Virus record (IMG/VR): IMGVR_UViG_2541047596_000003
Strand: one strand, 5' to 3'
Length of the DNA stretch: 64,000 bases
Origin: a virus
Taxonomy: Duplodnaviria > Heunggongvirae > Uroviricota > Caudoviricetes
The position numbers were made by a program, and so were the translations under genes. Below, one piece after another: positions 1-64,000 of the stretch. Under the pieces are notes generated by a model. That model did no database searches and was not told where the DNA came from. It saw only the letters and a list, made by a program, of their open reading frames with translations. Numbering within the stretch: the stretch's first letter is position 1; each line of letters starts with the position of its first letter.

Positions 1-51
1 TATTGCAGTGAAGCTTGTGCCGAAAAAGACCAGATGGCACATGAACTTTAA
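1..51 (+). CDS. 3' end of a small Rac ORF (YdaE-like Cys-rich C-terminus ...YCSEACAEKDQMAHEL), partial
   Basis: In-frame reading from window start to TAA at 49-51; position upstream of racC. Confidence 0.35.
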   Translation, partial: YCSEACAEKDQMAHEL

Positions 52-125
52 TTAATTGACTATTCGAAACTGAATTTATGCCAGAAATGGCAGGTATTCG
101 CTCAACCTTAATTAAGGAGAAAAAC

Positions 126-401
126 ATGATTACCAATTATGAAGCCACTGTTGTAACTACCGATGACATTGTTCACGAGGTGAATCTGGAAGGAAAGCGC
201 ATTGGCTACGTAATTAAAACAGAAAATAAAGAAACCCCATTCACTGTGGTTGATATCGATGGTCCATCAGGCAACGTAAAAACACTTGATGAAGGTGTCA
301 AAAAAATGTGCCTGGTGCATATCGGAAAGAATCTGCCCGCAGAAAAAAAAGCCGAATTTCTGGCAACTCTAATTGCAATGAAATTAAAAGGTGAAATCTG
401 A
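126..401 (+). CDS. racC: RacC-like prophage protein (91 aa)
   Basis: Internal ATG of ORF 78-401 giving MITNYEATVV...; matches recalled RacC length and position upstream of recE. Confidence 0.7.
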   Translation: MITNYEATVVTTDDIVHEVNLEGKRIGYVIKTENKETPFTVVDIDGPSGNVKTLDEGVKKMCLVHIGKNLPAEKKAEFLATLIAMKLKGEI

Positions 402-502
402 AAGAAATAGCCTGCGTATGGCGCAGGCTATGAACAGTGTGTATCCGGCAAGATCATTCACTGAACAAAACGAATTTTAATCTGAGTTGAGGTTAAAAAA
501 CA

Positions 503-3103
503 ATGAGCACAAAACCACTCTTCCTGTTACGGAAAGCGAAAAAATCATCCGGTGAACCTGACGTCGTCCTGTGGGCAAGCAACGATTTTGAATCGACCTG
601 TGCCACTCTGGACTACCTGATCGTTAAGTCAGGTAAAAAACTGAGCAGCTATTTTAAAGCTGTTGCCACGAATTTTCCTGTCGTTAATGACCTGCCCGCT
701 GAAGGTGAGATCGATTTTACCTGGAGTGAACGCTATCAACTCAGCAAAGACTCCATGACATGGGAACTAAAACCGGGAGCAGCACCAGACAACGCTCATT
801 ATCAAGGCAATACCAACGTCAACGGCGAAGACATGACTGAGATTGAGGAGAATATGCTAATCCCAATTTCTGGCCAGGAACTGCCCATTCGTTGGCTTGC
901 TCAACACGGCAGCGAAAAACCGGTAACGCACGTTTCACGCGACGGACTCCAGGCATTACACATTGCTCGGGCTGAAGAACTACCGGCTGTTACTGCCCTG
1001 GCTGTTTCCCACAAAACCAGCCTGCTCGACCCGCTGGAAATTCGCGAACTCCACAAACTGGTTCGTGACACTGACAAAGTTTTCCCTAATCCTGGTAATT
1101 CAAACCTGGGACTGATAACTGCTTTTTTCGAAGCATACCTGAACGCTGACTACACCGATCGAGGACTGCTGACAAAAGAGTGGATGAAGGGTAATCGTGT
1201 TTCACACATCACTCGCACGGCTTCCGGTGCTAATGCTGGCGGCGGAAACCTCACCGATCGCGGCGAAGGTTTCGTACACGATCTGACGTCACTGGCGCGC
1301 GACGTAGCCACTGGCGTACTGGCCCGTTCAATGGATCTGGACATCTATAACCTTCATCCGGCACACGCTAAACGCATTGAGGAAATTATCGCTGAAAATA
1401 AACCGCCCTTTTCTGTTTTCCGCGACAAATTCATCACCATGCCTGGCGGGCTGGATTATTCCCGCGCCATCGTGGTTGCGTCCGTAAAAGAAGCACCAAT
1501 TGGGATCGAGGTCATCCCCGCGCACGTCACTGAATATCTGAACAAAGTACTGACTGAAACCGATCATGCCAACCCTGATCCGGAAATCGTGGATATTGCC
1601 TGCGGTCGCTCCTCTGCCCCGATGCCGCAGCGAGTAACAGAAGAAGGAAAACAGGATGATGAAGAAAAACCGCAACCATCTGGAACAACGGCAGTTGAAC
1701 AGGGAGAGGCTGAAACAATGGAACCGGACGCAACTGAACATCATCAGGACACGCAGCCGCTGGATGCTCAGTCACAGGTAAATTCTGTTGATGCGAAATA
1801 TCAGGAACTGCGGGCAGAACTCCATGAAGCCCGGAAAAACATTCCATCAAAAAATCCTGTCGATGCCGATAAATTGCTTGCTGCATCACGTGGTGAATTT
1901 GTTGACGGAATTAGCGACCCGAACGATCCGAAATGGGTAAAGGGGATCCAGACTCGCGATTGTGTGTACCAGAACCAGCCAGAAACGGAAAAAACCAGCC
2001 CAGATATGAATCAACCTGAGCCAGTAGTGCAACAGGAACCGGAAATAGCCTGCAATGCCTGCGGCCAGACTGGCGGGGATAACTGCCCTGACTGTGGTGC
2101 GGTGATGGGCGACGCAACATACCAGGAAACATTCGATGAAGAGAGTCAGGTTGAAGCTAAGGAAAATGATCCGGAGGAAATGGAAGGCGCTGAACATCCG
2201 CACAATGAGAATGCTGGCAGCGATCCGCATCACGATTGCAGTGATGAAACTGGCGAAGTCGCAGATCCCGTAATCGTAGAAGACATAGAGCCAGGTATTT
2301 ATTACGGAATTTCGAATGAGAATTACCACGCGGGTCCCGGTATCAGTAAGTCTCAGCTCGATGACATTGCTGATACTCCGGCACTATATTTGTGGCGTAA
2401 AAATGCCCCCGTGGACACCACAAAGACAAAAACGCTCGATTTAGGAACTGCTTTCCACTGCCGGGTACTTGAACCGGAAGAATTCAGTAACCGCTTTATC
2501 GTAGCACCTGAATTTAACCGCCGTACAAACGCCGGAAAAGAAGAAGAGAAAGCGTTTCTGATGGAATGCGCAAGCACAGGAAAAACGGTTATCACTGCGG
2601 AAGAAGGCCGGAAAATTGAACTCATGTATCAAAGCGTTATGGCTTTGCCGCTGGGGCAATGGCTTGTTGAAAGCGCCGGACACGCTGAATCATCAATTTA
2701 CTGGGAAGATCCTGAAACAGGAATTTTGTGTCGGTGCCGTCCGGACAAAATTATCCCTGAATTTCACTGGATCATGGACGTGAAAACTACGGCGGATATT
2801 CAACGATTCAAAACCGCTTATTACGACTACCGCTATCACGTTCAGGATGCATTCTACAGTGACGGTTATGAAGCACAGTTTGGAGTGCAGCCAACTTTCG
2901 TTTTTCTGGTTGCCAGCACAACTATTGAATGCGGACGTTATCCGGTTGAAATTTTCATGATGGGCGAAGAAGCAAAACTGGCAGGTCAACAGGAATATCA
3001 CCGCAATCTGCGAACCCTGTCTGACTGCCTGAATACCGATGAATGGCCAGCTATTAAGACATTATCACTGCCCCGCTGGGCTAAGGAATATGCAAATGAC
3101 TAA
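503..3103 (+). CDS. recE: Exonuclease VIII (RecE), 866 aa
   Basis: 866-aa ORF; C-terminal PD-(D/E)XK-type nuclease region; immediately followed by overlapping recT. Confidence 0.93.
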
Positions 3104-3905
3104 GCAACCACCAATCGCAAAAGCCGATCTGCAAAAAACTCAGGGAAACCGTGCACCAGCAGCAGTTAAAAATAGCGACGTGATTAGTTTTATTAACCAG
3201 CCATCAATGAAAGAGCAACTGGCAGCAGCTCTTCCACGCCATATGACGGCTGAACGTATGATCCGTATCGCCACTACAGAAATTCGTAAAGTTCCGGCGT
3301 TAGGAAACTGTGACACTATGAGTTTTGTCAGTGCGATCGTACAGTGTTCACAGCTCGGACTTGAGCCAGGTAGCGCCCTCGGTCATGCATATTTACTGCC
3401 TTTTGGTAATAAAAACGAAAAGAGCGGTAAAAAGAACGTTCAGCTAATCATTGGCTATCGCGGCATGATTGATCTGGCTCGCCGTTCTGGTCAAATCGCC
3501 AGCCTGTCAGCCCGTGTTGTCCGTGAAGGTGACGAGTTTAGCTTCGAATTTGGCCTTGATGAAAAGTTAATACACCGCCCGGGAGAAAACGAAGATGCCC
3601 CGGTTACCCACGTCTATGCTGTCGCAAGACTGAAAGACGGAGGTACTCAGTTTGAAGTTATGACGCGCAAACAGATTGAGCTGGTGCGCAGCCTGAGTAA
3701 AGCTGGTAATAACGGGCCGTGGGTAACTCACTGGGAAGAAATGGCAAAGAAAACGGCTATTCGTCGCCTGTTCAAATATCTGCCCGTATCAATTGAGATC
3801 CAGCGTGCAGTATCAATGGATGAAAAGGAACCACTGACAATCGATCCTGCAGATTCCTCTGTATTAACCGGGGAATACAGTGTAATCGATAATTCAGAGG
3901 AATAA
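3096..3905 (+). CDS. recT: RecT single-strand annealing protein (269 aa)
   Basis: ATG at 3096 ([13 protein letters not shown]...), overlaps recE stop; sequence matches recalled RecT. Confidence 0.93.
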
Positions 3906-3961
3906 TTCAGCCTGGCGGTGTAATGCACCGCCAACTTGAAATATTTTTTATGAGAAAAATT

Positions 3962-4156
3962 ATGAGATATGACAATGTTAAACCATGTCCATTTTGTGGT
4001 TGTCCATCAGTAACGGTGAAAGCCATTTCAGGATATTACCGAGCGAAGTGTAACGGATGCGAATCCCGAACCGGTTATGGTGGAAGTGAAAAAGAAGCAC
4101 TCGAAAGATGGAATAAACGAACCACTGGAAATAATAATGGAGGTGTTCATGTATAA
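3962..4156 (+). CDS. ralR: RalR/Lar restriction-alleviation protein, type I toxin (64 aa)
   Basis: MRYDNVKPCPFCGC... Cys-rich 64-aa ORF downstream of recT. Confidence 0.8.
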   Translation: MRYDNVKPCPFCGCPSVTVKAISGYYRAKCNGCESRTGYGGSEKEALERWNKRTTGNNNGGVHV

Positions 4157-4358
4157 AATTACCGCCACTATTGAAAAGGAAGGTGGCACTCCTACTAACT
4201 GGACAAGATATTCAAAATCTAAACTAACGAAATCAGAATGCGAAAAAATGCTCTCAGGTAAAAAAGAAGCAGGCGTTTCCAGAGAGCAGAAAGTAAAACT
4301 GATAAATTTTAATTGCGAGAAACTTCAGTCCTCGAGAATTGCATTGTATTCAAATTAA
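4149..4358 (+). CDS. ydaC: YdaC-like small Rac protein (69 aa)
   Basis: ATG at 4149 overlapping ralR 3' end; position between ralR and xisR. Confidence 0.65.
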   Translation: MYKITATIEKEGGTPTNWTRYSKSKLTKSECEKMLSGKKEAGVSREQKVKLINFNCEKLQSSRIALYSN

Positions 4359-4436
4359 AACTTCATAGCTGATTATTAATAATCAACATCGGGCGTCAAT
4401 TTCAGTCTAACATTGGCGCCTGCCAGAGGTGATGCG

Positions 4437-4652
4437 ATGGCACAAGTAATCTTTAATGAAGAGTGGATGGTTGAATACGGCCTGATGCTTCGCACTGGTC
4501 TGGGGGCCAGACAAATTGAAGCATACCGCCAGAACTGTTGGGTGGAGGGCTTCCACTTCAAACGAGTATCTCCTTTAGGTAAGCCAGACAGCAAACGAGG
4601 GATTATCTGGTACAACTATCCAAAGATAAATCAGTTTATCAAAGACTCATGA
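4437..4652 (+). CDS. xisR: Excisionase-like protein XisR/YdaQ (71 aa)
   Basis: Small ORF ending 2 nt before the integrase start; classic xis-int arrangement. Confidence 0.7.
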
Positions 4653-4653
4653 T

Positions 4654-5889
4654 ATGTCTAAATTACCAACAGGTGTCGAGATTAGAGGTAGATACATTCG
4701 CATCTGGTTCATGTTTCGAGGAAAACGATGTCGGGAAACATTAAAAGGCTGGGAGATTACAAACAGTAATATTAAAAAGGCCGGAAATTTAAGAGCGCTG
4801 ATAGTTCATGAAATAAACTCCGGTGAATTTGAGTATTTAAGACGTTTTCCCCAGTCCAGCACTGGGGCAAAAATGGTGACAACGAGAGTCATAAAAACGT
4901 TCGGAGAGCTTTGTGATATCTGGACAAAAATTAAAGAGACAGAGTTAACAACAAACACAATGAAGAAAACGAAATCACAATTAAAAACACTCAGAATAAT
5001 AATTTGTGAAAGTACCCCGATATCACATATTCGTTATAGCGATATCTTAAACTACCGGAATGAACTGCTGCATGGAGAAACGCTTTACCTGGATAATCCA
5101 AGATCCAACAAAAAAGGAAGAACCGTGCGCACAGTTGATAACTATATCGCCCTGCTCTGTTCGCTATTGCGTTTTGCGTATCAGTCGGGATTTATATCAA
5201 CCAAACCATTTGAAGGAGTAAAAAAATTACAGCGAAACAGAATAAAGCCTGATCCGTTATCTAAAACAGAATTCAATGCATTAATGGAAAGTGAAAAAGG
5301 ACAGAGCCAGAACTTGTGGAAATTTGCCGTTTACTCAGGACTTCGTCACGGGGAACTGGCAGCTCTGGCGTGGGAGGATGTGGATCTCGAAAAGGGAATA
5401 GTGAATGTCAGAAGAAACCTGACGATACTTGATATGTTCGGTCCCCCAAAAACAAATGCCGGGATCCGAACAGTAACACTACTGCAGCCTGCTCTTGAAG
5501 CACTGAAGGAGCAATACAAACTGACCGGGCATCATCGCAAAAGCGAAATCACCTTTTATCATCGGGAGTACGGCAGAACCGAAAAGCAAAAACTGCATTT
5601 TGTTTTCATGCCCAGGGTGTGTAACGGAAAACAAAAACCTTATTACTCGGTAAGCAGTTTGGGGGCAAGGTGGAATGCAGCAGTAAAACGTGCTGGTATT
5701 CGCCGCCGTAATCCGTACCATACGCGGCATACTTTTGCCTGCTGGCTGTTGACGGCAGGAGCGAACCCGGCATTTATAGCCAGCCAAATGGGGCATGAAA
5801 CTGCGCAGATGGTGTATGAAATTTACGGTATGTGGATTGATGACATGAACGACGAACAGATAGCCATGTTGAATGCGCGGTTATCGTAG
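4654..5889 (+). CDS. intR: Tyrosine integrase IntR (411 aa)
   Basis: 411-aa ORF with C-terminal R..HTRHT..Y tyrosine-recombinase motifs; adjacent to ttcA. Confidence 0.9.
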   Translation: MSKLPTGVEIRGRYIRIWFMFRGKRCRETLKGWEITNSNIKKAGNLRALIVHEINSGEFEYLRRFPQSSTGAKMVTTRVIKTFGELCDIWTKIKETELTTNTMKKTKSQLKTLRIIICESTPISHIRYSDILNYRNELLHGETLYLDNPRSNKKGRTVRTVDNYIALLCSLLRFAYQSGFISTKPFEGVKKLQRNRIKPDPLSKTEFNALMESEKGQSQNLWKFAVYSGLRHGELAALAWEDVDLEKGIVNVRRNLTILDMFGPPKTNAGIRTVTLLQPALEALKEQYKLTGHHRKSEITFYHREYGRTEKQKLHFVFMPRVCNGKQKPYYSVSSLGARWNAAVKRAGIRRRNPYHTRHTFACWLLTAGANPAFIASQMGHETAQMVYEIYGMWIDDMNDEQIAMLNARLS

Positions 5890-5940
5890 TTGCAAAGTTT
5901 GCCCCCAATTTGCCCCATTTAGTACCAGAGAACTGAAATA

Positions 5941-6876
5941 ATGCAAGAAAATCAACAAATTACAAAGAAAGAACAATACAACCTGAACAAATTACAAAAA
6001 CGTCTGCGTCGTAACGTGGGCGAAGCCATTGCTGACTTCAATATGATTGAAGAAGGCGATCGCATCATGGTTTGCCTCTCCGGGGGTAAAGACAGCTATA
6101 CCATGCTGGAGATTCTGCGCAATTTGCAGCAAAGCGCGCCAATCAATTTTTCGCTGGTGGCTGTTAACCTCGATCAAAAGCAACCGGGCTTCCCGGAACA
6201 CGTTCTGCCCGAGTATCTTGAAAAGCTGGGCGTTGAGTACAAGATTGTTGAAGAGAATACTTACGGTATCGTGAAAGAGAAGATTCCAGAGGGCAAAACC
6301 ACTTGCTCACTGTGTTCTCGCCTTCGTCGCGGTATCCTTTATCGTACCGCAACGGAACTGGGGGCGACGAAGATCGCGTTGGGTCACCATCGTGACGATA
6401 TCCTGCAAACGTTGTTCTTAAATATGTTCTACGGCGGTAAGATGAAAGGTATGCCTCCGAAACTGATGAGCGATGATGGCAAACATATCGTTATTCGTCC
6501 GCTGGCCTACTGCCGCGAGAAAGATATTCAGCGATTTGCCGATGCAAAAGCGTTCCCGATTATTCCGTGCAACCTGTGCGGTTCACAGCCTAACCTGCAA
6601 CGTCAGGTGATTGCTGACATGTTGCGTGACTGGGATAAACGTTATCCAGGGCGTATCGAGACGATGTTCAGCGCGATGCAGAATGTGGTGCCGTCGCATC
6701 TGTGCGATACCAACCTGTTCGATTTCAAAGGCATCACCCACGGTTCTGAAGTGGTTAACGGGGGTGATCTGGCGTTTGATCGCGAAGAGATCCCACTACA
6801 ACCGGCGGGCTGGCAGCCAGAAGAAGATGAAAATCAGTTGGATGAGTTACGGCTGAATGTGGTTGAAGTGAAATAA
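5941..6876 (+). CDS. ttcA: tRNA 2-thiocytidine biosynthesis protein TtcA (311 aa)
   Basis: SGGKDS PP-loop motif and CxxC pairs; 311 aa; known neighbour of Rac intR. Confidence 0.93.
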
Positions 6877-6923
6877 TCAGGATAGCGCCCGATGCGCAAG
6901 CGTATCGGGCTACTCTTATGGAG

Positions 6924-6956
6924 GCCGGATAAGACGCGGCCAGCGTCGCATCCGGC
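6924..6956. repeat. REP (repetitive extragenic palindromic) element
   Basis: GCCGGATAAGACGCGGCCAGCGTCGCATCCGGC imperfect palindrome between convergent ttcA and dbpA; a separate hairpin at 6887-6910 may terminate ttcA. Confidence 0.6.
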
Positions 6957-7004
6957 AATCCCGAATAAGATGTTTACTCTTGCACCCGGCAATTCAACAT
7001 TTCA

Positions 7005-8378
7005 TTATTTTAATAACCGCACCCGGCACGTTTTTCCTTTAATCTTCCCGCCCTGTAACTGTTTCCATGCTTTATGAGCAACAGCCTGACGGACCGCGAC
7101 ATAGACATGCGCCGGATGCACGGCGATTTTGCCAATATCTGCGCCATCAAGCCCGATATCTCCTGTCAGTGCACCTAATACATCACCCGGGCGCATTTTG
7201 GCTTTTTTCCCGCCATCGATACACAACGTTGCCATTTCTGCTTCCAGCGTCGCAATGGAACTATTAGCTGGCGGCGTTTGCCAGTTAAGTTTTATCTGCA
7301 ACATGTCAGAAATGATATTGGCCCGCTGTGCTTCTTCCGGAGCACAGAAACTAATCGCCAGACCGCTATTTCCTGCACGAGCTGTACGACCGATGCGATG
7401 TACATGAACTTCAGGGTCCCACGCCAGCTCAAAGTTCACCACCAGCTCAAGCGATTTAATATCCAGACCACGCGCAGCAACATCAGTCGCGACCAGTACA
7501 CGGGCGCTACCGTTAGCAAAACGTACCAGGGTCTGATCGCGATCGCGTTGCTCCAAATCGCCGTGTAATGACAATGCACTTTGCCCTACTTCATTCAGCG
7601 CGTCGCAGACAGCCTGGCAATCTTTTTTGGTATTGCAAAACACCACGCAAGAGGATGGCTGATGCAAGCTTAATAACCGTTGCAACAGAGGAATTTTGCC
7701 TTTGCTGGATGTCTCATAAAATTGTTGTTCAATGGGTGGCAAAGCATCTGTTGAGTCAATTTCAATCGCCAAAGGATCGCGTTGCACTCGTCCGCTGATT
7801 GCAGCGATGGCTTCCGGCCAGGTTGCCGAAAACAGAAGCGTCTGTCGAGATGCAGGCGCAAAACGGATGACATCATCAATGGCATCGCTAAATCCCATAT
7901 CCAGCATGCGGTCGGCCTCATCCATCACCAGCGTATTCAACGCATCCAGTGATACCGTGCCTTTTTGCAGGTGATCCAGCAAACGCCCCGGCGTTGCCAC
8001 GATAATATGCGGCGCATGTTGCAACGAATCACGCTGCATACCGAACGGTTGACCACCGCACAACGTCAAAATTTTGGTATTTGGCAGAAAACGCGCCAGC
8101 CGACGCAATTCACCTGCCACCTGATCCGCCAGTTCACGCGTAGGACACAGCACTAAAGCCTGGGTTTGAAATAGCGACGCATCAATTTGCTGTAACAAGC
8201 CGAGGCCAAAAGCCGCCGTTTTGCCGCTGCCGGTTTTCGCCTGCACGCGAACATCTTTTCCGGCAAGGATCGCCGGAAGCGCGGCGGCCTGCACCGGCGT
8301 CATGGTTAAATAACCCAACTCATTAAGGTTCGTGAGTTGGGCGGGAGGCAAAACATTCAGGGTAGAAAAAGCGGTCAC
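7005..8378 (-). CDS. dbpA: ATP-dependent RNA helicase DbpA (457 aa)
   Basis: DEAD-box motifs (AKTGSGKT, DEAD, SAT) and 457-aa length. Confidence 0.93.
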   Translation of the reverse strand: MTAFSTLNVLPPAQLTNLNELGYLTMTPVQAAALPAILAGKDVRVQAKTGSGKTAAFGLGLLQQIDASLFQTQALVLCPTRELADQVAGELRRLARFLPNTKILTLCGGQPFGMQRDSLQHAPHIIVATPGRLLDHLQKGTVSLDALNTLVMDEADRMLDMGFSDAIDDVIRFAPASRQTLLFSATWPEAIAAISGRVQRDPLAIEIDSTDALPPIEQQFYETSSKGKIPLLQRLLSLHQPSSCVVFCNTKKDCQAVCDALNEVGQSALSLHGDLEQRDRDQTLVRFANGSARVLVATDVAARGLDIKSLELVVNFELAWDPEVHVHRIGRTARAGNSGLAISFCAPEEAQRANIISDMLQIKLNWQTPPANSSIATLEAEMATLCIDGGKKAKMRPGDVLGALTGDIGLDGADIGKIAVHPAHVYVAVRQAVAHKAWKQLQGGKIKGKTCRVRLLK

Positions 8379-8638
8379 AATCTATTCTCGTGGTCATCGA
8401 CGCAAAGTTAGCAGGCGCGTATCCTCGCAGATCTACGCTCACGATGCGACAATTTAATCGGTTCTTCATCGGGTGGTGGGTCAGGCATGGGTTGCGGGCG
8501 AGGGATCGGATCGGGCACTGGAACAGGATCGCCAGGAATCGGTTCAGGGACAGGAATTTGCAAATAAATAAGTGTCGTCATATTTCCCTCTGGTCATTGG
8601 GTGGACTCTTAAAGGGTAGACGCTGATAAATAACAGGC

Positions 8639-8668
8639 AAAAAAAAGCCGACTCATCAAAGTCGGCGT
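8639..8668 (-). terminator. Rho-independent terminator downstream of zntB
   Basis: Hairpin GCCGACT..AGTCGGC followed by a T-run on the minus strand. Confidence 0.5.
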
Positions 8669-8855
8669 CGTACGAATCAATTGTGCTATGCAGTAATTCA
8701 AAAAAGGAAGTAAGACAATATGGAGCGCAACGCCCATCGCTTGACGTTGCATTCACCTGCAAGAGAGATATTGCCCTGAATGGGTAGAGAGTTTATTGAC
8801 TTCGCTCAAACTTTGCGGCGTTTTTGTATACAGACAGCCGGAAAAATTGCTTTTG

Positions 8856-9860
<1,005 letters not shown>

Positions 9861-10232
9861 TTATTTTGTAGTCTAGCCTTCTGGCCCTGTTACGCAACAT
9901 CTCATCACCCCATTACCCTGAAATGATTAATAAAATTCTGTCTAAATTGAATACAAAAAGCAAAATGCTTTTCCGTATACAAACCGTGTGAAGTGTTAAA
10001 TAGCGTCTATCATTATCAGAATTATCTGATCATATGACGTGGCTTTTTTGCGATCGGATAGCAACAAAAATTGATAAAAATAACGGGATCTCAATGATTA
10101 CGCACAACTTCAATACCCTGGACTTACTCACCAGTCCTGTCTGGAATGATTAGTGTAACGAATAATCATTTATAAAACATAATGTTATGTTGTTTTTGAT
10201 TTTAGTTTTTGATATTTGGTCACTATTTGGTA

Positions 10233-10266
10233 CACAAAAAGAAACGAGGCGTTAGCCTCGTTTCTC
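10233..10266 (-). terminator. Rho-independent terminator closing the tail-fibre operon
   Basis: Stem GAAACGAGGC/GCCTCGTTTC followed by TTTTTGTGT on the minus strand. Confidence 0.5.
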
Positions 10267-10307
10267 GGCGATGCTTTCAACATCACCATGCTATCACTGC
10301 CGCATCA

Positions 10308-10574
10308 TTAAGCCCATGCGCGGACGCCTGGATCTGGAACGATGAAAGGCTCAAGCTGAGAAATATCAACATCGTCACCAGTTATACGCACGTTGACGTA
10401 ATAACCTTTTTTCCCAATAAGTACAGGTGTCTCGCTTTCTGGATCGTCGAATACAAGGACAAAACCGATATCATCAATAAACACGGTTGACCAATTGGCA
10501 TCCAGCCAGCCGCTATTAATCACAATGTCGTTGTATTGCTGTTTGTCAGTAAATTGCAAGCTAACGTCTTTCAT
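10308..10574 (-). CDS. Hypothetical protein downstream of tail fibre (possible fibre assembly/accessory protein)
   Basis: ATG at 10574 with AAGGTGG Shine-Dalgarno, 10 nt after tail-fibre stop. Confidence 0.45.
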   Translation of the reverse strand: MKDVSLQFTDKQQYNDIVINSGWLDANWSTVFIDDIGFVLVFDDPESETPVLIGKKGYYVNVRITGDDVDISQLEPFIVPDPGVRAWA

Positions 10575-10584
10575 GTTAACCACC

Positions 10585-12381
10585 TTAAACAATTTCGCTT
10601 AATTGCGCATCAGTTAATGCCTTATGCCATACTCGAAAATTTCTAACATGACCAAATAAATGACGTTGTCCTGTCGTTGTCTGACCACCGATACGAATAG
10701 TTGCGGAGCTTTGAATATAAGTCCAGGTTGTTTTTGTTTCGCTGCTTAACTTACCGTTACTGACTACACATGTGGACCGTTCGGACTTTACCCGCATACC
10801 AATAAGCATTTTTTCCAGCCCGGCATTTTCATTTATTCGTCGGTTTGAACCACCTATATCACAATACGGAAAACCGTCGTACCCACCTGATGAACCAAAC
10901 CCCATTACGATCGCCGCTCCGGTTTGATGACCGCCGGTATCAAAAACACGCGGCGCTGCATTTGGCGTTTTATACCAGTTCTTATGTACCTCACAAAGAA
11001 CCGTAAAAGGAAGATTATAAAGGTTATTCTTGATTGGGACTGTCACCATATCGCTTGCCCGCGTTGCTGGTGCCGACCCCGTAACAATAAAAGATGATGC
11101 GCCTGCACCAGCCTCAATCTGTGGAGTGGTTACATCGAGACAATCCCCTGATGCCACCATCTGACCTGTATCCGGAGAATACTGGACGAAACCACCAACC
11201 GTATTTTCTGTTGTATCTGCTTTTAATGTAGCCTCAAAAAATATCCAGCCAGTTGCATCATCCTTAACAGACCTTGCTGTAACACGGCTTGTCTGACCTG
11301 TCTTGCTAATTATGCGGGTGGTAAGGTTCAGGTTTGCTGCTCCTATTGATGTCCTTACCTCCCCATCATAATGTTCAAATAAAATACGAACGGCGATATT
11401 ATCAACTTCACTTTTTACCCGACAGGATATAGTTACATGCTTTTCGTCCCCTGAAGTATCAACCCCTCCGGCACTCGAATACAGTCCGATAATGGTATGC
11501 GCTTTACTTGTACCAACAATCGAATCCTGTACGACAAACCGGCCATAATTAAACCCAAAACTATCTGTGCCTGTTTCTGTAACGTCCAGTGAAGTTGACT
11601 TATTCCACTTCGAAGGGTCTGTACTGTTTATTAACAGGTTTGTGCGCGTCCCCTCAATCAGTAATCCTTCGCGTTCAAAACGTGGCTCATTAATACCAGC
11701 CACAGTTAAAACACCTGATTTGTTAATGTAAGTAGCAGTGCTTGCGCGTGAGAAAGAAACAACTTTATCTGATGATATTGTTTTTTCTTCCCCATTAATG
11801 GTTACTTTTTTAGTACCAGGGCCGTAGCCCGTGATCATATCGAGAGAATCGTTAAACGGTATCCATACGTCCGGCAGCGGTTGCAAAACATACGCGTAAG
11901 GCTGTGCGGTCTGATTGGCGTATTCGTGGGCTTCGTCTCTGTATGTCTTAGCTGAATCGGCTGCGCTTGTCGCTGTTGTTGCAGCGTTGGTTGCAGTGGT
12001 AGCTGATTGTGATGCTAATTTTGAGGCTGAAATCACATCTTTGTTGTCGCTAAAAAATTCAACTGCGTCCGCTATTTCTGATTCTTTGCCCTGATAGTAA
12101 CGCAGTGTTTCGGCGACATCCTGAGCAAGACCATCCACAGAGATCGAATCTGAAAGCAGGATGCTAAATTTAGTTCCAGCCGGAATAGCCGGACTTGCCG
12201 CAGGAGTTACCGACAAACTTGTTGCGCTTTTTACCTTTGTGATTGAAAAAATCTGCACCGGATCGCTAATGGCAATAAGAGTGCAACCCACTCTGATCAG
12301 AGATAATGCGGCGTTGAATTCAGTCCCTGCCCCGGTAACTGTGTTTCCGCTAACAGCTATAGTGCCTGTTGTGTAAATCAT
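10585..12381 (-). CDS. Tail fibre protein (598 aa)
   Basis: Position distal to J; Ser/Thr/Ala-rich repeats typical of side tail fibres. Confidence 0.6.
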   Translation of the reverse strand: MIYTTGTIAVSGNTVTGAGTEFNAALSLIRVGCTLIAISDPVQIFSITKVKSATSLSVTPAASPAIPAGTKFSILLSDSISVDGLAQDVAETLRYYQGKESEIADAVEFFSDNKDVISASKLASQSATTATNAATTATSAADSAKTYRDEAHEYANQTAQPYAYVLQPLPDVWIPFNDSLDMITGYGPGTKKVTINGEEKTISSDKVVSFSRASTATYINKSGVLTVAGINEPRFEREGLLIEGTRTNLLINSTDPSKWNKSTSLDVTETGTDSFGFNYGRFVVQDSIVGTSKAHTIIGLYSSAGGVDTSGDEKHVTISCRVKSEVDNIAVRILFEHYDGEVRTSIGAANLNLTTRIISKTGQTSRVTARSVKDDATGWIFFEATLKADTTENTVGGFVQYSPDTGQMVASGDCLDVTTPQIEAGAGASSFIVTGSAPATRASDMVTVPIKNNLYNLPFTVLCEVHKNWYKTPNAAPRVFDTGGHQTGAAIVMGFGSSGGYDGFPYCDIGGSNRRINENAGLEKMLIGMRVKSERSTCVVSNGKLSSETKTTWTYIQSSATIRIGGQTTTGQRHLFGHVRNFRVWHKALTDAQLSEIV

Positions 12382-12578
12382 CGCAATAACTCCGTTTTGT
12401 TAATTAACTAAACAATTCTACCATTTTGTGATCTGTGTTACACTTTGGGCTTATACATAATGTATTTTTTGATCTATATCAACATACGAAATGATAGCTT
12501 CTGCGGTGATTTGCTCATCGGATGGGTGGATCATCACGAACAACAAATGACAGTAAAACAAACAGTAAGGTGAATACA

Positions 12579-12824
12579 ATGAAAAAACTAATTGTTGCTT
12601 GCATCTTATCAGCTCTGTCTTTTGGTGCTTTTGCTTCTGTAAATTCGACAGATAAGAGTGATGCTGGCACTGCTCAATATGGTGATACTGGCCTTGATAA
12701 CCAACGTTCGAGTTATTTCAATACTGACTCATGGAAAGAAAAACAACTACAAGGTAAAATTATTGACAGTGAATGTAATTTACCTATCCATTTTTCTGGT
12801 GTAAATGATGGGTGTAAAAAATAA
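12579..12824 (+). CDS. Small secreted protein, moron (about 82 aa, signal peptide)
   Basis: Opposite strand to tail genes; MKKLIVACILSALSFGAFA signal-like N-terminus; RBS AAGGTGA; followed by terminator. Confidence 0.5.
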   Translation: MKKLIVACILSALSFGAFASVNSTDKSDAGTAQYGDTGLDNQRSSYFNTDSWKEKQLQGKIIDSECNLPIHFSGVNDGCKK

Positions 12825-12834
12825 AAACAATGCA

Positions 12835-12866
12835 TAAAAAAAACGGGGCTTATGCCCCGTTTTTTA
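12835..12866. terminator. Bidirectional rho-independent terminator
   Basis: A-run, CGGGGCTTATGCCCCG hairpin, T-run; sits between convergent J and the moron gene. Confidence 0.65.
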
Positions 12867-15800
12867 TGCTGTCGTTGATGTTCTAAATGATCCGGTGCCT
12901 CTTGCTACTATCATTGTTGGAGAATACAACGCGGTACAATATGCGTATCCTTCAGATGATGATGTTTGAGGACAATATATTTTCCCGATAATATCTGATG
13001 CTTTTAAACCAGAAAAAGCGCATTGCACTGTTAATGTGCATCCACCATAAGGCACGTAATATGAAATTGTTTTGTTTTTATCTCCGCAACTAAACGTTAC
13101 GTTATAAGTGGATCTATATTCACCAGACATTAATGAAATAGTCGCCATAAGCATAACTGATTTCGTCAATGCATTATCCGTGCTGTCTTTATATGTGATG
13201 GTTGCGCTATAACTTCCGTTATGCCCAAGCACTCGATCTGGACCAACCCCCATGTTAGCAACGTCACCGACAAATGATTTTGCCTCTACTGTACCTTTAA
13301 ACTTCCCGCTTGTGGCCTGAATCTCACCAGTGAATTTACCAGATGTTGCGTACACCGTACCGCGTACAGTGACGTTGTTGAACTCCGCATTGCCGTTTTT
13401 ATTTAGCATCCAGCCAGCCGAACCAGCTTTATAGTTGGTTGACTGAATTTGCTGCGCAATCTTCGCGGTAGTGATTGATGCGTCTCTGATCCACGCATCA
13501 CGGATGTAGCAAGCACCGTTAGTAACATAGAACGGGGTCTGATAGGAGCCACCTGCCGCAGTCATAAGCACGAAACGGTCAACGAGGAAAATACACTGCG
13601 ATTGAACGTTAGTCCCGCTACCAGTAAGGCCGAGCGACATTCCTGTAGCGTATTTCATACCGTTTTTATCAGTGGCAATCTTAATTGAATATGACGCATC
13701 AACGTTACCTTTGAAGTCAGTCAGTGCTTTTGATGTCGTTTCTATCGCCGTTGTGTTTCCGTTAATAGTTACTTTCAACTGGTCGATTCTGGTTGACAAT
13801 GCCTCGTCTGCCGTTGCCATAGCCTGTGACCATTCCGTGATGCTTGAGTTTACATCGTCGAAAGATGCCGAGATCTGGCCAAATTTTTCCGCGCTTGATG
13901 TTTCATGCGTAGAAAGTGCAGTTGACACTTCGGATACTTTCGAATTAATCGTACTGGTAAGCGATGAGTTAAGGCTGCTGATTGCGTCAGTGCGTGCATT
14001 CTTCTCATCTGCGATCGCTTTATCCATCCTGGTTACGTTGCTTGTCACCTTGCTATCGAGCGTGGAAATTGACGCATTAACCCCGCTAATAGCTTCTGCG
14101 CGTGCGCTCGCCTCATCTGCGATTGCTTTATCAAGACGGGAAACGCTCGCGTCGGTTTTGCTTTCAAGACTACTGACGCTGGCGTTAACGTTGCTAATAG
14201 CTTCTGCGCGTGCGCTCGCCTCATCTGCGATTGCTGTGTCTACCCTTGCTATTTCCGCTTTTGTTTTTGTTTGTCCTTTCCTGTATTTCGCCTCAATAAC
14301 AGTGCTCATCTTGCTTTGCGCCATTGAGTTATTAATAAGCGCCAGAGATGCGTTTTGCAGACTTGCTTTCGCCTGATCTATCTCGTCGCTGTTTTTATCA
14401 ACCTCACTTTTAACGCCGCCAAGCGTCGCGCTGATACCTGATATCGCCTGAGCACGTGCGCTTGATTCATCAGCGATAGCTTGATCAAGACGGCTAACAC
14501 TGGCATTTGTGTTATTTTCAAGCGTTGTTAAATCAGCTTTAACCACTGTTATTGCGTCGCTTCTTGCCTGCGTTTCATCTGATATTGCATTATCGAGGCG
14601 CTTAACGCTGGCGTCAGTTTTCTTGTCAAGTGTTGAGATACTTGCGTTCACGTCGCTGATAGCCTGAGTACGCGCACTTGTTTCGTCTGCAATTGCCTGA
14701 TCAAGACGGTTTACGCTGGCGTCAGTTTTCTTGTCAAGATTGCTTATTGAGGCATTTACACCGTTAATAGCTTCAGCGCGGGCGCTGGCCTCGTCAGCTA
14801 CTGCGCGTTGCACATTAGAGATCTGACCTTTAAGGTTTGTGTCCATCACATTCATTTCTGCCGTGATGGTTTCCAGTGATTCCGCTGTCGCTTTTTTCTC
14901 TTCAGCGATAACGTTGTCAATGCGGTCAATTTCCGCTTTCGTCTCTGTCCTGCCTTTCTTGTACTGAGCGGTAAGAGTTACGCGAGTGTTAGTCTGTGCA
15001 AGCGAGTTATTAATAAGAGCAAGTGAGGCGTTTTGCAGACTTGCTTTTGCTTGCGCCAGTTCGCTGCCAACTTTTTCGCTAGACACCTCCAGCGAGTCGA
15101 TTCTCGACTCATGCTGTCCAATATCATCGGCGTTTTCCTTAACTTTTTTATAAAGATCTTCCGTTTCTTTTTTGAGCGTATCAGTATCAGCTTTTATTGA
15201 TCCTGTTTCTATGGTTAGGTTGTCAGTTTCAGTCCTTAAATCGTCAGTTATGTTGGTCAGATTATCAGTTGCAGTTTTGAGGTTGTCAGTAGCAGTTTTA
15301 AGGTCATTCGTAGCGCTTTCGATAAGATCAGTGCGGTCGCCTAGATCTTTAATGTCACCAACCATTTCTTTAAATTGTTTGGAATTCATTACGTCTTTGG
15401 TGACGTAATCGGTAATTTCATCAAAGTTTTCTGTTGGCTTACCTGACGCTTCCACAAAGTCAGACACACCAAAAGCGTTACGCGCGCGCACATAAACGTA
15501 ATATGTGTGACCTGTATTCATGCCGCCAAACGTCCACTGATGACCACGCCCGGTATATTGTGCTTTAGTGGTTATTGATGCCGGATCAGTGATCTGCGTT
15601 TCACCTGAGTAATAAAACTCGTAACTGGTATCAGTGGTGAGCGTTGTTCTGCTGATCGGGTAAACTGTAGCCTGGAATACACCGGGAACCCAATTAACGC
15701 CAACTGGGGCCGCTGGTGCGCCAATAACCAGATCGACAATGCTTTCCGCACCCTTCATGCCCGTGTCATTTCTGCCACGAATGCCTAATGAGTAGTTGCC

Positions 15801-17834
15801 AGCATCAATGCCATAAAAATCATAACTGTAATTCGTGGTTTCGTAGCTTTTAACTACAGCGCCTTCGGCGTTATACACGCGAATCTCAAAGGTCAGGCGA
15901 CGCGTTGTCGTCTGTGTTTCCCATGTTGCGCGACATTGAACCGTTTCAGATCCAACGTTTAACACCTTCAGATTTTCAATGTTCGGCACGCGGAAGTGAT
16001 TAAGCGTGTCGTTATTGATCTCGAAGATTGCGCCATTATCGACTACGGCCTGCTTATGTGGATCATGCTGTGCGGCCTCGATGGTGTATACGCTGTTATT
16101 TTCTGTTTCTGCTACACTGGTGATTCGACATAAAACGGGTTTTGCTGCGTTGGTTGATACAGCAAAAACAGTGCCGTTACGAATCCACGCCGGGGCGGCT
16201 GCAAGGGTGATAATGTTCCCGTTAACTCCGATGATCTGGTGTTTTTTAAATTTACCATCGCTATCAAGTAAGCTGATGGTGTCGCCAGCCGCGATATATT
16301 CAGAATCAACCTTGTCGACCGTGATCGCTCTGCCATTGTTCGCCACGATGCGACCGCCTAAACGAGCGCCTGCGCGATTATTATCGAGGATCTCGATTAT
16401 ATCCCCCGGCGTAAAGTGAATGGCGTCACGGGCCATTTTAAATGTGAATTTTGACGGCTCGCGTTTCGCTGTTTCGATCAGCCATTTACCAGCGCGGTGC
16501 GCTTGCCCGCGTGAAGTGCAACCGAACGCCTCCAACGTGGTTTCGTTATAACCATCACGGGCGATTAGTTTATCATCTGCGACATATTCTTTTGATTGCT
16601 CCCAGCCGTTTTCAGGGTCAGTCCAGGATACGATCACGGCGTTGTAGCATTCTGCGCGTGCGATACTTGAACGAGTAAACGCGCCATCAACGACGTTTGC
16701 ATTTGTGATGGTGGCGATTGGATCTTGTGGCGCATCAATCATCACGGTAAGACGTTGTCCGTCCCATAACGCGATACCACGGAACATACCTGCGATGTTA
16801 TCCAGTAGGTCGCGGGCGCTCATTTGCTCCGTAATGTAAGCGTTAAGCGTCATGCGAGGTTCAAGGCCACCATAGCCATCATCAACCAACTGATCGCAGT
16901 ATTGAGAAAGCACGTACAAAGCGCCATCATCAACATCAATGTAACCAGCATGTCGAGCAAGTCCAAAGCGCTCGTTTTTAACCAGATACCGGAAAAGCCA
17001 TGCAGGGTTATTGGTATACGCCTTTTTAAATCCACCAAGCCATAAACCTGAATATGTGCGCGTTTCAGGGTTGTAATTGTCAGGCACATCAACAATCAGG
17101 CCGCGAAGGTGATAGGTGCGGGTAGGCGTATCAGTATACTGATCATGGTCAATTACGGCGCCAGCTACAGCGGTATGAGGATAAGACAGATTATCATCTA
17201 TTATTTCGCTGTAACTACTCCACCGCGTATCATTCCGCAATAGATCGCCGTTGCTGTCTGGTGTTATGCGACGAACGCGAATATCAAACGGTTTTTCATC
17301 CGGCGCTTTAATGATGTGAGCTTCCAGGTATTCACCGCTTTGTTTACCAGGGCCAATGTGTATGTCTTTAATCAGCGACCACGTAGAAGATGATGACGGT
17401 TTAACATCAACCATCAACATGACGGATGTATTATATTGATTGCCCTTTTCATCTGACTGAACGAGAGCATCAACACCAAGATTCAACCTGACGCGGGTAA
17501 CGTTTGGATCTGAAACAGTCCTGATTATTGGTGTGTCGTGAGTTACCTTTGCGTTGACAATAACGGTTGACTCAATGGCGTTAAAACCATTAATCGGCGA
17601 TTGGTCAGCCGTGCCGTTGCGCCAGGCTATACTAATCCCCGGAATTGATGTATTCCCGTTTGCGTCAGTAACAGGAGTGTCATTAAGCATCACGTCATTC
17701 AATGGCGCTTTCTGGTTTACCGGACCGTATATCGGCCCTTCGCTGAGAATATCTAAAACACGATAAAACTGTTTGTGATACAGGTTATCGTTCAATAATG
17801 TTGGTGTTTTGGCTTTGCCGCCGCCGCTACTCAT
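12864..17834 (-). CDS. Host specificity / central tail fibre protein J-like (1656 aa)
   Basis: N-terminal and central regions align with recalled lambda J (e.g. YHLRG..VP.NYNP.TR.YSG.W); long internal coiled-coil repeat insertion. Confidence 0.88.
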   Translation of the reverse strand: MSSGGGKAKTPTLLNDNLYHKQFYRVLDILSEGPIYGPVNQKAPLNDVMLNDTPVTDANGNTSIPGISIAWRNGTADQSPINGFNAIESTVIVNAKVTHDTPIIRTVSDPNVTRVRLNLGVDALVQSDEKGNQYNTSVMLMVDVKPSSSSTWSLIKDIHIGPGKQSGEYLEAHIIKAPDEKPFDIRVRRITPDSNGDLLRNDTRWSSYSEIIDDNLSYPHTAVAGAVIDHDQYTDTPTRTYHLRGLIVDVPDNYNPETRTYSGLWLGGFKKAYTNNPAWLFRYLVKNERFGLARHAGYIDVDDGALYVLSQYCDQLVDDGYGGLEPRMTLNAYITEQMSARDLLDNIAGMFRGIALWDGQRLTVMIDAPQDPIATITNANVVDGAFTRSSIARAECYNAVIVSWTDPENGWEQSKEYVADDKLIARDGYNETTLEAFGCTSRGQAHRAGKWLIETAKREPSKFTFKMARDAIHFTPGDIIEILDNNRAGARLGGRIVANNGRAITVDKVDSEYIAAGDTISLLDSDGKFKKHQIIGVNGNIITLAAAPAWIRNGTVFAVSTNAAKPVLCRITSVAETENNSVYTIEAAQHDPHKQAVVDNGAIFEINNDTLNHFRVPNIENLKVLNVGSETVQCRATWETQTTTRRLTFEIRVYNAEGAVVKSYETTNYSYDFYGIDAGNYSLGIRGRNDTGMKGAESIVDLVIGAPAAPVGVNWVPGVFQATVYPISRTTLTTDTSYEFYYSGETQITDPASITTKAQYTGRGHQWTFGGMNTGHTYYVYVRARNAFGVSDFVEASGKPTENFDEITDYVTKDVMNSKQFKEMVGDIKDLGDRTDLIESATNDLKTATDNLKTATDNLTNITDDLRTETDNLTIETGSIKADTDTLKKETEDLYKKVKENADDIGQHESRIDSLEVSSEKVGSELAQAKASLQNASLALINNSLAQTNTRVTLTAQYKKGRTETKAEIDRIDNVIAEEKKATAESLETITAEMNVMDTNLKGQISNVQRAVADEASARAEAINGVNASISNLDKKTDASVNRLDQAIADETSARTQAISDVNASISTLDKKTDASVKRLDNAISDETQARSDAITVVKADLTTLENNTNASVSRLDQAIADESSARAQAISGISATLGGVKSEVDKNSDEIDQAKASLQNASLALINNSMAQSKMSTVIEAKYRKGQTKTKAEIARVDTAIADEASARAEAISNVNASVSSLESKTDASVSRLDKAIADEASARAEAISGVNASISTLDSKVTSNVTRMDKAIADEKNARTDAISSLNSSLTSTINSKVSEVSTALSTHETSSAEKFGQISASFDDVNSSITEWSQAMATADEALSTRIDQLKVTINGNTTAIETTSKALTDFKGNVDASYSIKIATDKNGMKYATGMSLGLTGSGTNVQSQCIFLVDRFVLMTAAGGSYQTPFYVTNGACYIRDAWIRDASITTAKIAQQIQSTNYKAGSAGWMLNKNGNAEFNNVTVRGTVYATSGKFTGEIQATSGKFKGTVEAKSFVGDVANMGVGPDRVLGHNGSYSATITYKDSTDNALTKSVMLMATISLMSGEYRSTYNVTFSCGDKNKTISYYVPYGGCTLTVQCAFSGLKASDIIGKIYCPQTSSSEGYAYCTALYSPTMIVARGTGSFRTSTTA
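14030..14790. repeat. Tandem in-frame DNA repeats inside J (coiled-coil repeat units)
   Basis: Near-identical about 40-nt cores (AATAGCTTCTGCGCGTGCGCTCGCCTCATCTGCGATTGCT at about 14088 and 14196) with about 108-nt period; protein repeats D.AIADE.SAR..AISGVNASIS.LD. Confidence 0.6.
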
Positions 17835-17847
17835 GGTTTTTCTCCTG

Positions 17848-18378
17848 TTAACTTACAACGTCTAAGGCGTCTCTATTGTTGCTTGTGTCTATGCCTAACG
17901 ATCCGACGTTTGAACCTATTTTCATTTCACCTAATAGTATTGGCACTGGTCTACCCTGGCCCACCTTGTTTTCAATGCTGGTGTAGGTGTTGTTCGTTAT
18001 GGTGTTATCTTGTGCGCTTTCTGCCGATGTTTTTATCTTCATGTTGCGGGACATAAAGATTGAGAACGCAACGCTAACCACCGAAACACCAATCAGGATC
18101 CAGCCTACAACACCAATCCCAGCAATACCGCCTTCAACTACTGGCGCAATAATGACGGTAGTTCCGTCAGGGTATTTACTATTAACCGCTGCCGGGGCCG
18201 TCTTTTCGTTATAATCTTTCCCGGCAATCCGTAACCGCAAAGGTGTATTTAAAAAAGCCTTCTTGAACTCCTGATTCTGCGCGGTCAATAGGCTAAGTCC
18301 TTGTGCTGGCGTATCAACGTTTAAACACACTTTGCCGTAATATCTTCGAAGATTGCCCGTAAATCTAAATTTGAGCAT
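17848..18378 (-). CDS. Tail assembly protein I-like
   Basis: Similarity to recalled lambda gpI (LRIAG..., ...PVLYGEM.VGS motif) and position between K and J. Confidence 0.65.
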   Translation of the reverse strand: MLKFRFTGNLRRYYGKVCLNVDTPAQGLSLLTAQNQEFKKAFLNTPLRLRIAGKDYNEKTAPAAVNSKYPDGTTVIIAPVVEGGIAGIGVVGWILIGVSVVSVAFSIFMSRNMKIKTSAESAQDNTITNNTYTSIENKVGQGRPVPILLGEMKIGSNVGSLGIDTSNNRDALDVVS

Positions 18379-19052
18379 TTGTCAGATCTCCATATTGAAT
18401 GCGTTTGTCGAACATACGCGGGCCGCATTTGCTCGCGGCGGCTTAGCAGTCCGGCATTGTCATGATGCAAAACAGTGTTATCGCCCAGGTAAATCATCGC
18501 GTGACATGGGTCAGCACCCTTGAACGGCTGGCGAATAATCACGTCACCAGGCTGAATGCTTTGCGCATCAACCATGAAAAACCCGTTCAATGGCAGGTTT
18601 TTTATGTACAGGTTTTCCCCACGCAGCCACCACCCATCGTGGCGTTCAAAGTCAGGCAGATCCACGCCGCAAAGGTGATAGGCGTCACGAAAAAGCGAGT
18701 AGCAATCTGTTTTCCCGTGTTCAAATTTACGGCCTAACAGGTGCGCCACCGGGCGGAATTTCCTCACCATGCCACCGGAACATAAAAACCACGGCAGGCC
18801 GGAAATAACCTGCTGTTGTCGATCCCGTGCCGACAATACCGGAATATCTTCAACGTGAGAGTGGAAAACGGCTGTTATAACGCCCAATTCGTCAGCTTTG
18901 ATATAATCGTCAGGCGAGATTTTAAAGCTGTTGTGCGGCGTTTCAGACACGTTAGCGCACGGGTAAAAATAATCGTTATCTATCACCAGCCCGCACACTT
19001 CCTCGCGCGGGTGGGCTGCTGCATAGCGAATCATTTTATCTTCAAGTGCCAT
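18321..19052 (-). CDS. Tail assembly protein K-like (JAB/MPN plus NlpC/P60)
   Basis: HGxxDCYSLFRDAYHL..DF..D.WW motif as in lambda K; start ATG 19052 overlaps L stop. Confidence 0.7.
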   Translation of the reverse strand: MALEDKMIRYAAAHPREEVCGLVIDNDYFYPCANVSETPHNSFKISPDDYIKADELGVITAVFHSHVEDIPVLSARDRQQQVISGLPWFLCSGGMVRKFRPVAHLLGRKFEHGKTDCYSLFRDAYHLCGVDLPDFERHDGWWLRGENLYIKNLPLNGFFMVDAQSIQPGDVIIRQPFKGADPCHAMIYLGDNTVLHHDNAGLLSRREQMRPAYVRQTHSIWRSDKCSNLDLRAIFEDITAKCV

Positions 19053-19054
19053 AA

Positions 19055-19759
19055 TCAACCCACCTTGCTCGATCCTGGGAAACATGAAATTGGTAACGGA
19101 TTCGGGCGCGGGAAACGTAAACGGCAACCGCTCAGGCGGTGGCTGCATTTATCCAGCTTTGGATCGCTGGTCGATTCGTCTTTATCAGTAGCTACAGGGC
19201 CGCCACTGTATCCGCAACCGTCGCCGCGATATTGCCATTGGCAAACGTCAGCAAGGATTGTGCGCCCTGGGATAACCGCCTTGTCAGCATCAATTGGCGT
19301 TGACAGCTCATATTGCACCTGGTCGGCTGTTTCTTCGCTCATCGCCTCAACGACGTAAAAAGACACCGCCTCGATAGACGGATCTGCATCCGGGTTGCCG
19401 TTGGGGAAGTTGATGGCGTCCAGGTATTTTACTTCCACCTGGCGGCGTGTAACTTTCATTCCTCGCAGGTCGTTGAAATCGTTATTCATCCCGGTGATTA
19501 GGCCGCCAATGTTGGCTACAACCATTTGCGGGCGTGAATAGACACCCTCGTTTTTCATTTCGAAGCCAGTGGCCTCGATAGGGTAGCTGTTGTAAGCCAC
19601 CCCCTTCCAGATAACCGGGCCGTAATAGCCATTCACGCCGGAATGGAAGCGGATAACCTCGCCACCCAGGGGCGTGAGGTCTAATTCAAACAAGTCAATT
19701 ACCGCGCCGACTCCGGCATCGACGGAATCAATAATCATTTCTCTCGGAATATTGCGCAT
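19055..19759 (-). CDS. Minor tail protein L-like (234 aa)
   Basis: Strong similarity to recalled lambda L (..VIPGR.ILA..C.W.YRGD.CGYSG.. CxxC region). Confidence 0.8.
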   Translation of the reverse strand: MRNIPREMIIDSVDAGVGAVIDLFELDLTPLGGEVIRFHSGVNGYYGPVIWKGVAYNSYPIEATGFEMKNEGVYSRPQMVVANIGGLITGMNNDFNDLRGMKVTRRQVEVKYLDAINFPNGNPDADPSIEAVSFYVVEAMSEETADQVQYELSTPIDADKAVIPGRTILADVCQWQYRGDGCGYSGGPVATDKDESTSDPKLDKCSHRLSGCRLRFPRPNPLPISCFPGSSKVG

Positions 19760-19888
19760 TTTCTCACCTTGTCATTCTGTGATCTGCGTCACGCTAAATC
19801 ATACCAAAATGGATTGATCGCGGTTTTTACAATATGTATATTTTACTCAAACGGAAGCATAGTTAACAAAATGGCGCGGAGGTGCGTT

Positions 19889-20077
19889 ATGACTGAAAAG
19901 CTATGGAAGTTGACGGTATTCATGACAGACGGTAGGGAAAAGGTTATCGCCCTGTATGACGACGAGGGTGAAGCATTGGTTGACGCGCTTTTACTTGCTG
20001 AGGATGACCGCCTTTTGGGATACCAGATCGAACCTGTCAAATATGAGGCTAACAAAAATGAAAAAATACAGTCTTGA
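19889..20077 (+). CDS. Hypothetical small protein, moron gene 1 (62 aa)
   Basis: ATG 19889 preceded by GGAGGTG; opposite strand to tail operon; paralogous to the next gene. Confidence 0.45.
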   Translation: MTEKLWKLTVFMTDGREKVIALYDDEGEALVDALLLAEDDRLLGYQIEPVKYEANKNEKIQS

Positions 20078-20405
20078 TGTGTGGTTAAGTGGTAGCAAGG
20101 AGTGTTTCGGATTATTTGATAGCGAAGAAGTAGCCCTGGAAGAAGGCAGGATTCTTGAATGTAGTTTAGGCCATCCAGTGAAATATGCTGCTAATCCGGT
20201 ACAGATAGTTGATGAGGTGGAAGATATGAACCCGAAAGATATTAATGGTAGCTTCACTGCTTATTATGCAGATTCTATGGACCAGTCTTGCCCTGGTGAA
20301 ATACACGCAAAAGGTTTCCCGGCTGACGATCCAGAAGCAAAACGCGAATACGAAAAAGCGGCGAAAGATTTCTGTATCGATAACCTTTCAGCATTCGATA
20401 AATAA
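20058..20405 (+). CDS. Hypothetical protein, moron gene 2 (115 aa), paralog of gene 1
   Basis: ATG 20058 with GAGG RBS; shares the ...L.V..(T/S)...E....L.D.E..AL... and PVKY.AN motifs with the upstream gene. Confidence 0.45.
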   Translation: MKKYSLDVWLSGSKECFGLFDSEEVALEEGRILECSLGHPVKYAANPVQIVDEVEDMNPKDINGSFTAYYADSMDQSCPGEIHAKGFPADDPEAKREYEKAAKDFCIDNLSAFDK

Positions 20406-20414
20406 GGCGGCAAC

Positions 20415-20663
20415 ATGGGGCGGCGCAATCACGGTGATTATGTGTACACGTTGAAACAGGCCGCCCGCCTCATCGGTTATCATGAACACGAATTTATTGA
20501 TTTGCTGATTGAGCGCGGGATACTGTACCAGGTCTGTTTAACGCTGTACCCGAAAGCGAAATACCTACATGAAAAGTTATTCATCATCATGACGGATGAA
20601 AACCAGGTTAACCATTCATTCGTCACTGATAAGGGCGTTAATTATCTGCGTGATAACTTATAG
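20415..20663 (+). CDS. Hypothetical protein with HTH-like segment, moron gene 3 (82 aa)
   Basis: ORF immediately after gene 2; YTLKQAARLIGYHEHEFIDLLIERGIL resembles an excisionase/MerR-type HTH. Confidence 0.4.
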   Translation: MGRRNHGDYVYTLKQAARLIGYHEHEFIDLLIERGILYQVCLTLYPKAKYLHEKLFIIMTDENQVNHSFVTDKGVNYLRDNL

Positions 20664-20796
20664 GTGACTGATTATAAAAATAGAAGTTTTGGCGCTAATA
20701 ATAATGGGGTTGATAGTATTTGGCGTTCATGCTGTAGATCTGGACTGGAAAACGATAGCAGAAAATATAGCATTAATGGAAATAGAATAAAAATAA

Positions 20797-20813
20797 CCCC
20801 GCTTCGCGCGGGG
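20797..20813. terminator. Hairpin terminator between M unit and moron cassette
   Basis: CCCCGCTTCGCGCGGGG hairpin flanked by A-run and T-rich tract. Confidence 0.45.
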
Positions 20814-20819
20814 TCGTGT

Positions 20820-21017
20820 TTATACGCCATCAACCAAAAATAAAACCTCCTTCCCTTCCCGGGATCTACACCCAACGTACCCATCACCAACGTCGTGAAG
20901 ATACCATATATCGCCGTTGTCAGCTTTTACAGTAAGGTCGTTGATCTCATAGTCGTCAAACAATGTAAAAGCGTAAGTTTTGTCAACTACACAAGTCCCG
21001 TACATAACAACCCCCAT
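20820..21017 (-). CDS. Hypothetical small protein translationally coupled to M (65 aa)
   Basis: ATG overlaps the M stop codon (TAATG); followed by terminator hairpin. Confidence 0.45.
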   Translation of the reverse strand: MGVVMYGTCVVDKTYAFTLFDDYEINDLTVKADNGDIWYLHDVGDGYVGCRSREGKEVLFLVDGV

Positions 21018-21370
21018 TAGCCAACAACTTGCTCAAACGTTGCGTTTAGCGTGTACAAAGGCCCGTCTTTAGTCATGCTCCATTGCCGACAGACAAAAAG
21101 CCTTTGCACGTTATCCATTGACGGCGACCAGTAAAAAGCCTCGACCGCGCCGCGCGCCCTCAAGAATGCTTCCGCCTGGATTGCTACGTTTCCACCATCA
21201 CCACATCCGGCGCTACTGCCTTTAAACACCAGGGTGTAGCTATCAAGCAATGGATTGATACCTTTTACCTGTCTTTGCTCATAACCATCGCCCAGCTTAA
21301 CAACAGATACGTCTGGCTTCCTGGTCACGCTGTAGCTTCTTTGCGGCGTCCATCTGAACACTTCCGGCAT
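21017..21370 (-). CDS. Minor tail protein M-like (117 aa)
   Basis: Similarity to recalled lambda M (FRW.P.....V...GDGY.QR...G.N; C-terminal FEQVV). Confidence 0.75.
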   Translation of the reverse strand: MPEVFRWTPQRSYSVTRKPDVSVVKLGDGYEQRQVKGINPLLDSYTLVFKGSSAGCGDGGNVAIQAEAFLRARGAVEAFYWSPSMDNVQRLFVCRQWSMTKDGPLYTLNATFEQVVG

Positions 21371-21537
21371 AAAACCCCCACAAGTTACATTTTGTATATA
21401 TCTTTACGCGCTTCTACGCGAAAAATAAGATCATTGTCACAATGATTATAGCTAGTTTACAAAATGGCTTCACATAGCACGCAACAAGATGTATATAGAA
21501 AGCAAGAAGAAAGTAGTACCAACGAAGGAGGCCCAAA

Positions 21538-21693
21538 ATGAAACGCTATGTAGTAGTAATGCTAAATAACGCATTCGAACAAGTGGAAATAGCAATCGTT
21601 AAGGGTTTCGACGACGCATTCAAATACGGTCAATTCATGATGAATGCGAAAGAAGATGAATACCGGGACTTCTTCCTGAAGGCACTTAACTAA
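21538..21693 (+). CDS. Hypothetical small protein, moron (51 aa)
   Basis: ATG at 21538 with AAGGAGG 6 nt upstream; not in the ORF track (under 60 aa). Confidence 0.5.
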   Translation: MKRYVVVMLNNAFEQVEIAIVKGFDDAFKYGQFMMNAKEDEYRDFFLKALN

Positions 21694-21710
21694 GGATGAT
21701 GGGGTGAGTT

Positions 21711-21965
21711 ATGAAACTGGTAGCGATTGACAGAAATCTGAAAGCACAGAAAAACGCACAGGACCGGATCATCAAGAAAGGTAAGGAATTACTTAAAGCC
21801 TTTCTGAGAAAAGAAGTTTACCCCAAAAAGTTACGCGACGGTTACGGATACAAAATGGATATCAATCTTGATTGGAGGCTGTTTAGCGAAGATTTGAAGG
21901 TTTGGTTAATTGTTGAGCACCATGCCTATAACAAGTTATGTGGCGTGAAAGGCACTCATAAGTGA
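21711..21965 (+). CDS. Hypothetical protein, moron (84 aa)
   Basis: ORF 17 nt after the previous gene with GGGGTGAG RBS; followed by terminator. Confidence 0.5.
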   Translation: MKLVAIDRNLKAQKNAQDRIIKKGKELLKAFLRKEVYPKKLRDGYGYKMDINLDWRLFSEDLKVWLIVEHHAYNKLCGVKGTHK

Positions 21966-22026
21966 GTCGAGATATTCGAAAGGGGATATATCGCGCGGAA
22001 TGGTCGTTTATAAATACGAAAAATAA

Positions 22027-22045
22027 CCCCGGCATTGCACCGGGG
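22027..22045. terminator. Bidirectional terminator after tape-measure gene
   Basis: CCCCGGCATTGCACCGGGG hairpin with flanking A/T runs on both strands. Confidence 0.55.
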
Positions 22046-22051
22046 TTTAGT

Positions 22052-24394
22052 TTATTTGCGGCGAGGTTGCAACATTCCGCCTGGTCTTTGAGATTCCCTT
22101 GTTATCATTTTCATGGCTACACGTTCCATTGTTAATTCAAGTCTGCGGCTGTCTTCGTCGCTGAATCCGTTCGTGGTCTGAATGCTGATACTGACAGGCA
22201 TACTAATACCGCCACCGCCGCCAATATCACGGCCCGGAATAACTCTGCCGTTCTCGCCAGGGATCATATATTGATTGCCGTTAGATGTCTGGAATAGCTC
22301 CGGCCTGTTGTGTTCCCCTACGCGGTACATATTACCACCAATGACGCTACCACCATTAAAGCGACCGCCGCCGAAAATTGACGTAGCCAGCGACATGATC
22401 GCAGTGAGCGCCGCCGAACCAGCCGCCGCCCAGCTACCGCCAGTTGACGCCGCAGTTGCCGCCGCTGCTGGGGCCGCCGCCGCAGCAATGCTTCCCTGAG
22501 CTGCTACCGCGCTTGCTGTTGTACTTGTTTGCGTGGCCTTGCTTTGTGTCTCCATCATGATCTGATCTGCTATCCAGTTTGCAGCTATGTCTGAGAGTCT
22601 GTTACCGATATTGCCGAGTATATTGCTTCCTAAGTTAGCAAAAACATCACTCAATGATTGAGTGCCGTTTAACAGGCCAACAAGTGCATTGCTCATACCA
22701 CCTTTAAGGCCATTAACGCAATCACCGATAAGGCTGTTTGTGTCGCTTTGCGCCTGCCATTGCTCCCACTTCAGATCGCGGATCTGTTGCTCATAGGCTA
22801 ACAGTTCCTGTTTCTGTTGCGCTTCCGTCACGCCCAGGTCGATAAGCATTTGCTTACGGACGGCCCATTCATTTTGAACCTGCTGAATAGGGTCTACTTC
22901 GCCCTTTAGCTGATCCATCGGGCTTACTATTTGCTCCCATTTGTCGCGCAATTCCTCTACCGGAATTTGTGCTAATTCTTCCTTTAGTTCCTTACCTATC
23001 CCTTTTTGCGCGGCGCGGTACTCAAGGAGAGTGATTTTACCCTGGGCGAATGCAGCATCAATGGCCTTGCCGCTCTCTAACGCTTTGCGCATAGCGGCGG
23101 CGTCTTTGTTGTACTGGTCAGAAACGCTTATACCTTTATCGCCAAGACGATCAGCTTCAGATTTCTTCTCTTTTTTCTGTTTTTTCGGTTTGTCTACTGG
23201 CTTGTCGAATCCGGTAATCGCTCCGTCATTGGCGGCATTCTGTTCATTTTTCCTTGCTTCTTCTGTAGCCTGGATTGCTGCGGTCAGATCATCCTGTAGT
23301 TGCATGACCTTGCCAACGGTCTTACCGTATTTCTTCTCGTAGTTGCTGTTATATTCGTCGGTTTGCTCTCCTACGACCTCCTTCATCCATTTGTAGGCAT
23401 CCATTAGTGCCTTGATTGGCGTCACCATTGCGATGATCTTCTCGGCTACCTCGCCAGCCTTGATTCTGACATCTTCAAACATGTCGATGAATTCGCCACC
23501 AGCCGTCTTCAGGGTGTTAAAGCAGGTTTTAGCGAAATCAGCGCCTTCACCTAAAGCCTTAACACCTTTCGTTACAAGATCGATACCAGCAACAACCGTA
23601 TCGGATACACCGAAAAGATCATCCAATTGCTCAATAAGTCCCATAACCTCGACTTTAAGCTCATTCAGGGCCATGCCGGATGTGCGCGGCAACTGCGCAA
23701 ACTTCTCGTTTGTTTCCTGCGTAGCCGCCTGGATTGCGTTAACCATCCTTTCTGCCGTGATCTTACCGTCCAGCATTTCGGCGCGGAATTGGCCCATTGA
23801 TAACCCCATCTGGCGTGCCATTGTCTGTACGATGGTCGGGGTGTTTTCTAACAGGCTGTTGAATTCTTCAGCACGCAACACGCCACCGTCGATAGACTGA
23901 CGGAATTGACGCATTGAGTTTGACATCTGCTCCGCTGACGCGCCGCCCAACGCCCCCATTTTCTGAATCGTACCTACCAGGTTAAGCAATTGCCCTTCAG
24001 TGGCGGACGTGTTCTTCAGTGAGATAGCTAAGCCTTGCCACAGATCCCCGGTATCCTTCATGCTTTGGCCTGTTTCTTTTGATATTGCTTTCAGGCCATC
24101 AAAAACCCGTCCGGCGGACTCCGCATCGCCCGTAAGCATTTTGATTTTTACGCGAAGCATTTTTGCTTGCTCCGCCATATCCATAAATTGACGCACGGCC
24201 TCCGCAGCAATTAGCAAATGGATAACCCTGGTCAGTGCCTTGATGGATGTTTTCAGGGTGTTTACCTGGCGGTCAGCCTGTTTTGCGCCGCGCTCTATAC
24301 GCCCAAAGGCCTGGTCTGCCTGTCGTTGTGCAACGAGAAGTTGACCAGTTTTCGCATCAACTTCGTAATAAATTGTACCTACACTGGTAGCCAT
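22052..24394 (-). CDS. Tail tape measure protein (780 aa)
   Basis: Long Ala/Gly/Gln-rich alpha-helical protein, position upstream of M-L-K-I-J. Confidence 0.8.
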   Translation of the reverse strand: MATSVGTIYYEVDAKTGQLLVAQRQADQAFGRIERGAKQADRQVNTLKTSIKALTRVIHLLIAAEAVRQFMDMAEQAKMLRVKIKMLTGDAESAGRVFDGLKAISKETGQSMKDTGDLWQGLAISLKNTSATEGQLLNLVGTIQKMGALGGASAEQMSNSMRQFRQSIDGGVLRAEEFNSLLENTPTIVQTMARQMGLSMGQFRAEMLDGKITAERMVNAIQAATQETNEKFAQLPRTSGMALNELKVEVMGLIEQLDDLFGVSDTVVAGIDLVTKGVKALGEGADFAKTCFNTLKTAGGEFIDMFEDVRIKAGEVAEKIIAMVTPIKALMDAYKWMKEVVGEQTDEYNSNYEKKYGKTVGKVMQLQDDLTAAIQATEEARKNEQNAANDGAITGFDKPVDKPKKQKKEKKSEADRLGDKGISVSDQYNKDAAAMRKALESGKAIDAAFAQGKITLLEYRAAQKGIGKELKEELAQIPVEELRDKWEQIVSPMDQLKGEVDPIQQVQNEWAVRKQMLIDLGVTEAQQKQELLAYEQQIRDLKWEQWQAQSDTNSLIGDCVNGLKGGMSNALVGLLNGTQSLSDVFANLGSNILGNIGNRLSDIAANWIADQIMMETQSKATQTSTTASAVAAQGSIAAAAAPAAAATAASTGGSWAAAGSAALTAIMSLATSIFGGGRFNGGSVIGGNMYRVGEHNRPELFQTSNGNQYMIPGENGRVIPGRDIGGGGGISMPVSISIQTTNGFSDEDSRRLELTMERVAMKMITRESQRPGGMLQPRRK

Positions 24395-24521
24395 GATTTA
24401 ACCTCATGCAAAAATGTGATCTGTGTATCTATTTTATACAAAATGGCTTTACTTCAACGACTCCATTTTGTATAAAGAAGCCAAAGGGAATGGTCAGTAA
24501 ATCAAGTTAGCGTGGTGGGTT

Positions 24522-25181
24522 ATGAAACGGTTAGCAAAAGTGGCAATGATTGCGGCGGTATTGGGTCTGGTTGGTTGCAATGAGGATAATGAAAAAGCGC
24601 CTATAGTGACCACTCAAGAACAACAAGCATTAGCAGAGAAAAATGCTAAATGGCTTGCAGAACAACAAGCAAAACAAGCCGCATATGAGGCACAGTTAGC
24701 AAAAGAAAAAGCTGGTAAACAGTGGCTTGTGGTCGAAAGAAAAGATGATATGCAGGACACAAAAAACGTGTTCCTTTTCGTGAAAGCAGAACATTTCAGC
24801 GGAAGTCTTGATGCTTTCCCTACACTGAAAGCACGGGATGAAAACAAACCTGTATTAACAATCGCTTGCCAGGGTAATAAAACAAAAATGTTCGTAGCAT
24901 GGTCAAACCATGTAACTGACGCTGGGGACACTACTTATATTAACTACCGGATCGGCGATCACAAAGCTGTAGCTACTGAATGGAGTCGGTCAACTAACTA
25001 TAAAGCTCTTGGATTATGGAACGGCAAAAAAGCCATTCCAATGATTAAAAAACTGGTTAACGAAAAACAATTTATCATTGAAGTAGTGCCGGAAGCTGGC
25101 GACATTGAGAAAGCAGTGTTTAACATTGATGGTCTTTATAACCACATCGACAAAGTGAAAAACGCTTGCAACTGGAATTAA
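24522..25181 (+). CDS. Lipoprotein, moron (219 aa)
   Basis: Lipobox LVGC after signal peptide MKRLAKVAMIAAVLG; opposite strand between tape measure and tail chaperone genes. Confidence 0.6.
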   Translation: MKRLAKVAMIAAVLGLVGCNEDNEKAPIVTTQEQQALAEKNAKWLAEQQAKQAAYEAQLAKEKAGKQWLVVERKDDMQDTKNVFLFVKAEHFSGSLDAFPTLKARDENKPVLTIACQGNKTKMFVAWSNHVTDAGDTTYINYRIGDHKAVATEWSRSTNYKALGLWNGKKAIPMIKKLVNEKQFIIEVVPEAGDIEKAVFNIDGLYNHIDKVKNACNWN

Positions 25182-25190
25182 GGGTGAAAC

Positions 25191-25511
25191 ATGAAACGCG
25201 ATGAATGGATGAGAAAATGGGAACATAAACAAGTAGCATATAATCGCAAGATGAACCGCGAATTTGACTTCGGTGTCGCAGAGCGTGATTGTGGGTATAA
25301 AGGAAATCTAAATGGTGCATATGTTCAACATGTTGGCGATAAACAGTATTATTACATTGTCAACTTCAACCATGTATTGCACGCAGATCTGGTTGTTATT
25401 GATGGGAAAACAAAAATAGTAGCGAATAAACGCATTAATAAGAACGCAGCAATCAATATATTAACAGTGATTCGCACCCAGATGAATGTGCTTTACGAAA
25501 AAATAGCATAA
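25191..25511 (+). CDS. Hypothetical protein, moron partner (106 aa)
   Basis: ORF 10 nt downstream of lipoprotein gene; followed by terminator. Confidence 0.45.
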   Translation: MKRDEWMRKWEHKQVAYNRKMNREFDFGVAERDCGYKGNLNGAYVQHVGDKQYYYIVNFNHVLHADLVVIDGKTKIVANKRINKNAAINILTVIRTQMNVLYEKIA

Positions 25512-25527
25512 GCGAACTTAACAAAAA

Positions 25528-25544
25528 CGCCCGGATCTACCGGG
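25528..25544. terminator. Bidirectional terminator
   Basis: GCCCGGATCTACCGGGC hairpin followed by TTTTT. Confidence 0.55.
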
Positions 25545-26223
25545 CTTTTTCTTGCTCGCGATTTTTCATTCTTTTTAGTATCTCCATAGCACCATTCATT
25601 CCATCGTCATAAGCCTTTTTATCCAGCAATACATTTGGGCGTTTTTGTTTGTTTCTTGCTTCTGGCGGCGTTTTAGCGCGTACAACGGCCCTATATCCGG
25701 TCATTGTCATATTCCATGCTTCTGATTCTGATAACCCCAGGTGAGCTACGGCAGAATAAACGAATTCCAGCACGTTAAAAGTCGGCTTATATTCCCCTTC
25801 CCGGATCTCTCCGGCGTCTTCTTCTGGCCCGTCACCGATTAAACCGTGGTACATGCAATGTTGTGCCAGCGTGATAACGTCACTGGTCGGCATCAGTCCG
25901 GGTTTTAGTCGTAACTTGCCGGAAGAAGTTAACCTACATTCACCCAATAACGGGGCTATTTCGTCGTCTGAGCAACATTTCAGGATGCGCATTGACGTTT
26001 GTACTATCTCACCATAACACCGCGCCATAATGCGATTGCGGAGGCCTGGATCTGTAGGCAATCGTGATGGGTATTTGCTGCCGTGGATAAGTGCGAAATA
26101 TTCGACAAGCTCACTATCGTTGCCGATTTTAGCCATCGCAGCAAAGCAAGGATTAAACTCATAGCGCTTACCGTTCACCACAGCCGCAAATTGTCCTGTA
26201 CGAACATGGATCATAGTATTCAC
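25537..26223 (-). CDS. Putative tail assembly chaperone (G/GT position)
   Basis: Position between major tail protein and tape measure; no motif recognised. Confidence 0.35.
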   Translation of the reverse strand: MNTMIHVRTGQFAAVVNGKRYEFNPCFAAMAKIGNDSELVEYFALIHGSKYPSRLPTDPGLRNRIMARCYGEIVQTSMRILKCCSDDEIAPLLGECRLTSSGKLRLKPGLMPTSDVITLAQHCMYHGLIGDGPEEDAGEIREGEYKPTFNVLEFVYSAVAHLGLSESEAWNMTMTGYRAVVRAKTPPEARNKQKRPNVLLDKKAYDDGMNGAMEILKRMKNREQEKAR

Positions 26224-26235
26224 CTTAAAAGAAAA

Positions 26236-26251
26236 GGGGCCAAATGGCCCC
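26236..26251 (-). terminator. Terminator after major tail protein gene
   Basis: GGGGCCAAATGGCCCC hairpin followed by T-rich run on the minus strand. Confidence 0.45.
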
Positions 26252-26269
26252 GATTGTTAATATTGGCTG

Positions 26270-26746
26270 TTATGCTGGCGGAACGTCGCCTACCGTTACC
26301 TTGCCAGCGCTTTCGCACTCAATGGACCAGGTGGAAACATCATCGTGTGGATCTTCTTCTTTAAAGGAAGTGCAAAGGAATGGGCCTTCAGTTACGTCTA
26401 CAGGAGAAACGATCTTCAGCCATACATAAGGTTGTGATCCGGTGGTTTCACCTGGCGTAATTACGTGGCGTTTCAGCGCTTTCTGATTATGGATTTCTTC
26501 AGTGCGGGACACACCGTCGCCGGAGAAAGAAACGGATTTGTAAGTAACCATTGATTCTTTCGTGTAATCGGCTGATTTATCGGCGGTGGCGTCAGCGGTT
26601 TCCCATTCAACGGAAAGTGTTTTACCACGCATCATGCCTAACGCTTTGTACGCTCCAGTTTCCGGCTTCGCATTTGGACAAGCGATAGCGAAGAATACAG
26701 CAACGTCACGGCCTGTAAACGTGCCTTTTTCGCAAGTCTGAGACAT
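26270..26746 (-). CDS. Putative major tail protein (158 aa)
   Basis: Position; own downstream terminator, typical of a highly expressed structural gene. Confidence 0.45.
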   Translation of the reverse strand: MSQTCEKGTFTGRDVAVFFAIACPNAKPETGAYKALGMMRGKTLSVEWETADATADKSADYTKESMVTYKSVSFSGDGVSRTEEIHNQKALKRHVITPGETTGSQPYVWLKIVSPVDVTEGPFLCTSFKEEDPHDDVSTWSIECESAGKVTVGDVPPA

Positions 26747-26759
26747 GTTAATTTACCTC

Positions 26760-27146
26760 TTATCTTGATATGATGGTTTGAAAAGCTACGGTAAAAATAA
26801 AGCGCCCTTCTCTTGTCTGCATTGCAGGGATAGCGCCAACTGGCTTCATGTGTGTAATTTTATCAGTTTTATATTCTGTTAACATACTTTGACGGATGGC
26901 ATCGGCAAGGTCTTCCACTTCACTGATATTTGTATCATTACGCGCTGAAATAACCAGAATGCGGAAATAATCACGGGTTATTGCTTCTTCACCAGCCGCG
27001 CCGCCGTTTTGCTGGATTACGATGTATCTGTCATTATTCGAATTGCTCCGCTCATTCCAGAAACGGGCCTGCAAAATATAGCCCTCATCGTATCCGTGGG
27101 ATTGAATCCAATCCCTTATTTCGTCGTATACTTCGCTGCGCTTCAT
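26760..27146 (-). CDS. Putative tail terminator/completion protein
   Basis: Position in head-tail joining cluster; overlapping start-stop with neighbour. Confidence 0.35.
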   Translation of the reverse strand: MKRSEVYDEIRDWIQSHGYDEGYILQARFWNERSNSNNDRYIVIQQNGGAAGEEAITRDYFRILVISARNDTNISEVEDLADAIRQSMLTEYKTDKITHMKPVGAIPAMQTREGRFIFTVAFQTIISR

Positions 27147-27607
27147 GTTTTGTAACCTTCTACAATCTCTTTATAAATATCGTCGGCGTTGTTTGGATCT
27201 TCGAATGCCTTGCGCAAGAATTCCGGCTCCGCGTTTGGGTCCCAATATTTACCTTTGCCAGTACCGCCGCCGAACTCAATTACCTGTTTCGGCCCGAAAT
27301 CTGAAAGGTTATTTGTTTTCCCGAAATGTTCACGCGGCTGGCCTTTTAATGTGCCTGGCATATTGTGCACCCATTCAGCGTAACGGGCTGTATATCCCAG
27401 CCGTAACTGCATACCCTCCGCCGTGTTACCTATATATTGAAATTGGCTGTTAATTAAAAAACCCGTATCAACTGGTGTCATGTTTGCCGCAAAGCCACCA
27501 GCCAGCATACCGACGCGCCATAAAACTTCGTGCGTCTTTTTATCGGTGATTTCCTTTAGCTCCTGCTTTAATCTCTCACGGACGCGTTTAACTCCCCTGA
27601 TAGGCAT
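27143..27607 (-). CDS. Putative head-tail joining protein
   Basis: Position; translational coupling. Confidence 0.35.
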   Translation of the reverse strand: MPIRGVKRVRERLKQELKEITDKKTHEVLWRVGMLAGGFAANMTPVDTGFLINSQFQYIGNTAEGMQLRLGYTARYAEWVHNMPGTLKGQPREHFGKTNNLSDFGPKQVIEFGGGTGKGKYWDPNAEPEFLRKAFEDPNNADDIYKEIVEGYKT

Positions 27608-27609
27608 GA

Positions 27610-27999
27610 TTAACCCCCTGTCACGATCTTATAATCCGGCGTGTCGTTAAACATGCTCATATCCCATTCAACGATCCCGGTTATAACGTTGGCCCCAGCC
27701 GCAAGCGGGTCGGCAATAGCAGTAGTGTCACCAGTGGCAAGCATCCATCCTTTTTCCGGGCGCTGTACTGGCTGCATCTTGTGAAGCAGTTCGGTATATA
27801 CGGTTATTGTGTTGCTCACCTCGTTGCCGTTTGCGTCTGTTGCAGTTCCGTCAGTACGCTCCCATGCACAATCTACCAGGTATGGCGTACCGTATACATC
27901 GGAGTTTGTCCAGTCGTCACGCGTTACGGGGTAAATGGTGGCTAACGCCTTGTAAGTAAATCTCGATAGCTTACTCATAGCCGTAACTCCATTTAACAA
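27610..27999 (-). CDS. Putative head closure/adaptor protein
   Basis: Position. Confidence 0.35.
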   Translation of the reverse strand: MLNGVTAMSKLSRFTYKALATIYPVTRDDWTNSDVYGTPYLVDCAWERTDGTATDANGNEVSNTITVYTELLHKMQPVQRPEKGWMLATGDTTAIADPLAAGANVITGIVEWDMSMFNDTPDYKIVTGG

Positions 28000-28158
28000 T
28001 TTTCGGATGAGTTTTCGCCACGCGCGGGCAAAGAATTACCCATAAGCCAGCATCATTGAGGTAGGCCGCCACCTGGCGTCCGCTATCCGTTTTAACCCAC
28101 ACGCGGGTAAATGGTTTCGGCAATACTGGATTTGGTAATGTCAGGTCGTTCCACATTG

Positions 28159-28545
28159 TCACATCCTCCTGCTCTTACCAATCCACAGCCCGGCGTGCGC
28201 GGTGTTTTCTGGATCTGCTGGAATCAGTTCGGCTGTACAGTGATGTTTATCAATGGAGTAAAGCAACGAATAGGCCGCCTTCCATCGTTTGTTGAAATCG
28301 ACATAGCGGTATGACTGACTCGCACCGTTCGGCCCAGTCTGCGAGGAAACGTATTTATCAGCCTGGCTTAGTCCTAACAGGCCAATCAGATAAAGCTGAA
28401 TCAATGTTGCAGTGGAGGCCGGATAGTTGGCATCAAGGCATTCATTAACGCTATTTGCCTGCTCCACCAGCAAAGATAAGATAATGTCTGGCAGGTCAAT
28501 ACCCTGGCTTTCAAGATATTCCCGCGCCTGTTCTGTAGTGACCAT
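28159..28545 (-). CDS. Putative head-tail connector protein
   Basis: Position; start moved to internal ATG because a terminator hairpin overlaps the longer ORF. Confidence 0.35.
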   Translation of the reverse strand: MVTTEQAREYLESQGIDLPDIILSLLVEQANSVNECLDANYPASTATLIQLYLIGLLGLSQADKYVSSQTGPNGASQSYRYVDFNKRWKAAYSLLYSIDKHHCTAELIPADPENTAHAGLWIGKSRRM

Positions 28546-28572
28546 TTTGTTTGCTCCACATACAAAAAAAAT

Positions 28573-28591
28573 CCCCGGCATCGCGCCGGGG
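28573..28591 (-). terminator. Terminator after major capsid gene
   Basis: CCCCGGCATCGCGCCGGGG hairpin followed by T8 on the minus strand. Confidence 0.5.
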
Positions 28592-28610
28592 AGTTACAGG
28601 AAATACGAAA

Positions 28611-29663
28611 TTATTTGTGACCGTAAACAACACCGGAACGGCCCAGCATGTCGCAGGTGATTTGTAAGCCTTCGGCAGACATGATTTTGAAGTTGTAGTT
28701 ATCGGTAGGCATGGTGCGCGGCAGAGGCACTACGCCAGTAGTCATACCAACCAGCGGGGTAATGACGTTGCGGCGGCGTTGATAGGCAATGAACTCGTTG
28801 CCTTTCAGTGCATAGGTCTGACGGATTTCTTTAACCGGAATGAACGGTTTAACGATATTCAGAACACTGCCTACGACAGTCCCGTTTGCAATGTGCGGCG
28901 CTGCCAGGTTAGCCATAATTTCAGGTGACACCCACATGAGATCATACTGGTCAACGCGGTTGTTGCGGGCCATAACACCGAATGCACCAGTGGTGAAGAA
29001 TTTGATGAGAGCATCGAATCCGTCAGTGGTGAGATCTTCGGAGGTCATGACTAGTTTCTGGGTATTGCGGTGATTTTTAATACCCTGGCCAGGTTTACCG
29101 TTGACGTTGATTTTTGCGTTACCGTTAAGGTAATAATCAACGCGGGCCTTGTTGAATTTTTGCAGTTTCAGGCGCTGGCTATCCAGTGCAAGGTCAATAC
29201 CAACAGTTTTCAGACCTTCGGAATGACGCCAGCTGACACCGTAACCCGCTGCGAACATCGGGATCGGGTCGCCATCGCTGCCATATTCAGTGTGATCGAA
29301 GCCATGCGGGGCTTGACCATCGATACTAACGACAACTTCATCGTTAATATCACCGGATACGCTGTACATTTTCTCGGTTTTACCGATTGGCAATACGGTT
29401 TGCACAGCCATCAAATCGTTTACGATTTCAATACCAGTCTCTTCGGTGCTCATTTCGATAATCTGGTTATCGACAGCTTTCCAGAACTCCTGATCGAAGC
29501 CGCCAACGGCATTACATGCCAGGATGTCAGCGGTCATGTTTGCCATATTTGCGGCAATAAGAGCGCCGTCCTGATCATTGAACATGTTGCGCTGCGCCCA
29601 AAGGTGATCCCACTGGGCACGAATGCGGCTGTTGGTAGCAAGGTTGTGTTTATTAAACAACAT
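28611..29663 (-). CDS. Putative major capsid protein (350 aa)
   Basis: Size and position downstream of scaffold-like gene; strong terminator immediately after. Confidence 0.55.
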   Translation of the reverse strand: MLFNKHNLATNSRIRAQWDHLWAQRNMFNDQDGALIAANMANMTADILACNAVGGFDQEFWKAVDNQIIEMSTEETGIEIVNDLMAVQTVLPIGKTEKMYSVSGDINDEVVVSIDGQAPHGFDHTEYGSDGDPIPMFAAGYGVSWRHSEGLKTVGIDLALDSQRLKLQKFNKARVDYYLNGNAKINVNGKPGQGIKNHRNTQKLVMTSEDLTTDGFDALIKFFTTGAFGVMARNNRVDQYDLMWVSPEIMANLAAPHIANGTVVGSVLNIVKPFIPVKEIRQTYALKGNEFIAYQRRRNVITPLVGMTTGVVPLPRTMPTDNYNFKIMSAEGLQITCDMLGRSGVVYGHK

Positions 29664-29682
29664 AGTTTTTCACCTCTTATTA

Positions 29683-30084
29683 TTATGCAACGCGGACACG
29701 TACAAAATCAGCCGCTTCAAGGGTTACAGTTTCCTGGCAGAAAGCGAAAACAGGTTCATCAGATGTAACCAATTTAAAGCCACCTTCACCAATGGTGATG
29801 GCAGCGTCTTTGGTGTAAGCACCTTCAGGAAGCAGAATCGCAAATTCACGTCCTTCTTCTGCGTAGTCAGCAACCACGGAATGACCAACCGGGATCGCAT
29901 CTTCAATGCCTAAACCTTCATGGTATGCCGGGTTAACAACATAAATACGTCCTGTGGTATCAGTTGCGGCAGCGAATTTACCAGACGCCATTTTTACCGG
30001 AGTACCCGGCTTAAGTGCTGCGGCAGATACTGCTGTTTCAGTAACGGATTTGCCGTCAATATTTACACGACGAAAACGGGCCAT
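29683..30084 (-). CDS. Putative head decoration/structural protein (133 aa)
   Basis: Position between scaffold-like and capsid genes. Confidence 0.35.
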   Translation of the reverse strand: MARFRRVNIDGKSVTETAVSAAALKPGTPVKMASGKFAAATDTTGRIYVVNPAYHEGLGIEDAIPVGHSVVADYAEEGREFAILLPEGAYTKDAAITIGEGGFKLVTSDEPVFAFCQETVTLEAADFVRVRVA

Positions 30085-30094
30085 AATTCACCTC

Positions 30095-31381
30095 TTATGC
30101 GAAATAGTTGTTAATGTCAGGGGTGGCAGGTTTATTTCCACCAGCGGCTGAGTTTGCTGCCATTGGTGCTGCTTTACCCAGGGATTTAAACATTGCGTCT
30201 AACGCTTCACCACTTAATGCGTTAGCAACAATTTCGCCGTGTACTTTTGCTACTGCGGCGCGTTTTTCTGCTTCTTCTTTATTTGCGTTTGCTGCGATCT
30301 CTTCTTTAATCGCTTTCTGATTGGTCTGTAATTCTTCAACGCTTGCCTGTACTGGTTTTAATGCCTCTGCTACTGCATTAGCGATATTGGCGGATAAGCC
30401 TTCGTTAATTTCTTTTACCAGTTCGGCGCGTTCTTCTTTGGTCAAAGGCATGGGATCGTCCTCCGATTTATTGGCCTTAATTTTTTCATTCAGGGAGAAA
30501 AGATTAGAAAGGTGTTCAGCGAACTGCGTAAACCAGGATTTACTTTCCTCGTTGGTTGCAAGCTCGCCATTATTGAGAATAATTTTATCAGCCTGTTTTT
30601 CATATGCGCAAACTTGAGCACTTTCTGTATTAGTGGCGATCGTCACTTCTTTATCAGTGAAGTCCACCACATACACGTAATCGGCATCAGGAAATAATTC
30701 ACGCGCCGCGTCGGTTAATTGTTTCTCAAGCGTACGGTAACTGTTTTCTTTCATTGCCACCGCCATTAACGGTTTCGCCTGGTCAGTATTAACCATCAAC
30801 CCTACACCCTGTTCAGGTGATGCGGCTGGCGGCTCATGCAGCAAAATAGCGTCATGGTCGATCGACATAATTTTTACTACATGGTCAGCGCCCTGGGCTT
30901 TCATCTCTTCAGTAGCTGGCATACGCTGACGATATACAGCGACGGACGACCAGATAGGATCTTTGCTTTCTCCTTTCTCCAGTGCTTCCAGTCGGGTTAA
31001 TAATTCACGCCCCTGTTCTGAATGGCTGGCTGTTTCAATATCCACCCATTTTTCCACATAAACACGATTGCCGCGTAATTCAACGTTTCTGTTCCACGCT
31101 CCACAAAACCCGGTGTTCAATCCTTCCGGGCTAAATGCGGAAACAAATTTACCGTCAACGGTAGGATGACCCAGCGGGGCGAGTGTCCCCTCCAGTGACT
31201 GGTAATTAGCGATAATTTCAGCTTCCGGGTAATATTCACGATTCATAACGATATTGAATGGCAGCGTATATGATGGCACAACAATGTGCTCGCGTCCGTT
31301 ATAAGTTTCCCGGCGTATGGTATTAGCGGTTAATTTGGTATTAACCTGAATCAGTTCTTTACTCACGGTTTTTACTCCCAA
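30095..31381 (-). CDS. Putative scaffold / prohead core protein (428 aa)
   Basis: Position; C-terminal half is a charged coiled-coil typical of scaffolds. Confidence 0.4.
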   Translation of the reverse strand: MGVKTVSKELIQVNTKLTANTIRRETYNGREHIVVPSYTLPFNIVMNREYYPEAEIIANYQSLEGTLAPLGHPTVDGKFVSAFSPEGLNTGFCGAWNRNVELRGNRVYVEKWVDIETASHSEQGRELLTRLEALEKGESKDPIWSSVAVYRQRMPATEEMKAQGADHVVKIMSIDHDAILLHEPPAASPEQGVGLMVNTDQAKPLMAVAMKENSYRTLEKQLTDAARELFPDADYVYVVDFTDKEVTIATNTESAQVCAYEKQADKIILNNGELATNEESKSWFTQFAEHLSNLFSLNEKIKANKSEDDPMPLTKEERAELVKEINEGLSANIANAVAEALKPVQASVEELQTNQKAIKEEIAANANKEEAEKRAAVAKVHGEIVANALSGEALDAMFKSLGKAAPMAANSAAGGNKPATPDINNYFA

Positions 31382-32268
31382 TCTTCGCCATATTTAGCGT
31401 GCGCAACTTTATAGTTTTCTTGCGCCCGATCTAATATTCGTTCGTTTAATATGTTACCGTCTTCGTCAACTAATACGGTAATCGTGCTACATTTGCAGTT
31501 AATTGAATTAGGGGATCTACTCCACCATTCGCGCTGCTCATCTATGGTGTATGTTTTACCGTGCCGCTGCGCGTGCGATAGCCTGGTAGTCGGTGATAAT
31601 GCCGAAATGTGCATTTGCATAGTGCGCAGATTAAATTCTTCTGTCGCCGCTTCTGCCTCATCCATACGCGCTGTGCGTAACGCTGTGCATATTTCAGTTC
31701 GAGCAATACGTTTACACCTGTATAGCGGTAATTGCGTCTCCTGATTCAATGTGCGCGCTATTTCCAGTGGGTTTAAACCACGGGCCATGCCTTCAGTTAA
31801 TCGCCGGGCCATATCCTTTTTGATCTGTGCGGTCAGCCCGCGCATTTCCTCAAATACACGGGTACGGACCAGAGCAAGGCGTGTTCGGTAAGTTGTACTG
31901 GATAACACGGCAGATACATCAGGGTAGGCGCTTGAGTACGTGACAGACTGGTTAGCAAGGTTGGCATGTTCCTGTGCCGTGCCGCGCTGATAGGCCACCT
32001 TCACGTAATTCTGCCAGAACCAGAAGTTTTCCGGGTCTGTTAGCTCGAATATCTCATCAATCATGTCGCTGGCATCCTCCAGCATGTCGTGAAATTCATC
32101 CATGTAAATCTGAAAGGTGTATTTCTTATTAACAGCCAGGCTATATTGTATCCTGTCCAATATGGCGATATATGGATCGGCTACTTTTTTCAGGCAGGAT
32201 TTGAAACGCTTAATAGCGCCAGACCTCAACCTCCCTGTCATGGTCGGGTCTTCGGTGTTAGATGGCAT
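31372..32268 (-). CDS. Head morphogenesis / minor head protein (Mu F/SPP1 gp7-like)
   Basis: Position immediately after portal; start taken at internal ATG to limit overlap. Confidence 0.5.
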   Translation of the reverse strand: MPSNTEDPTMTGRLRSGAIKRFKSCLKKVADPYIAILDRIQYSLAVNKKYTFQIYMDEFHDMLEDASDMIDEIFELTDPENFWFWQNYVKVAYQRGTAQEHANLANQSVTYSSAYPDVSAVLSSTTYRTRLALVRTRVFEEMRGLTAQIKKDMARRLTEGMARGLNPLEIARTLNQETQLPLYRCKRIARTEICTALRTARMDEAEAATEEFNLRTMQMHISALSPTTRLSHAQRHGKTYTIDEQREWWSRSPNSINCKCSTITVLVDEDGNILNERILDRAQENYKVAHAKYGEDWE

Positions 32269-41626: not shown

Positions 41627-41884
41627 TTATTCCGGTTTACTGCCTTCGCGGGCGCAAAACTCCGCGATCTCACGGAAATCATGCACTATGCGATAAATAT
41701 ACAAACCAGCGGCGTTATTGATATAGCTAACATAAGCGAAATAAACTTTATCATCATCGCCAGTTATCGCCATTGCACCATCACCGCCCGGTGCGCCGTG
41801 AAGTTGAACGCCGCAATAGATCTTCCCTTCTTCAAATATATTGCGGTCGCGCGTCTGTATTAGCTCAAAATATAAATGTTTCAT
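41627..41884 (-). CDS. Hypothetical small protein, paralog family A (member 2)
   Basis: As above. Confidence 0.45.
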   Translation of the reverse strand: MKHLYFELIQTRDRNIFEEGKIYCGVQLHGAPGGDGAMAITGDDDKVYFAYVSYINNAAGLYIYRIVHDFREIAEFCAREGSKPE

Positions 41885-41893
41885 GCTTAACCC

Positions 41894-42109
41894 TCACCAC
41901 TTAACAAAACGCGCCATTACGCGATTATCAAAACTACCCTTAACAACCCCTTTCGCATGATCGCCGTAAAATTGCCACGCATCGCCGTCATTATCTTTTA
42001 CATAATGAATACCGCCCGCGCCGCGCTTGCACCCGTTAAGAAGGTCAACGCTATATAATTCCCCAACAGTAAAGCACACAGTGTCAGAATAAACGCACCT
42101 TGCAAACAT
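41894..42109 (-). CDS. Hypothetical small protein, paralog family A (member 1)
   Basis: As above. Confidence 0.45.
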   Translation of the reverse strand: MFARCVYSDTVCFTVGELYSVDLLNGCKRGAGGIHYVKDNDGDAWQFYGDHAKGVVKGSFDNRVMARFVKW

Positions 42110-42111
42110 AA

Positions 42112-42363
42112 TCAGAAAACCCCTTTATAATCGACCGTGTATTTTACCACCAATTTCCACTCGCTATAGTTTTCCATGTCGCGCGGCTGCCAGCCTTTCA
42201 TGCCTACAGCACTACGCGCAGCGTGGCGGCGATAATCGTCATTAAGATCGGCAATGCACCACGGTTGAAGGAAGAACATATAATTCGCTTCGTTAACCAG
42301 AATAGCCATCATCCGTCCAGTGGCCTTATCTTTCGCCCTGAAATAACTTACCTTGATTTTCAT
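42112..42363 (-). CDS. Hypothetical protein
   Basis: ORF-track ORF, operon strand, coupled. Confidence 0.4.
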   Translation of the reverse strand: MKIKVSYFRAKDKATGRMMAILVNEANYMFFLQPWCIADLNDDYRRHAARSAVGMKGWQPRDMENYSEWKLVVKYTVDYKGVF

Positions 42364-42575
42364 TTTAATACCTCGTCGATCAGCATTTCTTCTTCCAGGT
42401 TAGCCGGACGTTTACGGAATATCCCGGCAAAAACCAGGTCATCAAGTAGGTCTTTGCGTTTAAATAGCCACTCTTTCATTATTACCCCGTCATCGCTGCG
42501 ATATACGACGCCGTTTTTCAAAAAATAAAAAGTGCGGGTATTTGTTTGAAGGTATAAATCTTCGTAGACGTCCAT
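42360..42575 (-). CDS. Hypothetical protein
   Basis: ORF-track ORF, operon strand. Confidence 0.4.
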   Translation of the reverse strand: MDVYEDLYLQTNTRTFYFLKNGVVYRSDDGVIMKEWLFKRKDLLDDLVFAGIFRKRPANLEEEMLIDEVLK

Positions 42576-42579
42576 GATA

Positions 42580-42807
42580 TTAACCCTCGACTACTTGCAA
42601 GCCGCGCCCCTTATCGCCTACGAAGTCGCCCAGGCTAAACGTATATGACCACGCCGGGTTAATGTAGTAATCATCAGCACCGTGAGCGATAAGGTCTTTA
42701 CCCAAAATGACGCAGGTCACATCATCAGAATGAACAACGTCTACCGTTTCCCCTACCACGCGTTTTAATGATGGGTAGCCGTGATCGTGCAAGAATTTAA
42801 CTTTCAT
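42580..42807 (-). CDS. Hypothetical protein
   Basis: ORF-track ORF, operon strand. Confidence 0.4.
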   Translation of the reverse strand: MKVKFLHDHGYPSLKRVVGETVDVVHSDDVTCVILGKDLIAHGADDYYINPAWSYTFSLGDFVGDKGRGLQVVEG

Positions 42808-43091
42808 ATTTCTTTCCCTTTATAAGTAACAGCATCAGCGATCAACAATACCGCCAGCAATTCACCGTCATGTAACGGGTCTGGAATAGCAAAAAATATG
42901 TCGCTGTTTTTGTCCGGCACTACTACGCGCATATTTCCCTGTTTGTCTTCATGCACGAACCACGGCTTTTCGTGTGGCTCAAACATGCCGAAAAGTAATT
43001 TAAGATCTATTTCTTCACCCTTCGTGAATAACGACACATCAGTTGTAGTGATAACTAACGCTTTCTGATCTGCTGTTTTCTTCGCTCTCAT
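42804..43091 (-). CDS. Hypothetical protein
   Basis: ORF-track ORF, operon strand, coupled. Confidence 0.4.
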   Translation of the reverse strand: MRAKKTADQKALVITTTDVSLFTKGEEIDLKLLFGMFEPHEKPWFVHEDKQGNMRVVVPDKNSDIFFAIPDPLHDGELLAVLLIADAVTYKGKEI

Positions 43092-43321
43092 TCCTCTGTC
43101 TCCCAGCGGTCTATGCTGATTAAAAAGTCCCGGATAGCGTGTCGCTCGTCGCGCGTCGGTTTACGCTTCCGGTAAATTTTGAAATCGAACCATTCTTTTT
43201 CTTGTTCGAAGTCCAGATCGTAAGCAAGCGCCTCGATATATCCGCAGTCGTGATACTGGTAAGCCACGCCAGCACGAACAAAAAAGCGGGTTTTATCCCG
43301 CTTGTGTTCATAGATACGCAT
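43088..43321 (-). CDS. Hypothetical protein
   Basis: ORF-track ORF, operon strand, coupled. Confidence 0.4.
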   Translation of the reverse strand: MRIYEHKRDKTRFFVRAGVAYQYHDCGYIEALAYDLDFEQEKEWFDFKIYRKRKPTRDERHAIRDFLISIDRWETEE

Positions 43322-43331
43322 ATTTGCCCCA

Positions 43332-43562
43332 CTATGCAGTCGTGTAACTATCTACCAGCTTTTCATCCTTCATTCTGGCAAGCTGGGAGATATTCATCGT
43401 GTAGCCTTCATCAGAGAAAAGCCACTCCGCAGCCTTGCGACGAAAAGCTATATCATCATGGTTGCGCGTCCATGTAGCGATCACCACGCGCTTTCCATCA
43501 GTGGCAAACATGGTTAATTCGTTATCAACAACGTCGATAGCCTGCCAGATTTTTAGTTCCAT
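43332..43562 (-). CDS. Hypothetical protein
   Basis: ORF-track ORF, operon strand. Confidence 0.4.
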   Translation of the reverse strand: MELKIWQAIDVVDNELTMFATDGKRVVIATWTRNHDDIAFRRKAAEWLFSDEGYTMNISQLARMKDEKLVDSYTTA

Positions 43563-43918
43563 GATTTATCACCGTAGATCTTGAATAGTTCACACGCTTT
43601 CTGATCTTCAAATATATTCATATGCAGGTCACGCAGACGGCGCATTGTTCGGAATCGCGGTCTAAACTCCTGGCTCCGTTTAATGTATTTGCCGCCAATT
43701 GAATAAATATGCCCGTATGAATACCATCTATTCCCTACCCATATTTCATATTCTTTGCCTTCGTAATTGAATTTTATCGTTAGCTCGTCCACTTCAACTA
43801 TTAACCCTTTATCAATGATGCCATTAAGCATTTCGTCCCATTCTTTCAGGAATGGATGCTGATAAAAACCGAAAAGCGTATTTGCAGCGTGGCAAAGGTA
43901 ATCAATGATTATTTGCAT
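43553..43918 (-). CDS. Hypothetical protein (121 aa)
   Basis: ORF-track ORF, operon strand. Confidence 0.4.
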   Translation of the reverse strand: MQIIIDYLCHAANTLFGFYQHPFLKEWDEMLNGIIDKGLIVEVDELTIKFNYEGKEYEIWVGNRWYSYGHIYSIGGKYIKRSQEFRPRFRTMRRLRDLHMNIFEDQKACELFKIYGDKSWN

Positions 43919-44138
43919 ATTCCCACCTTCTCAATATGTAGTAAATGTTATCGTAAGCTATATTATCCGCATCTTCCTGTGTTATATGTCTGGCATCAAA
44001 AAAGAAATCAGCGTCGTGCCATACATGAAAAAGAAGTCGCGCGAATTGTCTGCGGCGGCGCTTACTGCGTGATAGTTCGTTAAATTCTATTAACGCTTTA
44101 TCATATGCTCTTATCATGCGCTTACGGTTACTTTTCAT
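43902..44138 (-). CDS. Hypothetical basic small protein, paralog family B
   Basis: MKSNRKRMIRAYDKALIEF... paralogous to the adjacent 44143-44343 product. Confidence 0.45.
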   Translation of the reverse strand: MKSNRKRMIRAYDKALIEFNELSRSKRRRRQFARLLFHVWHDADFFFDARHITQEDADNIAYDNIYYILRRWEYANNH

Positions 44139-44142
44139 ATTG

Positions 44143-44343
44143 TCACCACATCATATAGTAAACGTTATCATCTGCTAATTCGTCTGCGTCTCTTTGGCAG
44201 TCGATTGTCGCATCATCTTCGTGCCATTCTTTAGCAAATAAACGCGCCCATTTACGACGCTCACGTTTATTGTGCCGCAGGTCACTAAAAACCATTAAAG
44301 CCTTGTCGTAAGCTCTTACCAGGCGTTTCATTCTACTTTTCAT
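44143..44343 (-). CDS. Hypothetical basic small protein, paralog family B
   Basis: MKSRMKRLVRAYDKALMVF... tandem paralog. Confidence 0.45.
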   Translation of the reverse strand: MKSRMKRLVRAYDKALMVFSDLRHNKRERRKWARLFAKEWHEDDATIDCQRDADELADDNVYYMMW

Positions 44344-44549
44344 TTTTCACCCTTCCTTAATTCCTTAATTTCAATATTGCGTAACCGGACGTCGCACGGC
44401 GTTTCAGATTTACCAGTAAGCGCCAGCGTCAGGTTTTCAGGTGTCGTGTAAAGAATTATCTCTTTACCAGTGCTAAATTTAATTTCTATGCGGATCTCGT
44501 TTTCATCACCGCACAATACGCGGCTAATTGACAGGCCAGCTTTTTTCAT
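44340..44549 (-). CDS. Hypothetical protein
   Basis: ORF-track ORF, operon strand, coupled. Confidence 0.4.
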   Translation of the reverse strand: MKKAGLSISRVLCGDENEIRIEIKFSTGKEIILYTTPENLTLALTGKSETPCDVRLRNIEIKELRKGEK

Positions 44550-44562
44550 TGCTCAACAAACC

Positions 44563-44862
44563 TTAAAATCTGTATTGCCAGTAAATATCACACTTTATTG
44601 CAAATACCTTCACCGGATCAGGGCCGAATAGTGGATGTTGAATCAACTTGATTTCGTACCCCATGTAAGGCAATACGATAATCCGGTCTTTCTCATCATC
44701 CGATGGATAACCCCATTTAATGATTAATCTTGTGTACTCCCGCCCCTCCAGGCGTTTACGCCAGTATTCATTGTAAAGCCGGTATTCTTCCACCTTCTTT
44801 CCCGCCCGGATGGCGTGGAAGTATTCACCTTTTAAATTCAAATGTAAGTGTTTATTTGCCAT
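44563..44862 (-). CDS. Putative ASCH/DUF3850-like protein (99 aa)
   Basis: N-terminus H..L...YF.AI..GKK..E.R resembles ASCH-type fold signatures; assignment from memory only. Confidence 0.4.
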   Translation of the reverse strand: MANKHLHLNLKGEYFHAIRAGKKVEEYRLYNEYWRKRLEGREYTRLIIKWGYPSDDEKDRIIVLPYMGYEIKLIQHPLFGPDPVKVFAIKCDIYWQYRF

Positions 44863-45121
44863 CGCTATGATCCTGTAAACAGTCGTTATAGCCTTCGATG
44901 TATCCGGTTAATCCTGTGTTACTTACTGACCAATCAGCCGAACGGCGCTTGATGGCCTTGTCCATAGTCATCTCGTCACCTGGCCCGCCTGGCTCGATGT
45001 ATTTTCTTAAATCCCTTACTATCCACGCCCTTAATTGTTGCGTATCACTGCACACACGCGCCGTTAATGTCAGATTATTAACCAGCTTTGCGAATAGATG
45101 TTCTTTTAATTTAGGCTTCAT
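44852..45121 (-). CDS. Hypothetical protein
   Basis: ORF-track ORF, operon strand. Confidence 0.4.
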   Translation of the reverse strand: MKPKLKEHLFAKLVNNLTLTARVCSDTQQLRAWIVRDLRKYIEPGGPGDEMTMDKAIKRRSADWSVSNTGLTGYIEGYNDCLQDHSDGK

Positions 45122-45311
45122 CCTTCACCTCGCGACGATAGATTTCTACTGGCTTAACCGGAATAGCGTTAAAATCCCCTTCATCCAGTGCGGCAATAAA
45201 CGTTAGCGCCAACCGTGCTTCAACACCGCTTAAATACTTGCACCATGCCTCACCGTTATAATCTTCAAAAAGAATAATCACTTTTTTCATGTTTATCTCT
45301 TGTTGTTTCAT
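45111..45311 (-). CDS. Hypothetical protein
   Basis: Start overlaps stop of the Cys-rich Q-like gene. Confidence 0.4.
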   Translation of the reverse strand: MKQQEINMKKVIILFEDYNGEAWCKYLSGVEARLALTFIAALDEGDFNAIPVKPVEIYRREVKDEA

Positions 45312-46039
45312 TATTCACCCCGTGTCACTCGTTTAATTTCGTTATCAGCCCGCGCCTCTTCTTTGAACAATTCAGTAATGGCGTCTTCATAGAAAGCACG
45401 GTATTTCTTCCACCACGTTGATCGGCTTACCGGAAATACAAGCTGATTAACCGCACGCCGGACAAGATCTACAGGGAAACGCGAGTACCCGCGCCCGCCG
45501 CAGTGCTGGCACGTTTTGAATACTGGCATTTCCGCCGCTTCGCTGGCTGCTTTATCCGGTACTTCGCCACGCCCCTTGCACCTCTGGCAATGGTTTTTAA
45601 CGTAGCCTTTGCCGTTGCACCGCGAGCAAACTGTCGATGTGTATTCACAATATGGATTCGGTAAAAGCCCGTTACCTCCGCACTTAGGGCAAACCTTTTC
45701 GGTAGCCGCACTTTGGCAGTAATCCCGAAACGCGAAAACGGCAACAAGAATAATAAGATCATTGCGTTGTTCTTCATTTAATTCCATCACGTATTCGTAA
45801 TCTTTCGCCATAGCCCTTAAACGCTCTGTAAGCAAAATTACGGCCCTGTGTTTTTCAGCTTGCGATAGCTCCATTTTCCCTAAAAAAGCACTATAGCCAA
45901 GCTCTACGCGCGATTGCGCCATACCAGCGGCGGTAAGCGCATCCGTCGTATTAAGTGCATCCGGGGATGTTCCCCGGCTTTCGTCTGATAATCGCGGTGA
46001 TTTGGGAAAGTGGAATTTCAGAATGGATTCTAAATTCAT
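45311..46039 (-). CDS. Cys-rich protein with four CxxCxGxG zinc-finger motifs; possible Q-type antiterminator (242 aa)
   Basis: CPKCGGNG, CSRCNGKG, CQRCKGRG, CQHCGGRG; position just downstream of rusA as in lambdoid nin-Q regions. Confidence 0.45.
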   Translation of the reverse strand: MNLESILKFHFPKSPRLSDESRGTSPDALNTTDALTAAGMAQSRVELGYSAFLGKMELSQAEKHRAVILLTERLRAMAKDYEYVMELNEEQRNDLIILVAVFAFRDYCQSAATEKVCPKCGGNGLLPNPYCEYTSTVCSRCNGKGYVKNHCQRCKGRGEVPDKAASEAAEMPVFKTCQHCGGRGYSRFPVDLVRRAVNQLVFPVSRSTWWKKYRAFYEDAITELFKEEARADNEIKRVTRGE

Positions 46040-46221
46040 TATTTGCCCCCATAGCGAGCAATAAGGCGTTTGCGATCAGAAATGGTTTGCACCAGTTTTC
46101 TTTCAAGCTCTTTCAGCGCAAGTAATTCCTGCATGTGAAAAGCCTGGATTCGTCTGACTGTCGCTAAATCATGCTCGTCACGTTGAACATCTATTTGCAG
46201 ATCTTTAATTTCGTTTTTCAT
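46039..46221 (-). CDS. Hypothetical small coiled-coil protein (60 aa)
   Basis: ORF coupled between rusA and the Cys-rich gene. Confidence 0.4.
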   Translation of the reverse strand: MKNEIKDLQIDVQRDEHDLATVRRIQAFHMQELLALKELERKLVQTISDRKRLIARYGGK

Positions 46222-46625
46222 TGCTCACCCCACATATTAGTCGCATATTCGTTAATATCCGGTAGCAGGTCGCCGCGTTCGCATACCTTAATAAACAATC
46301 GCCCGCCTTTTACCTTCCGGCAGCGGACAATTTTTATTGAGTCGATTTGCCCATCATCATTCCAGAATCCGGCACAAGTAAGGCTGTCAAAAAGGCATTT
46401 TGGGATATTATCAAGATCTCTGACCCGGTTATCCGGCGGCGCGGCATAAATGGCGATTGCCAGTCGGCAAGATAGGTTAATGTCTAAATTTAATAATTCG
46501 ATGATGTCTTTTACTTGTTCCCGGTATTCCTTCCCCACTTCGCTGATATAGTGAAAACCTCGTGAATGTCGGTAATATCGGTTATTAGATGGCGGGTAAG
46601 GTAGGCTAAATGTATACTCGTTCAT
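46218..46625 (-). CDS. rusA: Holliday junction resolvase RusA-like (135 aa)
   Basis: PYPPSNNRYYRH motif and D..D.....K..FD.L....FW.DD pattern as in RusA. Confidence 0.8.
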   Translation of the reverse strand: MNEYTFSLPYPPSNNRYYRHSRGFHYISEVGKEYREQVKDIIELLNLDINLSCRLAIAIYAAPPDNRVRDLDNIPKCLFDSLTCAGFWNDDGQIDSIKIVRCRKVKGGRLFIKVCERGDLLPDINEYATNMWGEQ

Positions 46626-47227
46626 GCTGCCTTTCTCCTTAAGGCGTCCAATTTTGCCTGATAGATGTTTATTAGCTCCTTACATTCTGCGATCGTCCAT
46701 TTATGCGTATCATTGTTGTTCTCCAGAGCTACCACCCTGGCGAGGCCAATTTTTCGAATCAGCGCCGGGCGATACCCTCCGATGTTGCCGTCTAGTGTCT
46801 GGTTGCAGTGCCTACATTGCTTATGGCAATTATCCTCGTTGAAGCGAAGGTGTCCGGCGGCGGCTACCGTCCTGTAATGACCTGCATCCCACCCGCATTG
46901 CTCACCGTAGTAAGTCCCGCAAGATATACACGGCAAGCGCGCGTCACGTTCGCGAATATAGGCGTTAAATACATTTTGAACTTGTTTGATCCAATAACTA
47001 CGCGGATTTAACTGTTTACGCTTCCGGTTGCGTTCTTCCCTCTGGCTATCACGGCGTTTCTTCCGCTCCATAGCCTTCATAGCCTTCTCACGGTCGCGGC
47101 ATAGCTGGTCAAACTTCAGTTCTTCCAGACATTCATCGCTGCACCACGTTTGATTGTGATATTTAGGCTCAAAAAAAACGCCGCAGCATTTGCAACGGCG
47201 TCTTATGGGTTTTTTAGGGTTTTGCAT
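46622..47227 (-). CDS. ninG: NinG-like protein
   Basis: Strong similarity to recalled lambda NinG (RRRCK..C...F, PRSYWIKQ, LPCISCGT, WDAGHYRT.AAA..LRFNE.N.HKQC); start at internal ATG 47227 with GGGGTGG RBS. Confidence 0.8.
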   Translation of the reverse strand: MQNPKKPIRRRCKCCGVFFEPKYHNQTWCSDECLEELKFDQLCRDREKAMKAMERKKRRDSQREERNRKRKQLNPRSYWIKQVQNVFNAYIRERDARLPCISCGTYYGEQCGWDAGHYRTVAAAGHLRFNEDNCHKQCRHCNQTLDGNIGGYRPALIRKIGLARVVALENNNDTHKWTIAECKELINIYQAKLDALRRKAA

Positions 47228-47241
47228 AAAAACCACCCCGA

Positions 47242-47418
47242 TTATTTTTGATTCTCTGTTTCGTTCAGCCTTTCGGCGTGTCCGGCCCTTAGCCAATGTT
47301 CTAAGCATTCGTTGCACTCGTTACAGCCTCCTTTCTTCGTGCTGCATACATTGCACATTGCACGCATAACGCTTTCTCGTTCATAGTCGTCATGCCATTG
47401 GTAATCATCAAAAGACAT
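47242..47418 (-). CDS. NinF-like small CxxC protein (58 aa)
   Basis: ATG 47418 with AAGGAGAG RBS; Cys-rich; position immediately upstream of ninG. Confidence 0.45.
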   Translation of the reverse strand: MSFDDYQWHDDYERESVMRAMCNVCSTKKGGCNECNECLEHWLRAGHAERLNETENQK

Positions 47419-47577
47419 AATGCTCTCTCCTTTTCAGGTGATTTCTACGCATTTCAGCGCTGCCGGATTTTTAAAGAGCATTTTGTTTGCTTGAAGTATA
47501 CAAAATGGATACACCAGAACAAGGCGAAAAGCGCCATTATGTGATCCACATCACGCAATGACGCCATTTTGTAAATT

Positions 47578-48336
47578 TCAGTCCGATAAAACGCGGTCAT
47601 GGTTAGCCAGGAATACAGCACGGGCAAAGCCACGCGGTGTTAGTGAGCGGATCATCTTTGTTCGTTTCGTCCTGCCTCCGGTTTTCGCCCACCCAGGGTT
47701 ATCACCAGAGTTAAGATCTACAGGTCTAAAAAGCGGCTGCCTGAATCCGTTGCCGCACCATATGCAAGTTTTCTTCGTGTACGCGTCGCGCGGTGGGTAA
47801 ACATCAGGGAAAGCAGGATGCTTGTCATCTTCCGGCAGGTAGCCACCGTAAGCGCAAGGATTGAAGATAAAATCCGGTTTACGCCATAGCGTTGACAGCA
47901 CACCAACAGGATTCTCCACCATCCACGGCACGTTATACATGTTAGCCAGAGATTCAACCAACATTGCGTTTCTTGCCGCCCTATTCTGAAAACAAGGATC
48001 TTTCCTGTATTTATCAACGAACCAGCGAGCGCCTGACACAGCGAGATCGTCGCATGGAGGAAAGCCCAGGATAATGTCAGGCTCTGGATAAACAGACAAT
48101 TCAGGGGAGAACATTACCAGGAAATGGCTATCAATCCAGACGTTAACGTATTCAATATTTGGATGAATGATTTTAACGCCTTCATAATCTCCGTGATTTG
48201 CGCCGTCATAGTTGAAGCAATAGCACTTATATCCAGCTTCCGCCCAATCTTTAACGGCGTACCCGCTGCCGTCGTACAGCGACCACACCACCCAACTTCT
48301 AAGCCAATTATTTAACCAATGTTTAGCCCTGCTCAT
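47578..48336 (-). CDS. Putative DNA cytosine-5 methyltransferase-like protein (252 aa)
   Basis: GFPPCDD (PC-motif-like) and MVENPVG (ENV motif); shorter than canonical Dcm. Confidence 0.5.
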   Translation of the reverse strand: MSRAKHWLNNWLRSWVVWSLYDGSGYAVKDWAEAGYKCYCFNYDGANHGDYEGVKIIHPNIEYVNVWIDSHFLVMFSPELSVYPEPDIILGFPPCDDLAVSGARWFVDKYRKDPCFQNRAARNAMLVESLANMYNVPWMVENPVGVLSTLWRKPDFIFNPCAYGGYLPEDDKHPAFPDVYPPRDAYTKKTCIWCGNGFRQPLFRPVDLNSGDNPGWAKTGGRTKRTKMIRSLTPRGFARAVFLANHDRVLSD

Positions 48337-48878
48337 TTTCTACCCTCAAACGTGAAATAGCGGCGCATAATGATGGTGATCACCGTTACCGCTGCCATTT
48401 TTGAGATGAATTGCATAGCTGATATTTCCGGCATAAACGCCATAAACGATAGCGTAGGAAAAATTAACGCATCACCAATGGCGGACGCTATATTTGCAGG
48501 CCAACGTTTAGAATCAAAGCCACCAGGCAAAACCCGGTAAACGCCGCCAGAAATAAGTGCACCGGAAACAACCGCAACGAATGACGCGATCGCCACCATT
48601 CCGGCGTCGTAATTTATCAGCACCGTGATTGCGCCAGCGGCGGCGCATGTTGTAGCCGACCATTTCAGGCCGCCGTCATATAACAGGAGGTCACGGATCA
48701 TCATATTGACACACACGGCGGCTACCGTGGTGATCGGAATTACCCACGGGCCGCAATGATTAACAATAAGATTGATGATCACAAAAACGGCGACATAAAC
48801 GCAGGCTAATAACCTGTCAATTGTCACCCTTTCCATTTTTATGATACCCCGCCGCGCGTAATAGCGATTCGTTGTCAA
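48333..48878 (-). CDS. Polytopic membrane protein (181 aa)
   Basis: Several hydrophobic helices; coupled to methyltransferase gene. Confidence 0.45.
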   Translation of the reverse strand: MTTNRYYARRGIIKMERVTIDRLLACVYVAVFVIINLIVNHCGPWVIPITTVAAVCVNMMIRDLLLYDGGLKWSATTCAAAGAITVLINYDAGMVAIASFVAVVSGALISGGVYRVLPGGFDSKRWPANIASAIGDALIFPTLSFMAFMPEISAMQFISKMAAVTVITIIMRRYFTFEGRK

Positions 48879-48920
48879 ACTTCACATCAAGCCGATTAGT
48901 AATCTCACCACCGTTAAACA

Positions 48921-49328
48921 TCACAGGTGGGATTGCCCCGGTACAATAGATGGTTCTGGTCCGGCAAGGTCAGCAAAAGTTTTCTTCAATCCACCGATAG
49001 GGAGATCAAAAACGCCCTGTTTTTTCTTTTGCTCTTCCTCCCGCTCCGTTAATATTTGCTCAGCTTTTAGCGCGTTATAGCTAATTAAATCAATTAGTGT
49101 GTCTGTCGGATCGCTGTTATTGCTCAAAATAGCCTCTAAACGCGCCTCCTTGAGACAAATTAGCAGATCCCATACATCAAGCGTGGTTAAATCTGCCCCC
49201 TTCTTAGCGTTGTAAATAGTGGCTATTTTTGGCGCTGATTTTTCCTCTTTTTTGTCGTAGCCGTTTTGCTTACCTCTTTGCTCTATGGTTTCTGCTGCAA
49301 GTCTTAATAAATCTGCTGCCTTAGTCAT
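48921..49328 (-). CDS. Hypothetical protein (135 aa)
   Basis: ORF overlapping the Dam-like gene stop. Confidence 0.4.
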   Translation of the reverse strand: MTKAADLLRLAAETIEQRGKQNGYDKKEEKSAPKIATIYNAKKGADLTTLDVWDLLICLKEARLEAILSNNSDPTDTLIDLISYNALKAEQILTEREEEQKKKQGVFDLPIGGLKKTFADLAGPEPSIVPGQSHL

Positions 49329-49869
49329 TATTTGCGCCTCTCGCGTATAGCTCTTTACGTGTTATCTGCGTGAAAATACATTCATGTCTGCATCGTGGAT
49401 GCCAGATCAAGAACAAGCTCCCCTTATTGTTCCCGCTTACTGGTTTCCCTGTTGCAGCATTGATAAACGCCAGCCGCCCGCGCGTGATTAATCGGCATTC
49501 GTTTGCCGTCTCCACGCCGTTCATAAACCAGCTAACAGAAATGTCAGCGGGCAATAGCATTACACAGCCAATGTGATTTCGTTGATGTTCAAGCGCCGCC
49601 TTATCAACGAATGGTCCCGGATTAGAATATGGCGGATTCATCCAGACATACTCACCAGGCATCGCCACCGCTCCCCACGGATAATGGAGCGTGTCCATTT
49701 CTTCGGTTATATATCGCGGGATTAATGCGTTTTCCTTGTTTGCCGCCACATCCGCGACGAACTCGAATTCCCGATCCATTCCTCTAAAAACGGGTTTTGG
49801 CGTTTGCCATAAGTCTTTTATTTCTTTCGGCGTATGGCTGCCGCCGTAATCATTTTTCATTACGTCCAC
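49321..49869 (-). CDS. Phage DNA N6-adenine methyltransferase (Dam-like, 182 aa)
   Basis: NPPY catalytic motif (WMNPPYS) and overall resemblance to phage Dam family. Confidence 0.72.
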   Translation of the reverse strand: MDVMKNDYGGSHTPKEIKDLWQTPKPVFRGMDREFEFVADVAANKENALIPRYITEEMDTLHYPWGAVAMPGEYVWMNPPYSNPGPFVDKAALEHQRNHIGCVMLLPADISVSWFMNGVETANECRLITRGRLAFINAATGKPVSGNNKGSLFLIWHPRCRHECIFTQITRKELYARGANND

Positions 49870-50103
49870 CTAGAAATAATCCTGTTCCGTTCCCCAGCGG
49901 TTATTCAGATACCCCACCAACCACACAAAACGCTCAATACTGATTAGCGGGGCGACCTTGCGATAATGCTTATCTAATATCAGCCGCGTGGCTTTATCGC
50001 TGTATCCGTTCTTTTCTACCTCCGCCTTGCAGGCCGAAAGCGCGGCGCGGGCGGCAGTCTTTACGGCGTTAAATTGCGGCTCTGACAGGTTAAATAAAGC
50101 CAT
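49870..50103 (-). CDS. Hypothetical protein
   Basis: ORF-track ORF trimmed to internal ATG adjacent to upstream stop. Confidence 0.35.
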   Translation of the reverse strand: MALFNLSEPQFNAVKTAARAALSACKAEVEKNGYSDKATRLILDKHYRKVAPLISIERFVWLVGYLNNRWGTEQDYF

Positions 50104-50104
50104 T

Positions 50105-50347
50105 TTATAAATCATCAGTAGAATCAGCGAAAAAGAACCCAACAAATACACTAACAGCAATAATAACCCTTAATATATAAAGCGCATCATCAGGTGATGG
50201 AATTTCTGGTAGCTCCCATGTAACAAACGACACACCACATAAAATTCCAATAAAAACCGTAGCTATACATGAGAATACGAAAAAAGAACAAAATAACCAT
50301 CCAATAATGAAGTCAATAATTGCACGCATCATTTTAAACGTCCTCAA
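50105..50347 (-). CDS. Small membrane protein (80 aa)
   Basis: Two to three hydrophobic helices. Confidence 0.4.
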   Translation of the reverse strand: MRTFKMMRAIIDFIIGWLFCSFFVFSCIATVFIGILCGVSFVTWELPEIPSPDDALYILRVIIAVSVFVGFFFADSTDDL

Positions 50348-50537
50348 TTACCCCGCCTTTCACGCGCTCTTTAATATCCCATACGTGAGGCTTGCATATT
50401 TCTTGATAGTAGCGATCCGGCCTGCTGCCGAAATACCATTTGCCATCCATATAAAAATAAACGCCAGAAACATTTCCTGGCGCTGCCTTTGTTGCTGCTT
50501 CTGGAATTTTCCATTCCATGTAATGTTTAAATTTCAT
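50334..50537 (-). CDS. Hypothetical protein
   Basis: ORF-track ORF, operon strand. Confidence 0.4.
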   Translation of the reverse strand: MKFKHYMEWKIPEAATKAAPGNVSGVYFYMDGKWYFGSRPDRYYQEICKPHVWDIKERVKGGVIEDV

Positions 50538-50721
50538 GAGTTTTTAAATAACCTCTTCTGAATGCTTTGATGTAAATTCCTAATCTCCTTATATGTTGAA
50601 CGCCATCAATAAGACGTATTAAATAAATCGCTCCTTTTGCGTCAGATACAAATCCACACCCGAAACCAATGCCAACTAATTTTAGGCCATCAGGTATTCT
50701 ATAATCAGTTTTCTGTTCCAT
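50527..50721 (-). CDS. Hypothetical protein
   Basis: ORF-track ORF, operon strand. Confidence 0.35.
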   Translation of the reverse strand: MEQKTDYRIPDGLKLVGIGFGCGFVSDAKGAIYLIRLIDGVQHIRRLGIYIKAFRRGYLKTHEI

Positions 50722-50819
50722 GCCTCACCTCATATGGTATTCAATAAACCACCTGATAAACAGACATAAGGCAATAAAACCCCAGCAACAGCACATATAA
50801 AACAATGTGTCGTCCATAA

Positions 50820-51038
50820 TTAAGCCTCAATAACACCGTAATCGAACGTGCCTAAATACCGTTCGATACTTACAACCTCAATACCATCAATGCACCGTTT
50901 CCACACAGACACCTGGCTTTCATTTTCTCTGAAGTGCATATTAGAAAGCACTTCATCGGCTGGGTAGCCTTTCCCGGCGACGTAGGCATCGTGACCTACG
51001 CCACCTTCTACGCAATAAAGCATCAATTCGCGTTCCAT
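50820..51038 (-). CDS. Hypothetical protein (72 aa)
   Basis: Internal ATG 51038 with GGAGG RBS; upstream region holds motif and CRP-like site. Confidence 0.4.
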   Translation of the reverse strand: MERELMLYCVEGGVGHDAYVAGKGYPADEVLSNMHFRENESQVSVWKRCIDGIEVVSIERYLGTFDYGVIEA

Positions 51039-51136
51039 CTTGTTTCCTCCGTGCCGTAAACCTCTTAATTTCAGTTTACAAAACGGATATGCGATCGCAA
51101 TACAAAATGTATATTTATGTGATCGCAATCACGCTG

Positions 51137-51757
51137 TTAATGCAGTACACGTTTTTCCTGTTCATGAATAGGCTGTGCACTTTTCATTGCTTCGTTAAGC
51201 GTAGCTATAGCCGCCTGTACGCCGAATTCATTAGCGCGCATATCATCGCCAACAAATTTTCCGTAAAGCACCGGAATAAACGCCTTAACGTTCACTTCTT
51301 CGTGTCCTTCCTCAATAAATTTCTGCAACATCTTAACCTCAAAGACCTTTTTCATCAGGCCGCGCATAGAATGCAGTGAAACACTGCCAAGCAGATCCTT
51401 GTTCAACGGGAAAATAACAGCACTTCCGAACGCGAGCGGATCAACATCTTCCGGCACTGGTGCGCGTCCGAATTCCTCCTCCATGCGTCTTACGAAAGTG
51501 AGGCAGAACACATAACGCGCTACCGATGTTTTTTCTTCCATGCTTAAAGACACGTAATCGCGGATTGATGCATTCATCATAATATCGACAATCTGTAGCG
51601 CCAGATTTAAGTCACTGTCATACACTCCTGCTTCCATATCTTTTAAAACTTCGTGATAATCCTTAGTTACCACTTCGTGAAAGCTCGCGTCCTCTGTGTA
51701 GCGAGTAATTAACATGCCTTCGCTGCCGAGTGAATAAGCCGTTTTGATATTGTTCAT
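51137..51757 (-). CDS. Hypothetical protein (206 aa)
   Basis: ATG 51757 with AAGGGT RBS, 12 nt after upstream stop. Confidence 0.45.
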   Translation of the reverse strand: MNNIKTAYSLGSEGMLITRYTEDASFHEVVTKDYHEVLKDMEAGVYDSDLNLALQIVDIMMNASIRDYVSLSMEEKTSVARYVFCLTFVRRMEEEFGRAPVPEDVDPLAFGSAVIFPLNKDLLGSVSLHSMRGLMKKVFEVKMLQKFIEEGHEEVNVKAFIPVLYGKFVGDDMRANEFGVQAAIATLNEAMKSAQPIHEQEKRVLH

Positions 51758-51768
51758 AATATTTACCC

Positions 51769-52101
51769 TTATAGTGGATGATGCCATTTCATTTCAGTTT
51801 CTGAATTAAACGGGTTTCCTTCGCTTGAAAGGAATAAATCACGCTCCCGTTTCAGTTCTTCCGGGCTTATTTCTATTTCATCAATCTGACCGAACGATCC
51901 AGGCATCATCCGTTTTAAATCGGATAGCGGACGCATAAGGCCGCAGCCACGTAACAGCATGTCTATAGCGAATTGTCTACGCCCTGCTGCATCATTAAAG
52001 CGACGCGCCCACGGGACACACACAATCCGGCGTTCGAACTCAATAAATAGTGATAGCTTGTTAGTCTGACTATCATAGGCCTTATGTAATTTAATTTTCA
52101 T
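51769..52101 (-). CDS. Hypothetical protein
   Basis: ORF-track ORF, operon strand. Confidence 0.4.
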   Translation of the reverse strand: MKIKLHKAYDSQTNKLSLFIEFERRIVCVPWARRFNDAAGRRQFAIDMLLRGCGLMRPLSDLKRMMPGSFGQIDEIEISPEELKRERDLFLSSEGNPFNSETEMKWHHPL

Positions 52102-52282
52102 TTAACACCTCAACATATTGTTCAAGATGCCATCTCCCCACCTCATCATCTTCCTCATCAAATAATATTACTTGACCACCAGGCAAAAAAGAAAAGGCAG
52201 CTATAATAAACTCATAGCCATACCAAGTGCGGATCTTCTCACCGCCTTTCAGGTGTTTTACTTTCACTAATTTTATAGCCAT
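52091..52282 (-). CDS. Hypothetical protein
   Basis: ORF-track ORF, operon strand. Confidence 0.35.
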   Translation of the reverse strand: MAIKLVKVKHLKGGEKIRTWYGYEFIIAAFSFLPGGQVILFDEEDDEVGRWHLEQYVEVLNEN

Positions 52283-52545
52283 ACGCCGTACATCCCATTC
52301 AGCCCGGCAAACAATTTCCGCCAGTGGTCTTCAACATAATCCCGGAACGGCTTAACGCGAACATTGCGGGCCTTCAGTTCAATCTTGTCAAAGAAACGAG
52401 GCTCAATAATCGTTCCATCCAGATATTTAACCAGGATCGGGCGCTCAAGATCGTTATATGTCTTGTTCAGCACAACCAGACCAGGGTCGCTACGATATTC
52501 TGGCAAAACAACAAGATCGCCATCTTTTGCATTCCAAGTAACCAT
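52273..52545 (-). CDS. Hypothetical protein
   Basis: ATG 52545 overlapping upstream tiny-ORF stop (TGATG). Confidence 0.4.
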   Translation of the reverse strand: MVTWNAKDGDLVVLPEYRSDPGLVVLNKTYNDLERPILVKYLDGTIIEPRFFDKIELKARNVRVKPFRDYVEDHWRKLFAGLNGMYGVWL

Positions 52546-52664
52546 CACATCGCCCCTTTACAAATAAAGCTAATCACCGCAGCAAGTGCGCCGCAAAACA
52601 CAATCGTAAACAGGAAACAAATAACGCAAAAAGCGACCCTTACAATATTCTTGCAAACCTTCAT
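52545..52664 (-). CDS. Tiny hydrophobic peptide (38 aa)
   Basis: MKVCKNIVRVAFCVICFLFTIVFCGALAAVISFICKGAM; coupled to neighbours. Confidence 0.35.
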   Translation of the reverse strand: MKVCKNIVRVAFCVICFLFTIVFCGALAAVISFICKGAM

Positions 52665-52667
52665 AAC

Positions 52668-52787
52668 TCACCCCAACAATGCAACAATTAATTCAGCAAT
52701 AAAAACGGCGACATAAAAAGAAGCTGTGATATAAATCACCCCAATAACGAAGGCGGCGGCTAATGCCGCAATTTTTACCATGCTCAT
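52668..52787 (-). CDS. Tiny hydrophobic peptide (39 aa)
   Basis: MSMVKIAALAAAFVIGVIYITASFYVAVFIAELIVALLG; ATGA overlap with upstream stop. Confidence 0.35.
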   Translation of the reverse strand: MSMVKIAALAAAFVIGVIYITASFYVAVFIAELIVALLG

Positions 52788-53023
52788 TTATCAGCCTCCG
52801 CAATGAACTTATCAAGCCATTTGTTATTGGCCAGGCGTTCGGCATCTTCGCCAAATGTTTTACGTTCGCTTAATTCCTTGCGCGTTGGCATAGGCCATTT
52901 ATCGTGCCACCCGGCAGACGTTTCGAACTCATACAGGCCGCCGTTAAAAGTGACATAGTCATCAGATGAGTCAGGCAGCTCTTTATCAACATCTTTTTCT
53001 TCGATCATGATTTGATACCTCAT
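52784..53023 (-). CDS. Hypothetical protein
   Basis: ORF-track ORF, operon strand, coupled. Confidence 0.4.
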   Translation of the reverse strand: MRYQIMIEEKDVDKELPDSSDDYVTFNGGLYEFETSAGWHDKWPMPTRKELSERKTFGEDAERLANNKWLDKFIAEADK

Positions 53024-53301
53024 TAATCGTTAATAACCTGGCCCATACGCCCGCGATATTTGCGCATACGTGGATCGACATATTCAGGCCAGTGCATATC
53101 CGGTTTTCTTTGCAGCGGATAAAAACTTGCCTGCCAGTTGTCGAACCATATTTGTTTTGCGTACAGGTCACTAAATCTTTTCGCCATCCGTTCCGCTGCC
53201 GTGCCGCATAAAAAAAGCCCGCGATCGATTTGATCACGGGCTTCTTTTAATACTTGCTCTTTTGTTCGTGGCGGTGGTGGCGGTTTTAGATAATCAACCA
53301 T
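53023..53301 (-). CDS. Hypothetical protein (Pro-rich N-terminus)
   Basis: ORF-track ORF downstream of ssb. Confidence 0.4.
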   Translation of the reverse strand: MVDYLKPPPPPRTKEQVLKEARDQIDRGLFLCGTAAERMAKRFSDLYAKQIWFDNWQASFYPLQRKPDMHWPEYVDPRMRKYRGRMGQVIND

Positions 53302-53316
53302 CGCTAACCTATTGGA

Positions 53317-53721
53317 TCAAAACGGGATATCGTCATCAAAGTCCATCGGCGGATTATTCCCGTTATTATTCTGCTGCTGCGGAGGCGCTTTCTGCTGCTG
53401 GCCTTGTTGGTTAACGTTCATGAATTCAAATTCGTTAACCGCCACTTCTACCGCCGTTCCCTTCGTGCCGTCGTTCCGGTCATATTGCCGAACATCCAGG
53501 CGACCGCTTACCACTATTTTTCCACCCTTGCGGATATGTGGCGCTAATTTTTCCGCACGCTCACCAAATACCAGGCAAGTGACCCACATTGTCCGCTTAT
53601 TATCGCCGTAGCCATTCGTTACAGCTAACGGAAAACTACCAATCGCTTTCCCGTTTTGTGTGTAGCGAACCTCCATATCATTACCGATATTCCCGCCCAG
53701 CGTGATTGAATTTAAACTCAT
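53317..53721 (-). CDS. ssb: Single-stranded DNA-binding protein SSB (134 aa)
   Basis: OB-fold SSB sequence with Gln/Pro-rich linker and acidic tail ...DFDDDIPF. Confidence 0.9.
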   Translation of the reverse strand: MSLNSITLGGNIGNDMEVRYTQNGKAIGSFPLAVTNGYGDNKRTMWVTCLVFGERAEKLAPHIRKGGKIVVSGRLDVRQYDRNDGTKGTAVEVAVNEFEFMNVNQQGQQQKAPPQQQNNNGNNPPMDFDDDIPF

Positions 53722-54365
53722 TAACCCATCTCCCCGTTAAGCTCTGCTACCCGGATGTCATAAACATCTTTTGCCTTGATTCGATGTTCCGATCCTTCCG
53801 GTAGTAATTTCCAGCATTTGCCAAATATTTCACGCAGCTTGTTAGCGTCCTGCGCTTTCGCTGCTGCATCACAGAAACGTGCTAATACTTCATCAGGATT
53901 TGGCGGCGCTTTCTGCTGCTGTGGTTGTTGTTTTGGTGGGTTTTTCTGCTGGCGAGGCTGCTGGCCTGTCTGCTTAGCGTATGCGTCAGTATCAGGATCT
54001 CGCGCATCATCAATGCAGAATAAACCGTTCAAAGCATATTTTCGCGCGTAACTTGATGTCGCACCTGTTAGCTGGCTTGCGTCCATTCCCTTCTTGCTTT
54101 CTTCTTCCCTGGCGTAAGCCGTTACCGCTATTTCGTCTTCACCGTCGCTTAGCGTCGCCGTAGCTTTCACATAATAGCGATTGCCGATCAGGACAATTTC
54201 ATCGCTTACAGTCAGCGTAATACTTTGAAGCAGTGGTTTAACCGCCTCTAAAATATCCTCCGCCGACCTGTAATTATATCCACCAAAATTATTACGCTGA
54301 TTTTTCGGCGCGTTCAGCGTTTGCTGAATCGTCCATAGCTTTTTATGTAACTCTGTTTTCACCAT
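53721..54365 (-). CDS. erf: Erf-family single-strand annealing protein (214 aa)
   Basis: Resembles P22 Erf-type recombinase; overlaps ssb start (ATGA). Confidence 0.75.
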   Translation of the reverse strand: MVKTELHKKLWTIQQTLNAPKNQRNNFGGYNYRSAEDILEAVKPLLQSITLTVSDEIVLIGNRYYVKATATLSDGEDEIAVTAYAREEESKKGMDASQLTGATSSYARKYALNGLFCIDDARDPDTDAYAKQTGQQPRQQKNPPKQQPQQQKAPPNPDEVLARFCDAAAKAQDANKLREIFGKCWKLLPEGSEHRIKAKDVYDIRVAELNGEMG

Positions 54366-54481
54366 TTAATCTCCCGTGCTGTTAACACTATGTATAAGGC
54401 TTTATTCGCGGCGCTCCACATTTCGGCATCGTGAAGCATTTCCGCTACTGCCAGTTTGAATTGAAGCGCCTGAATAACCAT
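54362..54481 (-). CDS. Tiny ORF coupled to erf (39 aa)
   Basis: ATG 54481 with GGAG RBS; stop overlaps erf start. Confidence 0.3.
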
Positions 54482-54511
54482 AATGTCATCTCCGGATGTT
54501 TACATTTTGTA

Positions 54512-54802
54512 TTAATGGTAGCGGACTTTATCCAGGGGTTTTTCCCCTAAATGGCGTGGTTGCGTTGCGTGGTAGTAGCTGCCGCTTTCATTTTCCGTAT
54601 ACCATTTTACTGATCCTTTGCGACGTTCTTTAATGCTATTTGGTTTGCATCTTTCCTCGTTTGCAAATCGAATAGCTTTATCCACATTGTCTGTTTTATT
54701 GATTGCAGGTGATGATTTTCTTTCGTTTTCTCTTTTTATCCTTCTGCGTTCCCTGGCATTCATTTTGCTATCACATTTACCATATATAATTGTAACGCTC
54801 AT
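54512..54802 (-). CDS. N-type transcription antiterminator (P22 gene 24-like, arginine-rich motif)
   Basis: N-terminus MSVTIIYGKCDSKMNARERRRIKRE closely parallels recalled P22 gp24 MTVITYGKS...NAKTRRHERRRK. Confidence 0.5.
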   Translation of the reverse strand: MSVTIIYGKCDSKMNARERRRIKRENERKSSPAINKTDNVDKAIRFANEERCKPNSIKERRKGSVKWYTENESGSYYHATQPRHLGEKPLDKVRYH

Positions 54803-55281
54803 AATCTGATCTCCGTATATCCTTGATGATACTTAATAAAAAATCATCTTCGTTAATTGCCGCACTTCCAGCGGCTGACCAGATTGTTAATGAGCGGCTT
54901 AACATCTTTCAACTAATCCCGCAATCATCGCCGTTCCCGGCGTGACCTTGCTCACTCCAAGCAAGCTGACTCGTCGCCTTGCGTGCGGTTTCGTGGGGGA
55001 TGTAACGCTTTAAACACCCCATGCGCCTTGTTATCAGTGCCGCTTTCGGTCCCCCATCGGGGAGTTACTCCACGGTTGACAAGGTGTTAAGCCTGATTTT
55101 TAAAGTGCCAGGAAGTTGCTTTTGTTACCTGCGCCCTTCCTTTGACTCGCAATATACGCCCCGTAAAACATCGAGTCAATCCATTTTGTATACTTTTTTA
55201 AAATATTTTATATGCCATTGATATTTAAATAATAAATAACGTTTTCTGTTTACGTTTTGGTGTTTTCCAGGCAAAGAAAAG

Positions 55282-55297
55282 CCGCCATTCGGCGGCT
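55282..55297 (-). terminator. Terminator immediately after repressor gene
   Basis: GCCGCCATTCGGCGGC hairpin followed by T-rich tract on the minus strand. Confidence 0.5.
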
Positions 55298-55302
55298 AAT
55301 GT

Positions 55303-55950
55303 TTATGGCAGGTTTACGATCTTCGCATCAACCACCACGCCTATAATTTTTGATTCTGGATTCATAGGGATTGGCGGATACAGCGGATTGAGCGAACGTA
55401 AAAGCCTTTGACCTCCATCAATAATCAACTGTTTAAACGTCGGTATCTGCCCTTCCTCAAGCTGGGCTATAACCAGTTTGCCGTCAATAGCTGGCGCGTG
55501 CGGGTCCACAAGTATCATCGTCCCCGCCGGGATGCTCAACCCCTGCGGCGCGTTCATTGATTCACCTTTGGCAACCAGCCAGTAACTGTCATCTGAACAA
55601 ATAACGCTAGTCGTAACGTGTCGTAATGCTGAACGCCTTGCGTCATCCATATTGTTTACTGTGTCCTTCCAGTCAATAACCGGGTAACTACCTAAATCAC
55701 GCGGCGGCACGGCCTGAAGTGTATTAGAAACAGAATCATCAATGACCATGCCATCATGTGTAACAGTAAACTGCCGACGACCAAGCTCGCGCATAATCCG
55801 CGCAATATCTTCAAGATTTGGCTCTCGGCGACCGTTCAGCCAGTGTGACAGGCCGCCTTTAGTTATCCCCATACGATCCGCGAGTGAATCCTGGCTCATG
55901 CCCTGCGCCCGCATGAGCTGCTTTGCTAAGTCATACCATTTTGTTTTCAT
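55303..55950 (-). CDS. CI/C2-type repressor with LexA-like S24 peptidase domain (215 aa)
   Basis: N-terminal HTH (QDSLADRMGITKGGLSHW), C-terminal autocleavage domain with GESM Ser and catalytic Lys; divergent from plus-strand early genes. Confidence 0.78.
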   Translation of the reverse strand: MKTKWYDLAKQLMRAQGMSQDSLADRMGITKGGLSHWLNGRREPNLEDIARIMRELGRRQFTVTHDGMVIDDSVSNTLQAVPPRDLGSYPVIDWKDTVNNMDDARRSALRHVTTSVICSDDSYWLVAKGESMNAPQGLSIPAGTMILVDPHAPAIDGKLVIAQLEEGQIPTFKQLIIDGGQRLLRSLNPLYPPIPMNPESKIIGVVVDAKIVNLP

Positions 55951-56113
55951 GTCGCTACCCTATAACCTCAAAAAGTTTGATGCAAGTCACAAAACGTGTA
56001 TTTTAAGCCTTGATCTTAAAATTCCATTTTGTAAACTTGCAGACAAGGTAAGGCCATACTTGCAAAGACGCAAGGAAAAAGATAACTGAAGGCACAAAAA
56101 GGCACTTACCTTA

Positions 56114-56148
56114 TGCTCTTTAAAAATCCGGTGTCGCTGCGAAGCGAA
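56114..56148 (+). promoter_or_regulatory. nut-like site (boxA-like TGCTCTTTAAAAA plus small hairpin)
   Basis: boxA-like sequence close to the rrn/P22 boxA as recalled, followed by GTCGCTGCGAAGCGA stem-loop; identical 18-mer recurs at 47463-47480 on the minus strand. Confidence 0.4.
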
Positions 56149-56255
56149 AAACAAATATCACGCAACGGCGGGATCTGTTGAGCGGTCAGTCACTGCTATC
56201 TAATGCTAATGGGATGCCCGCCCGCGCGTTCACTCTAACCATAGGAGAAAATGCG

Positions 56256-56513
56256 ATGAGTATGAACATGATTAGTAAAGCATGGAACGTAAAACTTAAT
56301 AGCCCGATTCAAAAACTTGTCTTAATGGCTCTGGCTGAAAAGGCAGATAACAAAGGACGGGTACATGATGCATCACGCAAAGAAGTAGCCGCAATGTGTG
56401 AACTTCCTGTTCATACGGTACATGATGCCTTCGCCGCGTTAATGGATAAAGGATTTGTTTGTCGTCTTGATGCATTCAGTGATGTCTATGTAGTGATGTT
56501 GCCGGAGGGATGA
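56256..56513 (+). CDS. HTH DNA-binding protein at start of rightward early operon (85 aa)
   Basis: ATG 56256 with AGGAG RBS (ORF track extends upstream from a TTG); helix-turn-helix-like KLVLMALAEKADNKGRV. Confidence 0.5.
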   Translation: MSMNMISKAWNVKLNSPIQKLVLMALAEKADNKGRVHDASRKEVAAMCELPVHTVHDAFAALMDKGFVCRLDAFSDVYVVMLPEG

Positions 56514-56516
56514 TCT

Positions 56517-57563
56517 ATGAAGTGGTTTAAGCATGACAGCGATGCGAACCGCGATGAAAAACTTCAAAACGTTTTGTTAGATTATGGCCTGGAAGGGTAC
56601 GGGCTTTATTGGTATTGCCTCGAACTAATAACTTATGACGTAGATCAGCACAATCTGAATTTTGACCTACGACATGACGCGAGAATCATTGCGCGAAACG
56701 TCGGATCTACTGAAAAACGTATAGAAGAAATGATGAAATACTTCATCGAAATTGGTTTGTTCGAATGTTCTCAAGGCCACATAACTTGCCTAAAGTTATT
56801 AAAAAGGCTGGACCAATCAATGACTTCTAAGAGCGCTTATAGGGCTGCTATAAACACAGCGAAGGAGCAATTAAAATTAGAGAAGTTAATCAATCCAACA
56901 CCAAAAGGTCATGATAGGGTCATGACCGGGTCAGGAAAGGGTCATGAATTAGAAGTAGAAGAAGAAAGAGAAAAAGATATATACACTTCGTGTATTAGCG
57001 AAAATGGACAAAAAACGGTCAATCAGGATGGCGTAAACGAAGCGGCATTGCGTTGCTTGGCCTTCTACAACGACAAAGCTGGATGCAAGTGTCGTGATGC
57101 TAAGCCATTTATCGAACTACTGACAGAAACAAAAACACGTAAGGCATACACGGAGGATGAGATCACATTAGTAATCGAATGGGCTTTGACGCAATGGCGC
57201 AGCCGTGGTGGAACACCTAAGCCTATCAACATTTGCCGGGTAACTAAATTCGATGGGTATCTGGCTGACGCTGAGCAATGGCGCAAGCTATCAGCTACTG
57301 TAAACGCTGCCGACGTGGTGGAAGCATTTAACAGCACGTTTGACGGCCTGTTACCACCTGCCGAACTGGATCGGGATCTTGAACGCAAGATCTATGCGTT
57401 CACTGACTACCTGAAAGACAAAAGCATTAACGGCTTTGTCGCCTACTTCGAAACGTTCAAAAACACGGCTTCAGATTTTTACTTCGGCAATGGCTTCACT
57501 GCGACACTTGATTTCCTGCTTAAACCAAAAACGCTACGTGATACGCGCGCTGGCGCTCTTTGA
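56517..57563 (+). CDS. Putative replication initiation protein (348 aa)
   Basis: Position between HTH gene and helicase; N-terminal region resembles phage replisome-organiser domains; from memory only. Confidence 0.5.
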   Translation: MKWFKHDSDANRDEKLQNVLLDYGLEGYGLYWYCLELITYDVDQHNLNFDLRHDARIIARNVGSTEKRIEEMMKYFIEIGLFECSQGHITCLKLLKRLDQSMTSKSAYRAAINTAKEQLKLEKLINPTPKGHDRVMTGSGKGHELEVEEEREKDIYTSCISENGQKTVNQDGVNEAALRCLAFYNDKAGCKCRDAKPFIELLTETKTRKAYTEDEITLVIEWALTQWRSRGGTPKPINICRVTKFDGYLADAEQWRKLSATVNAADVVEAFNSTFDGLLPPAELDRDLERKIYAFTDYLKDKSINGFVAYFETFKNTASDFYFGNGFTATLDFLLKPKTLRDTRAGAL

Positions 57564-57697
57564 CCAACCACGATCCGCAAAAATCCAAAATTACCCACAA
57601 AACAACCTCACCAGCGAGCTAAATCGCATGTGGTGCTACACTTGCTTACCTTTTTGCGATTAGCTCGTTAGAGAGCGTTACAGAGAGGATTTTAAAA

Positions 57698-57799
57698 TGG
57701 ATAGTAAACACGTTTTCGCCGTGGCTTTTGCCATCGCTGCGGCAATCGCTGTAAACGTCGTTTTGTTCGGCGGTTTGTTCCTTCGCGTCAATCCATAAC
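57698..57799 (+). CDS. Tiny hydrophobic peptide (33 aa)
   Basis: ATG 57698 after GAGAGG; MDSKHVFAVAFAIAAAIAVNVVLFGGLFLRVNP. Confidence 0.3.
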
Positions 57800-57938
57800 A
57801 TACCTACCAGTCTGTAAATCAAAAATTAGCCACATGATAGCGCCTCTGACGCAATAAGACACTGCAACCTGTGCAAATGGGTTACGCGGTGGGTTTTTGC
57901 ATTGTAGCGCGTCTGAGGCGTTTTAAGGAGTTGGAACG

Positions 57939-58862
57939 ATGCGCAAGTTAACACACGAAGAACAAATTGCGGCTATTGCGAAAATTAATCCTGATGTTGA
58001 AGTGCTGGGAGAAATTACCGGAAATCATAAAAAAGTGTTATGCCGTTGCAAGGTTTGTGATCATGAGTGGTCGGCTACACCTTGCAACCTAAAACACGGG
58101 CGCGGTTGCCCGAAATGCGCTGGGAAGATGAAGTTATCGCACGAAGAACATATTGCCGCTATCGAGAAAGTTAATCCTGATATTGAAGTGTTGGGTGAAA
58201 TTATTAATGACAAAACAAAAGTATTATGCCGCTGCAATATCTGTAGTCATGAGTGGTCGGCTACACCTTGCAACCTAAAACACGGGCGCGGTTGCCCGAA
58301 ATGCGGAATATTAAAAGGCGCACAAGGAAGGACATTAACACACGAAGAACACATCACAGATATAGCCAAAGTTAACACTTATGTTGAAGTATTGGGAAAA
58401 ATTAAGAACCATAGAGATAAAGTCCCGTGCCGCTGCAAGATCTGTAGTCATGAGTGGTCTGCCAGGCCTTGCAACCTTAAAAGCGGGTACGGCTGTCCAA
58501 AATGCGCGAAATACGGTTTCCTTCGTCATGAGTATGGCAAACTTTACATCATGGTTGATGATCTGGAAGTGCCTACACAAATGAAAATTGGGGTAAGTGT
58601 TCAGGAAAATAAACGAAGAAACGATATATTAAAAAGCGCACATAAAGCAGGCGTTAGAATTCCTAATTTGCATATCGTGAAAACGTTAGAAGGGCCAACC
58701 GAAAATATACATGAACTAGAAAACACGATGCATAAGGCTTTTAGCAATTATAAAATTAACTTTCCTGTAAAATTTGATGGTAGCAATGAGTTTTTTTATT
58801 ACAGGCCGGAAGTATTCGACATGGTAGAAGAAGCATTTAAAGAGATTGTTTGCTGCCAATGA
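57939..58862 (+). CDS. Protein with three tandem zinc-ribbon repeats and a C-terminal T5orf172/GIY-YIG-like domain (307 aa)
   Basis: Three about 61-aa repeats each with CRC..C...W......C.....G..CPKC; C-terminal GKLYIMVDD...KIGVS motif. Confidence 0.65.
   Translation: MRKLTHEEQIAAIAKINPDVEVLGEITGNHKKVLCRCKVCDHEWSATPCNLKHGRGCPKCAGKMKLSHEEHIAAIEKVNPDIEVLGEIINDKTKVLCRCNICSHEWSATPCNLKHGRGCPKCGILKGAQGRTLTHEEHITDIAKVNTYVEVLGKIKNHRDKVPCRCKICSHEWSARPCNLKSGYGCPKCAKYGFLRHEYGKLYIMVDDLEVPTQMKIGVSVQENKRRNDILKSAHKAGVRIPNLHIVKTLEGPTENIHELENTMHKAFSNYKINFPVKFDGSNEFFYYRPEVFDMVEEAFKEIVCCQ
57948..58520. repeat. Intragenic tandem triplication (about 190-nt units) encoding the zinc-ribbon repeats
   Basis: Identical 42-mer CACCTTGCAACCTAAAACACGGGCGCGGTTGCCCGAAATGCG at about 58078 and 58262; third copy diverged. 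Confidence 0.6.
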
Positions 58863-58895
58863 ATATACAAAATGTAAACCGGAGGATATAACATT

Positions 58896-64000: not shown

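Follow-up and report, generated by a model that had tools for sequence, protein, structure and literature searches.

The ralR–rcbA–RalA locus in the left arm of a Rac-type prophage

The segment at positions 3962-4358 of the DNA stretch analysed here (64,000 nucleotides, referred to as the window) very probably represents the ralR–rcbA–RalA module that Rac carries at its left end, in the K-12 sequence form. It extends exactly from the start codon of ralR to the stop codon of rcbA (ydaC), and comparison of positions 3900-4420 with the copies in E. coli K-12 resulted in 100% identity. The RalR/RalA locus found here is already known, having been described in 2014 for the Rac prophage of E. coli, and since it is identical to the K-12 copy of this described module, the finding itself is an ordinary one. 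For annotation, the comparative data suggest some caution, as the RalA gene is nested in rcbA, which appears to be a protein-coding gene under strong purifying selection. If rcbA is a genuine coding gene, this segment bears overlapping information on both strands, which would matter for the use of RalR/RalA as a type I model as well as for any deletion of 'ydaC'. To our knowledge, no study has told the phenotypes of rcbA and RalA apart with both expressed at native levels.

The window starts within the left arm of Rac and displays the gene order recE (503-3103), recT (3096-3905), ralR, rcbA, xisR (4437-4652), and intR (4654-5889), followed by the host genes ttcA, dbpA, and zntB. It agrees with the RalR/RalA locus of K-12 Rac (b1348 and b4714; RF02694; Guo et al. 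2014) in the sequence of 3900-4420, in the gene order up to intR-ttcA, and in the RalA coordinates, and no difference was detected at the locus itself. The host strain, however, is not K-12, as nine mismatches to MG1655 were counted across the 6.9 kb overlap (none of them within 3900-4420) and a second prophage adjoins zntB. Among 5426 complete E. coli genomes, 1895 contained 80% or more of the 3900-4420 segment. Between the stop codon of recT and the start codon of ralR, we also observed a 20-nt inverted repeat (3901-3945, core GGCGGTG-taatg-CACCGCC) that lacks a neighboring T-run and a known role; an attenuator or RNA processing site of a recET-ralR transcript is conceivable.

The RalA gene, its ends, and its predicted fold

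Scanning of the whole window against Rfam at the gathering threshold resulted in two matches, RalA and FnrS. The former is an sRNA of 179 nt located at 4155-4333 on the minus strand, matching RF02694 over its full length (model positions 1-179 of 179) with 225.1 bits (gathering score 170) and an E value of 1e-53. Anchored on rcbA and ralR, ralA of K-12 MG1655 (b4714, 1413556-1413734) corresponds exactly to 4333-4155. The original prediction had called the ralR frame intact and had expected an antisense RalA within the interval of 3.9-4.4 kb. Both expectations were borne out, the first by an ORF of 64 aa at 3962-4156 (+) and the second by the full-length Rfam match inside this interval, which goes far beyond coincidence; the outcome named beforehand as refuting, an interval with no RalA match, did not occur. 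Only the term antisense has to be narrowed: RalA is encoded on the opposite strand, but inside rcbA, and shares with the ralR ORF only its last 2 nt (4155-4156), which belong to the ralR stop codon. Its start lies within rcbA, 25 nt from the 3' end of this gene, and it runs convergent with ralR, overlapping it on the opposite strand as expected of the antitoxin RNA in type I toxin-antitoxin pairs.

The 5' end of RalA (GAGGACUGAAGU) agrees with the end determined by primer extension (PMC4041452) as well as with a primary transcription start site and the 5' end of an extracellular RNA (PMC7967276). In the latter study, RNA fragments beginning with GAGGACTGAAGT coincided with the primary start site, the RalA 5' end was reported as that of an exported RNA fragment, and RalA accumulation was very low. 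The 3' end was only predicted, based on a 5-bp stem with a 14-nt loop (PMC4041452), and no northern blot of RalA is mentioned in that paper. Expression of RalA was reported to be unchanged across eight nutrient conditions (PMC12266141).

Reading of the sequence upstream of RalA revealed a -10-like hexamer, TACAAT (4343-4348, minus strand), 9 nt 5' of the start and without a good -35 element; due to this poor -35, it was not listed by a consensus promoter scan. Divergent Rac variants retained the hexamer or carried TATAAT, an improved form of it. K-12-type rcbA alleles encode 69 aa, but most other Rac alleles end at codon 62, exactly at position +1 of RalA, and the -10 therefore lies in non-coding sequence in most variants. 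Its conservation is the best comparative support for the putative RalA promoter being a real one. The region's best sigma-70-like match was found at 4372-4399 on the minus strand (TTGACG-16-AATAAT, 10 of 12 positions), in the same direction as RalA and 39 nt 5' of its mapped end, with the -35 kept in only a part of the Rac variants. A longer precursor of RalA might arise from this site. It was set aside as the actual promoter of RalA, given that transcription start site data independently support the mapped end at 4333.

The predicted terminator hairpin of RalA is located at 4163-4188 on the minus strand and corresponds to helix 6 of the Rfam consensus, with the stem GCCAC/GUGGC, a 14-nt loop, and the subsequent stretch GGUAAUUUU. 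A terminator scan called no intrinsic terminator at the locus, including this hairpin, and natural variants carried uncompensated synonymous changes in the stem. The predicted fold as a whole displayed no extra stability over shuffled sequence (z = -0.26). In an alignment of 31 unique Rac-type sequences, variation affected 23 of the 48 consensus pairs of Rfam, with 62 unpaired cells, 31 one-sided changes, and four compensatory cells. Only two of the 48 pairs were changed on both sides (four cells), and 30 of 500 shuffles did as well. None of 500 shuffles reached the observed value for the percentage of cells paired, for the covariation score, or for the count of cells altered on both sides, a result that relatedness of the sequences alone can cause. 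Variable sites were counted at 27 of 96 stem positions and 16 of 83 loop positions, so that stems were no less variable. There is thus little to indicate that RalA has been selected for its structure as an RNA.

Pairing with ralR and mode of action of RalA

The antitoxin role of RalA rests on the experiments of one paper (PMC4041452). According to this study, ydaC DNA neutralised RalR even with the start codon destroyed or a stop codon introduced, and the RNA-only construct pBAD-ralA neutralised RalR from a second plasmid carrying only the ralR ORF. Hfq bound RalA and was needed for its activity, and RalA together with Hfq lowered the amount of RalR protein, not of ralR mRNA, via a 16-nt pairing. 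Mutations in the 16-nt site abolished neutralisation, and matched M1/M1 mutations in both sites restored it (all PMC4041452). This published account is the best-supported mechanism, by which RalA would be transcribed from its own weak promoter and would pair, together with Hfq, with the coding region of ralR, resulting in less RalR synthesis. In a review (PMC4147584), the locus was regarded as atypical in view of its Hfq-dependent pairing inside a coding region and as needing further work, with end mapping lacking.

The published pairing site comprises nt 63-78 of RalA (UGCUUCUUUUUUACCU; 4256-4271, minus strand; position as in PMC4041452). Using a repeat search and reading of the sequence, we located its target in ralR at 4084-4099 (+) (AAGUGAAAAAGAAGCA), covering codons 41-46 (G-S-E-K-E-A). 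The ralR site and positions 4258-4271 form a 14-nt direct repeat, and the stretch of 62 nt given for RalA before the repeat (PMC4041452) matches a repeat start at nt 63. By hand count, the pairing consists of 14 Watson-Crick pairs, one G-U pair, and one mismatch. When the codon order of rcbA was shuffled 1000 times, 250 shuffles gave a match of at least 16 nt with at most one mismatch (G-U allowed), and 69 gave a perfect run of 14 nt. The 16-nt match is statistically unremarkable and near chance level, and what supports it functionally are the mutants of PMC4041452. The RalA core (nt 64-74) was invariant in the 31 unique Rac-type sequences; positions 4084-4099 of ralR vary at third codon positions among natural variants, mostly without compensation in RalA. 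Folding of full-length RalA with the ralR mRNA using duplexfold gave an uninformative end-to-end duplex of -75.5 kcal/mol, which was matched by 14 of 300 shuffles, and was replaced by an ungapped scan for complementarity. Searching the RIL-seq literature for RalA gave no result.

Since the ORFs of ralR and rcbA overlap by 8 nt and no terminator lies between them, the ralR mRNA likely runs on into rcbA. Only if it does is RalA antisense to the ralR transcript, in which case it would be perfectly complementary to the bicistronic mRNA over its 179 nt. Thus, RalA might natively act mainly in cis, pairing over 179 nt with the ralR–rcbA mRNA and controlling rcbA or mRNA stability, with the 16-nt trans pairing being minor or seen upon overexpression only; action in cis could come in addition to that of the 16-nt site or take its place. 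We regard this as somewhat doubtful. It would suit the 8-nt overlap, which leaves no room for a terminator, and the position of RalA within rcbA on the opposite strand apart from the 2 nt at the ralR stop codon, and a 16-nt match that is near chance level, eroded in natural variants, and absent from Citrobacter-type loci. In addition, an interaction via overlapping 3' ends was raised as a possibility in PMC4147584. However, pBAD-derived RalA neutralised RalR from the plasmid with the ralR ORF only and the matched M1/M1 mutations restored neutralisation, both upon overexpression (PMC4041452), and the ralR mRNA levels were reported to be unchanged. The published trans pairing with the ralR coding region keeps its place as the better-supported account.

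Among known type I systems, yonT/SR6 of the Bacillus subtilis prophage SPbeta resembles the RalA locus in being prophage-borne, with an antitoxin RNA that is convergent to the toxin gene and overlaps the gene 3' of the toxin (PMC5848175). SR6 truly overlaps the 3' end of the toxin gene and promotes mRNA decay; RalA, in contrast, shares 2 nt with ralR and reportedly blocks translation via a separate 16-nt site with Hfq. In the E. coli systems SymE/SymR, TisB/IstR-1, ShoB/OhsC, and Zor/Orz, a small RNA likewise represses the synthesis of an adjacent toxic protein, and SymE shares with RalR the property of being a soluble toxin of the nuclease type rather than a membrane peptide (PMC4147584). While pairing in these systems takes place in the 5' UTR or start region independently of Hfq, that of RalA lies inside the coding region and is Hfq-dependent (PMC4147584).

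rcbA and related DUF1187 loci

The gene rcbA (ydaC; 4149-4358, plus strand) encodes a DUF1187 protein of 69 aa (PF06688) and overlaps the ralR stop codon by 8 nt (ATGTATAA). Its deduced product scored 131.7 bits against Pfam DUF1187 (cut-off 20.7), and a Shine-Dalgarno-like GGAGGT was read from the sequence 4 nt 5' of the ATG (4139-4144, +). In the view of Guo et al. (2014), ydaC does not code for a protein, and these authors did not see a His-tagged product (PMC4041452). For comparison, loci with DUF1187 relatives were collected from species-representative genomes and viral contigs. Scanning of the viral contigs with the DUF1187 alignment yielded 80 near-identical K-12-type loci, and a rerun with a divergent sequence placed first gave diversity.

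Rac variants of rcbA differed from the window copy by 10 synonymous and one nonsynonymous change (dN/dS 0.02) or by 14 and four (dN/dS 0.05), and Citrobacter-type copies by a dN of about 0.23 with dS saturated. Variable sites at third, first, and second codon positions numbered 25, 9, and 8 over rcbA, and 26, 9, and 8 when counted over RalA. The ORF was intact at 50-60% aa identity in other genera, namely Citrobacter, Buttiauxella, Symbiopectobacterium, and Izhakiella (five other genera counted), mostly without ralR upstream, and purine-rich Shine-Dalgarno-like motifs precede the DUF1187 start in other genera despite unrelated flanks. Low dN/dS, the excess of third-position changes, and the retention of the ORF in distant taxa thus represent the signature of a translated gene, from which we infer that rcbA is genuinely protein-coding and under strong purifying selection. 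This coding signature is compatible with the finding by Guo et al. that the protein is dispensable for the neutralisation of RalR. An AF2 model of RcbA (pLDDT 76) displayed a compact beta-beta-alpha-beta domain. As a side observation, the A6 run in the core of the 16-nt pairing site (4256-4271) was frameshifted in some rcbA variants from databases (P0041, P0072, and P0075; protein SGKKRSGRFQRAES...), and it may be prone to slippage.

Alternatively, it might be for the RcbA protein that 4149-4358 is selected, with RalA being an antisense transcript of low abundance, restricted to this lineage and of minor physiological importance; the type I label would then describe overexpression phenotypes. 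This fits the strong purifying selection on rcbA and the retention of DUF1187 genes without ralR in other genera, as well as the lack of convincing RNA covariation, the z of -0.26 for the RalA fold, the very low RalA level (PMC7967276), and the flat expression across eight nutrient conditions (PMC12266141). We consider it quite improbable, however, given that ydaC mutated in its start codon or by a stop codon neutralised RalR nonetheless, as did RNA-only pBAD-ralA, that RalA is bound by Hfq and depends on it to act (PMC4041452), and that the -10 element has been conserved where the sequence is non-coding.

Prophages of the Citrobacter type (L009, L010, L104-L108) harbored a Lar/RalR homolog (about 70% aa identity), followed after 11-18 nt by a DUF1187 gene (about 62% aa identity). 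No RalA-type promoter was found in these ralR–DUF1187 loci, the promoter region being replaced, and the 16-nt pairing was absent, as the sequences of the two sites bear no relation to each other and complementarity did not exceed 13-15 nt at any place in the loci, which is chance level. Against RF02694, they reached 29-49 bits. Because these loci keep the protein pair but neither the RalA promoter nor the pairing, RalA appears to be specific to the Rac lineage of Escherichia and Shigella, and the Lar–DUF1187 pair appears to be older. The structure, the terminator, and the 16-nt pairing of RalA have little evolutionary support outside the Rac lineage of Escherichia, and for RalA in general such support hardly goes further than its promoter.

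Tentatively, ralR–DUF1187 could be an older two-protein phage module in which rcbA is a real selected gene, with RalA stemming from a recent antisense promoter that is specific to Rac and located inside rcbA, and with the bicistronic mRNA in cis as its main native target. We hold this combination to be possible rather than probable. Were it true, the published claim that ydaC does not code for a protein would have to be revised, and so would the purely 'trans-encoded' model.

RalR and the remainder of the window

The ralR gene (lar; 3962-4156, plus strand; b1348 of K-12) consists of an intact ORF for a zinc-ribbon protein of 64 aa of the Lar family (MRYDNVKPCPFCGC...GGVHV), annotated as type I toxin RalR. 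The protein exceeded the cut-offs of the NCBIfam equivalog NF007260 (166 bits, cut-off 113), Pfam Lar_restr_allev PF14354 (53.5 bits, cut-off 28.6), and TIGR03655 (55.3 bits, cut-off 39.6). Within the motif CPFCG...C..C...WN.R, residues C9, C12, C30, C33, W50, N51, and R53 were invariant in 87 of 87 family members. Based on the scores above the cut-offs, the four putative zinc-binding cysteines, and the WN.R signature, RalR is assigned to the Lar restriction-alleviation family, which comprised 909 representative clusters at E ≤ 1e-3 in a full HMMER scan and 5739 proteins at E ≤ 1e-5. RalR shares the invariant signature with Lar/Ral of lambdoid phages (PF14354, TIGR03655); unlike these, the K-12 protein was re-described as a DNase toxin, and most family members have neither a RalA-like partner nor a DUF1187 neighbor. 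The AF2 model of RalR (pLDDT 79) revealed a four-cysteine zinc ribbon (beta-hairpin) followed by a helix, for which no match to a nuclease-like fold was found. Sequence searches of solved structures with RalR and RcbA gave nothing meaningful, and PADLOC had no model matching either protein.

The restriction-alleviation function of Lar was reportedly described by King and Murray in 1995. Restriction alleviation, and not DNase toxicity, might accordingly be the native role of RalR, exerted together with recET from the early-left operon of Rac in guarding unmodified recombinant DNA. We think of this as conceivable, though falling short of probable. In its favor, RalR is typical of a very large family of phage proteins to which Pfam, NCBIfam, and PHROGs give the name Lar restriction alleviation, its gene lies directly 3' of recE-recT, the model displays a four-cysteine zinc ribbon with no nuclease-like fold match, and PADLOC gave no match for RalR. 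Guo et al. (2014), however, found overproduced RalR to be toxic and the purified protein to nick and cleave DNA, unlike the K52Q mutant protein, which displayed no DNA cleavage, and they did not see restriction alleviation by RalR in their assay (PMC4041452). Family membership and the predicted model neither prove nor disprove the reported DNase activity, but they keep restriction alleviation as a conceivable native function. The two roles of RalR are not mutually exclusive.

Elsewhere in the window, the second Rfam match, the sRNA FnrS (RF01796, 134.8 bits), was located at 8643-8760 on the minus strand and sits, like its K-12 counterpart, between dbpA/ynaL and zntB. The second prophage is siphovirus-like, comprises at least 54 kb (about 10300-64000), adjoins zntB/ynaN, and is absent from K-12; the part used for comparison, positions 9800-30000, was 99.9% identical to E. 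coli M1/5. Since M1/5 has no left end of Rac, the strain from which the window derives combines Rac with this second prophage. Besides tail, capsid, and lysis genes, the latter carries ERF/SSB recombination genes and an integrase at the end of the window, as well as genes for a ParE-like toxin (21711-21965), an anti-CBASS protein of the Acb1 family (32258-33631), and a LexA-like repressor (55303-55950).

Follow-up and report, generated by a model that had tools for sequence, protein, structure and literature searches.

The 64,000-nt window, by which we mean the whole stretch of DNA analyzed here, contains a prophage of E. coli, a temperate phage of the mEp021/mEpimmI type. CRP-like palindromes had been listed at six positions in a sequence-only reading, and all six were recovered where they had been placed, the one at 24415 as a left half only. 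Scanning the window for TGTGA-N6-TCACA and allowing up to one mismatch, a procedure independent of any weight matrix, gave 7 matches against 2.03 expected (none of 100 shuffles reached 7) and added dyads at 52725 and 55976 to the six. Weight-matrix scoring, which had been proposed as a check, placed seven 22-bp sites at 12.6–17.3 bits, the seven top scores of the window and all in prophage DNA unannotated in RefSeq; the matrix, derived from a set of 17 classic CRP sites, is approximate, and its own training sites score 10.7–17.6 bits, except for one outlier at 3.3 bits. Dyad A, previously described as one of the weaker sites, is in fact among the stronger ones at 16.8 bits, whereas the low rank given to dyad C was borne out (10.6 bits, a half-site).

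The matches are strongly enriched. With the prophage part shuffled 300 times at constant dinucleotide composition, 0.15 sites were expected at 15 bits or above (5 observed) and 1.3 at 12.5 bits or above (7 observed). All enriched dyads fall inside annotated non-coding DNA, which makes up 13.8% of the prophage. A regulatory role is improbable for the site at 52725, which falls within a hydrophobic ORF of 39 aa on the − strand (52668-52787) that carries no annotation. In mEpimmI-type loci (1.73 Mb), 220 matches reached 13 bits, vs. a single one in unrelated siphovirus loci (0.58 Mb), and the type phage mEp021 has dyads at the same positions. For a comparison across genera, a protein-based scan with the repressor, run on one genome per species, gave no match, and the sole match to an exact 20-mer from PR was in a metagenome bin labeled Bacillales, which is probably a mis-binned phage contig.

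Table 1. Dyads, motif copies and predicted promoters of the prophage. Promoters are given as −35, spacer length and −10; dyad centres and starts are relative to, or derived from, the predicted hexamers.
Feature	Position	Strand	Sequence or description	CRP score (bits)	Predicted promoter	Dyad centre	Predicted start near	Downstream
Dyad A	12427..12442	+	TGTGATCTGTGTTACA	16.8	weak −10 TATTTT (12463-12468); no recognizable −35	~−40.5	12475	12579-12824 (+), accessory; 81-aa protein with secretion signal
FNR-type box	12469..12482		conserved, perfect; 41 bp downstream of dyad A
Dyad B	19778..19793	+	TGTGATCTGCGTCACG	16.5	TTGATC (19814-19819)-17-TATATT (19837-19842)	−63.5	19849	accessory operon 19889-20663: two proteins of no assigned function, KilAC fragment
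Dyad M21	21426..21441	+	TAAGATCATTGTCACA; in relatives TGAGATCTTCATCACA	weak in this window; 14-15 in relatives	TTCACA (21469-21474)-17-TATATA (21492-21497)	−70.5	21504	21538-21965: 51-aa protein, ParE-like toxin
Dyad C	24415..24430	+	TGTGATCTGTGTATCT; CRP-like in left half only	10.6	TTTACT (24448-24453)-17-TATAAA (24471-24476)	−60.5	24483	24522-25511: VasI/TagO-like protein, protein of no assigned function
Motif inverted pair	24437..24472	+	TACAAAATGG-N16-CCATTTTGTA; brackets −35 of promoter C
Dyad D	41139..41154	−	TGTGATACAGATCACA (perfect; TGTGATCTGTATCACA on − strand)	15.4	TTGTTT (41116-41121)-17-TATAAA (41093-41098)	−60.5	41086	92-aa gene 40779-41057
17-bp motif copy	47494..47510	+	identical to PR copy but inverted; supplies spacer end and −10 (TATACT) of promoter E
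Hairpin	47527..47565	−	conserved 15-bp stem + TTTT, tip is dyad E; GenBank TERM_4 in mEp021
Dyad E	47540..47555	−	TGTGATCCACATCACG	17.3	TTGTTC (47517-47522)-16-TATACT (47495-47500)	−59.5	47488	boxA of nutR2 (47468-47480), then ninG, rusA, Q
Dyad F	51118..51133	−	TGTGATCGCAATCACG (CGTGATTGCGATCACA on − strand)	12.8	TTGCGA (51095-51100)-16-TAAACT (51073-51078)	−59.5	51066	72-aa gene 50820-51038
Site 52725	52725..52740		TGTGATATAAATCACC	12.6
PR-like early promoter	55151..55195	−	17-bp motif AAGTATACAAAATGGAT abuts −35		TTGACT-17-TATATT
Dyad H	55976..55991	+	TTTGATGCAAGTCACA; FNR-type left half, CRP-type right half	17.1	TTGATC (56010-56015)-16-TAAACT (56032-56037)	−60.5	56044	PL operon
PL motif copy	56023-56038		copy of 17-bp motif

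Predicted promoters could be assigned to eight dyads (Table 1). Promoter B was found by a promoter scan tool, the thresholds of which were passed only by PR and B among the predicted promoters, and dyad A has the least secure promoter assignment. From their placement, the dyad-linked promoters would drive PL, the nutR2-ninG-rusA-Q operon, two small internal early genes and, within the tail region, accessory genes on the opposite strand. The downstream genes gave no defense-system match with PADLOC and mostly 'unknown' assignments with Pfam and PHROGs. Taken together, the sequences point to about eight conserved CRP-like sites at activator distances upstream of early and accessory-gene promoters.

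The dyads keep a fixed geometry with respect to the predicted hexamers. In cassettes C, D, E and F, as in lacP1 (checked on the K-12 sequence), 25 bp separate the dyad centre from the −35 hexamer, counted to its first base, and the 17-bp sequences that intervene in these four cassettes are of three unrelated types with the same length. At PL this distance is 26 bp, at B 28 bp and at M21 35 bp, one helical turn further. Among distinct contexts with a motif-bearing −10, the dyad lies 47 or 48 bp from the −10 in 69 of 71. Five cassettes have predicted centres at −59.5 or −60.5 instead of the textbook −61.5 because their spacers are 16–17 bp and not 18 bp; B, at −63.5, is off phase.

Sequence variation across about 90 related loci was concentrated outside the half-sites. 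In eight site classes, each with 6–19 distinct 22-mers, the minority-base fraction was 0–0.03 at GTGA and 0.20–0.26 at the five central positions, so that GTGA/TCAC is almost invariant and the central bases are free to vary; TGTGA varies at its first T, in line with CRP's own information profile. This pattern is indicative of selection that acts on the half-sites but leaves the spacer free; in C, and for most alleles of D, the right half is degenerate. At B the half-sites are invariant around a variable centre (17 distinct 22-mers), and at A the left half is kept in 27 variants with TTACA or TTGCA on the right. The left half of D is likewise kept; a full TCAC right half occurs in about 9 of 22 variants, the others reading CCCGCA, CTCGCA or CCTTCA.

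The dyads had also been reported to lie beside a recurrent motif, and this association is real and has a fixed register. The motif TACAAAATGG has 25 matches vs. 7.1 expected and occurs in two forms of the cassette, either as CCATTTTG followed by the −10 hexamer or as inverted TACAAAATGG followed by 1 nt and the −35 hexamer; a copy of CCATTTTG at 12421-12430 is overlapped by dyad A. The same 26-bp motif-pair arrangement as at promoter C recurs at D (41098-41133) and also at B (19803-19838), where the second copy is a variant. Since C and D go back to the duplication of a single cassette, some sites are not independent of one another; E and F have ATCACATAA in common. The inverted repeat of the motif was also considered as a conserved RNA stem, for which no support was found, the extended stem of cassette D being lost in several variants, this window included. 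The cassettes appear as compact promoter modules of ~75 bp that stay constant while the cargo genes downstream change. Phage P1 C1 operators and the 'stoperators' of cluster A mycobacteriophages are dispersed repressor sites, and the motif (not the dyad) resembles them in being asymmetric, 14–17 bp long and scattered through the genome, in or beside promoters, in both orientations and common to PL and PR. Unlike in those systems, the prophage repressor is of the CI/LexA type, which would be expected to bind a dyad. The motif, with its −10-like hexamer, may simply be promoter core.

We consider it probable that the dyads are sites for the host cAMP-CRP dimer within a family of phage sigma-70 promoter cassettes, and that phage gene expression is accordingly tied to the carbon status of the host. 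Each cassette would combine a weak-to-moderate −35/−10 pair with a motif that contributes the end of the spacer together with the −10 (CCATTTTG-TAnAnT) or, alternatively, the 10 bp directly upstream of the −35. The latter segment is the seat of the RNA polymerase alpha C-terminal domain in class-I complexes, and CRP bound some 60 or 70 bp upstream of the start would recruit polymerase by the class-I mechanism, with class-II activation at site A, where it would sit at about 40 bp. Low glucose, and with it high cAMP, would then increase transcription of the PL (replication) operon and of nutR2-ninG-rusA-Q, and likewise of the two internal early genes and the opposite-strand accessory genes of the tail region. 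Transcription starts, CRP occupancy and activation rather than repression are all points that we infer. Host CRP and a phage regulator recognizing a CRP-like dyad had been put forward side by side, with moron or tail genes as the targets; host CRP appears to fit the evidence better, and the accessory genes on the opposite strand between the tail genes qualify as morons, but the tail genes themselves would not be served.

Well-studied CRP promoters offer close parallels to these cassettes. Like lacP1, a class-I promoter of E. coli, they have a 16-bp TGTGA-N6-TCACA dyad centred 25 bp upstream of a sub-consensus −35, and an A-rich stretch between dyad and −35 is shared with class-I promoters. The malT promoter is a class-I CRP promoter with its site at −70.5, matched by the predicted position of M21. 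Class-II promoters of the galP1 and melR type have their site centred at −41.5, and site A resembles them in its predicted centre at ~−40.5, its weak −10 and the absence of a recognizable −35. Unlike class-I promoters of the host, the cassettes are located in a prophage and not at catabolic operons, have spacers of 16–17 bp, and carry between dyad and −10 a strictly conserved, phage-specific motif of 10–17 bp. Among phages, a study of T1 describes cAMP-CRP as directly regulating several promoters (pir, dam, recE) and tying development to sugar uptake, with CRP acting as a repressor (PMC6737242). The prophage differs from T1 in its activator-type geometry and belongs to an unrelated temperate group with CI-like immunity and N/Q antitermination. 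Our search of the literature turned up no mention of CRP sites, palindromes or the recurrent motif for mEp phages, nor any measurements of CRP binding in mEpimmI phages.

The dyads could instead be bound by a dimeric regulator of the phage itself, or by a host factor that is not CRP, their resemblance to CRP sites being convergent. The dyads are specific to the mEpimmI group and always accompanied by the phage-specific motif, and many small early proteins are of no known function. Dyad H is located in the immunity region, where it covers the predicted start of the divergent repressor transcript; conserved throughout, centre included, and FNR-type in its left half, it may be an operator of the phage. 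However, core, spacing, the T after TGTGA and the lac-like register all coincide with CRP, and none of ten early-region proteins scanned, every annotated regulator there included, has a CRP/FNR-type domain. The immunity repressor was judged an unlikely binder and set aside because of the lack of a dyad in the PR region; an operator of the CI/Cro type would be expected at both early promoters, and the dyad at PL stands at −60.5, not over the promoter. A MarR-like protein was rejected in turn, its identity ranging from 30 to 100% among relatives while the sites are unchanged; the dyads persist even where this early regulator is 30–35% identical or undetected. FNR sites read TTGAT-N4-ATCAA, with T and not G at the discriminating position. 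FNR too was set aside: the dyads have G there, a scan with at most one mismatch gave 6 matches vs. 4.2 expected, no overall excess, and among the dyads FNR-type sequence was confined to the left half of H, with a separate box at 12469-12482. We regard a binder other than CRP as unlikely, and favor host CRP because of the GTGA-N6-TCAC core with T after TGTGA, the lac-like or helically phased positions, the absence from PR and the persistence despite divergence of the MarR-like protein.

The palindromes could also act as RNA or DNA hairpins, that is, as intrinsic terminators, processing sites or stability elements, and this applies above all to site E. Its hairpin corresponds to predicted terminator t4 in the mEp021 genome paper (PMC11893012) and has an alignment-fold energy of −19.4 and a median single-sequence energy of −21.9 kcal/mol, with real terminators in the window folding at −13.6 to −17.5 kcal/mol. 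Conserved arms around a variable centre suit a stem with its loop, and at E an RNA hairpin explains them equally well; the hairpin and CRP-site roles may coexist there. An intrinsic terminator is a stable, G+C-rich hairpin with a U tract directly behind it, a form taken by E alone (15-bp stem plus TTTT). Dyads A, B, C, D, F and H lack it, folding at −0.3 to −8.9 kcal/mol with no U tract, and several dyads lie upstream of their promoters. No compensatory changes were seen, the T/C variation at dyad position 4 being uncompensated, and hairpins leave the fixed distance to the −35 unexplained. Rfam detected no known RNA family in the prophage and only RalA and FnrS in its flanks. As a general account of the dyads, hairpins seem to us improbable. 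Chance, or hitchhiking on the duplication of one ancestral cassette without selection, could draw on the clear duplication of C and D and on the sequence common to E and F, but is strongly disfavored, and very improbable, given the shuffle statistics, the selection on half-sites but not on the centre within each orthologous site, and three unrelated 17-bp spacers of equal length.

If host CRP is the binder, a broader and more tentative proposal, which we consider rather doubtful, is that dyad and 17-bp motif form a portable promoter cassette at which host CRP is combined with a factor of the phage, perhaps the Rep repressor bound at ~−42 and ~−17 in an OR2/OR3-like layout; that the DNA encoding t4 doubles as the CRP site of the Q-operon promoter; and that carbon status gates accessory genes and the entry into late transcription in a whole group of gut coliphages. 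In the description of the mEp021 genome the CRP-like sites go unmentioned, one of them being given as a predicted terminator, and mEpimmI phages are reported to match lambdoid phages in prevalence within their source collection of human fecal isolates (PMC11893012). Should CRP drive PL, the Q-operon promoter and the accessory genes of the tail region, the balance between lysis and lysogeny would follow sugar availability in the gut, as would lysogen traits such as secreted proteins and the ParE-like toxin. These phages would then provide, beside T1, a second and activator-type example of phage development under CRP control.

The prophage runs from ~10,000 to the right end of the window and is inserted beside dgcM/ydaM. 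E. coli M1/5 carries a prophage 99.9% identical to it, and phage mEp021 and its relatives show 86-88% identity to it over matched early regions. The mEpimmI group, to which mEp021 belongs, comprises Nus-dependent non-lambdoid temperate coliphages (PMC11893012). RefSeq gene calls translated correctly in 94 of 94 cases. The Rac-type arrangement in the left flank, where an intact integrase ORF adjoins ttcA, is not as in M1/5.

CRP-like dyads, predicted promoters and neighboring features of the window
Feature	Position	Strand	Predicted promoter (-35, spacer, -10)	Remark
Dyad A	12427	+		
Dyad B	19778	+	TTGATC-17-TATATT	detected by promoter scan tool
Dyad M21	21426	+	TTCACA-17-TATATA	
Dyad C	24415	+	TTTACT-17-TATAAA	
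Dyad D	41139	-	TTGTTT-17-TATAAA	
Dyad E	47540	-	TTGTTC-16-TATACT	
Dyad F	51118	-	TTGCGA-16-TAAACT	
Dyad H	55976	+	TTGATC-16-TAAACT	at PL
PR			TTGACT-17-TATATT	promoter scan tool's top match
Further dyad	52725			
Hairpin at dyad E	47527-47565	-		
Late genes, Q-like antiterminator, early genes		-		
CI/LexA-type repressor	55303-55950	-		
Replication operon	from ~56,250	+		first gene MarR-like (56256-56513)
Accessory genes (morons)		+		four small sets between tail genes
Left flank				host DNA and Rac remnant
Rac-type remnant	1-5889			
RalA antitoxin sRNA	4155-4333			in Rac-type remnant
Integrase ORF	4654-5889			
FnrS, host sRNA	8643-8760			
FNR boxes	12469-12482; 33762-33775			perfect consensus
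Repeat TTTACGCGnnnCTACGCGAAAAAT	21403-21426; 33654-33677			
Motif copies at start codons	54502-54511; 58866-58875; 60004-60013			
Related sequences past PL / PR	55990-56100 / 55110-55150			
Hydrophobic 39-aa ORFs	52545-52664; 52668-52787	-		unannotated
'Intergenic' stretch, 752 bp	35785-36536	-		

All of the CRP-like palindromes (TGTGA-N6-TCACA) listed by the sequence-only reading were located in the window, and a consensus scan allowing ≤1 mismatch found 7 where 2.03 were expected, with no shuffle reaching 7. The weight-matrix scoring which that reading had proposed, done with an approximate matrix trained on classic sites, gave seven top scores for the entire window of 12.6-17.3 bits, the range also occupied by bona fide CRP sites. 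Five sites scored at least 15 bits against 0.15 expected (300 dinucleotide shuffles). The seven top scores all lie inside prophage DNA left unannotated by RefSeq; the intergenic share of the prophage is only 13.8%. Among the further dyads, H lies between the genes for the repressor and the MarR-like protein, and M21 is weak in the window and CRP-like in relatives; the one at 52725, inside a 39-aa hydrophobic ORF that lacks annotation, probably plays no regulatory part. Two such ORFs stand in tight tandem, and on reading the 752-bp stretch appears to contain several more small ORFs.

The dyads were followed through ~170 IMG/VR loci collected by two protein-anchored scans and one pattern scan. 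Their site classes were found across mEpimmI-type relatives, mEp021 having 7 of 8 (D is absent). The mEpimmI-type loci, 1.73 Mb in all, yielded 220 matches of at least 13 bits, against a single one in the 0.58 Mb from unrelated siphoviruses that the same tail-protein query had recovered; over 90% of the matches had the recurrent motif, a phage-specific repeat, within 70 bp. Within each class the GTGA/TCAC cores are near-invariant (minority-base fraction at GTGA 0-0.03), whereas variation is free at the five central positions (0.20-0.26) and also affects the initial T of TGTGA; the center of dyad E takes 14 different tetranucleotides in 36 variants. The cassette of dyad, motif and predicted promoter hexamers is retained while the downstream cargo changes from relative to relative.

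The recurrent motif is >10 bp long and always adjoins promoter-like hexamers. In one orientation, CCATTTTG is followed directly by TAnAnT (TATACT, TAAACT or TATAAA), forming the spacer end and -10; in the other, TACAAAATGG and one base precede a hexamer resembling a -35. Both copies, 26 bp apart, flank the -35 in cassettes B, C and D. The motif also has a 17-bp version, AAGTATACAAAATGGAT, which the PR-like promoter shares, base for base, with the promoter before nutR2, where it is inverted; besides boxA it is the best element common to PR, PL and the nutR2 promoter. The boxA of nutR2, TGCTCTTTAAAAA, lies 22 nt past the -10 of predicted promoter E; nutR2 itself is located downstream of the cytosine-methyltransferase gene (PMC11893012). 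At three gene junctions the motif recurs as TACAAAATGTAAAC-(N)-CGGAG...ATG, 15-20 nt before start codons; unlike the promoter copies, these suggest that the junctions have sequence in common or that the motif plays a part in the translation initiation region. Just past the PL and PR -10s are related sequences with CTTGC...GCAAG dyad character (CTTGCAGACAAGGTAAGG and CTTGCAAAGACGCAAGG at PL, TTGCGAGTCAAAGGAAGG at PR), which are possible immunity operators or else conserved elements of the leaders. A second repeat, TTTACGCGnnnCTACGCGAAAAAT, is a direct repeat of TACGCG with two copies versus 0 expected, both intergenic beside late genes and one directly adjoining M21.

The dyads keep a fixed spacing to the predicted promoters. 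At C, D, E and F, 25 bp separate the dyad center from the first -35 base, and the intervening 17-bp sequences are of three unrelated types. PL has 26 bp and B has 28 bp; M21, with 35 bp, is one helical turn further out. The distance at lacP1 is also 25 bp, measured on the K-12 sequence with its established hexamer and start positions. Assuming transcription starts 7 nt past the -10, the predicted centers are at -59.5/-60.5 (E, F, C, D, PL), -63.5 (B), -70.5 (M21) and -40.5 (A). In 69 of 71 distinct related-phage contexts with a motif-bearing -10 (E, F, C, D and PL types), center and -10 are 47 or 48 bp apart.

Judged by sequence, host cAMP-CRP is the fairly probable binder of these dyads. The sequence-only reading had offered host CRP or a phage regulator, and the former held up better: a CRP/FNR-type domain was found in none of the 10 early-region proteins scanned, all annotated regulators there included. 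The repressor is 90-100% identical everywhere, yet PR has no dyad, and the dyads persist whether the MarR-like protein is 30 to 100% identical or undetected. The MarR-like gene is highly polymorphic in otherwise near-identical phages (loci L050-L094), with alleles of ~100, 64, 35 and 30% identity, whereas repressor identity does not fall below 90%. FNR was rejected as binder, the dyads having G at the discriminating position; only the left half of H and a separate perfect box at 12469 (TTGATCTATATCAA) are of FNR type. This box belongs to the accessory-gene cassette of dyad A and lies 41 bp downstream of that dyad. Relatives conserve its TTGAT and (A/G)(T/C)CAA halves, with the central 4 nt variable, and in one allele its center is at -41.5 relative to a start set by a GATATT -10. 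The second perfect box lies between the terminase and portal genes.

Against a role as hairpins or terminators, most dyads are weak folders (-0.3 to -8.9 kcal/mol) without a U tract, compared with -13.6 to -17.5 for real terminators in the window. The exception is dyad E, which forms the tip of a conserved stem of 15 bp with TTTT after it; this hairpin is GenBank TERM_4 in mEp021 and the predicted t4 (PMC11893012), directly upstream of the promoter-like element and nutR2. Because E tips a terminator-like stem, its conserved arms and variable center are non-discriminating, and terminator and CRP-site roles may coexist there in a terminator-promoter-nut arrangement. As to chance or duplication, C and D are duplicated copies of a single cassette, but selection inside each orthologous site argues for function.

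Under control by host CRP, cAMP-CRP on the dyads would activate the promoters, through the class-II mechanism at A and the class-I mechanism where the dyad is centered near -60 or -70. In class-I complexes the position of the polymerase alpha C-terminal domain coincides with the A-rich motif copy, -47 to -38. The strict conservation of this copy, together with the presence of another across the spacer and -10, suggests an additional phage-specific binder on the motif; the repressor is a candidate, as PL and PR share the motif.

In phage T1 several promoters are under CRP control by repression (PMC6737242), whereas activation is proposed for the prophage here. The mEpimmI paper mentions neither CRP, the palindromes nor the recurrent motif (PMC11893012). 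CRP-dependent promoters as such are textbook knowledge, and the predicted 't4' is re-read here as a putative CRP-type site. Under the proposed control, carbon status would be linked to PL, two small early genes and the nutR2-ninG-rusA-Q operon, and also to the accessory genes, which include a KilAC fragment operon and a ParE-like toxin pair and encode a secreted 81-aa protein and a VasI/TagO-like protein.

Follow-up and report, generated by a model that had tools for sequence, protein, structure and literature searches.

The 64,000-nt window, i.e. the whole stretch of DNA that was analysed, carries the prophage of E. coli M1/5, a member of the already published mEpimmI (mEp021-like) phage group (PMC11893012). 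The window matches the E. coli M1/5 chromosome at 100%, and phages mEp021, mEp554 and their relatives at ~85%. Between the minus-strand tail genes M and L lie a coupled 65-aa open reading frame (o65), a hairpin predicted to terminate transcription from either side, and, on the plus strand, the three genes g1, g2 and g3. The coordinates originally predicted for these three genes, and the interruption of the M-L order, agreed with the ORF list and the RefSeq annotation. The locus contains the following features:

19055..19759, minus strand: tail gene L, which bounds the island downstream (Pfam PF05100 Phage_tail_L, E=9e-72; pN/pS 0.07)
19778..19792, no strand assigned: CRP-like dyad TGTGATCTGCGTCAC, at roughly -64 relative to the P_A start predicted near 19849, within a possible L leader
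19803..19842, plus strand: predicted cassette promoter P_A from the promoter scan, ACCAAAATGGA, with -35 TTGATC at 19814-19819, a 17-nt spacer and -10 TATATT at 19837-19842
19840..19869, minus strand: leftward promoter-like site toward L from the promoter scan, TTGTTA-18-TAAAAT, its -35 within the invariant GTTAACAAAATGGC block
19862..19875, plus strand: invariant GTTAACAAAATGGC block, located after the predicted transcription start and ahead of the g1 ribosome-binding site; the natural deletion has its left end here
19889..20077, plus strand: g1, 62 aa, acidic and fast-evolving (phrog_29559; pN/pS 0.37), GGAGG ribosome-binding site 7 nt upstream
20058..20405, plus strand: g2, 115 aa, acidic (phrog_38567; pI 4.4, net charge -12)
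20415..20663, plus strand: g3, 82 aa, stand-alone KilAC (ANT) protein, predicted to fold as a winged helix and better conserved than the other cassette genes
20668..20790, plus strand: g4, remnant of an ORF for a small single-pass membrane peptide (frame translation; tblastn)
20795..20815, both strands: two-way intrinsic terminator hairpin from the scan (-16.3 and -17.7 kcal/mol; z -2.4 and -2.8)
20820..21017, minus strand: o65, 65 aa, acidic, pI 4.2 (phrog_3249, E=1.5e-22; pN/pS 0.16 over 27 distinct alleles)
21017..21370, minus strand: tail gene M, coding for a minor tail protein, which bounds the island upstream (Pfam PF05939 Phage_min_tail, E=1.2e-27; RefSeq 'phage tail protein'; pN/pS 0.12)

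The plus-strand genes are closely packed: g1 and g2 overlap by 20 nt, and 9 nt separate g2 from g3. The GC content of the cassette is 0.37-0.45 against 0.50-0.55 in its flanks, and the GC skew is reversed within it. Judged by pN/pS, g1, g2 and g3 are all under purifying selection; tail gene K has a value of 0.13. None of the three products carries a signal peptide. On the other strand, the ATG of o65 shares one base with the TAA of M (TAATG), which points to translational coupling, and the terminator that had been proposed behind M together with this ORF was recovered on both strands. On the minus strand the hairpin is followed by a good U-tract, on the plus strand by a weaker one. The convergent M-o65 and cassette transcripts are predicted to meet there, and the mEp021 record annotates the same hairpin as TERM_11/12. 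RefSeq leaves o65 unannotated in M1/5 and annotates it in mEp021 and mEp554.

The gene list of the original prediction did not include g4. By tblastn this ORF is found in 31 related loci at 76-100% identity (annotated as mEp554_102), where it reads MKIEVLALI.MGLIVFGVHA.D.DW..IAEN; in the window its start is changed from ATG to ATA, and translation may still begin at an internal start (TTG or ATG). A 59-aa ORF with a GTG start at 20664-20843 was set aside, the g4 frame being preferred for its conservation.

The hexamers and the motif of P_A are almost unchanged in 36 distinct relatives, in which an upstream block, ACCAAAA(T/C)GG, is likewise conserved. The same design recurs at P_B, at P_C and at the early promoter 55189(-), which lies immediately downstream of the repressor gene. 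Since the -10 element of the leftward site overlaps that of P_A by 3 bp, the P_A region may be a two-way promoter. The original prediction had placed L behind a motif-bearing promoter of its own. The motif region is there, but its more plausible assignment is to a promoter of the cassette itself, or to one that fires both ways, and not to one serving L only. The half-sites of the TGTGATCTGCGTCAC dyad are invariant among the 36 relatives, and its centre is variable, as is the coding sequence of g1; five CRP-like dyads occur in the window (0.49 expected), and those in the prophage are all intergenic. No clear inverted-repeat operator was identified at the cassette promoter, near which only the CRP-like dyad and an imperfect short one, TTTACAATATGTATA, are located. 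The reading of the motif ACAAAATG as a simple -35 element or as a start-codon artefact was rejected: true start codons occur at some copies (28550, 32445), and the island copies sit immediately upstream of -35 hexamers.

The products of g1 and g2 are strongly acidic (net charges of -6.5 and -12; pI 4.4) and variable. g1 forms 20 clusters, exclusively in E. coli, with 44-100% identity across related loci, and is missing in one locus (L037). NCBI names some g1 alleles 'transporter', a misnomer for soluble, acidic proteins of 51-62 aa. g2 forms 58 clusters, again exclusively in E. coli, with 56-100% identity across related loci, and is built of three parts: a hypervariable N-domain of ~50 aa (beta-beta-alpha-beta), a variable linker and a near-invariant C-terminal part of ~45 aa that contains …SMDQSCPGEIHAKGFPADDP…FCIDNL…. 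The pN/pS values of these parts are 0.44, 0.60 and 0.11, respectively, and the alignment sorts the N-domains into at least five types and the linkers into two, with a single type of C-terminal part. In the AF2 model, pLDDT is ~88 for the N-domain and below 60 for the C-terminal part. A profile search with g2 against 1.84 billion representatives returned just 13 matches, all of the same lineage or fragments; in our searches g1 and g2 were found only in this phage lineage. The original prediction regarded the two genes as paralogs. A weak relationship was recovered between g1 and the N-terminal part of g2 (BLASTP E=7e-5 over 52 residues; profile-profile E=0.0015, probability 17%), whereas the proposed shared segment PVKY.AN is limited, in g2, to the allele type of this window. 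With pN/pS below 1 for g1 and the g2 N-domain, positive selection is not supported, and relaxed constraint together with recombination among old alleles would yield identical values.

In g3, residues 10-82 align to positions 23-105 of the 108-position Pfam ANT/KilAC profile PF03374 with 29.4 bits (gathering threshold 25.3), and its identity across related loci is 88-100% (pN/pS 0.13). The predicted fold, a helix-turn-helix followed by a beta wing, superposes on the DNA-binding domains of MerR and Xis. The excisionase-like helix-turn-helix originally assigned to this protein thus survives as a predicted fold and not as a family, which is KilAC. No N-terminal AntA/AntB, Bro-N or pRha domain is fused to it; relatives in other phages align solely via their C-termini, the closest outside the group being the C-termini of Rha/Ant antirepressors. 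Neither a PDB sequence search nor a scan of species-representative genomes with g3 gave a match. A manual analysis in the mEpimmI paper counts the KilAC gene among the core genes of the group, and the supplementary tables of that paper have no entry for the cassette proteins (PMC11893012).

The view of the trio as uncharacterised was borne out: g1 and g2 fall into PHROGs without assigned function, and neither g1-g3 nor o65 nor any other island protein had a match in PADLOC or NCBIfam. A part in defence or host interaction, which the original prediction mentioned for tail-operon morons, is conjectural for the cassette. The PADLOC defence models, run against nine island proteins at E<=0.1, matched 0 families, and Rfam found nothing relevant over 12-26 kb of the window.

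The cassette is present in 40 of 41 related IMG/VR viral loci and in 34 of 35 complete E. coli genomes that bear this tail module. Presence/absence polymorphism had been anticipated among related prophages, but none is common. The cassette is near-fixed overall (~97%) and only its internal cargo varies, with optional extra small ORFs that come and go; the C-terminal part of g2 and g3 co-occur in 40/40 loci. One clean type of deletion was found, in which cassette and o65 are lost together and which reaches from about codon 5 of o65 to 19868. It occurs in a 53.9-kb viral contig (L032) and in the prophage of E. coli MS 21-1. The M-L gap measures 124-128 bp in both, all tail genes are intact, and the J, M, B1 and B2 proteins are identical. 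As these two variants lack o65 and the cassette while the rest of the module is intact, their sequences demonstrate that the cassette is dispensable for prophage maintenance. In a related lambdoid group, M and L are contiguous with a gap of 45 bp in 20 of 36 loci and the other 16 carry different inserts at this place; on this comparison, related phages have a hotspot of insertion at the M-L junction. The term moron that was originally applied to the cassette is apt in part. Its insertion between tail genes that are adjacent in relatives and its low GC content fit the term, as would a predicted promoter, conserved in 36 relatives, and the putative terminator hairpin; the distribution, which is not sporadic, does not.

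The M-L cassette is one of four antisense islands within the tail module, and three of them, the cassette (P_A) and islands B and C, have the promoter design in common. The island next to the cassette consists of a ParE-like toxin pair. Another one, located in mEp021 between J and the side fibre, codes for Lpp021, a lipoprotein that was experimentally shown to mediate superinfection exclusion (PMC11893012). Ipe, which induces haemolysis in mEp021 lysogens, was considered as a possible cassette product and rejected: no ORF in the 34-54.6 kb region of mEp021 offers in-frame start codons for three or more of the four lengths reported for Ipe (83/82/77/72 aa), so that Ipe should be encoded elsewhere.

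At the level of sequence, these data establish that the genes are real, how selection acts on them and that promoter and terminator are conserved. We propose, with a probability of about 40%, that the cassette is an autonomous operon of the moron type, placed antisense between M and L, that combines variable acidic inhibitors or effectors with a conserved regulator. Transcription would start at its own sigma-70-type promoter (TTGATC-17-TATATT, as suggested by consensus match and conservation), run toward M and end at the two-way terminator. With a promoter and terminator of its own, the cassette would be independent of the antiterminated late tail transcript; the timing of its expression is something we infer. 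g1 and g2 are presumably cytoplasmic proteins that bind and inhibit changing targets, e.g. components of host defence or of competitor phages; rapid diversification of the N-domain is expected of proteins that bind such targets. Two invariant elements, the C-terminal tail of g2 and the winged-helix protein g3, would make up the constant part. By analogy to Aca proteins, g3 may bind DNA and set the expression level of the operon, and the g2 tail may contact a conserved partner, possibly g3. Anti-defence cargo normally turns over, and near-fixation at ~97% is unusual for it and counts against the inhibitor reading. The published activities of KilAC domains are inhibition of the SOS response and growth arrest, not autoregulation (PMC9043618; bioRxiv 10.1101/2024.01.05.574328).

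These published activities would suit a module of the toxin-antitoxin or abortive-infection kind, an explanation that we regard as somewhat improbable. Here g3 would arrest growth or division, the g2 tail would inactivate g3, and the g2 N-domains and g1 would act as sensors or decoys for an invading phage or for stress. CreP, a stand-alone KilAC protein of 103 aa, indeed acts as a bacteriostatic toxin and stops cells from dividing (bioRxiv 10.1101/2024.01.05.574328), and the KilA domain of phi11 Gp07 reportedly keeps its growth-inhibitory activity in E. coli (PMC5944126). The small genes followed after 9 nt by g3 resemble the tight coupling of antitoxin-toxin operons; g2 tail and g3 are equally constrained (0.11 and 0.13) and always co-occur, the low-confidence prediction of the tail is as for segments that fold on binding, and the neighbouring ParE-like pair is itself a toxin locus. 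Against this stand the failure of g1-g3 to match any toxin or antitoxin family in Pfam, NCBIfam or PADLOC and the identity of just 32-38% between g3 and the KilAC domains of antirepressors. The clean deletion, which leaves no g2 behind, was counted as neutral.

Secondary control of lysogeny in the manner of P22 immI appears unlikely to us. g3 would then be of the antirepressor or AriS type and modulate the prophage repressor or RecA/SOS, with g1 and g2 tuning g3. AriS of Listeria uses its KilAC domain to suppress both the SOS response and the induction of prophages (PMC9043618), and the kinship of g3 with Rha/Ant C-termini, the core status of the KilAC gene in the mEpimmI group and the P_A-type module next to the repressor gene at 55189(-) agree with such a role. 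However, g3 is devoid of the N-terminal AntA/Bro/Rha domain, which bears the phage-specific activity in AriS (PMC9043618), and the deletion variants persist as prophages. Moreover, the repressor is ~96% conserved in the group and therefore cannot account for the hypervariability of g1 and g2.

Quite unlikely is an as yet undescribed kind of sensor-effector system, in which the g2 N-domains and g1 would recognise proteins of an invader or of host defence, and the g2 tail would hold g3 until its release; free g3 would then arrest division or SOS, or switch transcription. The four islands would form one regulon on promoters whose -35 elements abut ACAAAATGG and on CRP-like dyads, possibly tied to lysogeny. 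Finally, a role of the genes as structural or tail-assembly accessories that are coded on the other strand by chance is suggested by their near-universal position between M and L and by the conservation of g3 and o65, which equals that of tail genes, but it is highly improbable given the opposite strand, the separate predicted promoter and terminator, the low GC content, the adjacency of M and L in related lambdoid tails, the intact tail genes of L032 and the MS 21-1 prophage, and the mEp021 record, which labels gp69, gp75 and other virion proteins 'structural' and not gp70-74. The original prediction had tied such a role to a cassette that is invariant and co-transcribed with the tail genes; it is nearly invariant, but its antisense orientation speaks against co-transcription.

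In human faecal E. coli, mEpimmI phages have been reported to match lambdoid phages in frequency (PMC11893012), and with a natural clean deletion and a culturable carrier phage, mEp021, the cassette makes a tidy test case. It shows a sharp contrast in evolution: swappable N-domains are combined with a KilAC protein and a g2 tail that stay constant. Solving its function would assign a role to the stand-alone KilAC domain in enterobacterial phages and would reveal whether the islands of the tail module are accessory loci under common regulation; should the variable domains of g1 and g2 be specificity determinants, the cassette would represent a new defence or counter-defence module.

Among known systems, the proposed autonomous operon comes close to the morons of lambdoid phages, which, in the work of Hendrix and Juhala, are said to be promoter-gene-terminator units between late genes; lom and bor of lambda and the morons of HK97 are examples. 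Like these, the cassette lies between tail genes that are adjacent in relatives, at a junction that holds other inserts in related phages, and has a promoter-like site, a predicted terminator, a lower GC content and probably no structural role. Unlike them, it comprises four genes instead of one, is antisense to the late operon, is almost fixed in its phage group instead of sporadic, and belongs to a set of four islands, two others of which have its promoter design. Aca regulators set the expression of anti-defence operons, and in Acr-Aca operons, as in the cassette, small, acidic and variable genes are tightly packed upstream of a conserved small helix-turn-helix gene behind a strong-looking promoter. 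The cassette differs in its near-fixation and in having neither an identifiable inverted-repeat operator nor similarity to known anti-defence proteins; to our knowledge, KilAC is not among the described Aca families.

At the level of the domain, g3 (82 aa) resembles CreP of Acinetobacter baylyi (103 aa) in being a single KilAC domain and in its approximate length; CreP is repressed by a CRISPR effector and is not paired with partner proteins (bioRxiv 10.1101/2024.01.05.574328). AriS and phi11 Gp07 are two-domain proteins, unlike g3, which is KilAC alone. The immI region of P22 (mnt-arc-ant) sits in the late gene region with its own promoters, and its Ant is an antirepressor of full length, under the control of two basic ribbon-helix-helix proteins, Arc and Mnt. 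The cassette likewise places an antirepressor-related gene with its own predicted promoter among late or tail genes, but it has the KilAC domain only, and its partner proteins are acidic and do not resemble DNA-binding proteins. The proteins of the M-L cassette also differ, by having no signal peptides, from Lpp021, which blocks infection from outside the cytoplasm; the Lpp021 island of mEp021 and the cassette nevertheless share an antisense position in the same tail module of the same phage group.

Tail genes M and L of this prophage are separated by a short plus-strand cassette, and the interval is organised as follows.

19055-19759, minus strand: tail gene L (Pfam Phage_tail_L)
19889-20077, plus strand: g1
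20058-20405, plus strand: g2
20415-20663, plus strand: g3, a stand-alone KilAC protein above the Pfam ANT/KilAC threshold
20668-20790, plus strand: g4, a single-pass membrane peptide of 38-45 aa, conserved in 31 related loci
20795-20815, both strands: GC-rich terminator hairpin (terminator score; -16 to -18 kcal/mol fold)
20820-21017, minus strand: o65, a 65-aa ORF whose ATG overlaps the stop codon of M (TAATG)
21017-21370, minus strand: tail gene M (Pfam Phage_min_tail)

The ORFs of the original prediction lie exactly where it had placed them, and the translational overlap and two-strand hairpin bear out the coupled ORF and terminator that it described behind M. PHROG families exist for all five small genes. 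In the lineage of the window the ATG of g4 has become ATA, so that g4 may be non-functional or start at an internal codon. The 1,258-bp cassette region is 100% identical to the E. coli M1/5 chromosome and 84.7-88.8% identical to seven temperate phages (mEp021, mEp554, mEp013, mEp010, mEp044, mEp515 and MagusPhagus), all members of the 'mEpimmI' group of Negrete-Mendez et al. 2025 (PMC11893012). According to the RefSeq annotation the prophage comprises about 54 kb, from about 10.3 kb to past the window end; the minus strand carries every head and tail gene. DUF1627 gene and tyrosine integrase fragments at 5531-5889 beside ttcA, both RefSeq pseudogenes, look like what is left of a different prophage at the ttcA site, beyond the bounds of the mEpimmI prophage.

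Coding status was assessed on 80 IMG/VR loci gathered with protein L, in which genes were mapped by tblastn and pN/pS was estimated after Nei-Gojobori from 25-38 distinct alleles. The gene g3 gave 0.13, o65 0.16 and g1 0.37; within g2 the value was 0.11 in the C-terminal part, 0.44 in the N-domain and 0.60 in the linker; the tail genes L, M and K gave 0.07, 0.12 and 0.13. Therefore g1, g2, g3 and o65 are all protein-coding. Constraint on g3 and on the g2 tail resembles that on tail proteins, whereas replacement-site change in g1 and the g2 N-domain is three to four times faster. The proteins g1 (net charge -6.5) and g2 (-12) are both strongly acidic, with a pI of 4.4, and the proposed paralogy of the two finds weak support in BLASTP (E=7e-5) and in a profile-profile comparison (E=0.0015, probability 17%). 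Homologues of g2 form 58 clusters, all from E. coli, and when 1.84 billion representatives were searched exhaustively with a profile, no hit fell outside this lineage. In the alignment of the homologues the N-domain falls into several discrete types and the linker into two, and the C-terminal segment is of a single, nearly invariant type in which two cysteines and one histidine are fixed. AlphaFold models the N-domain confidently as beta-beta-alpha-beta (pLDDT ~88) and leaves the C-terminal part, which has one helix, poorly defined; structural matches to known folds are weak. The g3 protein is 88-100% identical over the mapped relative loci, and outside the group its matches are confined to Rha/Ant antirepressors, in their C-terminal KilAC parts (32-38%). 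Some relatives carry optional cargo, namely a 77-81-aa ORF between g2 and g3 (mEp021_72), a split HNH endonuclease, or 58-67-aa ORFs after g3. The split homing-endonuclease gene lies between g2 and g3 in locus L014 (2882-3354); mEp021 has an intact HNH homing-endonuclease gene between I and J (record 45958-46524).

Alignment of the L-g1 intergenic region from 36 distinct relatives revealed these nearly invariant elements: the hexamers TTGAT(C/A)-17-TATATT (19814-19842) of the predicted cassette promoter P_A, an ACCAAAA(T/C)GG block abutting its -35, and the block GTTAACAAAATGGC before the g1 ribosome-binding site. In the dyad TGTGAT...TCACG (19778-19792) the half-sites are nearly invariant and the centre varies freely, the usual signature of a dimer-bound site. 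This dyad is CRP-like and would lie about 64 bp upstream of the predicted P_A start. Five TGTGA-N6-TCAC dyads (TGTGAT-N4/5-ATCAC) occur in the window against 0.49 expected (19778, 41139, 47540, 51118 and 52725), all in prophage intergenic regions and usually adjoining a copy of ACAAAATG; they could be sites of host CRP or of a phage-encoded regulator. Since a leftward promoter-like site, TTGTTA-18-TAAAAT, overlaps the P_A -10, the region may fire both ways, towards the cassette and towards L. A second motif, (t)(t/a)tACAAAATGG(a/c), of which TACAAAATGTA is a palindromic variant, has 13 matches (≤3 mismatches; 1.55 expected) and recurs in prophage intergenic regions (19803, 19866, 21459, 24438, 24471, 41099, 47500, 47572, 51078, 51102, 55189, 55989, 56032, 60012 and others). 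It directly abuts a -35 hexamer in several cases, and two inverted copies lie in the intergenic region of the repressor and cro-like genes; it is possibly an activator or repressor site at about -42. Three early genes have a near-identical leader (58867-58900, 60003-60036 and 54480-54510), (ACAAAA/CCATTT)TGTAAAC(AT)CCGGAG(G)-N9-AT(T/A)ATG, which looks like a duplicated translation-initiation cassette.

The cassette is not the only interruption of the tail module, which is broken by plus-strand islands at four junctions, all of them low in GC.

12579-12824, plus strand, side fibre/J: 81-aa protein with signal peptide
L/M, plus strand: the cassette
21538-21965, plus strand, M/tape measure: 51-aa protein, then an 84-aa basic ParE-like toxin (Pfam PF24732, E=9e-12)
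24522-25511, plus strand, tape measure/DUF6246: 219-aa VasI/TagO-like lipoprotein (PF11319, E=1.7e-16) and 106-aa basic protein

In the predicted promoters of the cassette and of the two islands flanking the tape measure gene one design recurs: t(t/a)tACAAAATGG(a/c) followed by a -35-like hexamer, a 17-nt spacer and TATA(T/A)(T/A). A leftward promoter of near-consensus sequence at 55189 (minus strand), immediately downstream of the repressor gene, has this design too. Because a 51-aa protein precedes a ParE-like toxin, the two genes of the M/tape measure island are a probable toxin-antitoxin pair; the island ends in a two-way terminator (22025-22047) that has AAAAATAACCCCG in common with the cassette terminator. 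The 219-aa protein has a lipoprotein-type signal (…LGLVGC). Phage mEp021 has islands at the same four junctions; its M/tape measure counterpart is larger (gp65-gp68), and its J/side-fibre island (record 51741-52894) consists of gp80 and gp81, the latter being Lpp021. Experiments showed that this lipoprotein excludes superinfecting phages (PMC11893012), so an accessory role has experimental backing for at least one of the sibling islands.

Presence/absence polymorphism among relatives, which the original prediction had proposed to examine, was found in two cassette-free cases against an otherwise near-fixed background. Among 41 loci with a close L (≥85% identity) and a covered M-L gap, 40 have g2, g3 and o65, one of these (L037) lacking g1. 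In the remaining locus, L032, a 53.9-kb viral contig, M is followed by 128 bp and then L; codon ~5 of o65 runs straight into the invariant TTTGTTAAC block that immediately precedes the g1 ribosome-binding site, a clean deletion via a short TTGTTA repeat. The tail module occurs in 35 of 5,426 complete E. coli genomes, and 34 of the 35 carry the cassette. The exception is strain MS 21-1, where 124 bp separate M from L; its J, M and neighbouring-island proteins match those of the window exactly, and every structural gene is intact. The cassette is thus close to fixed and rarely lost; judged by these genomes, the remainder of the prophage does not need it to stay intact. A related lambdoid group (L ~71% identical) supplied 36 loci: M directly adjoins L in 20 of them, and the other 16 have inserts of 300-1,300 bp and differing content at the same junction, usually a small ORF after M and at least one opposite-strand ORF. 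The M/L junction is thus a general insertion hotspot. The unrelated inserts in IMG/VR loci L055-L085 typically pair a small ORF overlapping the stop of M with a convergent opposite-strand ORF (for example 268 aa in L067 and 154 aa in L085).

The sequences are in public databases, where they are annotated as hypothetical proteins; the KilAC gene has been listed as core but not studied further (PMC11893012), and moron-type accessory units at tail-gene junctions are a known kind. Four points are new: the near-fixation with one deletion type; the pairing of g2, variable at its N-terminal and constant at its C-terminal end, with an invariant stand-alone KilAC protein; the g4 ORF, which had been overlooked; and the promoter design common to three antisense islands, alongside which a fourth island lies at the J/side-fibre junction.

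Anatomy and comparative data together give us high confidence that the cassette is an autonomous accessory operon and not a set of tail genes. For its function we tentatively favour, by analogy and with a probability of about 0.4, an anti-defence-like operon with a conserved regulator. Published KilAC work points away from this reading and thereby keeps two others alive. CreP, a KilAC protein that also stands alone, acts as a bacteriostatic inhibitor of division (bioRxiv 10.1101/2024.01.05.574328), in line with a toxin-type module whose invariant g2 tail would neutralise g3, which we consider unlikely on balance though the strongest competitor. The KilAC domain of Listeria AriS suppresses SOS (PMC9043618), and a lysogeny/SOS modulator is somewhat less probable again. 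A new sensor-effector module has a minority chance, slightly smaller still. A structural role is unlikely: the cassette lies on the opposite strand with signals of its own, the mEp021 record does not label its products as structural, and the deletions are clean. In the favoured anti-defence-like reading, fast-changing acidic proteins would act alongside a constant small HTH protein, and it is this pairing of variable acidic partners with an unchanging HTH protein that likens the cassette to known anti-defence operons with a conserved regulator.

Follow-up and report, generated by a model that had tools for sequence, protein, structure and literature searches.

A separately punctuated two-gene cassette opposite the tail operon of an mEp021-group Escherichia coli prophage, with a ParE-like family protein as its persistent member

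The window analysed here is a stretch of 64,000 nucleotides from a tailed phage (Caudoviricetes), recorded in IMG/VR as IMGVR_UViG_2541047596_000003, and its tail genes run along the minus strand, the tape measure gene being followed by the M-like gene and this by L, K, I and J. A 681-bp region (21371-22051) separates the tape measure gene (22052-24394, minus strand; Pfam TMP_3, E=1.3e-48) from the M-like minor tail gene (21017-21370, minus strand; Pfam Phage_min_tail, E=1.2e-27), and its two genes are read from the plus strand, opposite to the tail operon. This region is 100% identical in the chromosomes of the Escherichia coli strains M1/5 and FAH. Of 5426 complete E. coli genomes, 32 carry it, with a chromosomal location in all of them. 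Among isolated phages, the nearest are MagusPhagus and the members of the mEp021 group (mEp021, mEp554, mEp010, mEp044, mEp013 and mEp515); these are the 'mEpimmI' coliphages, which are temperate, non-lambdoid and Nus-dependent (PMC11893012). Toxins, morons and ParE are absent from that paper, in which accessory and hypothetical genes are mentioned in passing.

The first gene of the insert, ORF-A (21538-21693, plus strand; 51 aa), corresponds to the hypothetical protein WP_001329613.1 of RefSeq, and its Shine-Dalgarno (SD) sequence AAGGAGG (21525-21531, plus strand; conservation 0.95) stands 6 nt before the ATG. After a gap of 17 nt follows ORF-B (21711-21965, plus strand; 84 aa), which encodes a basic protein of the Pfam family PF24732 (ParE_like; RefSeq WP_000779577.1) and has a weaker SD, GGGGTGAG (21701-21708, plus strand). 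ORF-A and ORF-B are genes 68 and 67 of mEp021. Downstream, a GC-rich hairpin at 22025-22047 scores as an intrinsic terminator on both strands, with folding energies of -15.0 and -16.3 kcal/mol, and is common to ORF-B on the plus strand and to the tape measure gene on the minus strand, the two standing back to back. An earlier note on this DNA had listed the two ORFs, the AAGGAGG sequence, a palindrome, a repeat element and the bidirectional terminator, and every one of these is found at its position; the compact plus-strand pair in the gap between the tape measure and M genes that it described is likewise there, separately punctuated. Its reading of the two ORFs hung on their being conserved in frame, which they are: no internal stop occurs in 35 copies of ORF-A or in 37 copies of ORF-B, and the median dN/dS over three GenBank phage loci and IMG/VR contigs is 0.041 and 0.062, respectively. 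Because of this in-frame conservation and the low dN/dS, both can be taken as real genes.

The concept of morons in the late operons of phages goes back to Hendrix and colleagues (review PMC3594210). The cassette resembles such elements in having its own promoter-like signals and a terminator, in its position between tail genes and in its variable content, but differs from them in being antisense to its host operon and in holding a bidirectional terminator in common with the tape measure gene. As a separately punctuated insert amid conserved tail genes whose content varies in relatives, it falls within the definition of a phage moron, and the same cargo slot holds between 2 and about 7 different small genes in related phages. 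An Rfam search of 21200-22200 returned nothing meaningful.

The control region at 21371-21537, which separates the divergent genes M (minus strand) and ORF-A (plus strand), was compared across 25 haplotypes, and its median pairwise p-distance of 0.126 is far below the synonymous divergence of the flanking ORFs (dS 0.8-1.3), which indicates that it is under constraint. Among these haplotypes, conservation is 94-98% in the blocks that resemble a promoter and in the SD. From the sequence we infer that TTCACA-N17-TATATA (21469-21497, plus strand), a putative sigma-70 promoter whose hexamers have conservation values of 0.97 and 0.94, is the promoter of ORF-A and ORF-B; a consensus promoter scan flagged no plus-strand promoter for the cassette, because the -10 hexamer is without its final T. 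The region also carries a recurrent motif, TACAAAATG, which the earlier note had rightly called recurrent: the window holds 14 copies against 1.04 expected, a number reached in none of 100 shuffles. Two of these copies flank the upstream region, one at 21388-21396 on the minus strand (as TACAAAATGTAA, 21385-21396, about 10 nt 5' of the GGGGG SD of M; conservation 0.95) and one at 21458-21466 on the plus strand (as TTTACAAAATGG, 21456-21467, abutting the putative -35 hexamer; conservation 0.98). The layout of motif, 1 nt, -35 hexamer, 17 nt and -10 hexamer is repeated at 19803, 24437 and 55182 (minus strand), the motif taking the form TAC(A/C)AAAATGG, and the sites at 19803 and 24437 each precede one of the two further cargo units that the tail region has on the plus strand. 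A role of TACAAAATG as a CI operator was considered and rejected by eye, the upstream region of the repressor having CTTGC..GCAAG inverted repeats instead.

A perfect 17-bp palindrome, ATCATTGTCACAATGAT (21430-21446), lies in the same region. Perfect palindromes with 8-bp arms number 4 in the window, against 2.85 +/- 1.5 in Markov-1 simulations, and this one is perfect in the window's own clade only; elsewhere 2-6 of the 8 arm pairs are complementary, and the site reads ATCTTCATCACAATGAT, AACTTCGTCACAAGAAT and others. Its left arm is the least conserved of the named upstream segments (0.79). The operator role that had been suggested for the palindrome thus finds no conserved site at this locus, and we judge the palindrome, as far as its sequence tells, to be a lineage-specific chance feature that would have no role in the cassette.

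The database homologs of ORF-A number 57 and are all 76-100% identical to it, and its sole match is the PHROG family phrog_29810, annotated as of unknown function. Searches of Pfam (E<=1), NCBIfam (E<=10), PADLOC and PDB sequences gave no match, and in these same collections neither a DNA-binding domain nor a known toxin-binding module places the protein in an antitoxin family. By these comparisons of sequence, ORF-A appears to be a protein confined to this phage group. It was also considered as a paralog of the small proteins of beta-hairpin-helix appearance that open the neighbouring moron (19890-20400), and this was rejected, hhalign probabilities being <=0.2%.

ORF-B, on the other hand, belongs to a named family. 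It matches Pfam PF24732 ('ParE-like toxin domain') with 45.3 bits (cutoff 24.4; E=9e-12) over residues 19-75, covering positions 2-67 of the 67 in the profile, and the family is also matched by six relatives that were rescanned and, in precomputed Pfam hits, by all full-length homologs; the identical RefSeq protein WP_000779577.1 is named 'ParE family toxin-like protein'. Pfam and RefSeq thus already contain the assignment of ORF-B to a family. The family proper is very small, with 8 proteins at E<=1e-3 when 1.84 billion representatives were searched exhaustively with HMMER. Phmmer and profile searches of the PDB gave nothing relevant, NCBIfam and PADLOC gave no match, a scan of the GTDB species-representative genomes with the ORF-B alignment confirmed no locus, and the literature held nothing on PF24732.

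The structure of the 84-aa product was predicted with AlphaFold, poorly on a shallow alignment of close homologs (A1; pLDDT 59.9), a model that was set aside, and with pLDDT 86.7 and pTM 0.73 once distant PF24732 members had been added (diverse alignment A4). The model begins with two short strands and a helix, continues with three strands and ends in a helix at the C-terminus, and it contains the N-terminal helical element on a 3-4 stranded antiparallel sheet that characterizes the RelE/ParE superfamily. In Foldseek it matched YoeB with a probability of 0.96 and a TM-score of 0.49, and in the fold search RNase-type toxins ranked above ParE structures. A fold of the RelE/YafQ/ParE superfamily, with the RNase branch above ParE, is thus supported at moderate scores for ORF-B. 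The RNase-type activity of ORF-B is putative, being drawn from the fold rank. Sequence and profile comparisons with characterised RelE/ParE members revealed no homology: besides the PDB searches, the ORF-B family was compared by hhalign with RelE of E. coli, with YoeB (the exact E. coli sequence) and with an alignment of four YoeB members, at probabilities <=1.3%, none of them significant.

Across the 21 sequences of the diverse alignment, which diverge to 26% identity, K40, L41, R56, H70 and N74 are invariant and Y73 is mostly conserved; the invariant Arg lies in the middle strand of the model and the His/Tyr-Asn group after the last strand. The catalytic residues of the mRNA interferases are E46, R65, H83 and Y84 in YoeB and K52, K54, R61, R81 and Y87 in RelE. 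In the non-significant alignment with YoeB, R56 of ORF-B pairs with R65, and the position of the general base Glu46 is occupied by Lys. ORF-B is like the RNase branch (YafQ of DinJ-YafQ, HigB, YoeB and RelE) in being small and basic and in its pattern of Arg and His/Tyr-Asn, but it differs in the absence of sequence or profile similarity in these searches and in a TM-score of only 0.49. The N-terminus of the classical members is strand-helix-helix, whereas that of ORF-B is modelled as a beta-hairpin and one helix. Moreover, the cassette is without a cognate antitoxin family such as DinJ, HigA, YefM or RelB, and the partner that it does have, ORF-A, is dispensable.

Distant relatives of ORF-B were seen in virulent jumbo phages. 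When P0110, a distant PF24732 member, was used as the tblastn query, 70 phage records were matched, and all 25 among the matches listed are genomes of 310-386 kb, phAPEC6, K64-1, Muenster and GAP32 among them; the best structural matches of ORF-B in BFVD are likewise from the jumbo phages fHe-Yen9-04 and RaK2 (TM 0.78 and 0.75; E=3e-6 and 1.6e-5). The jumbo-phage proteins (of RaK2, K64-1, Muenster, phAPEC6, fHe-Yen9-04 and GAP32) share the Pfam family of ORF-B and have a length near its own (about 70-83 aa), but only about 24-33% identity, and their genes stand in long same-strand arrays of small genes in virulent phages, whereas ORF-B stands in an opposite-strand cassette within a temperate tail operon. 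No ORF-A homolog was found near these relatives. The relative in Klebsiella phage Muenster lies within an annotated terminal repeat, and its depositors' GenBank note reads 'putative YafQ-like ribonuclease toxin' with an HHpred match to 4MMG_B of 97.7%, which is the only profile link, and an indirect one, between the ORF-B family and characterised toxins.

Three distinct phage or prophage sequences (L017, L020 and L041) retain an intact ORF-B of 84 aa directly behind the same promoter region, ORF-A being absent through a clean junction from SD to SD. L020 is also represented by L100, the locus of UMNK88, a cultured strain with a complete genome: its control region equals that of L020 base for base, and its ORF-B is identical. 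In the A-less loci, pN/pS of ORF-B is 0.08-0.10 over up to 28 synonymous differences, as under purifying selection, and L041 encodes the ORF-B protein P0014, an identical copy of which adjoins ORF-A in other genomes. A pattern scan for ORF-A returned neither of two A-less IMG/VR phage contigs. In addition, the divergence of ORF-A tracks that of M (Mantel r=0.71) and of the control region, and tracks that of ORF-B much less (r=0.34); in MagusPhagus, ORF-A is 100% identical and ORF-B 67% identical. These sequence comparisons place a recombination boundary between ORF-A and ORF-B.

Taken together, these data lead us to favour, with moderate confidence, the reading of the insert as an autonomous moron in a recombination-prone cargo slot, the core of which is an effector of RelE/YafQ fold that is independent of ORF-A. 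Because relatives keep ORF-B without ORF-A and the palindrome is unconserved, the insert is better described as an accessory cassette than as a demonstrated toxin-antitoxin pair. On this reading, a prophage of the mEp021 group (mEpimmI) in E. coli carries the insert as accessory cargo, transcribed as its own unit, in a slot of variable content. ORF-B persists in this slot and is intact whether or not ORF-A precedes it, while the small genes downstream change. As a RelE/YafQ-type effector of the phage, ORF-B would need no partner; it would most likely bind the ribosome or mRNA, damping or cleaving host messages, and its distant relatives, as solitary genes of virulent jumbo phages, may have this function too. 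ORF-A, a small protein restricted to the lineage, would be transcribed together with ORF-B and would at most modulate it facultatively, not serve as its obligate antitoxin. The cassette runs antisense to the late transcript of the tail genes and has its terminator in common with the tape measure gene; its expression is therefore expected in the lysogen or early after infection, and late in infection it would be silenced by antisense transcripts coming from the tail operon. Several observations speak against the autonomous moron. In all 44 ORF-A-bearing IMG/VR loci, ORF-A is followed by an intact ORF-B at a conserved spacing of 17-22 nt, and the gene order, the sizes, the bias in SD strength and the basic character of ORF-B fit a type II toxin-antitoxin pair. 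Furthermore, the downstream small genes c30 and D56/58 are present in every A-less locus, where either could act as an alternative neutraliser of ORF-B, and no locus was seen in which ORF-B stands entirely alone; the A-less phages' cargo genes C49, c30, D58 and E59 were considered as members of antitoxin families and gave no family match. The Lys at the position of YoeB Glu46 and the imperfect -10 hexamer, together with the derivation of the RNase-type activity from fold rank only, also count against the favoured reading.

A canonical type II toxin-antitoxin module, in which ORF-A would be a short, labile, PaaA2-like antitoxin of ORF-B and the pair would stabilise the prophage or abort infection by other phages, seems to us rather unlikely. 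The two adjacent, co-oriented small genes form one operon: they stand 17 nt apart, behind a single promoter-like region and ahead of one terminator, and the smaller gene with the stronger SD precedes the one that has a toxin fold and a toxin family name. Strong purifying selection acts on both genes, and the constant pairing in ORF-A-bearing loci is what a module of this type would produce; truncated alleles of ORF-B also exist beside an intact ORF-A, as expected if the toxin decays first. PaaA2 is a short antitoxin lacking a DNA-binding domain. The ParE gyrase poisons, including the PaaR2-PaaA2-ParE2 system from a prophage of E. coli O157:H7, offer a close comparison, since ORF-B carries their name in Pfam and RefSeq and the O157:H7 system is likewise prophage-borne with a short partner that has no DNA-binding domain. 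However, the cassette has no third regulator gene, ORF-A is unrelated to PaaA2, shorter and not obligatory, and ParE structures rank below RNase-type toxins in the fold search with ORF-B. Against a toxin-antitoxin module stand the loci in which an intact and selected ORF-B is maintained without ORF-A, in three distinct sequences with UMNK88 among them, and the occurrence of an identical ORF-B protein in both contexts. The lack of co-divergence between the two genes, of an antitoxin family for ORF-A and of a conserved palindromic operator points in the same direction, as do the failure of either protein to match PADLOC and the jumbo-phage relatives without a nearby ORF-A homolog. Solitary, antitoxin-less toxins are known from surveys of toxin-antitoxin systems (PMC3141249), which softens the weight of the A-less loci. 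Of the likeness to toxin-antitoxin modules that the earlier note had drawn, the compact two-gene architecture is supported, and the part of ORF-A as an obligate antitoxin is not: ORF-A is dispensable, matches no antitoxin family in the collections searched and does not co-diverge with its neighbour.

A wider view, which we regard as tentative and somewhat doubtful, is that PF24732 is an antitoxin-independent branch of the RelE/YafQ fold deployed by phages, ORF-A being a group-specific timer or modulator and not an addiction antitoxin. Its members may be solitary early effectors in virulent jumbo phages and a gene of an opposite-strand cassette in the temperate mEp021 group, and possible roles are the reprogramming or shut-off of host translation, or the countering of host RelE-type abortive-infection toxins. 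What looks mildly new here is a toxin-fold family that is phage-borne and antitoxin-independent. Should ORF-B prove active in the absence of an antitoxin, temperate and virulent phages would have in common a phage-side effector built on a classical 'toxin' fold, which would bear on host shut-off by phages and on their evasion of toxin-antitoxin-based defence, and would warn against taking any small neighbour of a RelE/ParE-like gene for an antitoxin. At present the practical value is modest, for a region found in those 32 complete E. coli genomes.

It is also conceivable, but in our estimation quite unlikely, that ORF-B is a catalytically inert decoy or counter-defence factor with a toxin fold, and ORF-A unrelated cargo; such a protein might titrate a host antitoxin or toxin-antitoxin regulator, or occupy the ribosome site of host RelE-type abortive-infection toxins. 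This would agree with the tolerance of ORF-B in the A-less loci, with the Lys in place of the YoeB general base (in a non-significant alignment) and with the wide occurrence of the family in virulent phages. However, the invariance of K40, L41, R56, H70 and N74 suggests a conserved active or binding site, which counts against an inert protein, and the target of the decoy is hypothetical.

That ORF-A is a DNA-binding autoregulator acting through the 17-bp palindrome is highly improbable: the palindrome does lie 23 nt upstream of the putative -35 hexamer, but it occurs at chance level and is perfect in one clade only, MagusPhagus has an identical ORF-A with the broken site ATCTTCATCACAATGAT (5 of 8 arm pairs complementary), and ORF-A has no match to a DNA-binding domain, which also leaves the earlier suggestion of a small regulatory module built on this site unsupported.

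A last feature of the control region concerns the minus strand. The TACGCG direct-repeat element TTTACGCGCTTCTACGCGAAAAATA, composed of TTTACGCG-N4-TACGCGAAAAATA (21403-21427; conservation 0.97), has a second copy at 33654-33678 that is identical at 23 of 25 positions and lies 5' of another minus-strand late gene. The element folds with -10.6 kcal/mol (z -3.0) on the minus strand and with -5.1 kcal/mol (z -1.3) on the plus strand, and it probably acts on the late transcript of the minus strand, as a small hairpin that lies 33 nt 5' of the start of M.

The cassette formed by ORF-A (the 51-aa gene) and ORF-B (the 84-aa ParE-like gene) has company among the minus-strand tail genes. A first cluster of three plus-strand cargo genes (19769-20663) lies between L and M, where it has a promoter-like site, TACCAAAATGG-TTGATC-N17-TATATT, at 19803-19847 and a terminator of its own (near 20795-20815); the cluster includes an 82-aa KilAC/ANT-domain antirepressor-like protein. 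A third opposite-strand cargo gene (24522-25181, plus strand) is flanked by the tape measure gene on one side and the upstream tail genes on the other, and encodes a lipoprotein-like product of 219 aa that matches Pfam VasI (E=1.7e-16) and is named in RefSeq 'type VI secretion system-associated protein TagO'.

The cargo varies among relatives, where different small genes are present 3' of ORF-B (L003, L019, L021, L037, L041 and other loci). These genes are C49 (MRWRELHSYGIR...), whose start overlaps the ORF-B stop, c30 (MEDDKFTWREIW...), D56/58 (MKNPANKSNVKR...), E59 (MIIHETEECRRI...) and, in mEp021, a gene for a 158-aa zinc-ribbon protein; none of them belongs to a known family. The clade of the window lacks all such genes, and only 90 nt separate ORF-B from the tape measure gene. 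In some relatives the tail operon has been interrupted by HNH_3 endonuclease genes, located between M and ORF-A in L053 (682-1155) and between J and I in L041 (781-1347), and the same intergenic slots thus accept homing-endonuclease-like cargo. The two genes of the cassette are also individually dispensable, since some prophages carry a truncated ORF-B of 47-61 aa adjoining an intact 51-aa ORF-A (L051, 1440-1625; L052, 1501-1665; L053, 1501-1644).

A recurrent 9-mer, TACAAAATG, occurs 14 times in the window against 1.04 copies expected (21388, 21458, 21849, 24437, 24464, 32438, 47499, 47565, 51101, 54503, 55182, 56025, 58866 and 60005), and its copies fall into two classes. The first, TACAAAATGG, is placed 5' of plus-strand cargo genes and adjoins a -35-like hexamer, which is followed 17 nt later by a -10-like one, while the second, TACAAAATGTAA, lies 4-8 nt 5' of an SD and ATG, as at M (21370) and at the genes at 54503 and 58866. 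The copies at 24437 and 24464 are inverted and lie upstream of the VasI-like gene. An assignment of the motif as the CI operator was rejected on comparison by eye. The region 5' of the CI-like repressor gene (55303-55950, minus strand; HTH_3 and Peptidase_S24), at 55951-56177, contains the inverted repeats CTTGCAGACAAG and CTTGCAAAGACGCAAG, which are probably immunity operators.

The TACGCG element, TTTACGCG-N4-TACGCGAAAAATA, is present twice in the window (21403-21427 and 33654-33678; 23/25 identical), each time 5' of the start of a minus-strand late gene, at a distance of 23-33 nt. Its minus strand adopts a hairpin fold of -10.6 kcal/mol (z -3.0), in which a U:G pair of the first copy is replaced by U:A in the second copy and in locus L016. 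The element may be a late-transcript RNA element, separate from the plus-strand cassette. A perfect palindrome, TTCGAAAATTTTTCGAA (33744-33760; extended form CTTCGAAAATTTTTCGAAG), is located about 70 nt from the second copy, in a 150-nt gap separating two minus-strand late genes.

Follow-up and report, generated by a model that had tools for sequence, protein, structure and literature searches.

A VasI/TagO-domain lipoprotein carried as moron cargo in the tail module of an mEpimmI-type prophage of Escherichia coli

E. coli M1/5 carries a prophage of the mEpimmI type (mEp021-like), and the tail module of this prophage contains a two-gene moron, that is, a horizontally acquired and probably independently transcribed insert in a dedicated cargo slot; the first product of this moron is a predicted lipoprotein with a VasI/TagO domain. 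By analogy with known exclusion proteins, the lipoprotein most likely acts in the lysogen to exclude incoming phage after adsorption, a tentative reading to which we give a probability of about 0.4. The insert itself is an ordinary kind of moron, with a domain that is uncharacterised but already annotated. The stretch of DNA analysed here (hereafter, the window; 64,000 nucleotides) is 100% identical to the E. coli M1/5 genome, and the M1/5 prophage appears among the mEpimmI prophages listed in PMC11893012.

Architecture and regulatory region of the cassette

The slot is bordered on its left by the tape-measure gene (22052–24394, − strand), a 780-aa open reading frame with the RefSeq name ‘tape measure protein’ and with PF20155 (TMP_3) present in its homologues, and on its right by a DUF6246 gene (25537–26223, − strand), which occupies the position of a tail assembly chaperone (PF19759, E = 7.5e-54; phrog_791). 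Between these borders, on the + strand, lie the genes for the 219-aa lipoprotein (24522–25181) and, 9 nt downstream, for a 106-aa protein (25191–25511), in the places, orientation and company given by the initial annotation. The cassette is AT-rich, with a GC fraction of 0.41 in the first gene and 0.37 in the second, compared with 0.50 in the tape-measure gene and 0.47 in the DUF6246 gene. Its opposite strand, its composition unlike that of its neighbours, its promoter-like region and terminator, and its patchy presence among relatives, with unrelated cargo in sibling phages and no slot in distant ones, all bear out the earlier view of a moron-type insert in the tail module.

Upstream of the first gene, our own reading of the sequence places a putative sigma-70 promoter, embedded within an inverted repeat (24433–24476, + strand). 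The arms of the repeat, TTTATACAAAATGG (24433–24446) and CCATTTTGTATAAA (24463–24476), are perfect over 14 nt. The promoter would comprise an UP-like element ACAAAATGG, a −35 box TTTACT (24448–24453), a 17-nt spacer and a −10 box TATAAA (24471–24476), with a predicted transcription start near 24483. A simple sigma-70 consensus scan did not list this TTTACT-17-TATAAA promoter because its −10 box ends in A. Centred approximately 60 nt upstream of the predicted start is a CRP-like site, TGTGATCTGTGTATCT (24415–24430, + strand), which combines a consensus left half, with TGTGA at 24415–24419, and a degenerate right half; CRP may bind here, judging from these letters. The TGTGAT core of the site is kept in 34 of 34 distinct slot variants with any cargo (TGTGATC in 33, TGTGATG in one), the promoter block is conserved over the same variants irrespective of cargo, and a better CRP-like site, TGTGATCTGCGTCACG, is found in a sister island (19778–19793). 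The composite pattern CAAAATGG-N22-TGTATA has exactly three matches, at 19805, 21460 and 24439, where 0.03 are expected, and these correspond to the three islands that the tail module carries on the opposite strand.

The core motif CATTTTGTAT is recurrent, with 26 matches at up to one mismatch compared with 8.6 expected, a count reached in 0 of 100 shuffles. The two copies previously noted at the cassette form the inverted repeat, and the TGTGA half-site and the terminator noted with them are likewise present. The motif was considered as an operator of the prophage repressor and this was rejected: the immunity region (55950–56256) has, in our reading, CTTGC-N6-GCAAG-type palindromes instead, and motif spacing there differs from that in the cassette, so that a shared promoter architecture is the preferred explanation of the recurrence. 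A leftward promoter for the tape-measure gene within the palindrome was also discarded, as the mirror-image −10 box has no acceptable −35 box at 16–18 nt.

The cassette ends in a bidirectional intrinsic terminator (25529–25552), scored on both strands, in which the hairpin GCCCGGATCTACCGGGC is followed by a T-run. The hairpin (25529–25545) has 6 bp, all GC, with an A-run on one side and the T-run on the other; on the + strand the terminator would end the cassette transcript, and on the − strand it shares sequence with the DUF6246 stop codon. The annotations of mEp021 (TERM_9) and mEp010 (T13/T14) have equivalent terminators at the same position, and Rfam gave no match within the cassette or its leader. 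With this layout, the two genes would be transcribed opposite to the late operon from the conserved sigma-70-type promoter, with the CRP-like site upstream of it, as far as the bidirectional terminator.

The second gene, under purifying selection with a median dN/dS of 0.26, encodes a protein with no signal peptide, hydrophobic segment or family assignment, which would remain in the cytoplasm as independent cargo. By position it is a co-transcribed second cargo and not an obligate partner. The VasI lipoprotein loci in IMG/VR comprise six with the 106-aa gene, nine with a different, 124-aa lipoprotein and one in which the lipoprotein gene stands alone, and further loci have the 106-aa gene next to other neighbours, with no VasI lipoprotein; such varied pairing contradicts the initial annotation, which had taken the 106-aa protein for a partner.

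A lipoprotein of the VasI/TagO family

The 219-aa product begins with MKRLAKVAMIAAVLGLVGC and has the canonical lipoprotein signal proposed earlier, in which a positively charged start is followed by a hydrophobic stretch and then by a lipobox of the form [LVI][ASTVI][GAS]C in MKRLAKVAMIAAVLGLVG-C19 (L16-V17-G18-C19). Residues 1–18 form the signal peptide and Cys19 is the predicted lipidation site. When the query is aligned with 12 homologues, G15, L16, G18 and C19 are invariant across all 13 sequences and V17 is nearly so. The gene evolves under purifying selection, its median dN/dS being 0.21 in 51 pairs of alleles. Beyond the lipidation site, residues 20–30 are disordered, residues 31–63 are modelled by AlphaFold2 as an Ala-, Gln-, Lys- and Glu-rich helix, and residues ~66–218 form the VasI/TagO (PF11319) β-sandwich, with conserved Cys116 and Cys216. 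The helix fits the ‘coiled-coil-like’ N-terminal region described previously; an Ala-rich 3–4 spacing and a sub-threshold NCBIfam match (E = 0.097) hint at a possible Lpp-like trimeric alanine zipper. The BFVD viral structure search returned uncharacterised proteins only.

Cleaved and lipidated at Cys19, the protein would be anchored in a membrane and face the periplasm. Under the +2 rule, Asn20 would put the anchor probably in the inner leaflet of the outer membrane, a location that is uncertain because the residue after the lipidated cysteine varies among homologues (N, R, D, G or E). A tether of ~45 residues, including the 33-residue helix, would then hold out the β-sandwich, with its IalB-like fold, as a periplasmic binding module. 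No PADLOC model matched the 219-aa or the 106-aa protein at E ≤ 1, an observation that, together with the antisense orientation of the cassette and the failure of the simple scan to list its predicted promoter, speaks against the favoured reading of a lysogen-expressed exclusion moron.

Profile comparison places the lipoprotein apart from the Cor, Bor and Lom families: no such Pfam family is among its matches at E ≤ 1. The initial annotation had called it not obviously related to tail-region lipoproteins, which holds for these three families but not in general, since the protein has a clear PF11319 domain. The match, at 60.8 bits (E = 1.7e-16), lies above the gathering score of 26.5 and aligns residues 55–218 with positions 25–184 of the 184 in the model; the protein also matches phrog_1848, and its RefSeq name is TagO. 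C116, T121, R143, C216 and W218 correspond to positions that are invariant in a 60-sequence alignment of diverse VasI/TagO representatives. Wider searches added little to this picture. A profile scan of genome contigs with the subfamily alignment gave no matches, starting the scan from the nearest outgroup, P0018, brought up a single match, which was irrelevant, and a third homologue search with a mixed alignment added four distant fragments.

Family membership raises the question of type VI secretion. In V. cholerae, VasI (VCA0118) is dispensable for secretion of Hcp and VgrG and is needed to kill amoebae and E. coli (PMC3166118), and the role of VasI/TagO is given as ‘unknown’ in a 2026 review (PMC13584744). 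T6SS-dependent killing in V. cholerae is the only known genetic phenotype of the family (PMC3166118), and it points away from exclusion. On this basis the lipoprotein might modulate the host's own T6SS or shield the lysogen periplasm from T6SS attack by neighbours; the Pfam domain and the RefSeq name agree with such a role, and phage tails and T6SS are related machines for puncturing, so that one periplasmic factor could conceivably act on both. We consider this unlikely. The gene lies in a prophage tail module, no T6SS genes occur in the 41 kb of annotated context, where the neighbours are phage genes, including those for the tape measure, DUF6246 and the tail tube, and the close homologues examined all lie beside the tape-measure and DUF6246 genes of phages of this kind, most of them between the two and one (L005) just upstream of DUF6246. 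The score against the T6SS equivalog TIGR03360 is 47.3 bits, below the cutoff of 124.2. The N-terminal C..RL.C(Y/F)D motif, which is found, as C..RL.CYD, in most family members and which also appears in the family consensus and in the BiPBO1, Labrenzia and 500465-2 proteins, is absent from the lipoprotein, which has the LVGC lipobox and the helix at residues 31–63 in its place. The family is also very large, with 2074 representatives at 50% clustering, and we expect it to extend well beyond T6SS loci.

The fold invites a different comparison, with IalB (PDB 3dtd), the invasion-associated locus B protein of Bartonella. IalB promotes cell invasion, as Bor provides serum resistance, and the cassette could likewise serve lysogenic conversion, supplying a fitness or virulence factor directed at the host envelope or a eukaryotic host and not at phages. 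Possible control by CRP would suit a gene regulated by host physiology, the carriers listed include human as well as food and animal isolates, and the periplasm and envelope are where proteins with an IalB domain work, one of them being RgsG, which is essential and sits at the Sinorhizobium growth pole (PMC7327166). The likeness to IalB is, however, at the level of the fold, with 9% identity and no Pfam match to the IalB family (PF06776) at E ≤ 1, and the mechanism of IalB is itself unknown. As HK97 gp15 at the same position and the tested lipoproteins of the mEpimmI group all concern phage exclusion, conversion of this kind has a modest chance of being correct.

A cargo slot with exchangeable contents

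Across 41 related IMG/VR contigs, the slot holds at least six unrelated first genes behind one conserved promoter. Nearly all of these first genes encode signal-peptide proteins, lipoproteins or membrane proteins, and at least five cargo classes have no family assignment, one alternative class being a small membrane protein of 100–107 aa. The most frequent cargo is the VasI lipoprotein (16 of 41). In the phages mEp021, mEp010 and MagusPhagus the slot is occupied by an unrelated gene of 137–139 aa, and in distant DUF6246 phages (up to 41% identity) the DUF6246 gene abuts the tape-measure gene across a gap of ~23 nt, with no slot.

The location inside the tail module, beside the tape-measure gene, could suggest that the cassette serves the lytic cycle, for instance by remodelling the envelope when the phage enters or leaves, in which case it would not be a moron expressed in the lysogen. 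Pasteurella phage Pmp14 offers a parallel, with a VasI-domain gene at the same junction of chaperone and tape-measure genes, on the late strand and among other exported proteins. Such a role is highly improbable here: the cassette is read from the strand opposite the late operon and comes with a terminator of its own, the sibling phages with unrelated cargo in its place include mEp021, mEp010 and MagusPhagus, all of which form plaques, and a close homologue of the VasI lipoprotein was found in none of 50,697 isolated-phage records. Distant VasI-domain genes lie beside the CI repressor gene in a Labrenzia phage and in Brucella phage BiPBO1, where gp67 is directly downstream of gp68, and their place in these other temperate phages makes expression of the lipoprotein in the lysogen plausible.

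If the lipoprotein worked as Cor, Llp or Lpp do, it would bind and inactivate the outer-membrane receptor of its own phage. It is the only canonical-lipobox open reading frame found in the M1/5 prophage, and PMC11893012 describes four types of lipoprotein in mEpimmI phages, two of which (A and C), represented by mEp021 gp81 and mEp010 gp116, were shown experimentally to exclude phages sharing a receptor; the VasI protein may be one of the remaining two types (B or D). The tested exclusion lipoproteins, however, are encoded downstream of J, measure 72–82 aa and are unrelated in sequence, and BLASTP of the mature VasI lipoprotein against gp116 and gp81 gave no match at E ≤ 10. In IMG/VR it is the post-J gene that tracks the C-terminal type of J, with P1 found with type 1 only and the Lpp010-like P3 with type 2 in four of five cases, whereas the VasI cargo is spread over four J types (1, 2, 3 and 5). 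Cargo type and J type are not significantly associated (Fisher p = 0.054, from non-independent genomes and confounded by clonality), and the VasI lipoprotein and an Lpp010-type lipoprotein occur together in two genomes. Receptor masking is improbable, and the earlier analogy with Cor is weakened, with no tie to J type and with coexistence alongside Lpp010-type lipoproteins; superinfection exclusion in a broader sense, by analogy, stays plausible.

This broader sense is favoured because HK97 gp15 provides a precedent at the same position (PMC3594210). A slot at the gene-15 position, with cargo that does not track J while the post-J gene does, argues for post-adsorption exclusion or an envelope role over Cor-like masking. 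In post-adsorption exclusion, the lipoprotein would act in the lysogen envelope against an incoming phage that has already adsorbed, interfering as the tail tip or tape-measure conduit crosses the periplasm, a role of the kind shown for HK97 gp15.

Should the lipoprotein exclude phages or protect the envelope, this would be the first function for VasI/TagO, a family of more than 2000 clusters that has spent 15 years in T6SS annotation with no known role. The chaperone/tape-measure junction, where the term ‘moron’ was coined, would then be a conserved loading dock for envelope-acting cargo in abundant gut coliphages, and its conserved promoter and exchangeable contents make the slot easily mined for new exclusion or surface-modifying proteins. 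A more speculative generalisation, which we regard as a long shot, is that VasI/TagO proteins are general periplasmic ‘anti-puncture’ factors that bind and disable the periplasm-crossing tips of tail-like machines. They would be carried as lysogen-expressed morons by temperate phages of many Proteobacteria (mEpimmI, P2-like, Pasteurella, Brucella and Labrenzia phages) and directed at siphovirus tape-measure conduits, tailocins and T6SS spikes, with T6SS-encoded TagO as a self-directed version. If true, this would give a first mechanism to an orphan T6SS accessory family and define a new class of envelope-level defence.

Comparison with known systems

The closest positional counterpart is HK97 gene 15, the first element to be called a moron, which is flanked by the tail assembly chaperone and tape-measure genes and whose product keeps superinfecting phage from the inner membrane, an effect that depends on the tail (PMC3594210). 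The two share their genomic position, a temperate E. coli siphovirus as carrier, absence from relatives and a product targeted to the envelope, here by prediction; one alternative cargo class of the slot, the protein of 100–107 aa, is a small membrane protein as gp15 is. Unlike the VasI lipoprotein, gp15 is a small inner-membrane protein with neither a VasI domain nor any resemblance to the lipoprotein, so the analogy is one of position, and exclusion is demonstrated for gp15 and suggested by that analogy for the lipoprotein. The M1/5 cassette also differs from the classical lambdoid morons in being antisense to the late operon, with which they are co-oriented. Compared with gp81 and gp116, the VasI protein is likewise a (predicted) lipoprotein of the structural gene cluster in the same phage group, but it has neither their small size, their place just downstream of J nor their link to receptor type.

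With V. cholerae VasI/TagO, the phage lipoprotein shares the C-terminal domain, the invariant cysteine pair, Thr, Arg and Trp, and export to the periplasm (predicted here), and it differs in lying outside a T6SS cluster, in scoring under the equivalog cutoff and in having a lipobox and helical tether instead of the N-terminal motif. Bartonella IalB differs in organism and context. The mechanism class favoured for the VasI lipoprotein is that of Ltp, a lipoprotein of the Streptococcus prophage TP-J34 by which DNA injection is blocked; the title of Bebeacua et al. 2013, a reference in PMC3952083, names the tape-measure protein of the incoming phage as its target. Ltp differs in coming from a Gram-positive host, in its unrelated fold and in being encoded in the lysogeny module.

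Cassette layout and a putative shared promoter design

Over the 1.3-kb stretch compared, the window matches the E. coli M1/5 chromosome at 100% identity; M1/5 was isolated from human faeces. Some 50 kb around the cassette form a prophage that adjoins ttcA-zntB and carries a siphovirus tail module. The prophage belongs to the mEp021-like ‘mEpimmI’ group, and the paper defining that group has the M1/5 genome in its list of prophage genomes (PMC11893012). By ttcA (about 5531-5889), RefSeq marks pieces of a tyrosine integrase and of a DUF1627 gene, which seem to be what is left of a second prophage immediately outside the intact one. Elsewhere, a 457-aa gene (32258-33631, − strand) occupies the portal position, matches Pfam Phage_portal_3 at 7.7e-18 and has an mEp021 counterpart annotated as portal; its RefSeq name, ‘anti-CBASS protein Acb1 family protein’, looks misleading.

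The cassette comprises two + strand ORFs, opposite to the late genes: one for the 219-aa lipoprotein (24522-25181) and, starting 9 nt 3′ of it, one for a 106-aa protein (25191-25511). It is bordered by the tape-measure gene (22052-24394, −) and by a DUF6246 gene (25537-26223, −) that stands in the tail-chaperone position and adjoins the tail tube gene. Upstream of the lipoprotein gene lie TGTGA (24415-24419) and a perfect 14-nt inverted repeat (arms 24433-24446 and 24463-24476); downstream of the cassette is a GC-rich hairpin (25529-25545) scored as a terminator on both strands. The location, lipobox, repeat motif, TGTGA half-site and terminator described in the initial annotation were thus all confirmed. 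Both genes are real, with a median dN/dS across allele pairs of 0.21 for the lipoprotein gene and 0.26 for the 106-aa gene, and their GC content is 37-41% vs 47-50% in neighbouring genes.

Counted outward from the start codon of the tape-measure gene, the initial 80-100 nt are kept in 34 different slot variants, irrespective of cargo, as the block TGTGATC..TTTTATACAAAATGG..(16 nt)..CATTTTGTATAAAG. We read this block as a putative sigma-70 promoter (TTTACT 24448-24453, 17 nt, TATAAA 24471-24476); an A-rich element lies immediately 5′ of the −35. Matches to the composite CAAAATGG-N22-TGTATA are confined to 19805, 21460 and 24439 (0.03 expected). These positions lie in the upstream regions (19778-19888, 21371-21537 and 24395-24521) of the tail module’s three opposite-strand islands, which start at ~19889, ~21538 and ~24522, and in each the pattern comes with good −35 and −10 hexamers. 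The ‘recurrent motif’ is therefore best explained as part of a putative shared moron-promoter design. The other two islands have the putative promoters TTGATC-17-TATATT and TTCACA-17-TATATA, and two of the three upstream regions have a CRP-like site ~60 nt 5′ of the point where transcription is inferred to begin, that at 19778-19793 (TGTGATCTGCGTCACG) being near consensus. This common upstream architecture suggests that the islands are co-regulated morons.

The motif core is also enriched across the prophage (26 matches vs 8.6 expected), with further exact copies at 32438, 51100, 54503, 55182 and 58865. Between the NinG gene and its upstream neighbour, an intergenic stretch (47479-47574) holds three copies of CATTTTGT and a near-consensus CRP-like site, TGTGATCCACATCACG, in a geometry like that of the moron promoters, with CCATTTTGTATACT ~47 nt from the centre of the CRP-like site on the − strand. 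The second island (21538-21965, +) sits between minor tail and tape-measure genes. It contains an ORF of 51 aa and then a gene for an 84-aa protein with a ParE-like toxin domain (PF24732, 9e-12), together a possible toxin-antitoxin pair; most related loci also have this ParE-like gene.

The terminator acts in both directions and coincides in part with the stop codon of the DUF6246 gene, so only late transcripts that pass through it can reach the tape-measure gene. Such transcripts would run antisense across the cassette on the way, read-through would need the phage antiterminator, and the antisense transcription would silence the cassette during lytic growth. That the lipoprotein serves the phage’s own cycle is very improbable.

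A predicted lipid-anchored VasI-domain protein

The lipoprotein begins with the textbook signal MKRLAKVAMIAAVLGLVG-C. It had been thought to resemble nothing known, which does not hold: the stretch from residue 55 to 218 hits PF11319, Pfam’s VasI family (60.8 bits, cutoff 26.5), the full-length protein hits phrog_1848 (4e-58), a family with no assigned function, and RefSeq names it ‘type VI secretion system-associated protein TagO’. Positions C116, T121, R143, C216 and W218, invariant across a 60-sequence sample of PF11319, are all kept. The T6SS name nevertheless overreaches, because the score against the T6SS equivalog TIGR03360 is 47 bits (cutoff 124), the genomic context places the gene nowhere near any T6SS locus and the N-terminal C..RL.CYD motif typical of PF11319 members is absent. 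The protein is therefore a member of the domain family outside the T6SS VasI equivalog, and a T6SS-related role is improbable. Profile comparison bore out that it is unrelated to the Cor, Bor and Lom families; it is likewise unrelated to gp81 of mEp021 and gp116 of mEp010, exclusion lipoproteins of mEpimmI phages, and resembles IalB in fold only.

The AlphaFold2 model (pLDDT 75.7, mostly 80-90 in the domain) has three parts, namely disorder after the lipidated cysteine, one long helix (31-63) and a beta-sandwich (69-215), and from this we predict a lipid-anchored periplasmic binding module on a tether of ~45 residues. Under the standard E. coli sorting rule, Asn at +2 directs a lipoprotein to the outer membrane. 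Outer-membrane sorting is predicted on this basis and held loosely, as the +2 residue is N, R, D, G or E among homologues.

Close relatives form a tiny subfamily that is found in E. coli prophages alone: there are 12 clusters at 90% identity, only 6 of 2074 PF11319 representatives fall at E<=1e-30, a profile search of one-genome-per-species contigs gave no match, and none of 50,697 isolated-phage records has a close copy. As the sole canonical lipobox ORF found in the M1/5 prophage, it may already be one of the two ‘lipoprotein types’ that PMC11893012 describes beside those it tested.

Distant VasI-domain genes recur in other temperate phages at lysogeny-linked or moron positions: directly downstream of a CI-like repressor in Brucella BiPBO1, beside CI and cro in a Labrenzia phage and near the att end in P2-like phages. 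In Pasteurella phage Pmp14 (locus L158, 2497-6540), several signal-peptide proteins, including two VasI-like paralogues, are encoded between the chaperone/frameshift product and the tape-measure gene, by sequence an independent case of this junction as a cargo site. Also encoded in this Pmp14 region is a protein of 652 aa with an N-terminus resembling a GHKL-type ATPase. That VasI domains recur among the cargo of temperate phages appears to be new in the literature searched, as does the lipid-anchored, helix-tethered variant of the domain.

Exchangeable cargo and receptor type

With DUF6246 as anchor, 77 IMG/VR loci were recovered. In relatives with <=41% DUF6246 identity, the gene abuts the tape-measure gene (gap typically ~23 nt); all 41 measurable mEpimmI-like loci have an opposite-strand insert of 0.65-1.3 kb. 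Clustering of the inserts gave as cargo the VasI lipoprotein (16 loci), a 137-139 aa signal-peptide protein (13; cf. mEp021 gp63), a 100-107 aa membrane protein (7), a 116-119 aa secreted protein (5), and a 165-aa secreted protein and a 245-aa lipoprotein (1 each). First slot genes encode envelope proteins in almost every case, and none of the alternatives to VasI has a Pfam family. Among 5426 complete E. coli genomes, 27 have the slot junction, at least 15 of them with ‘TagO’ cargo.

The second gene, where present, encodes a 124-aa lipoprotein or the 106-aa protein. The latter had been described as a partner; that it is a dedicated one is contradicted by the genes that follow the VasI lipoprotein (106-aa gene in 6 loci, 124-aa lipoprotein in 9, nothing in 1) and by its presence without VasI, in the company of the 124-aa lipoprotein and a secreted protein of 160 aa. 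It is probably co-transcribed cargo; the protein has no export signal or family assignment, and structural matches were uninformative.

Most cargo types share the first signal-peptide codons (MKRLAK), placing an exchange boundary inside the signal peptide. Most slot variants, including relatives’ loci L040 and L071, have an extra leader of ~150-250 nt between promoter and first cargo gene, with a conserved small ORF of ~30 aa (MKNVNYRPNEHERYADFIEEMLKALKNK-like); M1/5 (24477-24521) lacks it, so its putative promoter abuts the lipoprotein gene. At sequence level, the cassette shows three of the four criteria for a moron, an independently transcribed, horizontally acquired insert; the fourth is promoter activity, for which the conserved block is the candidate. 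A putative conserved-promoter slot with exchangeable envelope cargo at the mEpimmI chaperone/tape-measure junction appears to be new in the literature searched.

Cor-like receptor masking by the lipoprotein is less probable than a T6SS role. VasI cargo is found with four C-terminal types of the receptor-binding gene J (Fisher p 0.054, from non-independent genomes), two genomes hold it together with a post-J Lpp010-type exclusion lipoprotein, and it is the post-J gene, unlike VasI cargo, that tracks J type. Anchoring on the tape-measure gene with 10-kb flanks, we found an 81-aa secreted protein after J only with type 1 (10/10 occurrences in IMG/VR relatives), and the Lpp010-type lipoprotein with type 2 in 4/5 cases. 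The 81-aa gene (12579-12824, +) lies just after J (12864-17834, −), and its product, a non-lipoprotein with a signal peptide, belongs to no Pfam family; in J type 2 relatives, the Lpp010-type lipoprotein takes its position. The 81-aa protein may represent a new type of exclusion factor matched to the receptor.

A possible role against incoming phage

VasI/TagO function is given as unknown (PMC13584744), and the only genetics of the family, on V. cholerae VCA0118, found it dispensable for Hcp and VgrG secretion and needed for killing (PMC3166118). For IalB-domain proteins, the literature gives periplasmic action without a mechanism, so the function of the lipoprotein must be argued from context. 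A role in envelope or virulence fitness is doubtful, though the likeliest of the alternatives. We favour tentatively, at a probability of roughly 0.4, post-adsorption interference with incoming phage in the periplasm. The cassette would be expressed in the lysogen with an envelope function aimed at incoming phage, as argued by its HK97-like position, the envelope cargo of the slot, VasI domains in temperate phages and the group’s own exclusion lipoproteins. The slot lipoprotein is mainly of interest as a handle on the orphan VasI/TagO domain family.

In mEpimmI phages, small lipoproteins have been proven to act in exclusion (PMC11893012). In its position, the slot itself corresponds to gene 15 of HK97, the element that gave rise to the term ‘moron’, which likewise has the tail chaperone gene on one side and the tape-measure gene on the other. 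The product of gene 15, an inner-membrane protein, blocks superinfection in a manner dependent on the incoming phage’s tail (PMC3594210).

Follow-up and report, generated by a model that had tools for sequence, protein, structure and literature searches.

Identical 18-mers on the two early arms of an mEp021-type prophage are boxA-spacer parts of nut sites and probably belong to a known Gp17-type antitermination system

The Gp17/nut early antitermination system of coliphage mEp021 is reportedly the subject of a study by Valencia-Toxqui et al. (Arch Virol 2023, 168:92). Gp17 of mEp021 mediates early antitermination on three sites, nutL, nutR1 and nutR2, of which nutL and nutR2 are the most alike; R17, R19, R20 and R24 are conserved, and the mEp phages reportedly depend on Nus factors and are classed as non-lambdoid (PMC11893012, 2025). 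Antitermination in rrn operons proceeds without need of a phage protein, and the rrn boxB is dispensable (PMC2724277).

Here, we analyzed a stretch of 64 kb (the window), which is an Escherichia coli prophage of the mEp021/mEpimmI group. The window shares 87 to 88% nucleotide identity over 11 kb with mEp021 and its relatives, with the same gene order, and it is 100% identical to E. coli strain M1/5 over a 1.9-kb query spanning the immunity region. A preliminary description had taken two copies of one 18-mer as nut-like sites on both arms, served by an N-like antiterminator. We conclude that the observation is real, was correctly interpreted and is already known: the antitermination system was published in 2023 and 2025, and thus the finding is correct but not new. 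By analogy with mEp021, we put a probability of about 0.9 on the reading that the 18-mers are the boxA and spacer of nutL and nutR2 which, together with nutR1, make up the sites of an mEp021-type (mEpimmI) prophage served by a Gp17-like antiterminator. Features are collected in Table 1.

Table 1. Coordinates of nut sites, genes, and promoter-like and terminator-like elements in the window
Feature	Position	Strand	Remarks
nutL boxA + spacer	56114..56131	+	exact 18-mer match; boxA TGCTCTTTA at 56114-56122
nutL boxB UCGC-U-GCGA-A-GCGA	56134..56147	+	predicted hairpin
Promoter-like element, replication arm, TTGATC-16-TAAACT	56010..56037	+	~75 nt upstream of nutL
N-like operon promoter TTGACT-17-TATATT	55151..55179	-	10/12; best sigma-70-like match in 16-kb region
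Fourth boxA-like copy GGCACTTTAAAAATCAGG	55092-55109	-	3 mismatches; no adjacent boxB-type hairpin
nutR1	54859..54896	-	boxA-like CGCTCATTAACAATCTGG (54879-54896), TCA, boxB GCCGC-U-GGAA-GU-GCGGC (54859-54875)
N-like antiterminator gene, Gp17 homologue	54512..54802	-	96 aa; arginine-rich motif NARERRRIKRENER
Terminator-like region t2	52737..52769	-	between nutR1 and nutR2; mEp021 TERM_2 counterpart
Terminator-like hairpin t3	50460..50484	-	between nutR1 and nutR2; z = -2.69; mEp021 TERM_3 counterpart
Terminator-like hairpin t4	47530..47565	-	directly upstream of nutR2 module; -20.8 kcal/mol, z = -2.95
Promoter-like element TTGTTC-16-TATACT	47495..47522	-	14 nt upstream of nutR2 boxA
nutR2 boxA + spacer	47463..47480	-	exact 18-mer match
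nutR2 boxB GCGC-U-GAAA-U-GCGU	47447..47460	-	predicted hairpin
Terminator-like hairpin + eight U	47171..47204	-	inside ninG start, ~260 nt downstream of nutR2; z = -3.05
Q-type late antiterminator gene	45311..46039	-	Pfam Antiterm (Q) 1.5e-32
Strong intrinsic terminator, mEp021 TERM_5 equivalent (t5)	43284..43303	-	z = -5.8; ~2 kb beyond Q

One copy supplies the boxA and spacer of nutL, on the replication arm, and the other those of nutR2, on the N-like/nin/Q arm. A search of the window found TGCTCTTTAAAAATCCGG with 0 mismatches at both places, just as first described. In 100 dinucleotide shuffles, about 0.07 chance matches were expected for the 18-mer at ≤3 mismatches, and none reached 3 matches. 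The likeness to boxA seen earlier is borne out by the first 9 nt, which are identical to the E. coli rrn boxA UGCUCUUUA as quoted in PMC2724277, but the name does not fit the full repeat: boxA is only the first 9 to 13 nt, and the remainder is the boxA-boxB spacer. A small hairpin follows 2 nt after each exact copy; one is the stem-loop already noted beside the plus-strand copy, and the boxB-like hairpins sought next to both sites were thus found. Moreover, the likeness of nutL and nutR2 reaches past the 18-mer, to 79% over 39 nt spanning boxA and boxB, and a 37-nt block upstream of both is 73% similar (an inverted similarity).

Assignment of nutL and nutR2 rested on the published mEp021 positions. 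The nutL copy is intergenic, between the repressor gene (55303-55950, minus strand) and the replication genes (56256 onward, plus strand). Its boxA core GCTCTTTAAAAA is invariant in all 47 relatives with coverage, and the spacer varies among TCCGG, CCCGG, CTAGG, CCAGG, CCTGG and TCTGG. The nutR2 copy is flanked by a DNA methyltransferase gene (47578-48336, minus strand) and a ninF-like ORF (47242-47418, minus strand), a location that agrees with the published nutR2, and its 18-mer is exact in 47/49 relatives. The two 18-mers are exactly identical to each other in only about one-third of genomes. None of the relatives with coverage that retain the N-like gene has lost boxA and boxB, which are kept at both positions. 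Of 50 genomes, 47 carry nutL, and nutR2 and nutR1 are each found in 49, the missing sites being loci truncated at contig ends.

The preliminary description counted two nut-like sites, and both are real, but the system has three. The N-proximal site, which lies 57 nt before the start codon of the N-like gene, escaped notice, as its boxA has 4 mismatches to the 18-mer. We take it to be nutR1 from the published positions and, in part, from what the 2023 mEp021 study reportedly describes. All 49 relatives carry it. The position reads TGCTCTTTAA[C/T]AATCTGG in 13 genomes, and in the divergent relative L049 the hairpin is GCAC-UGAAAU-GUGC, in which A-U has replaced G-C and the loop is GAAA. The fourth boxA-like copy, found in 37/50 genomes, is directly followed by the start of an optional 195-nt structured insert; the insert and the promoter-like module just upstream of nutR2 are our own additions to the description of the locus and are offered provisionally.

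Hairpin structure is conserved at all three sites. The pattern CGCTGNRAN{1,2}GCG has exactly 3 occurrences in 64 kb, all of them 3 to 5 nt after a boxA-like element, and in 49 related genomes the hairpins fit CGC-U-GNRA-N(1-2)-GCG with compensatory changes in the stems. GNRA loops across sites are GCGA, GUGA, GCAA, GAAA and GGAA, and the natural variants at nutL (the first three) all obey the rule. The outer nutR2 boxB pair is G.U, A-U or C-G among relatives, which with the U-A of nutL gives four standard pair types, with one exception. The covariation score was equalled in 0/500 shuffles, and 88% of cells are paired versus 34 to 54% in slid controls. Three of the five stem pairs are invariant across variants, about half of which leave the U25-N30 position unpaired. 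The folding energy of the short nut hairpins is no better than that of shuffled sequence (z between 0 and -0.3).

The arginine-rich ORF named earlier as the N-like gene exists on the minus strand, and its product is 93% identical to mEp021 Gp17. The protein has a match at 1.3e-13 to PHROG 271, "anti-termination protein N-like," whose other members include lambda N and P22 N. It carries R17, R19, R20, R21 and R24, and A16, R19, R20 and R24 are invariant when it is aligned with P22 N and lambda N. By BLASTP, it is weakly similar to P22 N (E = 0.017 over 20 residues); Pfam gave no match for the protein, and by phmmer no solved N structure matched it. Gp17-type function is presumed for the prophage protein by carryover from its homologue. 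The earlier proposal of N-type antitermination on both arms agrees with the published experiments on mEp021 Gp17 (PMC11893012).

A distance of about 7 kb between the minus-strand site and N had seemed unusual, but there is no anomaly. The N-like gene, erf/ssb, methyltransferase genes, ninF/ninG/rusA and Q form one codirectional minus-strand operon, and a second nut site is therefore to be expected on the N arm. The operon promoter is conserved in 7/7 aligned genomes. On the replication arm, the promoter-like hexamers are conserved with a variable spacer in 47 loci, but this promoter is putative, as its 8/12 score is below the scan threshold. Terminator-like hairpins lie downstream of each nut site on the N arm; a search for strong intrinsic terminators within 5 kb of nutL on the replication arm found none. 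The t2 fold is not distinctive here (z = -0.98). In mEp021, both t2 and t5 were experimentally demonstrated, per the published legend (PMC11893012). In that phage, the holin gene comes directly after TERM_5, and TERM_4 corresponds to t4. ARNold-predicted terminators occupy the equivalent ninG position in mEp515, mEp010, mEp044, mEp554 and mEp013. The nutR2 transcription unit has as its downstream target the Q gene, which is syntenic with mEp021 gp37.

How the system might work can be proposed from mEp021, for which Gp17-dependent read-through and Nus dependence are in the literature (PMC11893012), and, for the contacts between proteins and RNA elements, by analogy with lambda and P22. Each nut site would be transcribed into RNA, in which boxA would recruit host NusB/NusE, the spacer would be bound by NusA, and the boxB hairpin would be bound by the arginine-rich N terminus of the Gp17-like protein. 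The complex would stay with RNA polymerase and allow read-through of downstream terminators, which on the N arm would be t2, t3, t4, the one inside ninG and t5. Recombination, nin, Q and later genes would then be expressed, as would the replication genes on the other arm.

Whether nutR2 merely reloads polymerase from the N promoter is open to another view. The site might instead, or in addition, head a third early unit, with a promoter at 47522-47495 between t4 and nutR2 and with Gp17 from the first unit acting in trans to gate ninF, ninG, rusA and Q as a timed cascade; we consider this possible but doubtful. The 37 upstream nucleotides resemble the nutL promoter region, with both hexamers kept at 16-nt spacing, and 49 loci keep CTTGTT and ATCCATTTTGTATACT but differ in the intervening 6 to 7 nt, the usual promoter pattern. 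With the conserved hairpin t4 immediately upstream, terminator, promoter and nut follow one another as at a unit boundary, and judging by sequence, the module may be active as a promoter. The element, however, matches the sigma-70 consensus at only 8/12 and went unreported by the scan. Moreover, the 17-mer ATCCATTTTGTATACTT also occurs at 55179-55195 (plus strand), where it abuts the -35 of the N-operon promoter and has no -35 of its own at the right distance, and thus, instead of a -10, the motif may represent a site for protein binding. The authors of the 2023 study reportedly favor polymerase reading through from nutR1 to nutR2. Finally, t4 is only predicted in mEp021, per the published legend (PMC11893012).

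More distant readings do without N-type antitermination. The boxA elements could act alone as in rRNA operons, loading NusB/E/A/G and suppressing Rho-dependent termination without a phage protein, such that the shared 18-mer reflects selection for Nus-factor binding. The rrn-identical 9 nt, the invariant boxA core and the boxB-less fourth copy fit such a view, and for rrn boxA, NusA binding takes place without a spacer and is tighter than for lambda boxA (PMC2724277). We nonetheless find it improbable, as each of the three strong boxA copies is set at a constant spacing from a conserved GNRA hairpin that shows compensatory changes, the N-like gene is kept in every relative, and early antitermination in mEp021 is attributed to Gp17 (PMC11893012). 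Least probable of all is a DNA-level element (an operator or protein-binding site) or a neutral duplication remnant without any RNA role. The shared 39-nt and 37-nt blocks are consistent with a duplicated module, but the 18-mer is not palindromic, both exact copies are oriented with transcription on opposite strands, and variation follows RNA pairing and the GNRA rule, not DNA symmetry. Furthermore, the sites are conserved in 47 to 49 genomes in which neighboring intergenic sequence varies.

Among known systems, the E. coli rrn operons share the 9-nt boxA, but every strong boxA of the prophage comes with a conserved boxB and a phage N-like protein. Lambda has in common the boxA-spacer-boxB layout, a PHROG 271 protein with an N-terminal arginine-rich motif, and a nutL boxA-spacer, CGCTCTTAAAAATTAA, that closely resembles TGCTCTTTAAAAATCCGG. 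The prophage differs from lambda in its rrn-type boxA with an extra U, in a CGC/GCG boxB stem with a 4-nt loop (GCCCU/AGGGC and 5 nt in lambda), in three nut sites with two on the N arm, and in having the N-like gene, nin genes and Q in one operon. P22 has one nut site per arm, with nin and Q-equivalent genes on the arm opposite N. The nearest lambdoid relative is P22 nutL, CGCTCTTTAA-N10-GCGCUGACAAAGCGC-GAACAAATA, which shares with nutL here the 20-nt boxA-to-stem spacing and the CGCUG..AGCG stem and is trailed by a similar AACAAATA; its loop is a 5-nt GACAA, whereas here a 4-nt GNRA (GCGA or GAAA) is flanked by U and A/U. P22 N (gp24) belongs to the same PHROG 271, and its N terminus (MTVITYGK...NAKTRRHERRR) is similar to that of the prophage protein (MSVTIIYGK...NARERRRIKR), although overall similarity is weak (~28% in alignment). 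Finally, mEp021 has three nut sites at matching published positions, with nutL and nutR2 most alike, as here. Its nutR2 18-mer is the same and its nutL differs at one base; nutL starts with A in mEp021 and most relatives, whereas here both 18-mers are identical. Nothing essential differs between the mEp021 system and this one, and we conclude that the window is another prophage of the group.

Where the window belongs is apparent from its nearest relatives. Six mEp phages (mEp021, mEp010, mEp013, mEp044, mEp515 and mEp554) cover 83-95% of an 11-kb query taken around the sites discussed here, at 87-89% identity, and the E. coli M1/5 chromosome matches a 1.9-kb query across the immunity region with 100% identity. 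We conclude from these matches that the window is a prophage of the mEpimmI group. Gene order agrees as well: the mEp021 annotation runs repressor, gp17, erf, ssb, two methyltransferases, ninF, ninG, rusA and Q on one strand, with the replication genes diverging on the other, and the order in the window is identical. Pfam recognizes NinG (1.3e-66) and Q (1.5e-32). The element was found in 35 of 5,426 complete E. coli genomes, and RefSeq labels the genes here only as "LexA family protein", "hypothetical protein" and "MarR family transcriptional regulator".

Early gene control in this group has been described. As far as the account of mEp021 in PMC11893012 goes (citing Valencia-Toxqui et al. 2023), Gp17 is a lambda-N-like protein behind early antitermination that works on three nut sites, one next to the repressor gene (nutL), one ahead of gp17 (nutR1) and one past a cytosine methyltransferase gene (nutR2); the same account reports Gp17-dependent terminator read-through and dependence on host Nus factors. 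The arginine-rich ORF to which the preliminary description drew attention (54512-54802, minus strand) is real, and its product is 93% identical to Gp17. The protein reads N15 A16 R17 E18 R19 R20 R21 I22 K23 R24 and thus carries R17, R19, R20 and R24, the arginines invariant in Gp17 across 48 genomes (PMC11893012), with R21 present too. It matches PHROG 271, "anti-termination protein N-like," at 1.3e-13, a family also matched by the authentic N proteins of P22 (6.9e-40) and lambda (9.2e-24). In a multiple alignment with these two proteins the arginine-rich motifs align, and A16, R19, R20 and R24 are invariant. By BLASTP the similarity to P22 N is weak (E = 0.017) and confined to the first 20 residues. 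The protein had no match in Pfam and no N-protein match in a PDB sequence search, tblastn against 50,697 phage records returned the mEp group only and no lambdoid phage, and a scan of species-representative genomes found no Gp17 relatives. We note that a 40-aa ORF directly after the N-like gene (54359-54481, minus strand) weakly matches the PHROG "Kil protein for bacterial septation inhibition" (E = 0.0014) and strongly matches its own small family, phrog_34942.

Two of the nut sites were noticed as an identical 18-mer on both arms, TGCTCTTTAAAAATCCGG, and it is indeed present without mismatch at 56114-56131 (plus strand) and 47463-47480 (minus strand). A search that tolerated up to three mismatches gave three matches in the window, far above the 0.07 expected by chance, and no shuffled sequence gave three. 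The first nine bases are exactly the rrn boxA consensus UGCUCUUUA (PMC2724277) at both sites, as the proposed resemblance to an rrn/P22 boxA had it. The plus-strand copy is intergenic, with the repressor gene (55303-55950, minus strand; HTH_3 and Peptidase_S24 domains in the product) on one side and the replication genes (56256 onward, plus strand) on the other. The minus-strand copy lies near ninF, as described, flanked by the gene for a DNA methyltransferase (47578-48336) and by a ninF-like ORF (47242-47418). A search for boxB-like hairpins beside the two sites found one starting 2 nt past each 18-mer, namely, UCGCU-GCGA-AGCGA, the stem-loop already remarked on the plus strand, and GCGC-UGAAAU-GCGU on the minus strand.

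The identity of Gp17 and its homolog, together with the matching positions, indicates that these two sites are nutL and nutR2. The assignment of all three sites at the published places is by position rather than letter by letter. When four mismatches to the 18-mer are allowed, CGCTCATTAACAATCTGG emerges at 54879-54896 (minus strand), followed by TCA and then by the hairpin GCCGC-UGGAAGU-GCGGC, 57 nt before the start codon of the N-like gene. The site is in all 49 relatives, 13 of which have TGCTCTTTAA[C/T]AATCTGG there, a perfect rrn-type boxA in most of the 13. We take this site and its hairpin to be nutR1. The corresponding site in mEp021 lies 7,947 bp from nutR2. The abstract of the 2023 study by Valencia-Toxqui and colleagues is said to give a nutR1-nutR2 distance of more than 7.9 kbp, and the fit supports the choice. 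The two nut sites expected, one on each arm, are both real, but the system has a third, and the N arm (the minus-strand operon of the N-like gene, nin genes and Q) carries two. The 7-kb gap between the minus-strand 18-mer and the N-like gene, which had seemed odd, arises because that site is the second nut of the same long operon and not the nut of the opposite arm. Separately, the three-mismatch copy of the 18-mer was considered as the main N-proximal nut and rejected, as it is without an adjoining boxB-type hairpin and is absent from 13 of 50 genomes, whereas the 54879-type site is universal.

Coordinates of nut sites, terminator-like hairpins and repeated motifs in the window
Feature	Position	Strand	Remarks
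nutL	56114-56147	+	assigned by position against PMC11893012 Figure 7 legend and mEp021 annotation
nutR1	54859-54896	-	assigned as for nutL
nutR2	47447-47480	-	assigned as for nutL
Third 18-mer match, GGCACTTTAAAAATCAGG	55092-55109	-	search with up to three mismatches
Terminator-like hairpin t2	52769-52737	- (N arm)	
Terminator-like hairpin t3	50484-50460	- (N arm)	z = -2.7
Terminator-like hairpin t4	47565-47530	- (N arm)	z = -2.95
Terminator-like hairpin inside ninG start	47204-47171	- (N arm)	followed by eight U; z = -3.05
Terminator-like hairpin, mEp021 TERM_5 (t5)	43303-43284	- (N arm)	about 2 kb beyond Q; z = -5.8
CCATTTTGTAWACTT copy	47494-47508	-	
CCATTTTGTAWACTT copy	55181-55195	+	
CCATTTTGTAWACTT copy	56024-56038	+	
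CCATTTTGTAWACTT copy	47564-47578	+	
CCATTTTGTAWACTT copy	21453-21467	-	
CCATTTTGTAWACTT copy	21844-21858	-	

Whether the hairpins are kept as RNA was addressed by comparison among 50 genomes, comprising the window, six phage genomes and 43 IMG/VR contigs that encode the N-like protein at 69-100% identity. Sites located by blastn were present in 47 (nutL), 49 (nutR2) and 49 (nutR1) genomes, and the missing ones are loci cut off at contig ends; hence, the 18-mer sites are retained where the N-like gene is kept. The nutL boxA core, GCTCTTTAAAAA, is invariant, and the spacer is variable. All loops have the GNRA form (GCGA, GUGA or GCAA in nutL, GAAA in nutR2, and GGAA followed by G in nutR1). The outer stem pair is U-A in nutL and G.U, A-U or C-G in nutR2, with one unpaired exception. 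In the alignment of nutL and nutR2, 88% of cells are paired, compared with 34-54% when the partner column is slid, and the covariation score exceeds that of all 500 shuffles. The three inner stem pairs never vary and are uninformative either way, and U25-N30 is not a conserved pair. In L049, the most divergent relative, nutR1 reads GCAC-UGAAAU-GUGC, in which a G-C pair has become A-U and the loop is GAAA. The pattern CGCTGNRAN{1,2}GCG has exactly three matches in the 64 kb, all 3-5 nt past a boxA-like element; the rule having been drawn from the sites themselves, this shows only the absence of additional copies. Folding energies in 41- to 71-nt windows gave z near 0, the short hairpins being indistinguishable from shuffled sequence; such stems are too short for the test, and folding energy was set aside as boxB evidence in favor of the comparison. 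A scan of 44-60 kb against Rfam with E up to 10 returned weak, irrelevant matches and none at the nut sites or at the 195-nt module described below.

That module (54897-55091, minus strand) lies between the N-operon promoter and nutR1 and starts directly after the boxA-like copy GGCACTTTAAAAATCAGG. It is restricted to mEp-group phages, being present in 37 of the 50 related genomes and cleanly missing from 13, in which a near-consensus boxA (TGCTCTTTAA[C/T]AATCTGG) lies about 35 nt past the -10 element. Folding predictions give the module a strong structure (-71.1 kcal/mol, z = -2.84, with 0 of 200 shuffles as stable), and its ends are paired by a predicted terminal stem, CUUAACA/UGUUAAG; it is too conserved for a covariation test. 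Inside it, a 37-aa ORF (54909-55022) is the equivalent of mEp021 gp16.

N-type processive antitermination is the best-supported account of these elements, and we place its probability at about 0.9, with the requirement for Gp17 and Nus factors carried over from the mEp021 literature. The boxA RNA would recruit Nus factors, and the Gp17-like protein would bind the boxB hairpin through its arginine-rich motif. Polymerase so modified would pass t2 to t5 and go on into the nin, Q and lysis genes. It would likewise reach the replication genes on the opposite arm, where the first convincing intrinsic terminator (61467-61495) is 5.3 kb from nutL. We infer the contacts between protein and RNA elements from lambda and P22; the sequence features and their conservation are established in the window itself. 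Alternatively, boxA might act purely as in rrn operons, independently of N, but boxB and the N-like gene are universally retained and the mEp021 literature has Gp17 as required, and we consider this very improbable. That the 18-mer is a DNA-level or neutral repeat is harder still to credit, as its copies are oriented with transcription and the hairpins covary in the manner of RNA.

The second nut site of the N operon has a further reading, which we regard as possible but doubtful. Immediately before nutR2 is t4, and the next terminator follows about 260 nt further on. The site may head an early transcription unit of its own, the third, with a promoter at 47522-47495 just past t4 that resembles the replication-arm promoter in sequence. 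A 37-nt block upstream is common to the nutR2 and nutL regions, besides nut itself, and contains -35-like (TTGTTC or TTGATC) and -10-like (TATACT or TAAACT) hexamers 16 nt apart; both hexamers are kept over 47-49 genomes, and the spacer is variable. These features suggest that nutR2 has its own promoter just past t4. The element scores only 8 of 12, however, and was unreported by the promoter scan. Moreover, the 17-mer ATCCATTTTGTATACTT recurs at 55179-55195 (plus strand), and it may instead be a protein-binding site because that copy is without a -35 at the right distance and abuts the -35 of the N-operon promoter. Taken jointly, and equally tentatively, ATCCATTTTGTAWACTT, which also abuts the N-operon -35, might be a common control element of three early promoters (e.g., a repressor site), and Gp17 might in trans time Q. 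If so, the "extra" nut site of this phage group would reflect an extra regulated early promoter.

Further repeats were noticed as well. The motif CCATTTTGTAWACTT is overrepresented, with six matches (up to two mismatches) against 0.13 expected. Upstream of both nutR2 and nutL, a copy overlaps the -10-like hexamer; another copy abuts the N-operon -35 in the opposite orientation, and two form an inverted pair flanking t4. The motif could belong to promoters or could bind a regulator. Related near-palindromes, ATACAAAATGTAT, are at 51100-51112 and 54501-54513. An 8-bp inverted repeat, TTGACTCG ... CGAGTCAA (55142-55149 and 55172-55179), brackets the N-operon promoter core, one arm including the -35 hexamer, and may be an operator. 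The inverted repeat CTTGC-AAAGAC-GCAAG (56059-56074, plus strand), in the leader that runs from the replication-arm promoter to nutL, could be a DNA operator or a small RNA hairpin ahead of boxA; its half-sites are conserved, and the 6-nt spacer varies among relatives (AAAGAC, AATGAT or AAGGAT). More ACTTGCA/TGCAAGT copies, at about 55983-55989 and 56035-56041, flank that promoter. The literature examined mentions no repressor operators.

The two remaining CCATTTTGTAWACTT copies lie in the tail-gene region near a pair of small plus-strand ORFs (21538-21965; 51 and 84 aa), one in the intergenic region upstream and one inside the second ORF. The pair stands amid minus-strand tail genes, between a tape-measure-like gene (22052-24394) and a gene at 21017-21370, and resembles an accessory (moron) cassette. 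The strand opposite the pair has a consensus TATAAT (21449-21444) just after a copy of the motif CCATTTTGTA. Elsewhere, the plus-strand ORF 57939-58862 contains two copies of one terminator-like hairpin, CGGGCAACCGCGCCCG followed by TGTTTTAGGT, both on the minus strand (58283-58298 and 58097-58112) and spaced by 186 nt, which suggests a tandem duplication within that ORF.

The N-like protein and three nut sites are already described, experimentally in mEp021 (2023) and comparatively in the group (48 genomes, 2025), and the finding in the window is a correct rediscovery of a known system. It carries little weight as a discovery, and its value lies in annotation and small testable additions. Three details go beyond the published picture: a boxB rule, CGC-U-GNRA-N1-2-GCG, backed by natural variation; the testable suggestion of a promoter for nutR2; and a clear sequence link to P22 nutL. 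The general layout, in which an early promoter is followed on the transcribed strand by boxA, a spacer and a boxB hairpin, is that of lambda and P22. Lambda nutL reads CGCTCTTAAAAATTAA-GCCCTGAAGAAGGGC. Lambdoid phages, however, have one nut site per divergent early operon, whereas the window has three, two on the N arm, and their nin genes and Q lie opposite N, whereas here the N-like gene, nin genes and Q are codirectional on the minus strand. The loops differ too. Lambda and P22 have a 5-nt GNRA-like pentaloop with one extruded base; the window has 4-nt GNRA loops between U and A/U in nutL (GCGA) and nutR2 (GAAA), keeping the GNRA character, and an extra loop base in nutR1 only (GGAA-G). The closest likeness is between nutL of the P22 record, CGCTCTTTAA-CTTCGATGAT-GCGCTGACAAAGCGC-GAACAAATACC, and nutL of the window, TGCTCTTTAA-AAATCCGGTG-TCGCTGCGAAGCGA-AAAACAAATATC. 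Although the loop in the window is one base shorter, the two share the same 20-nt distance from boxA to the stem, the same CGCUG..AGCG stem and a similar trailing sequence.
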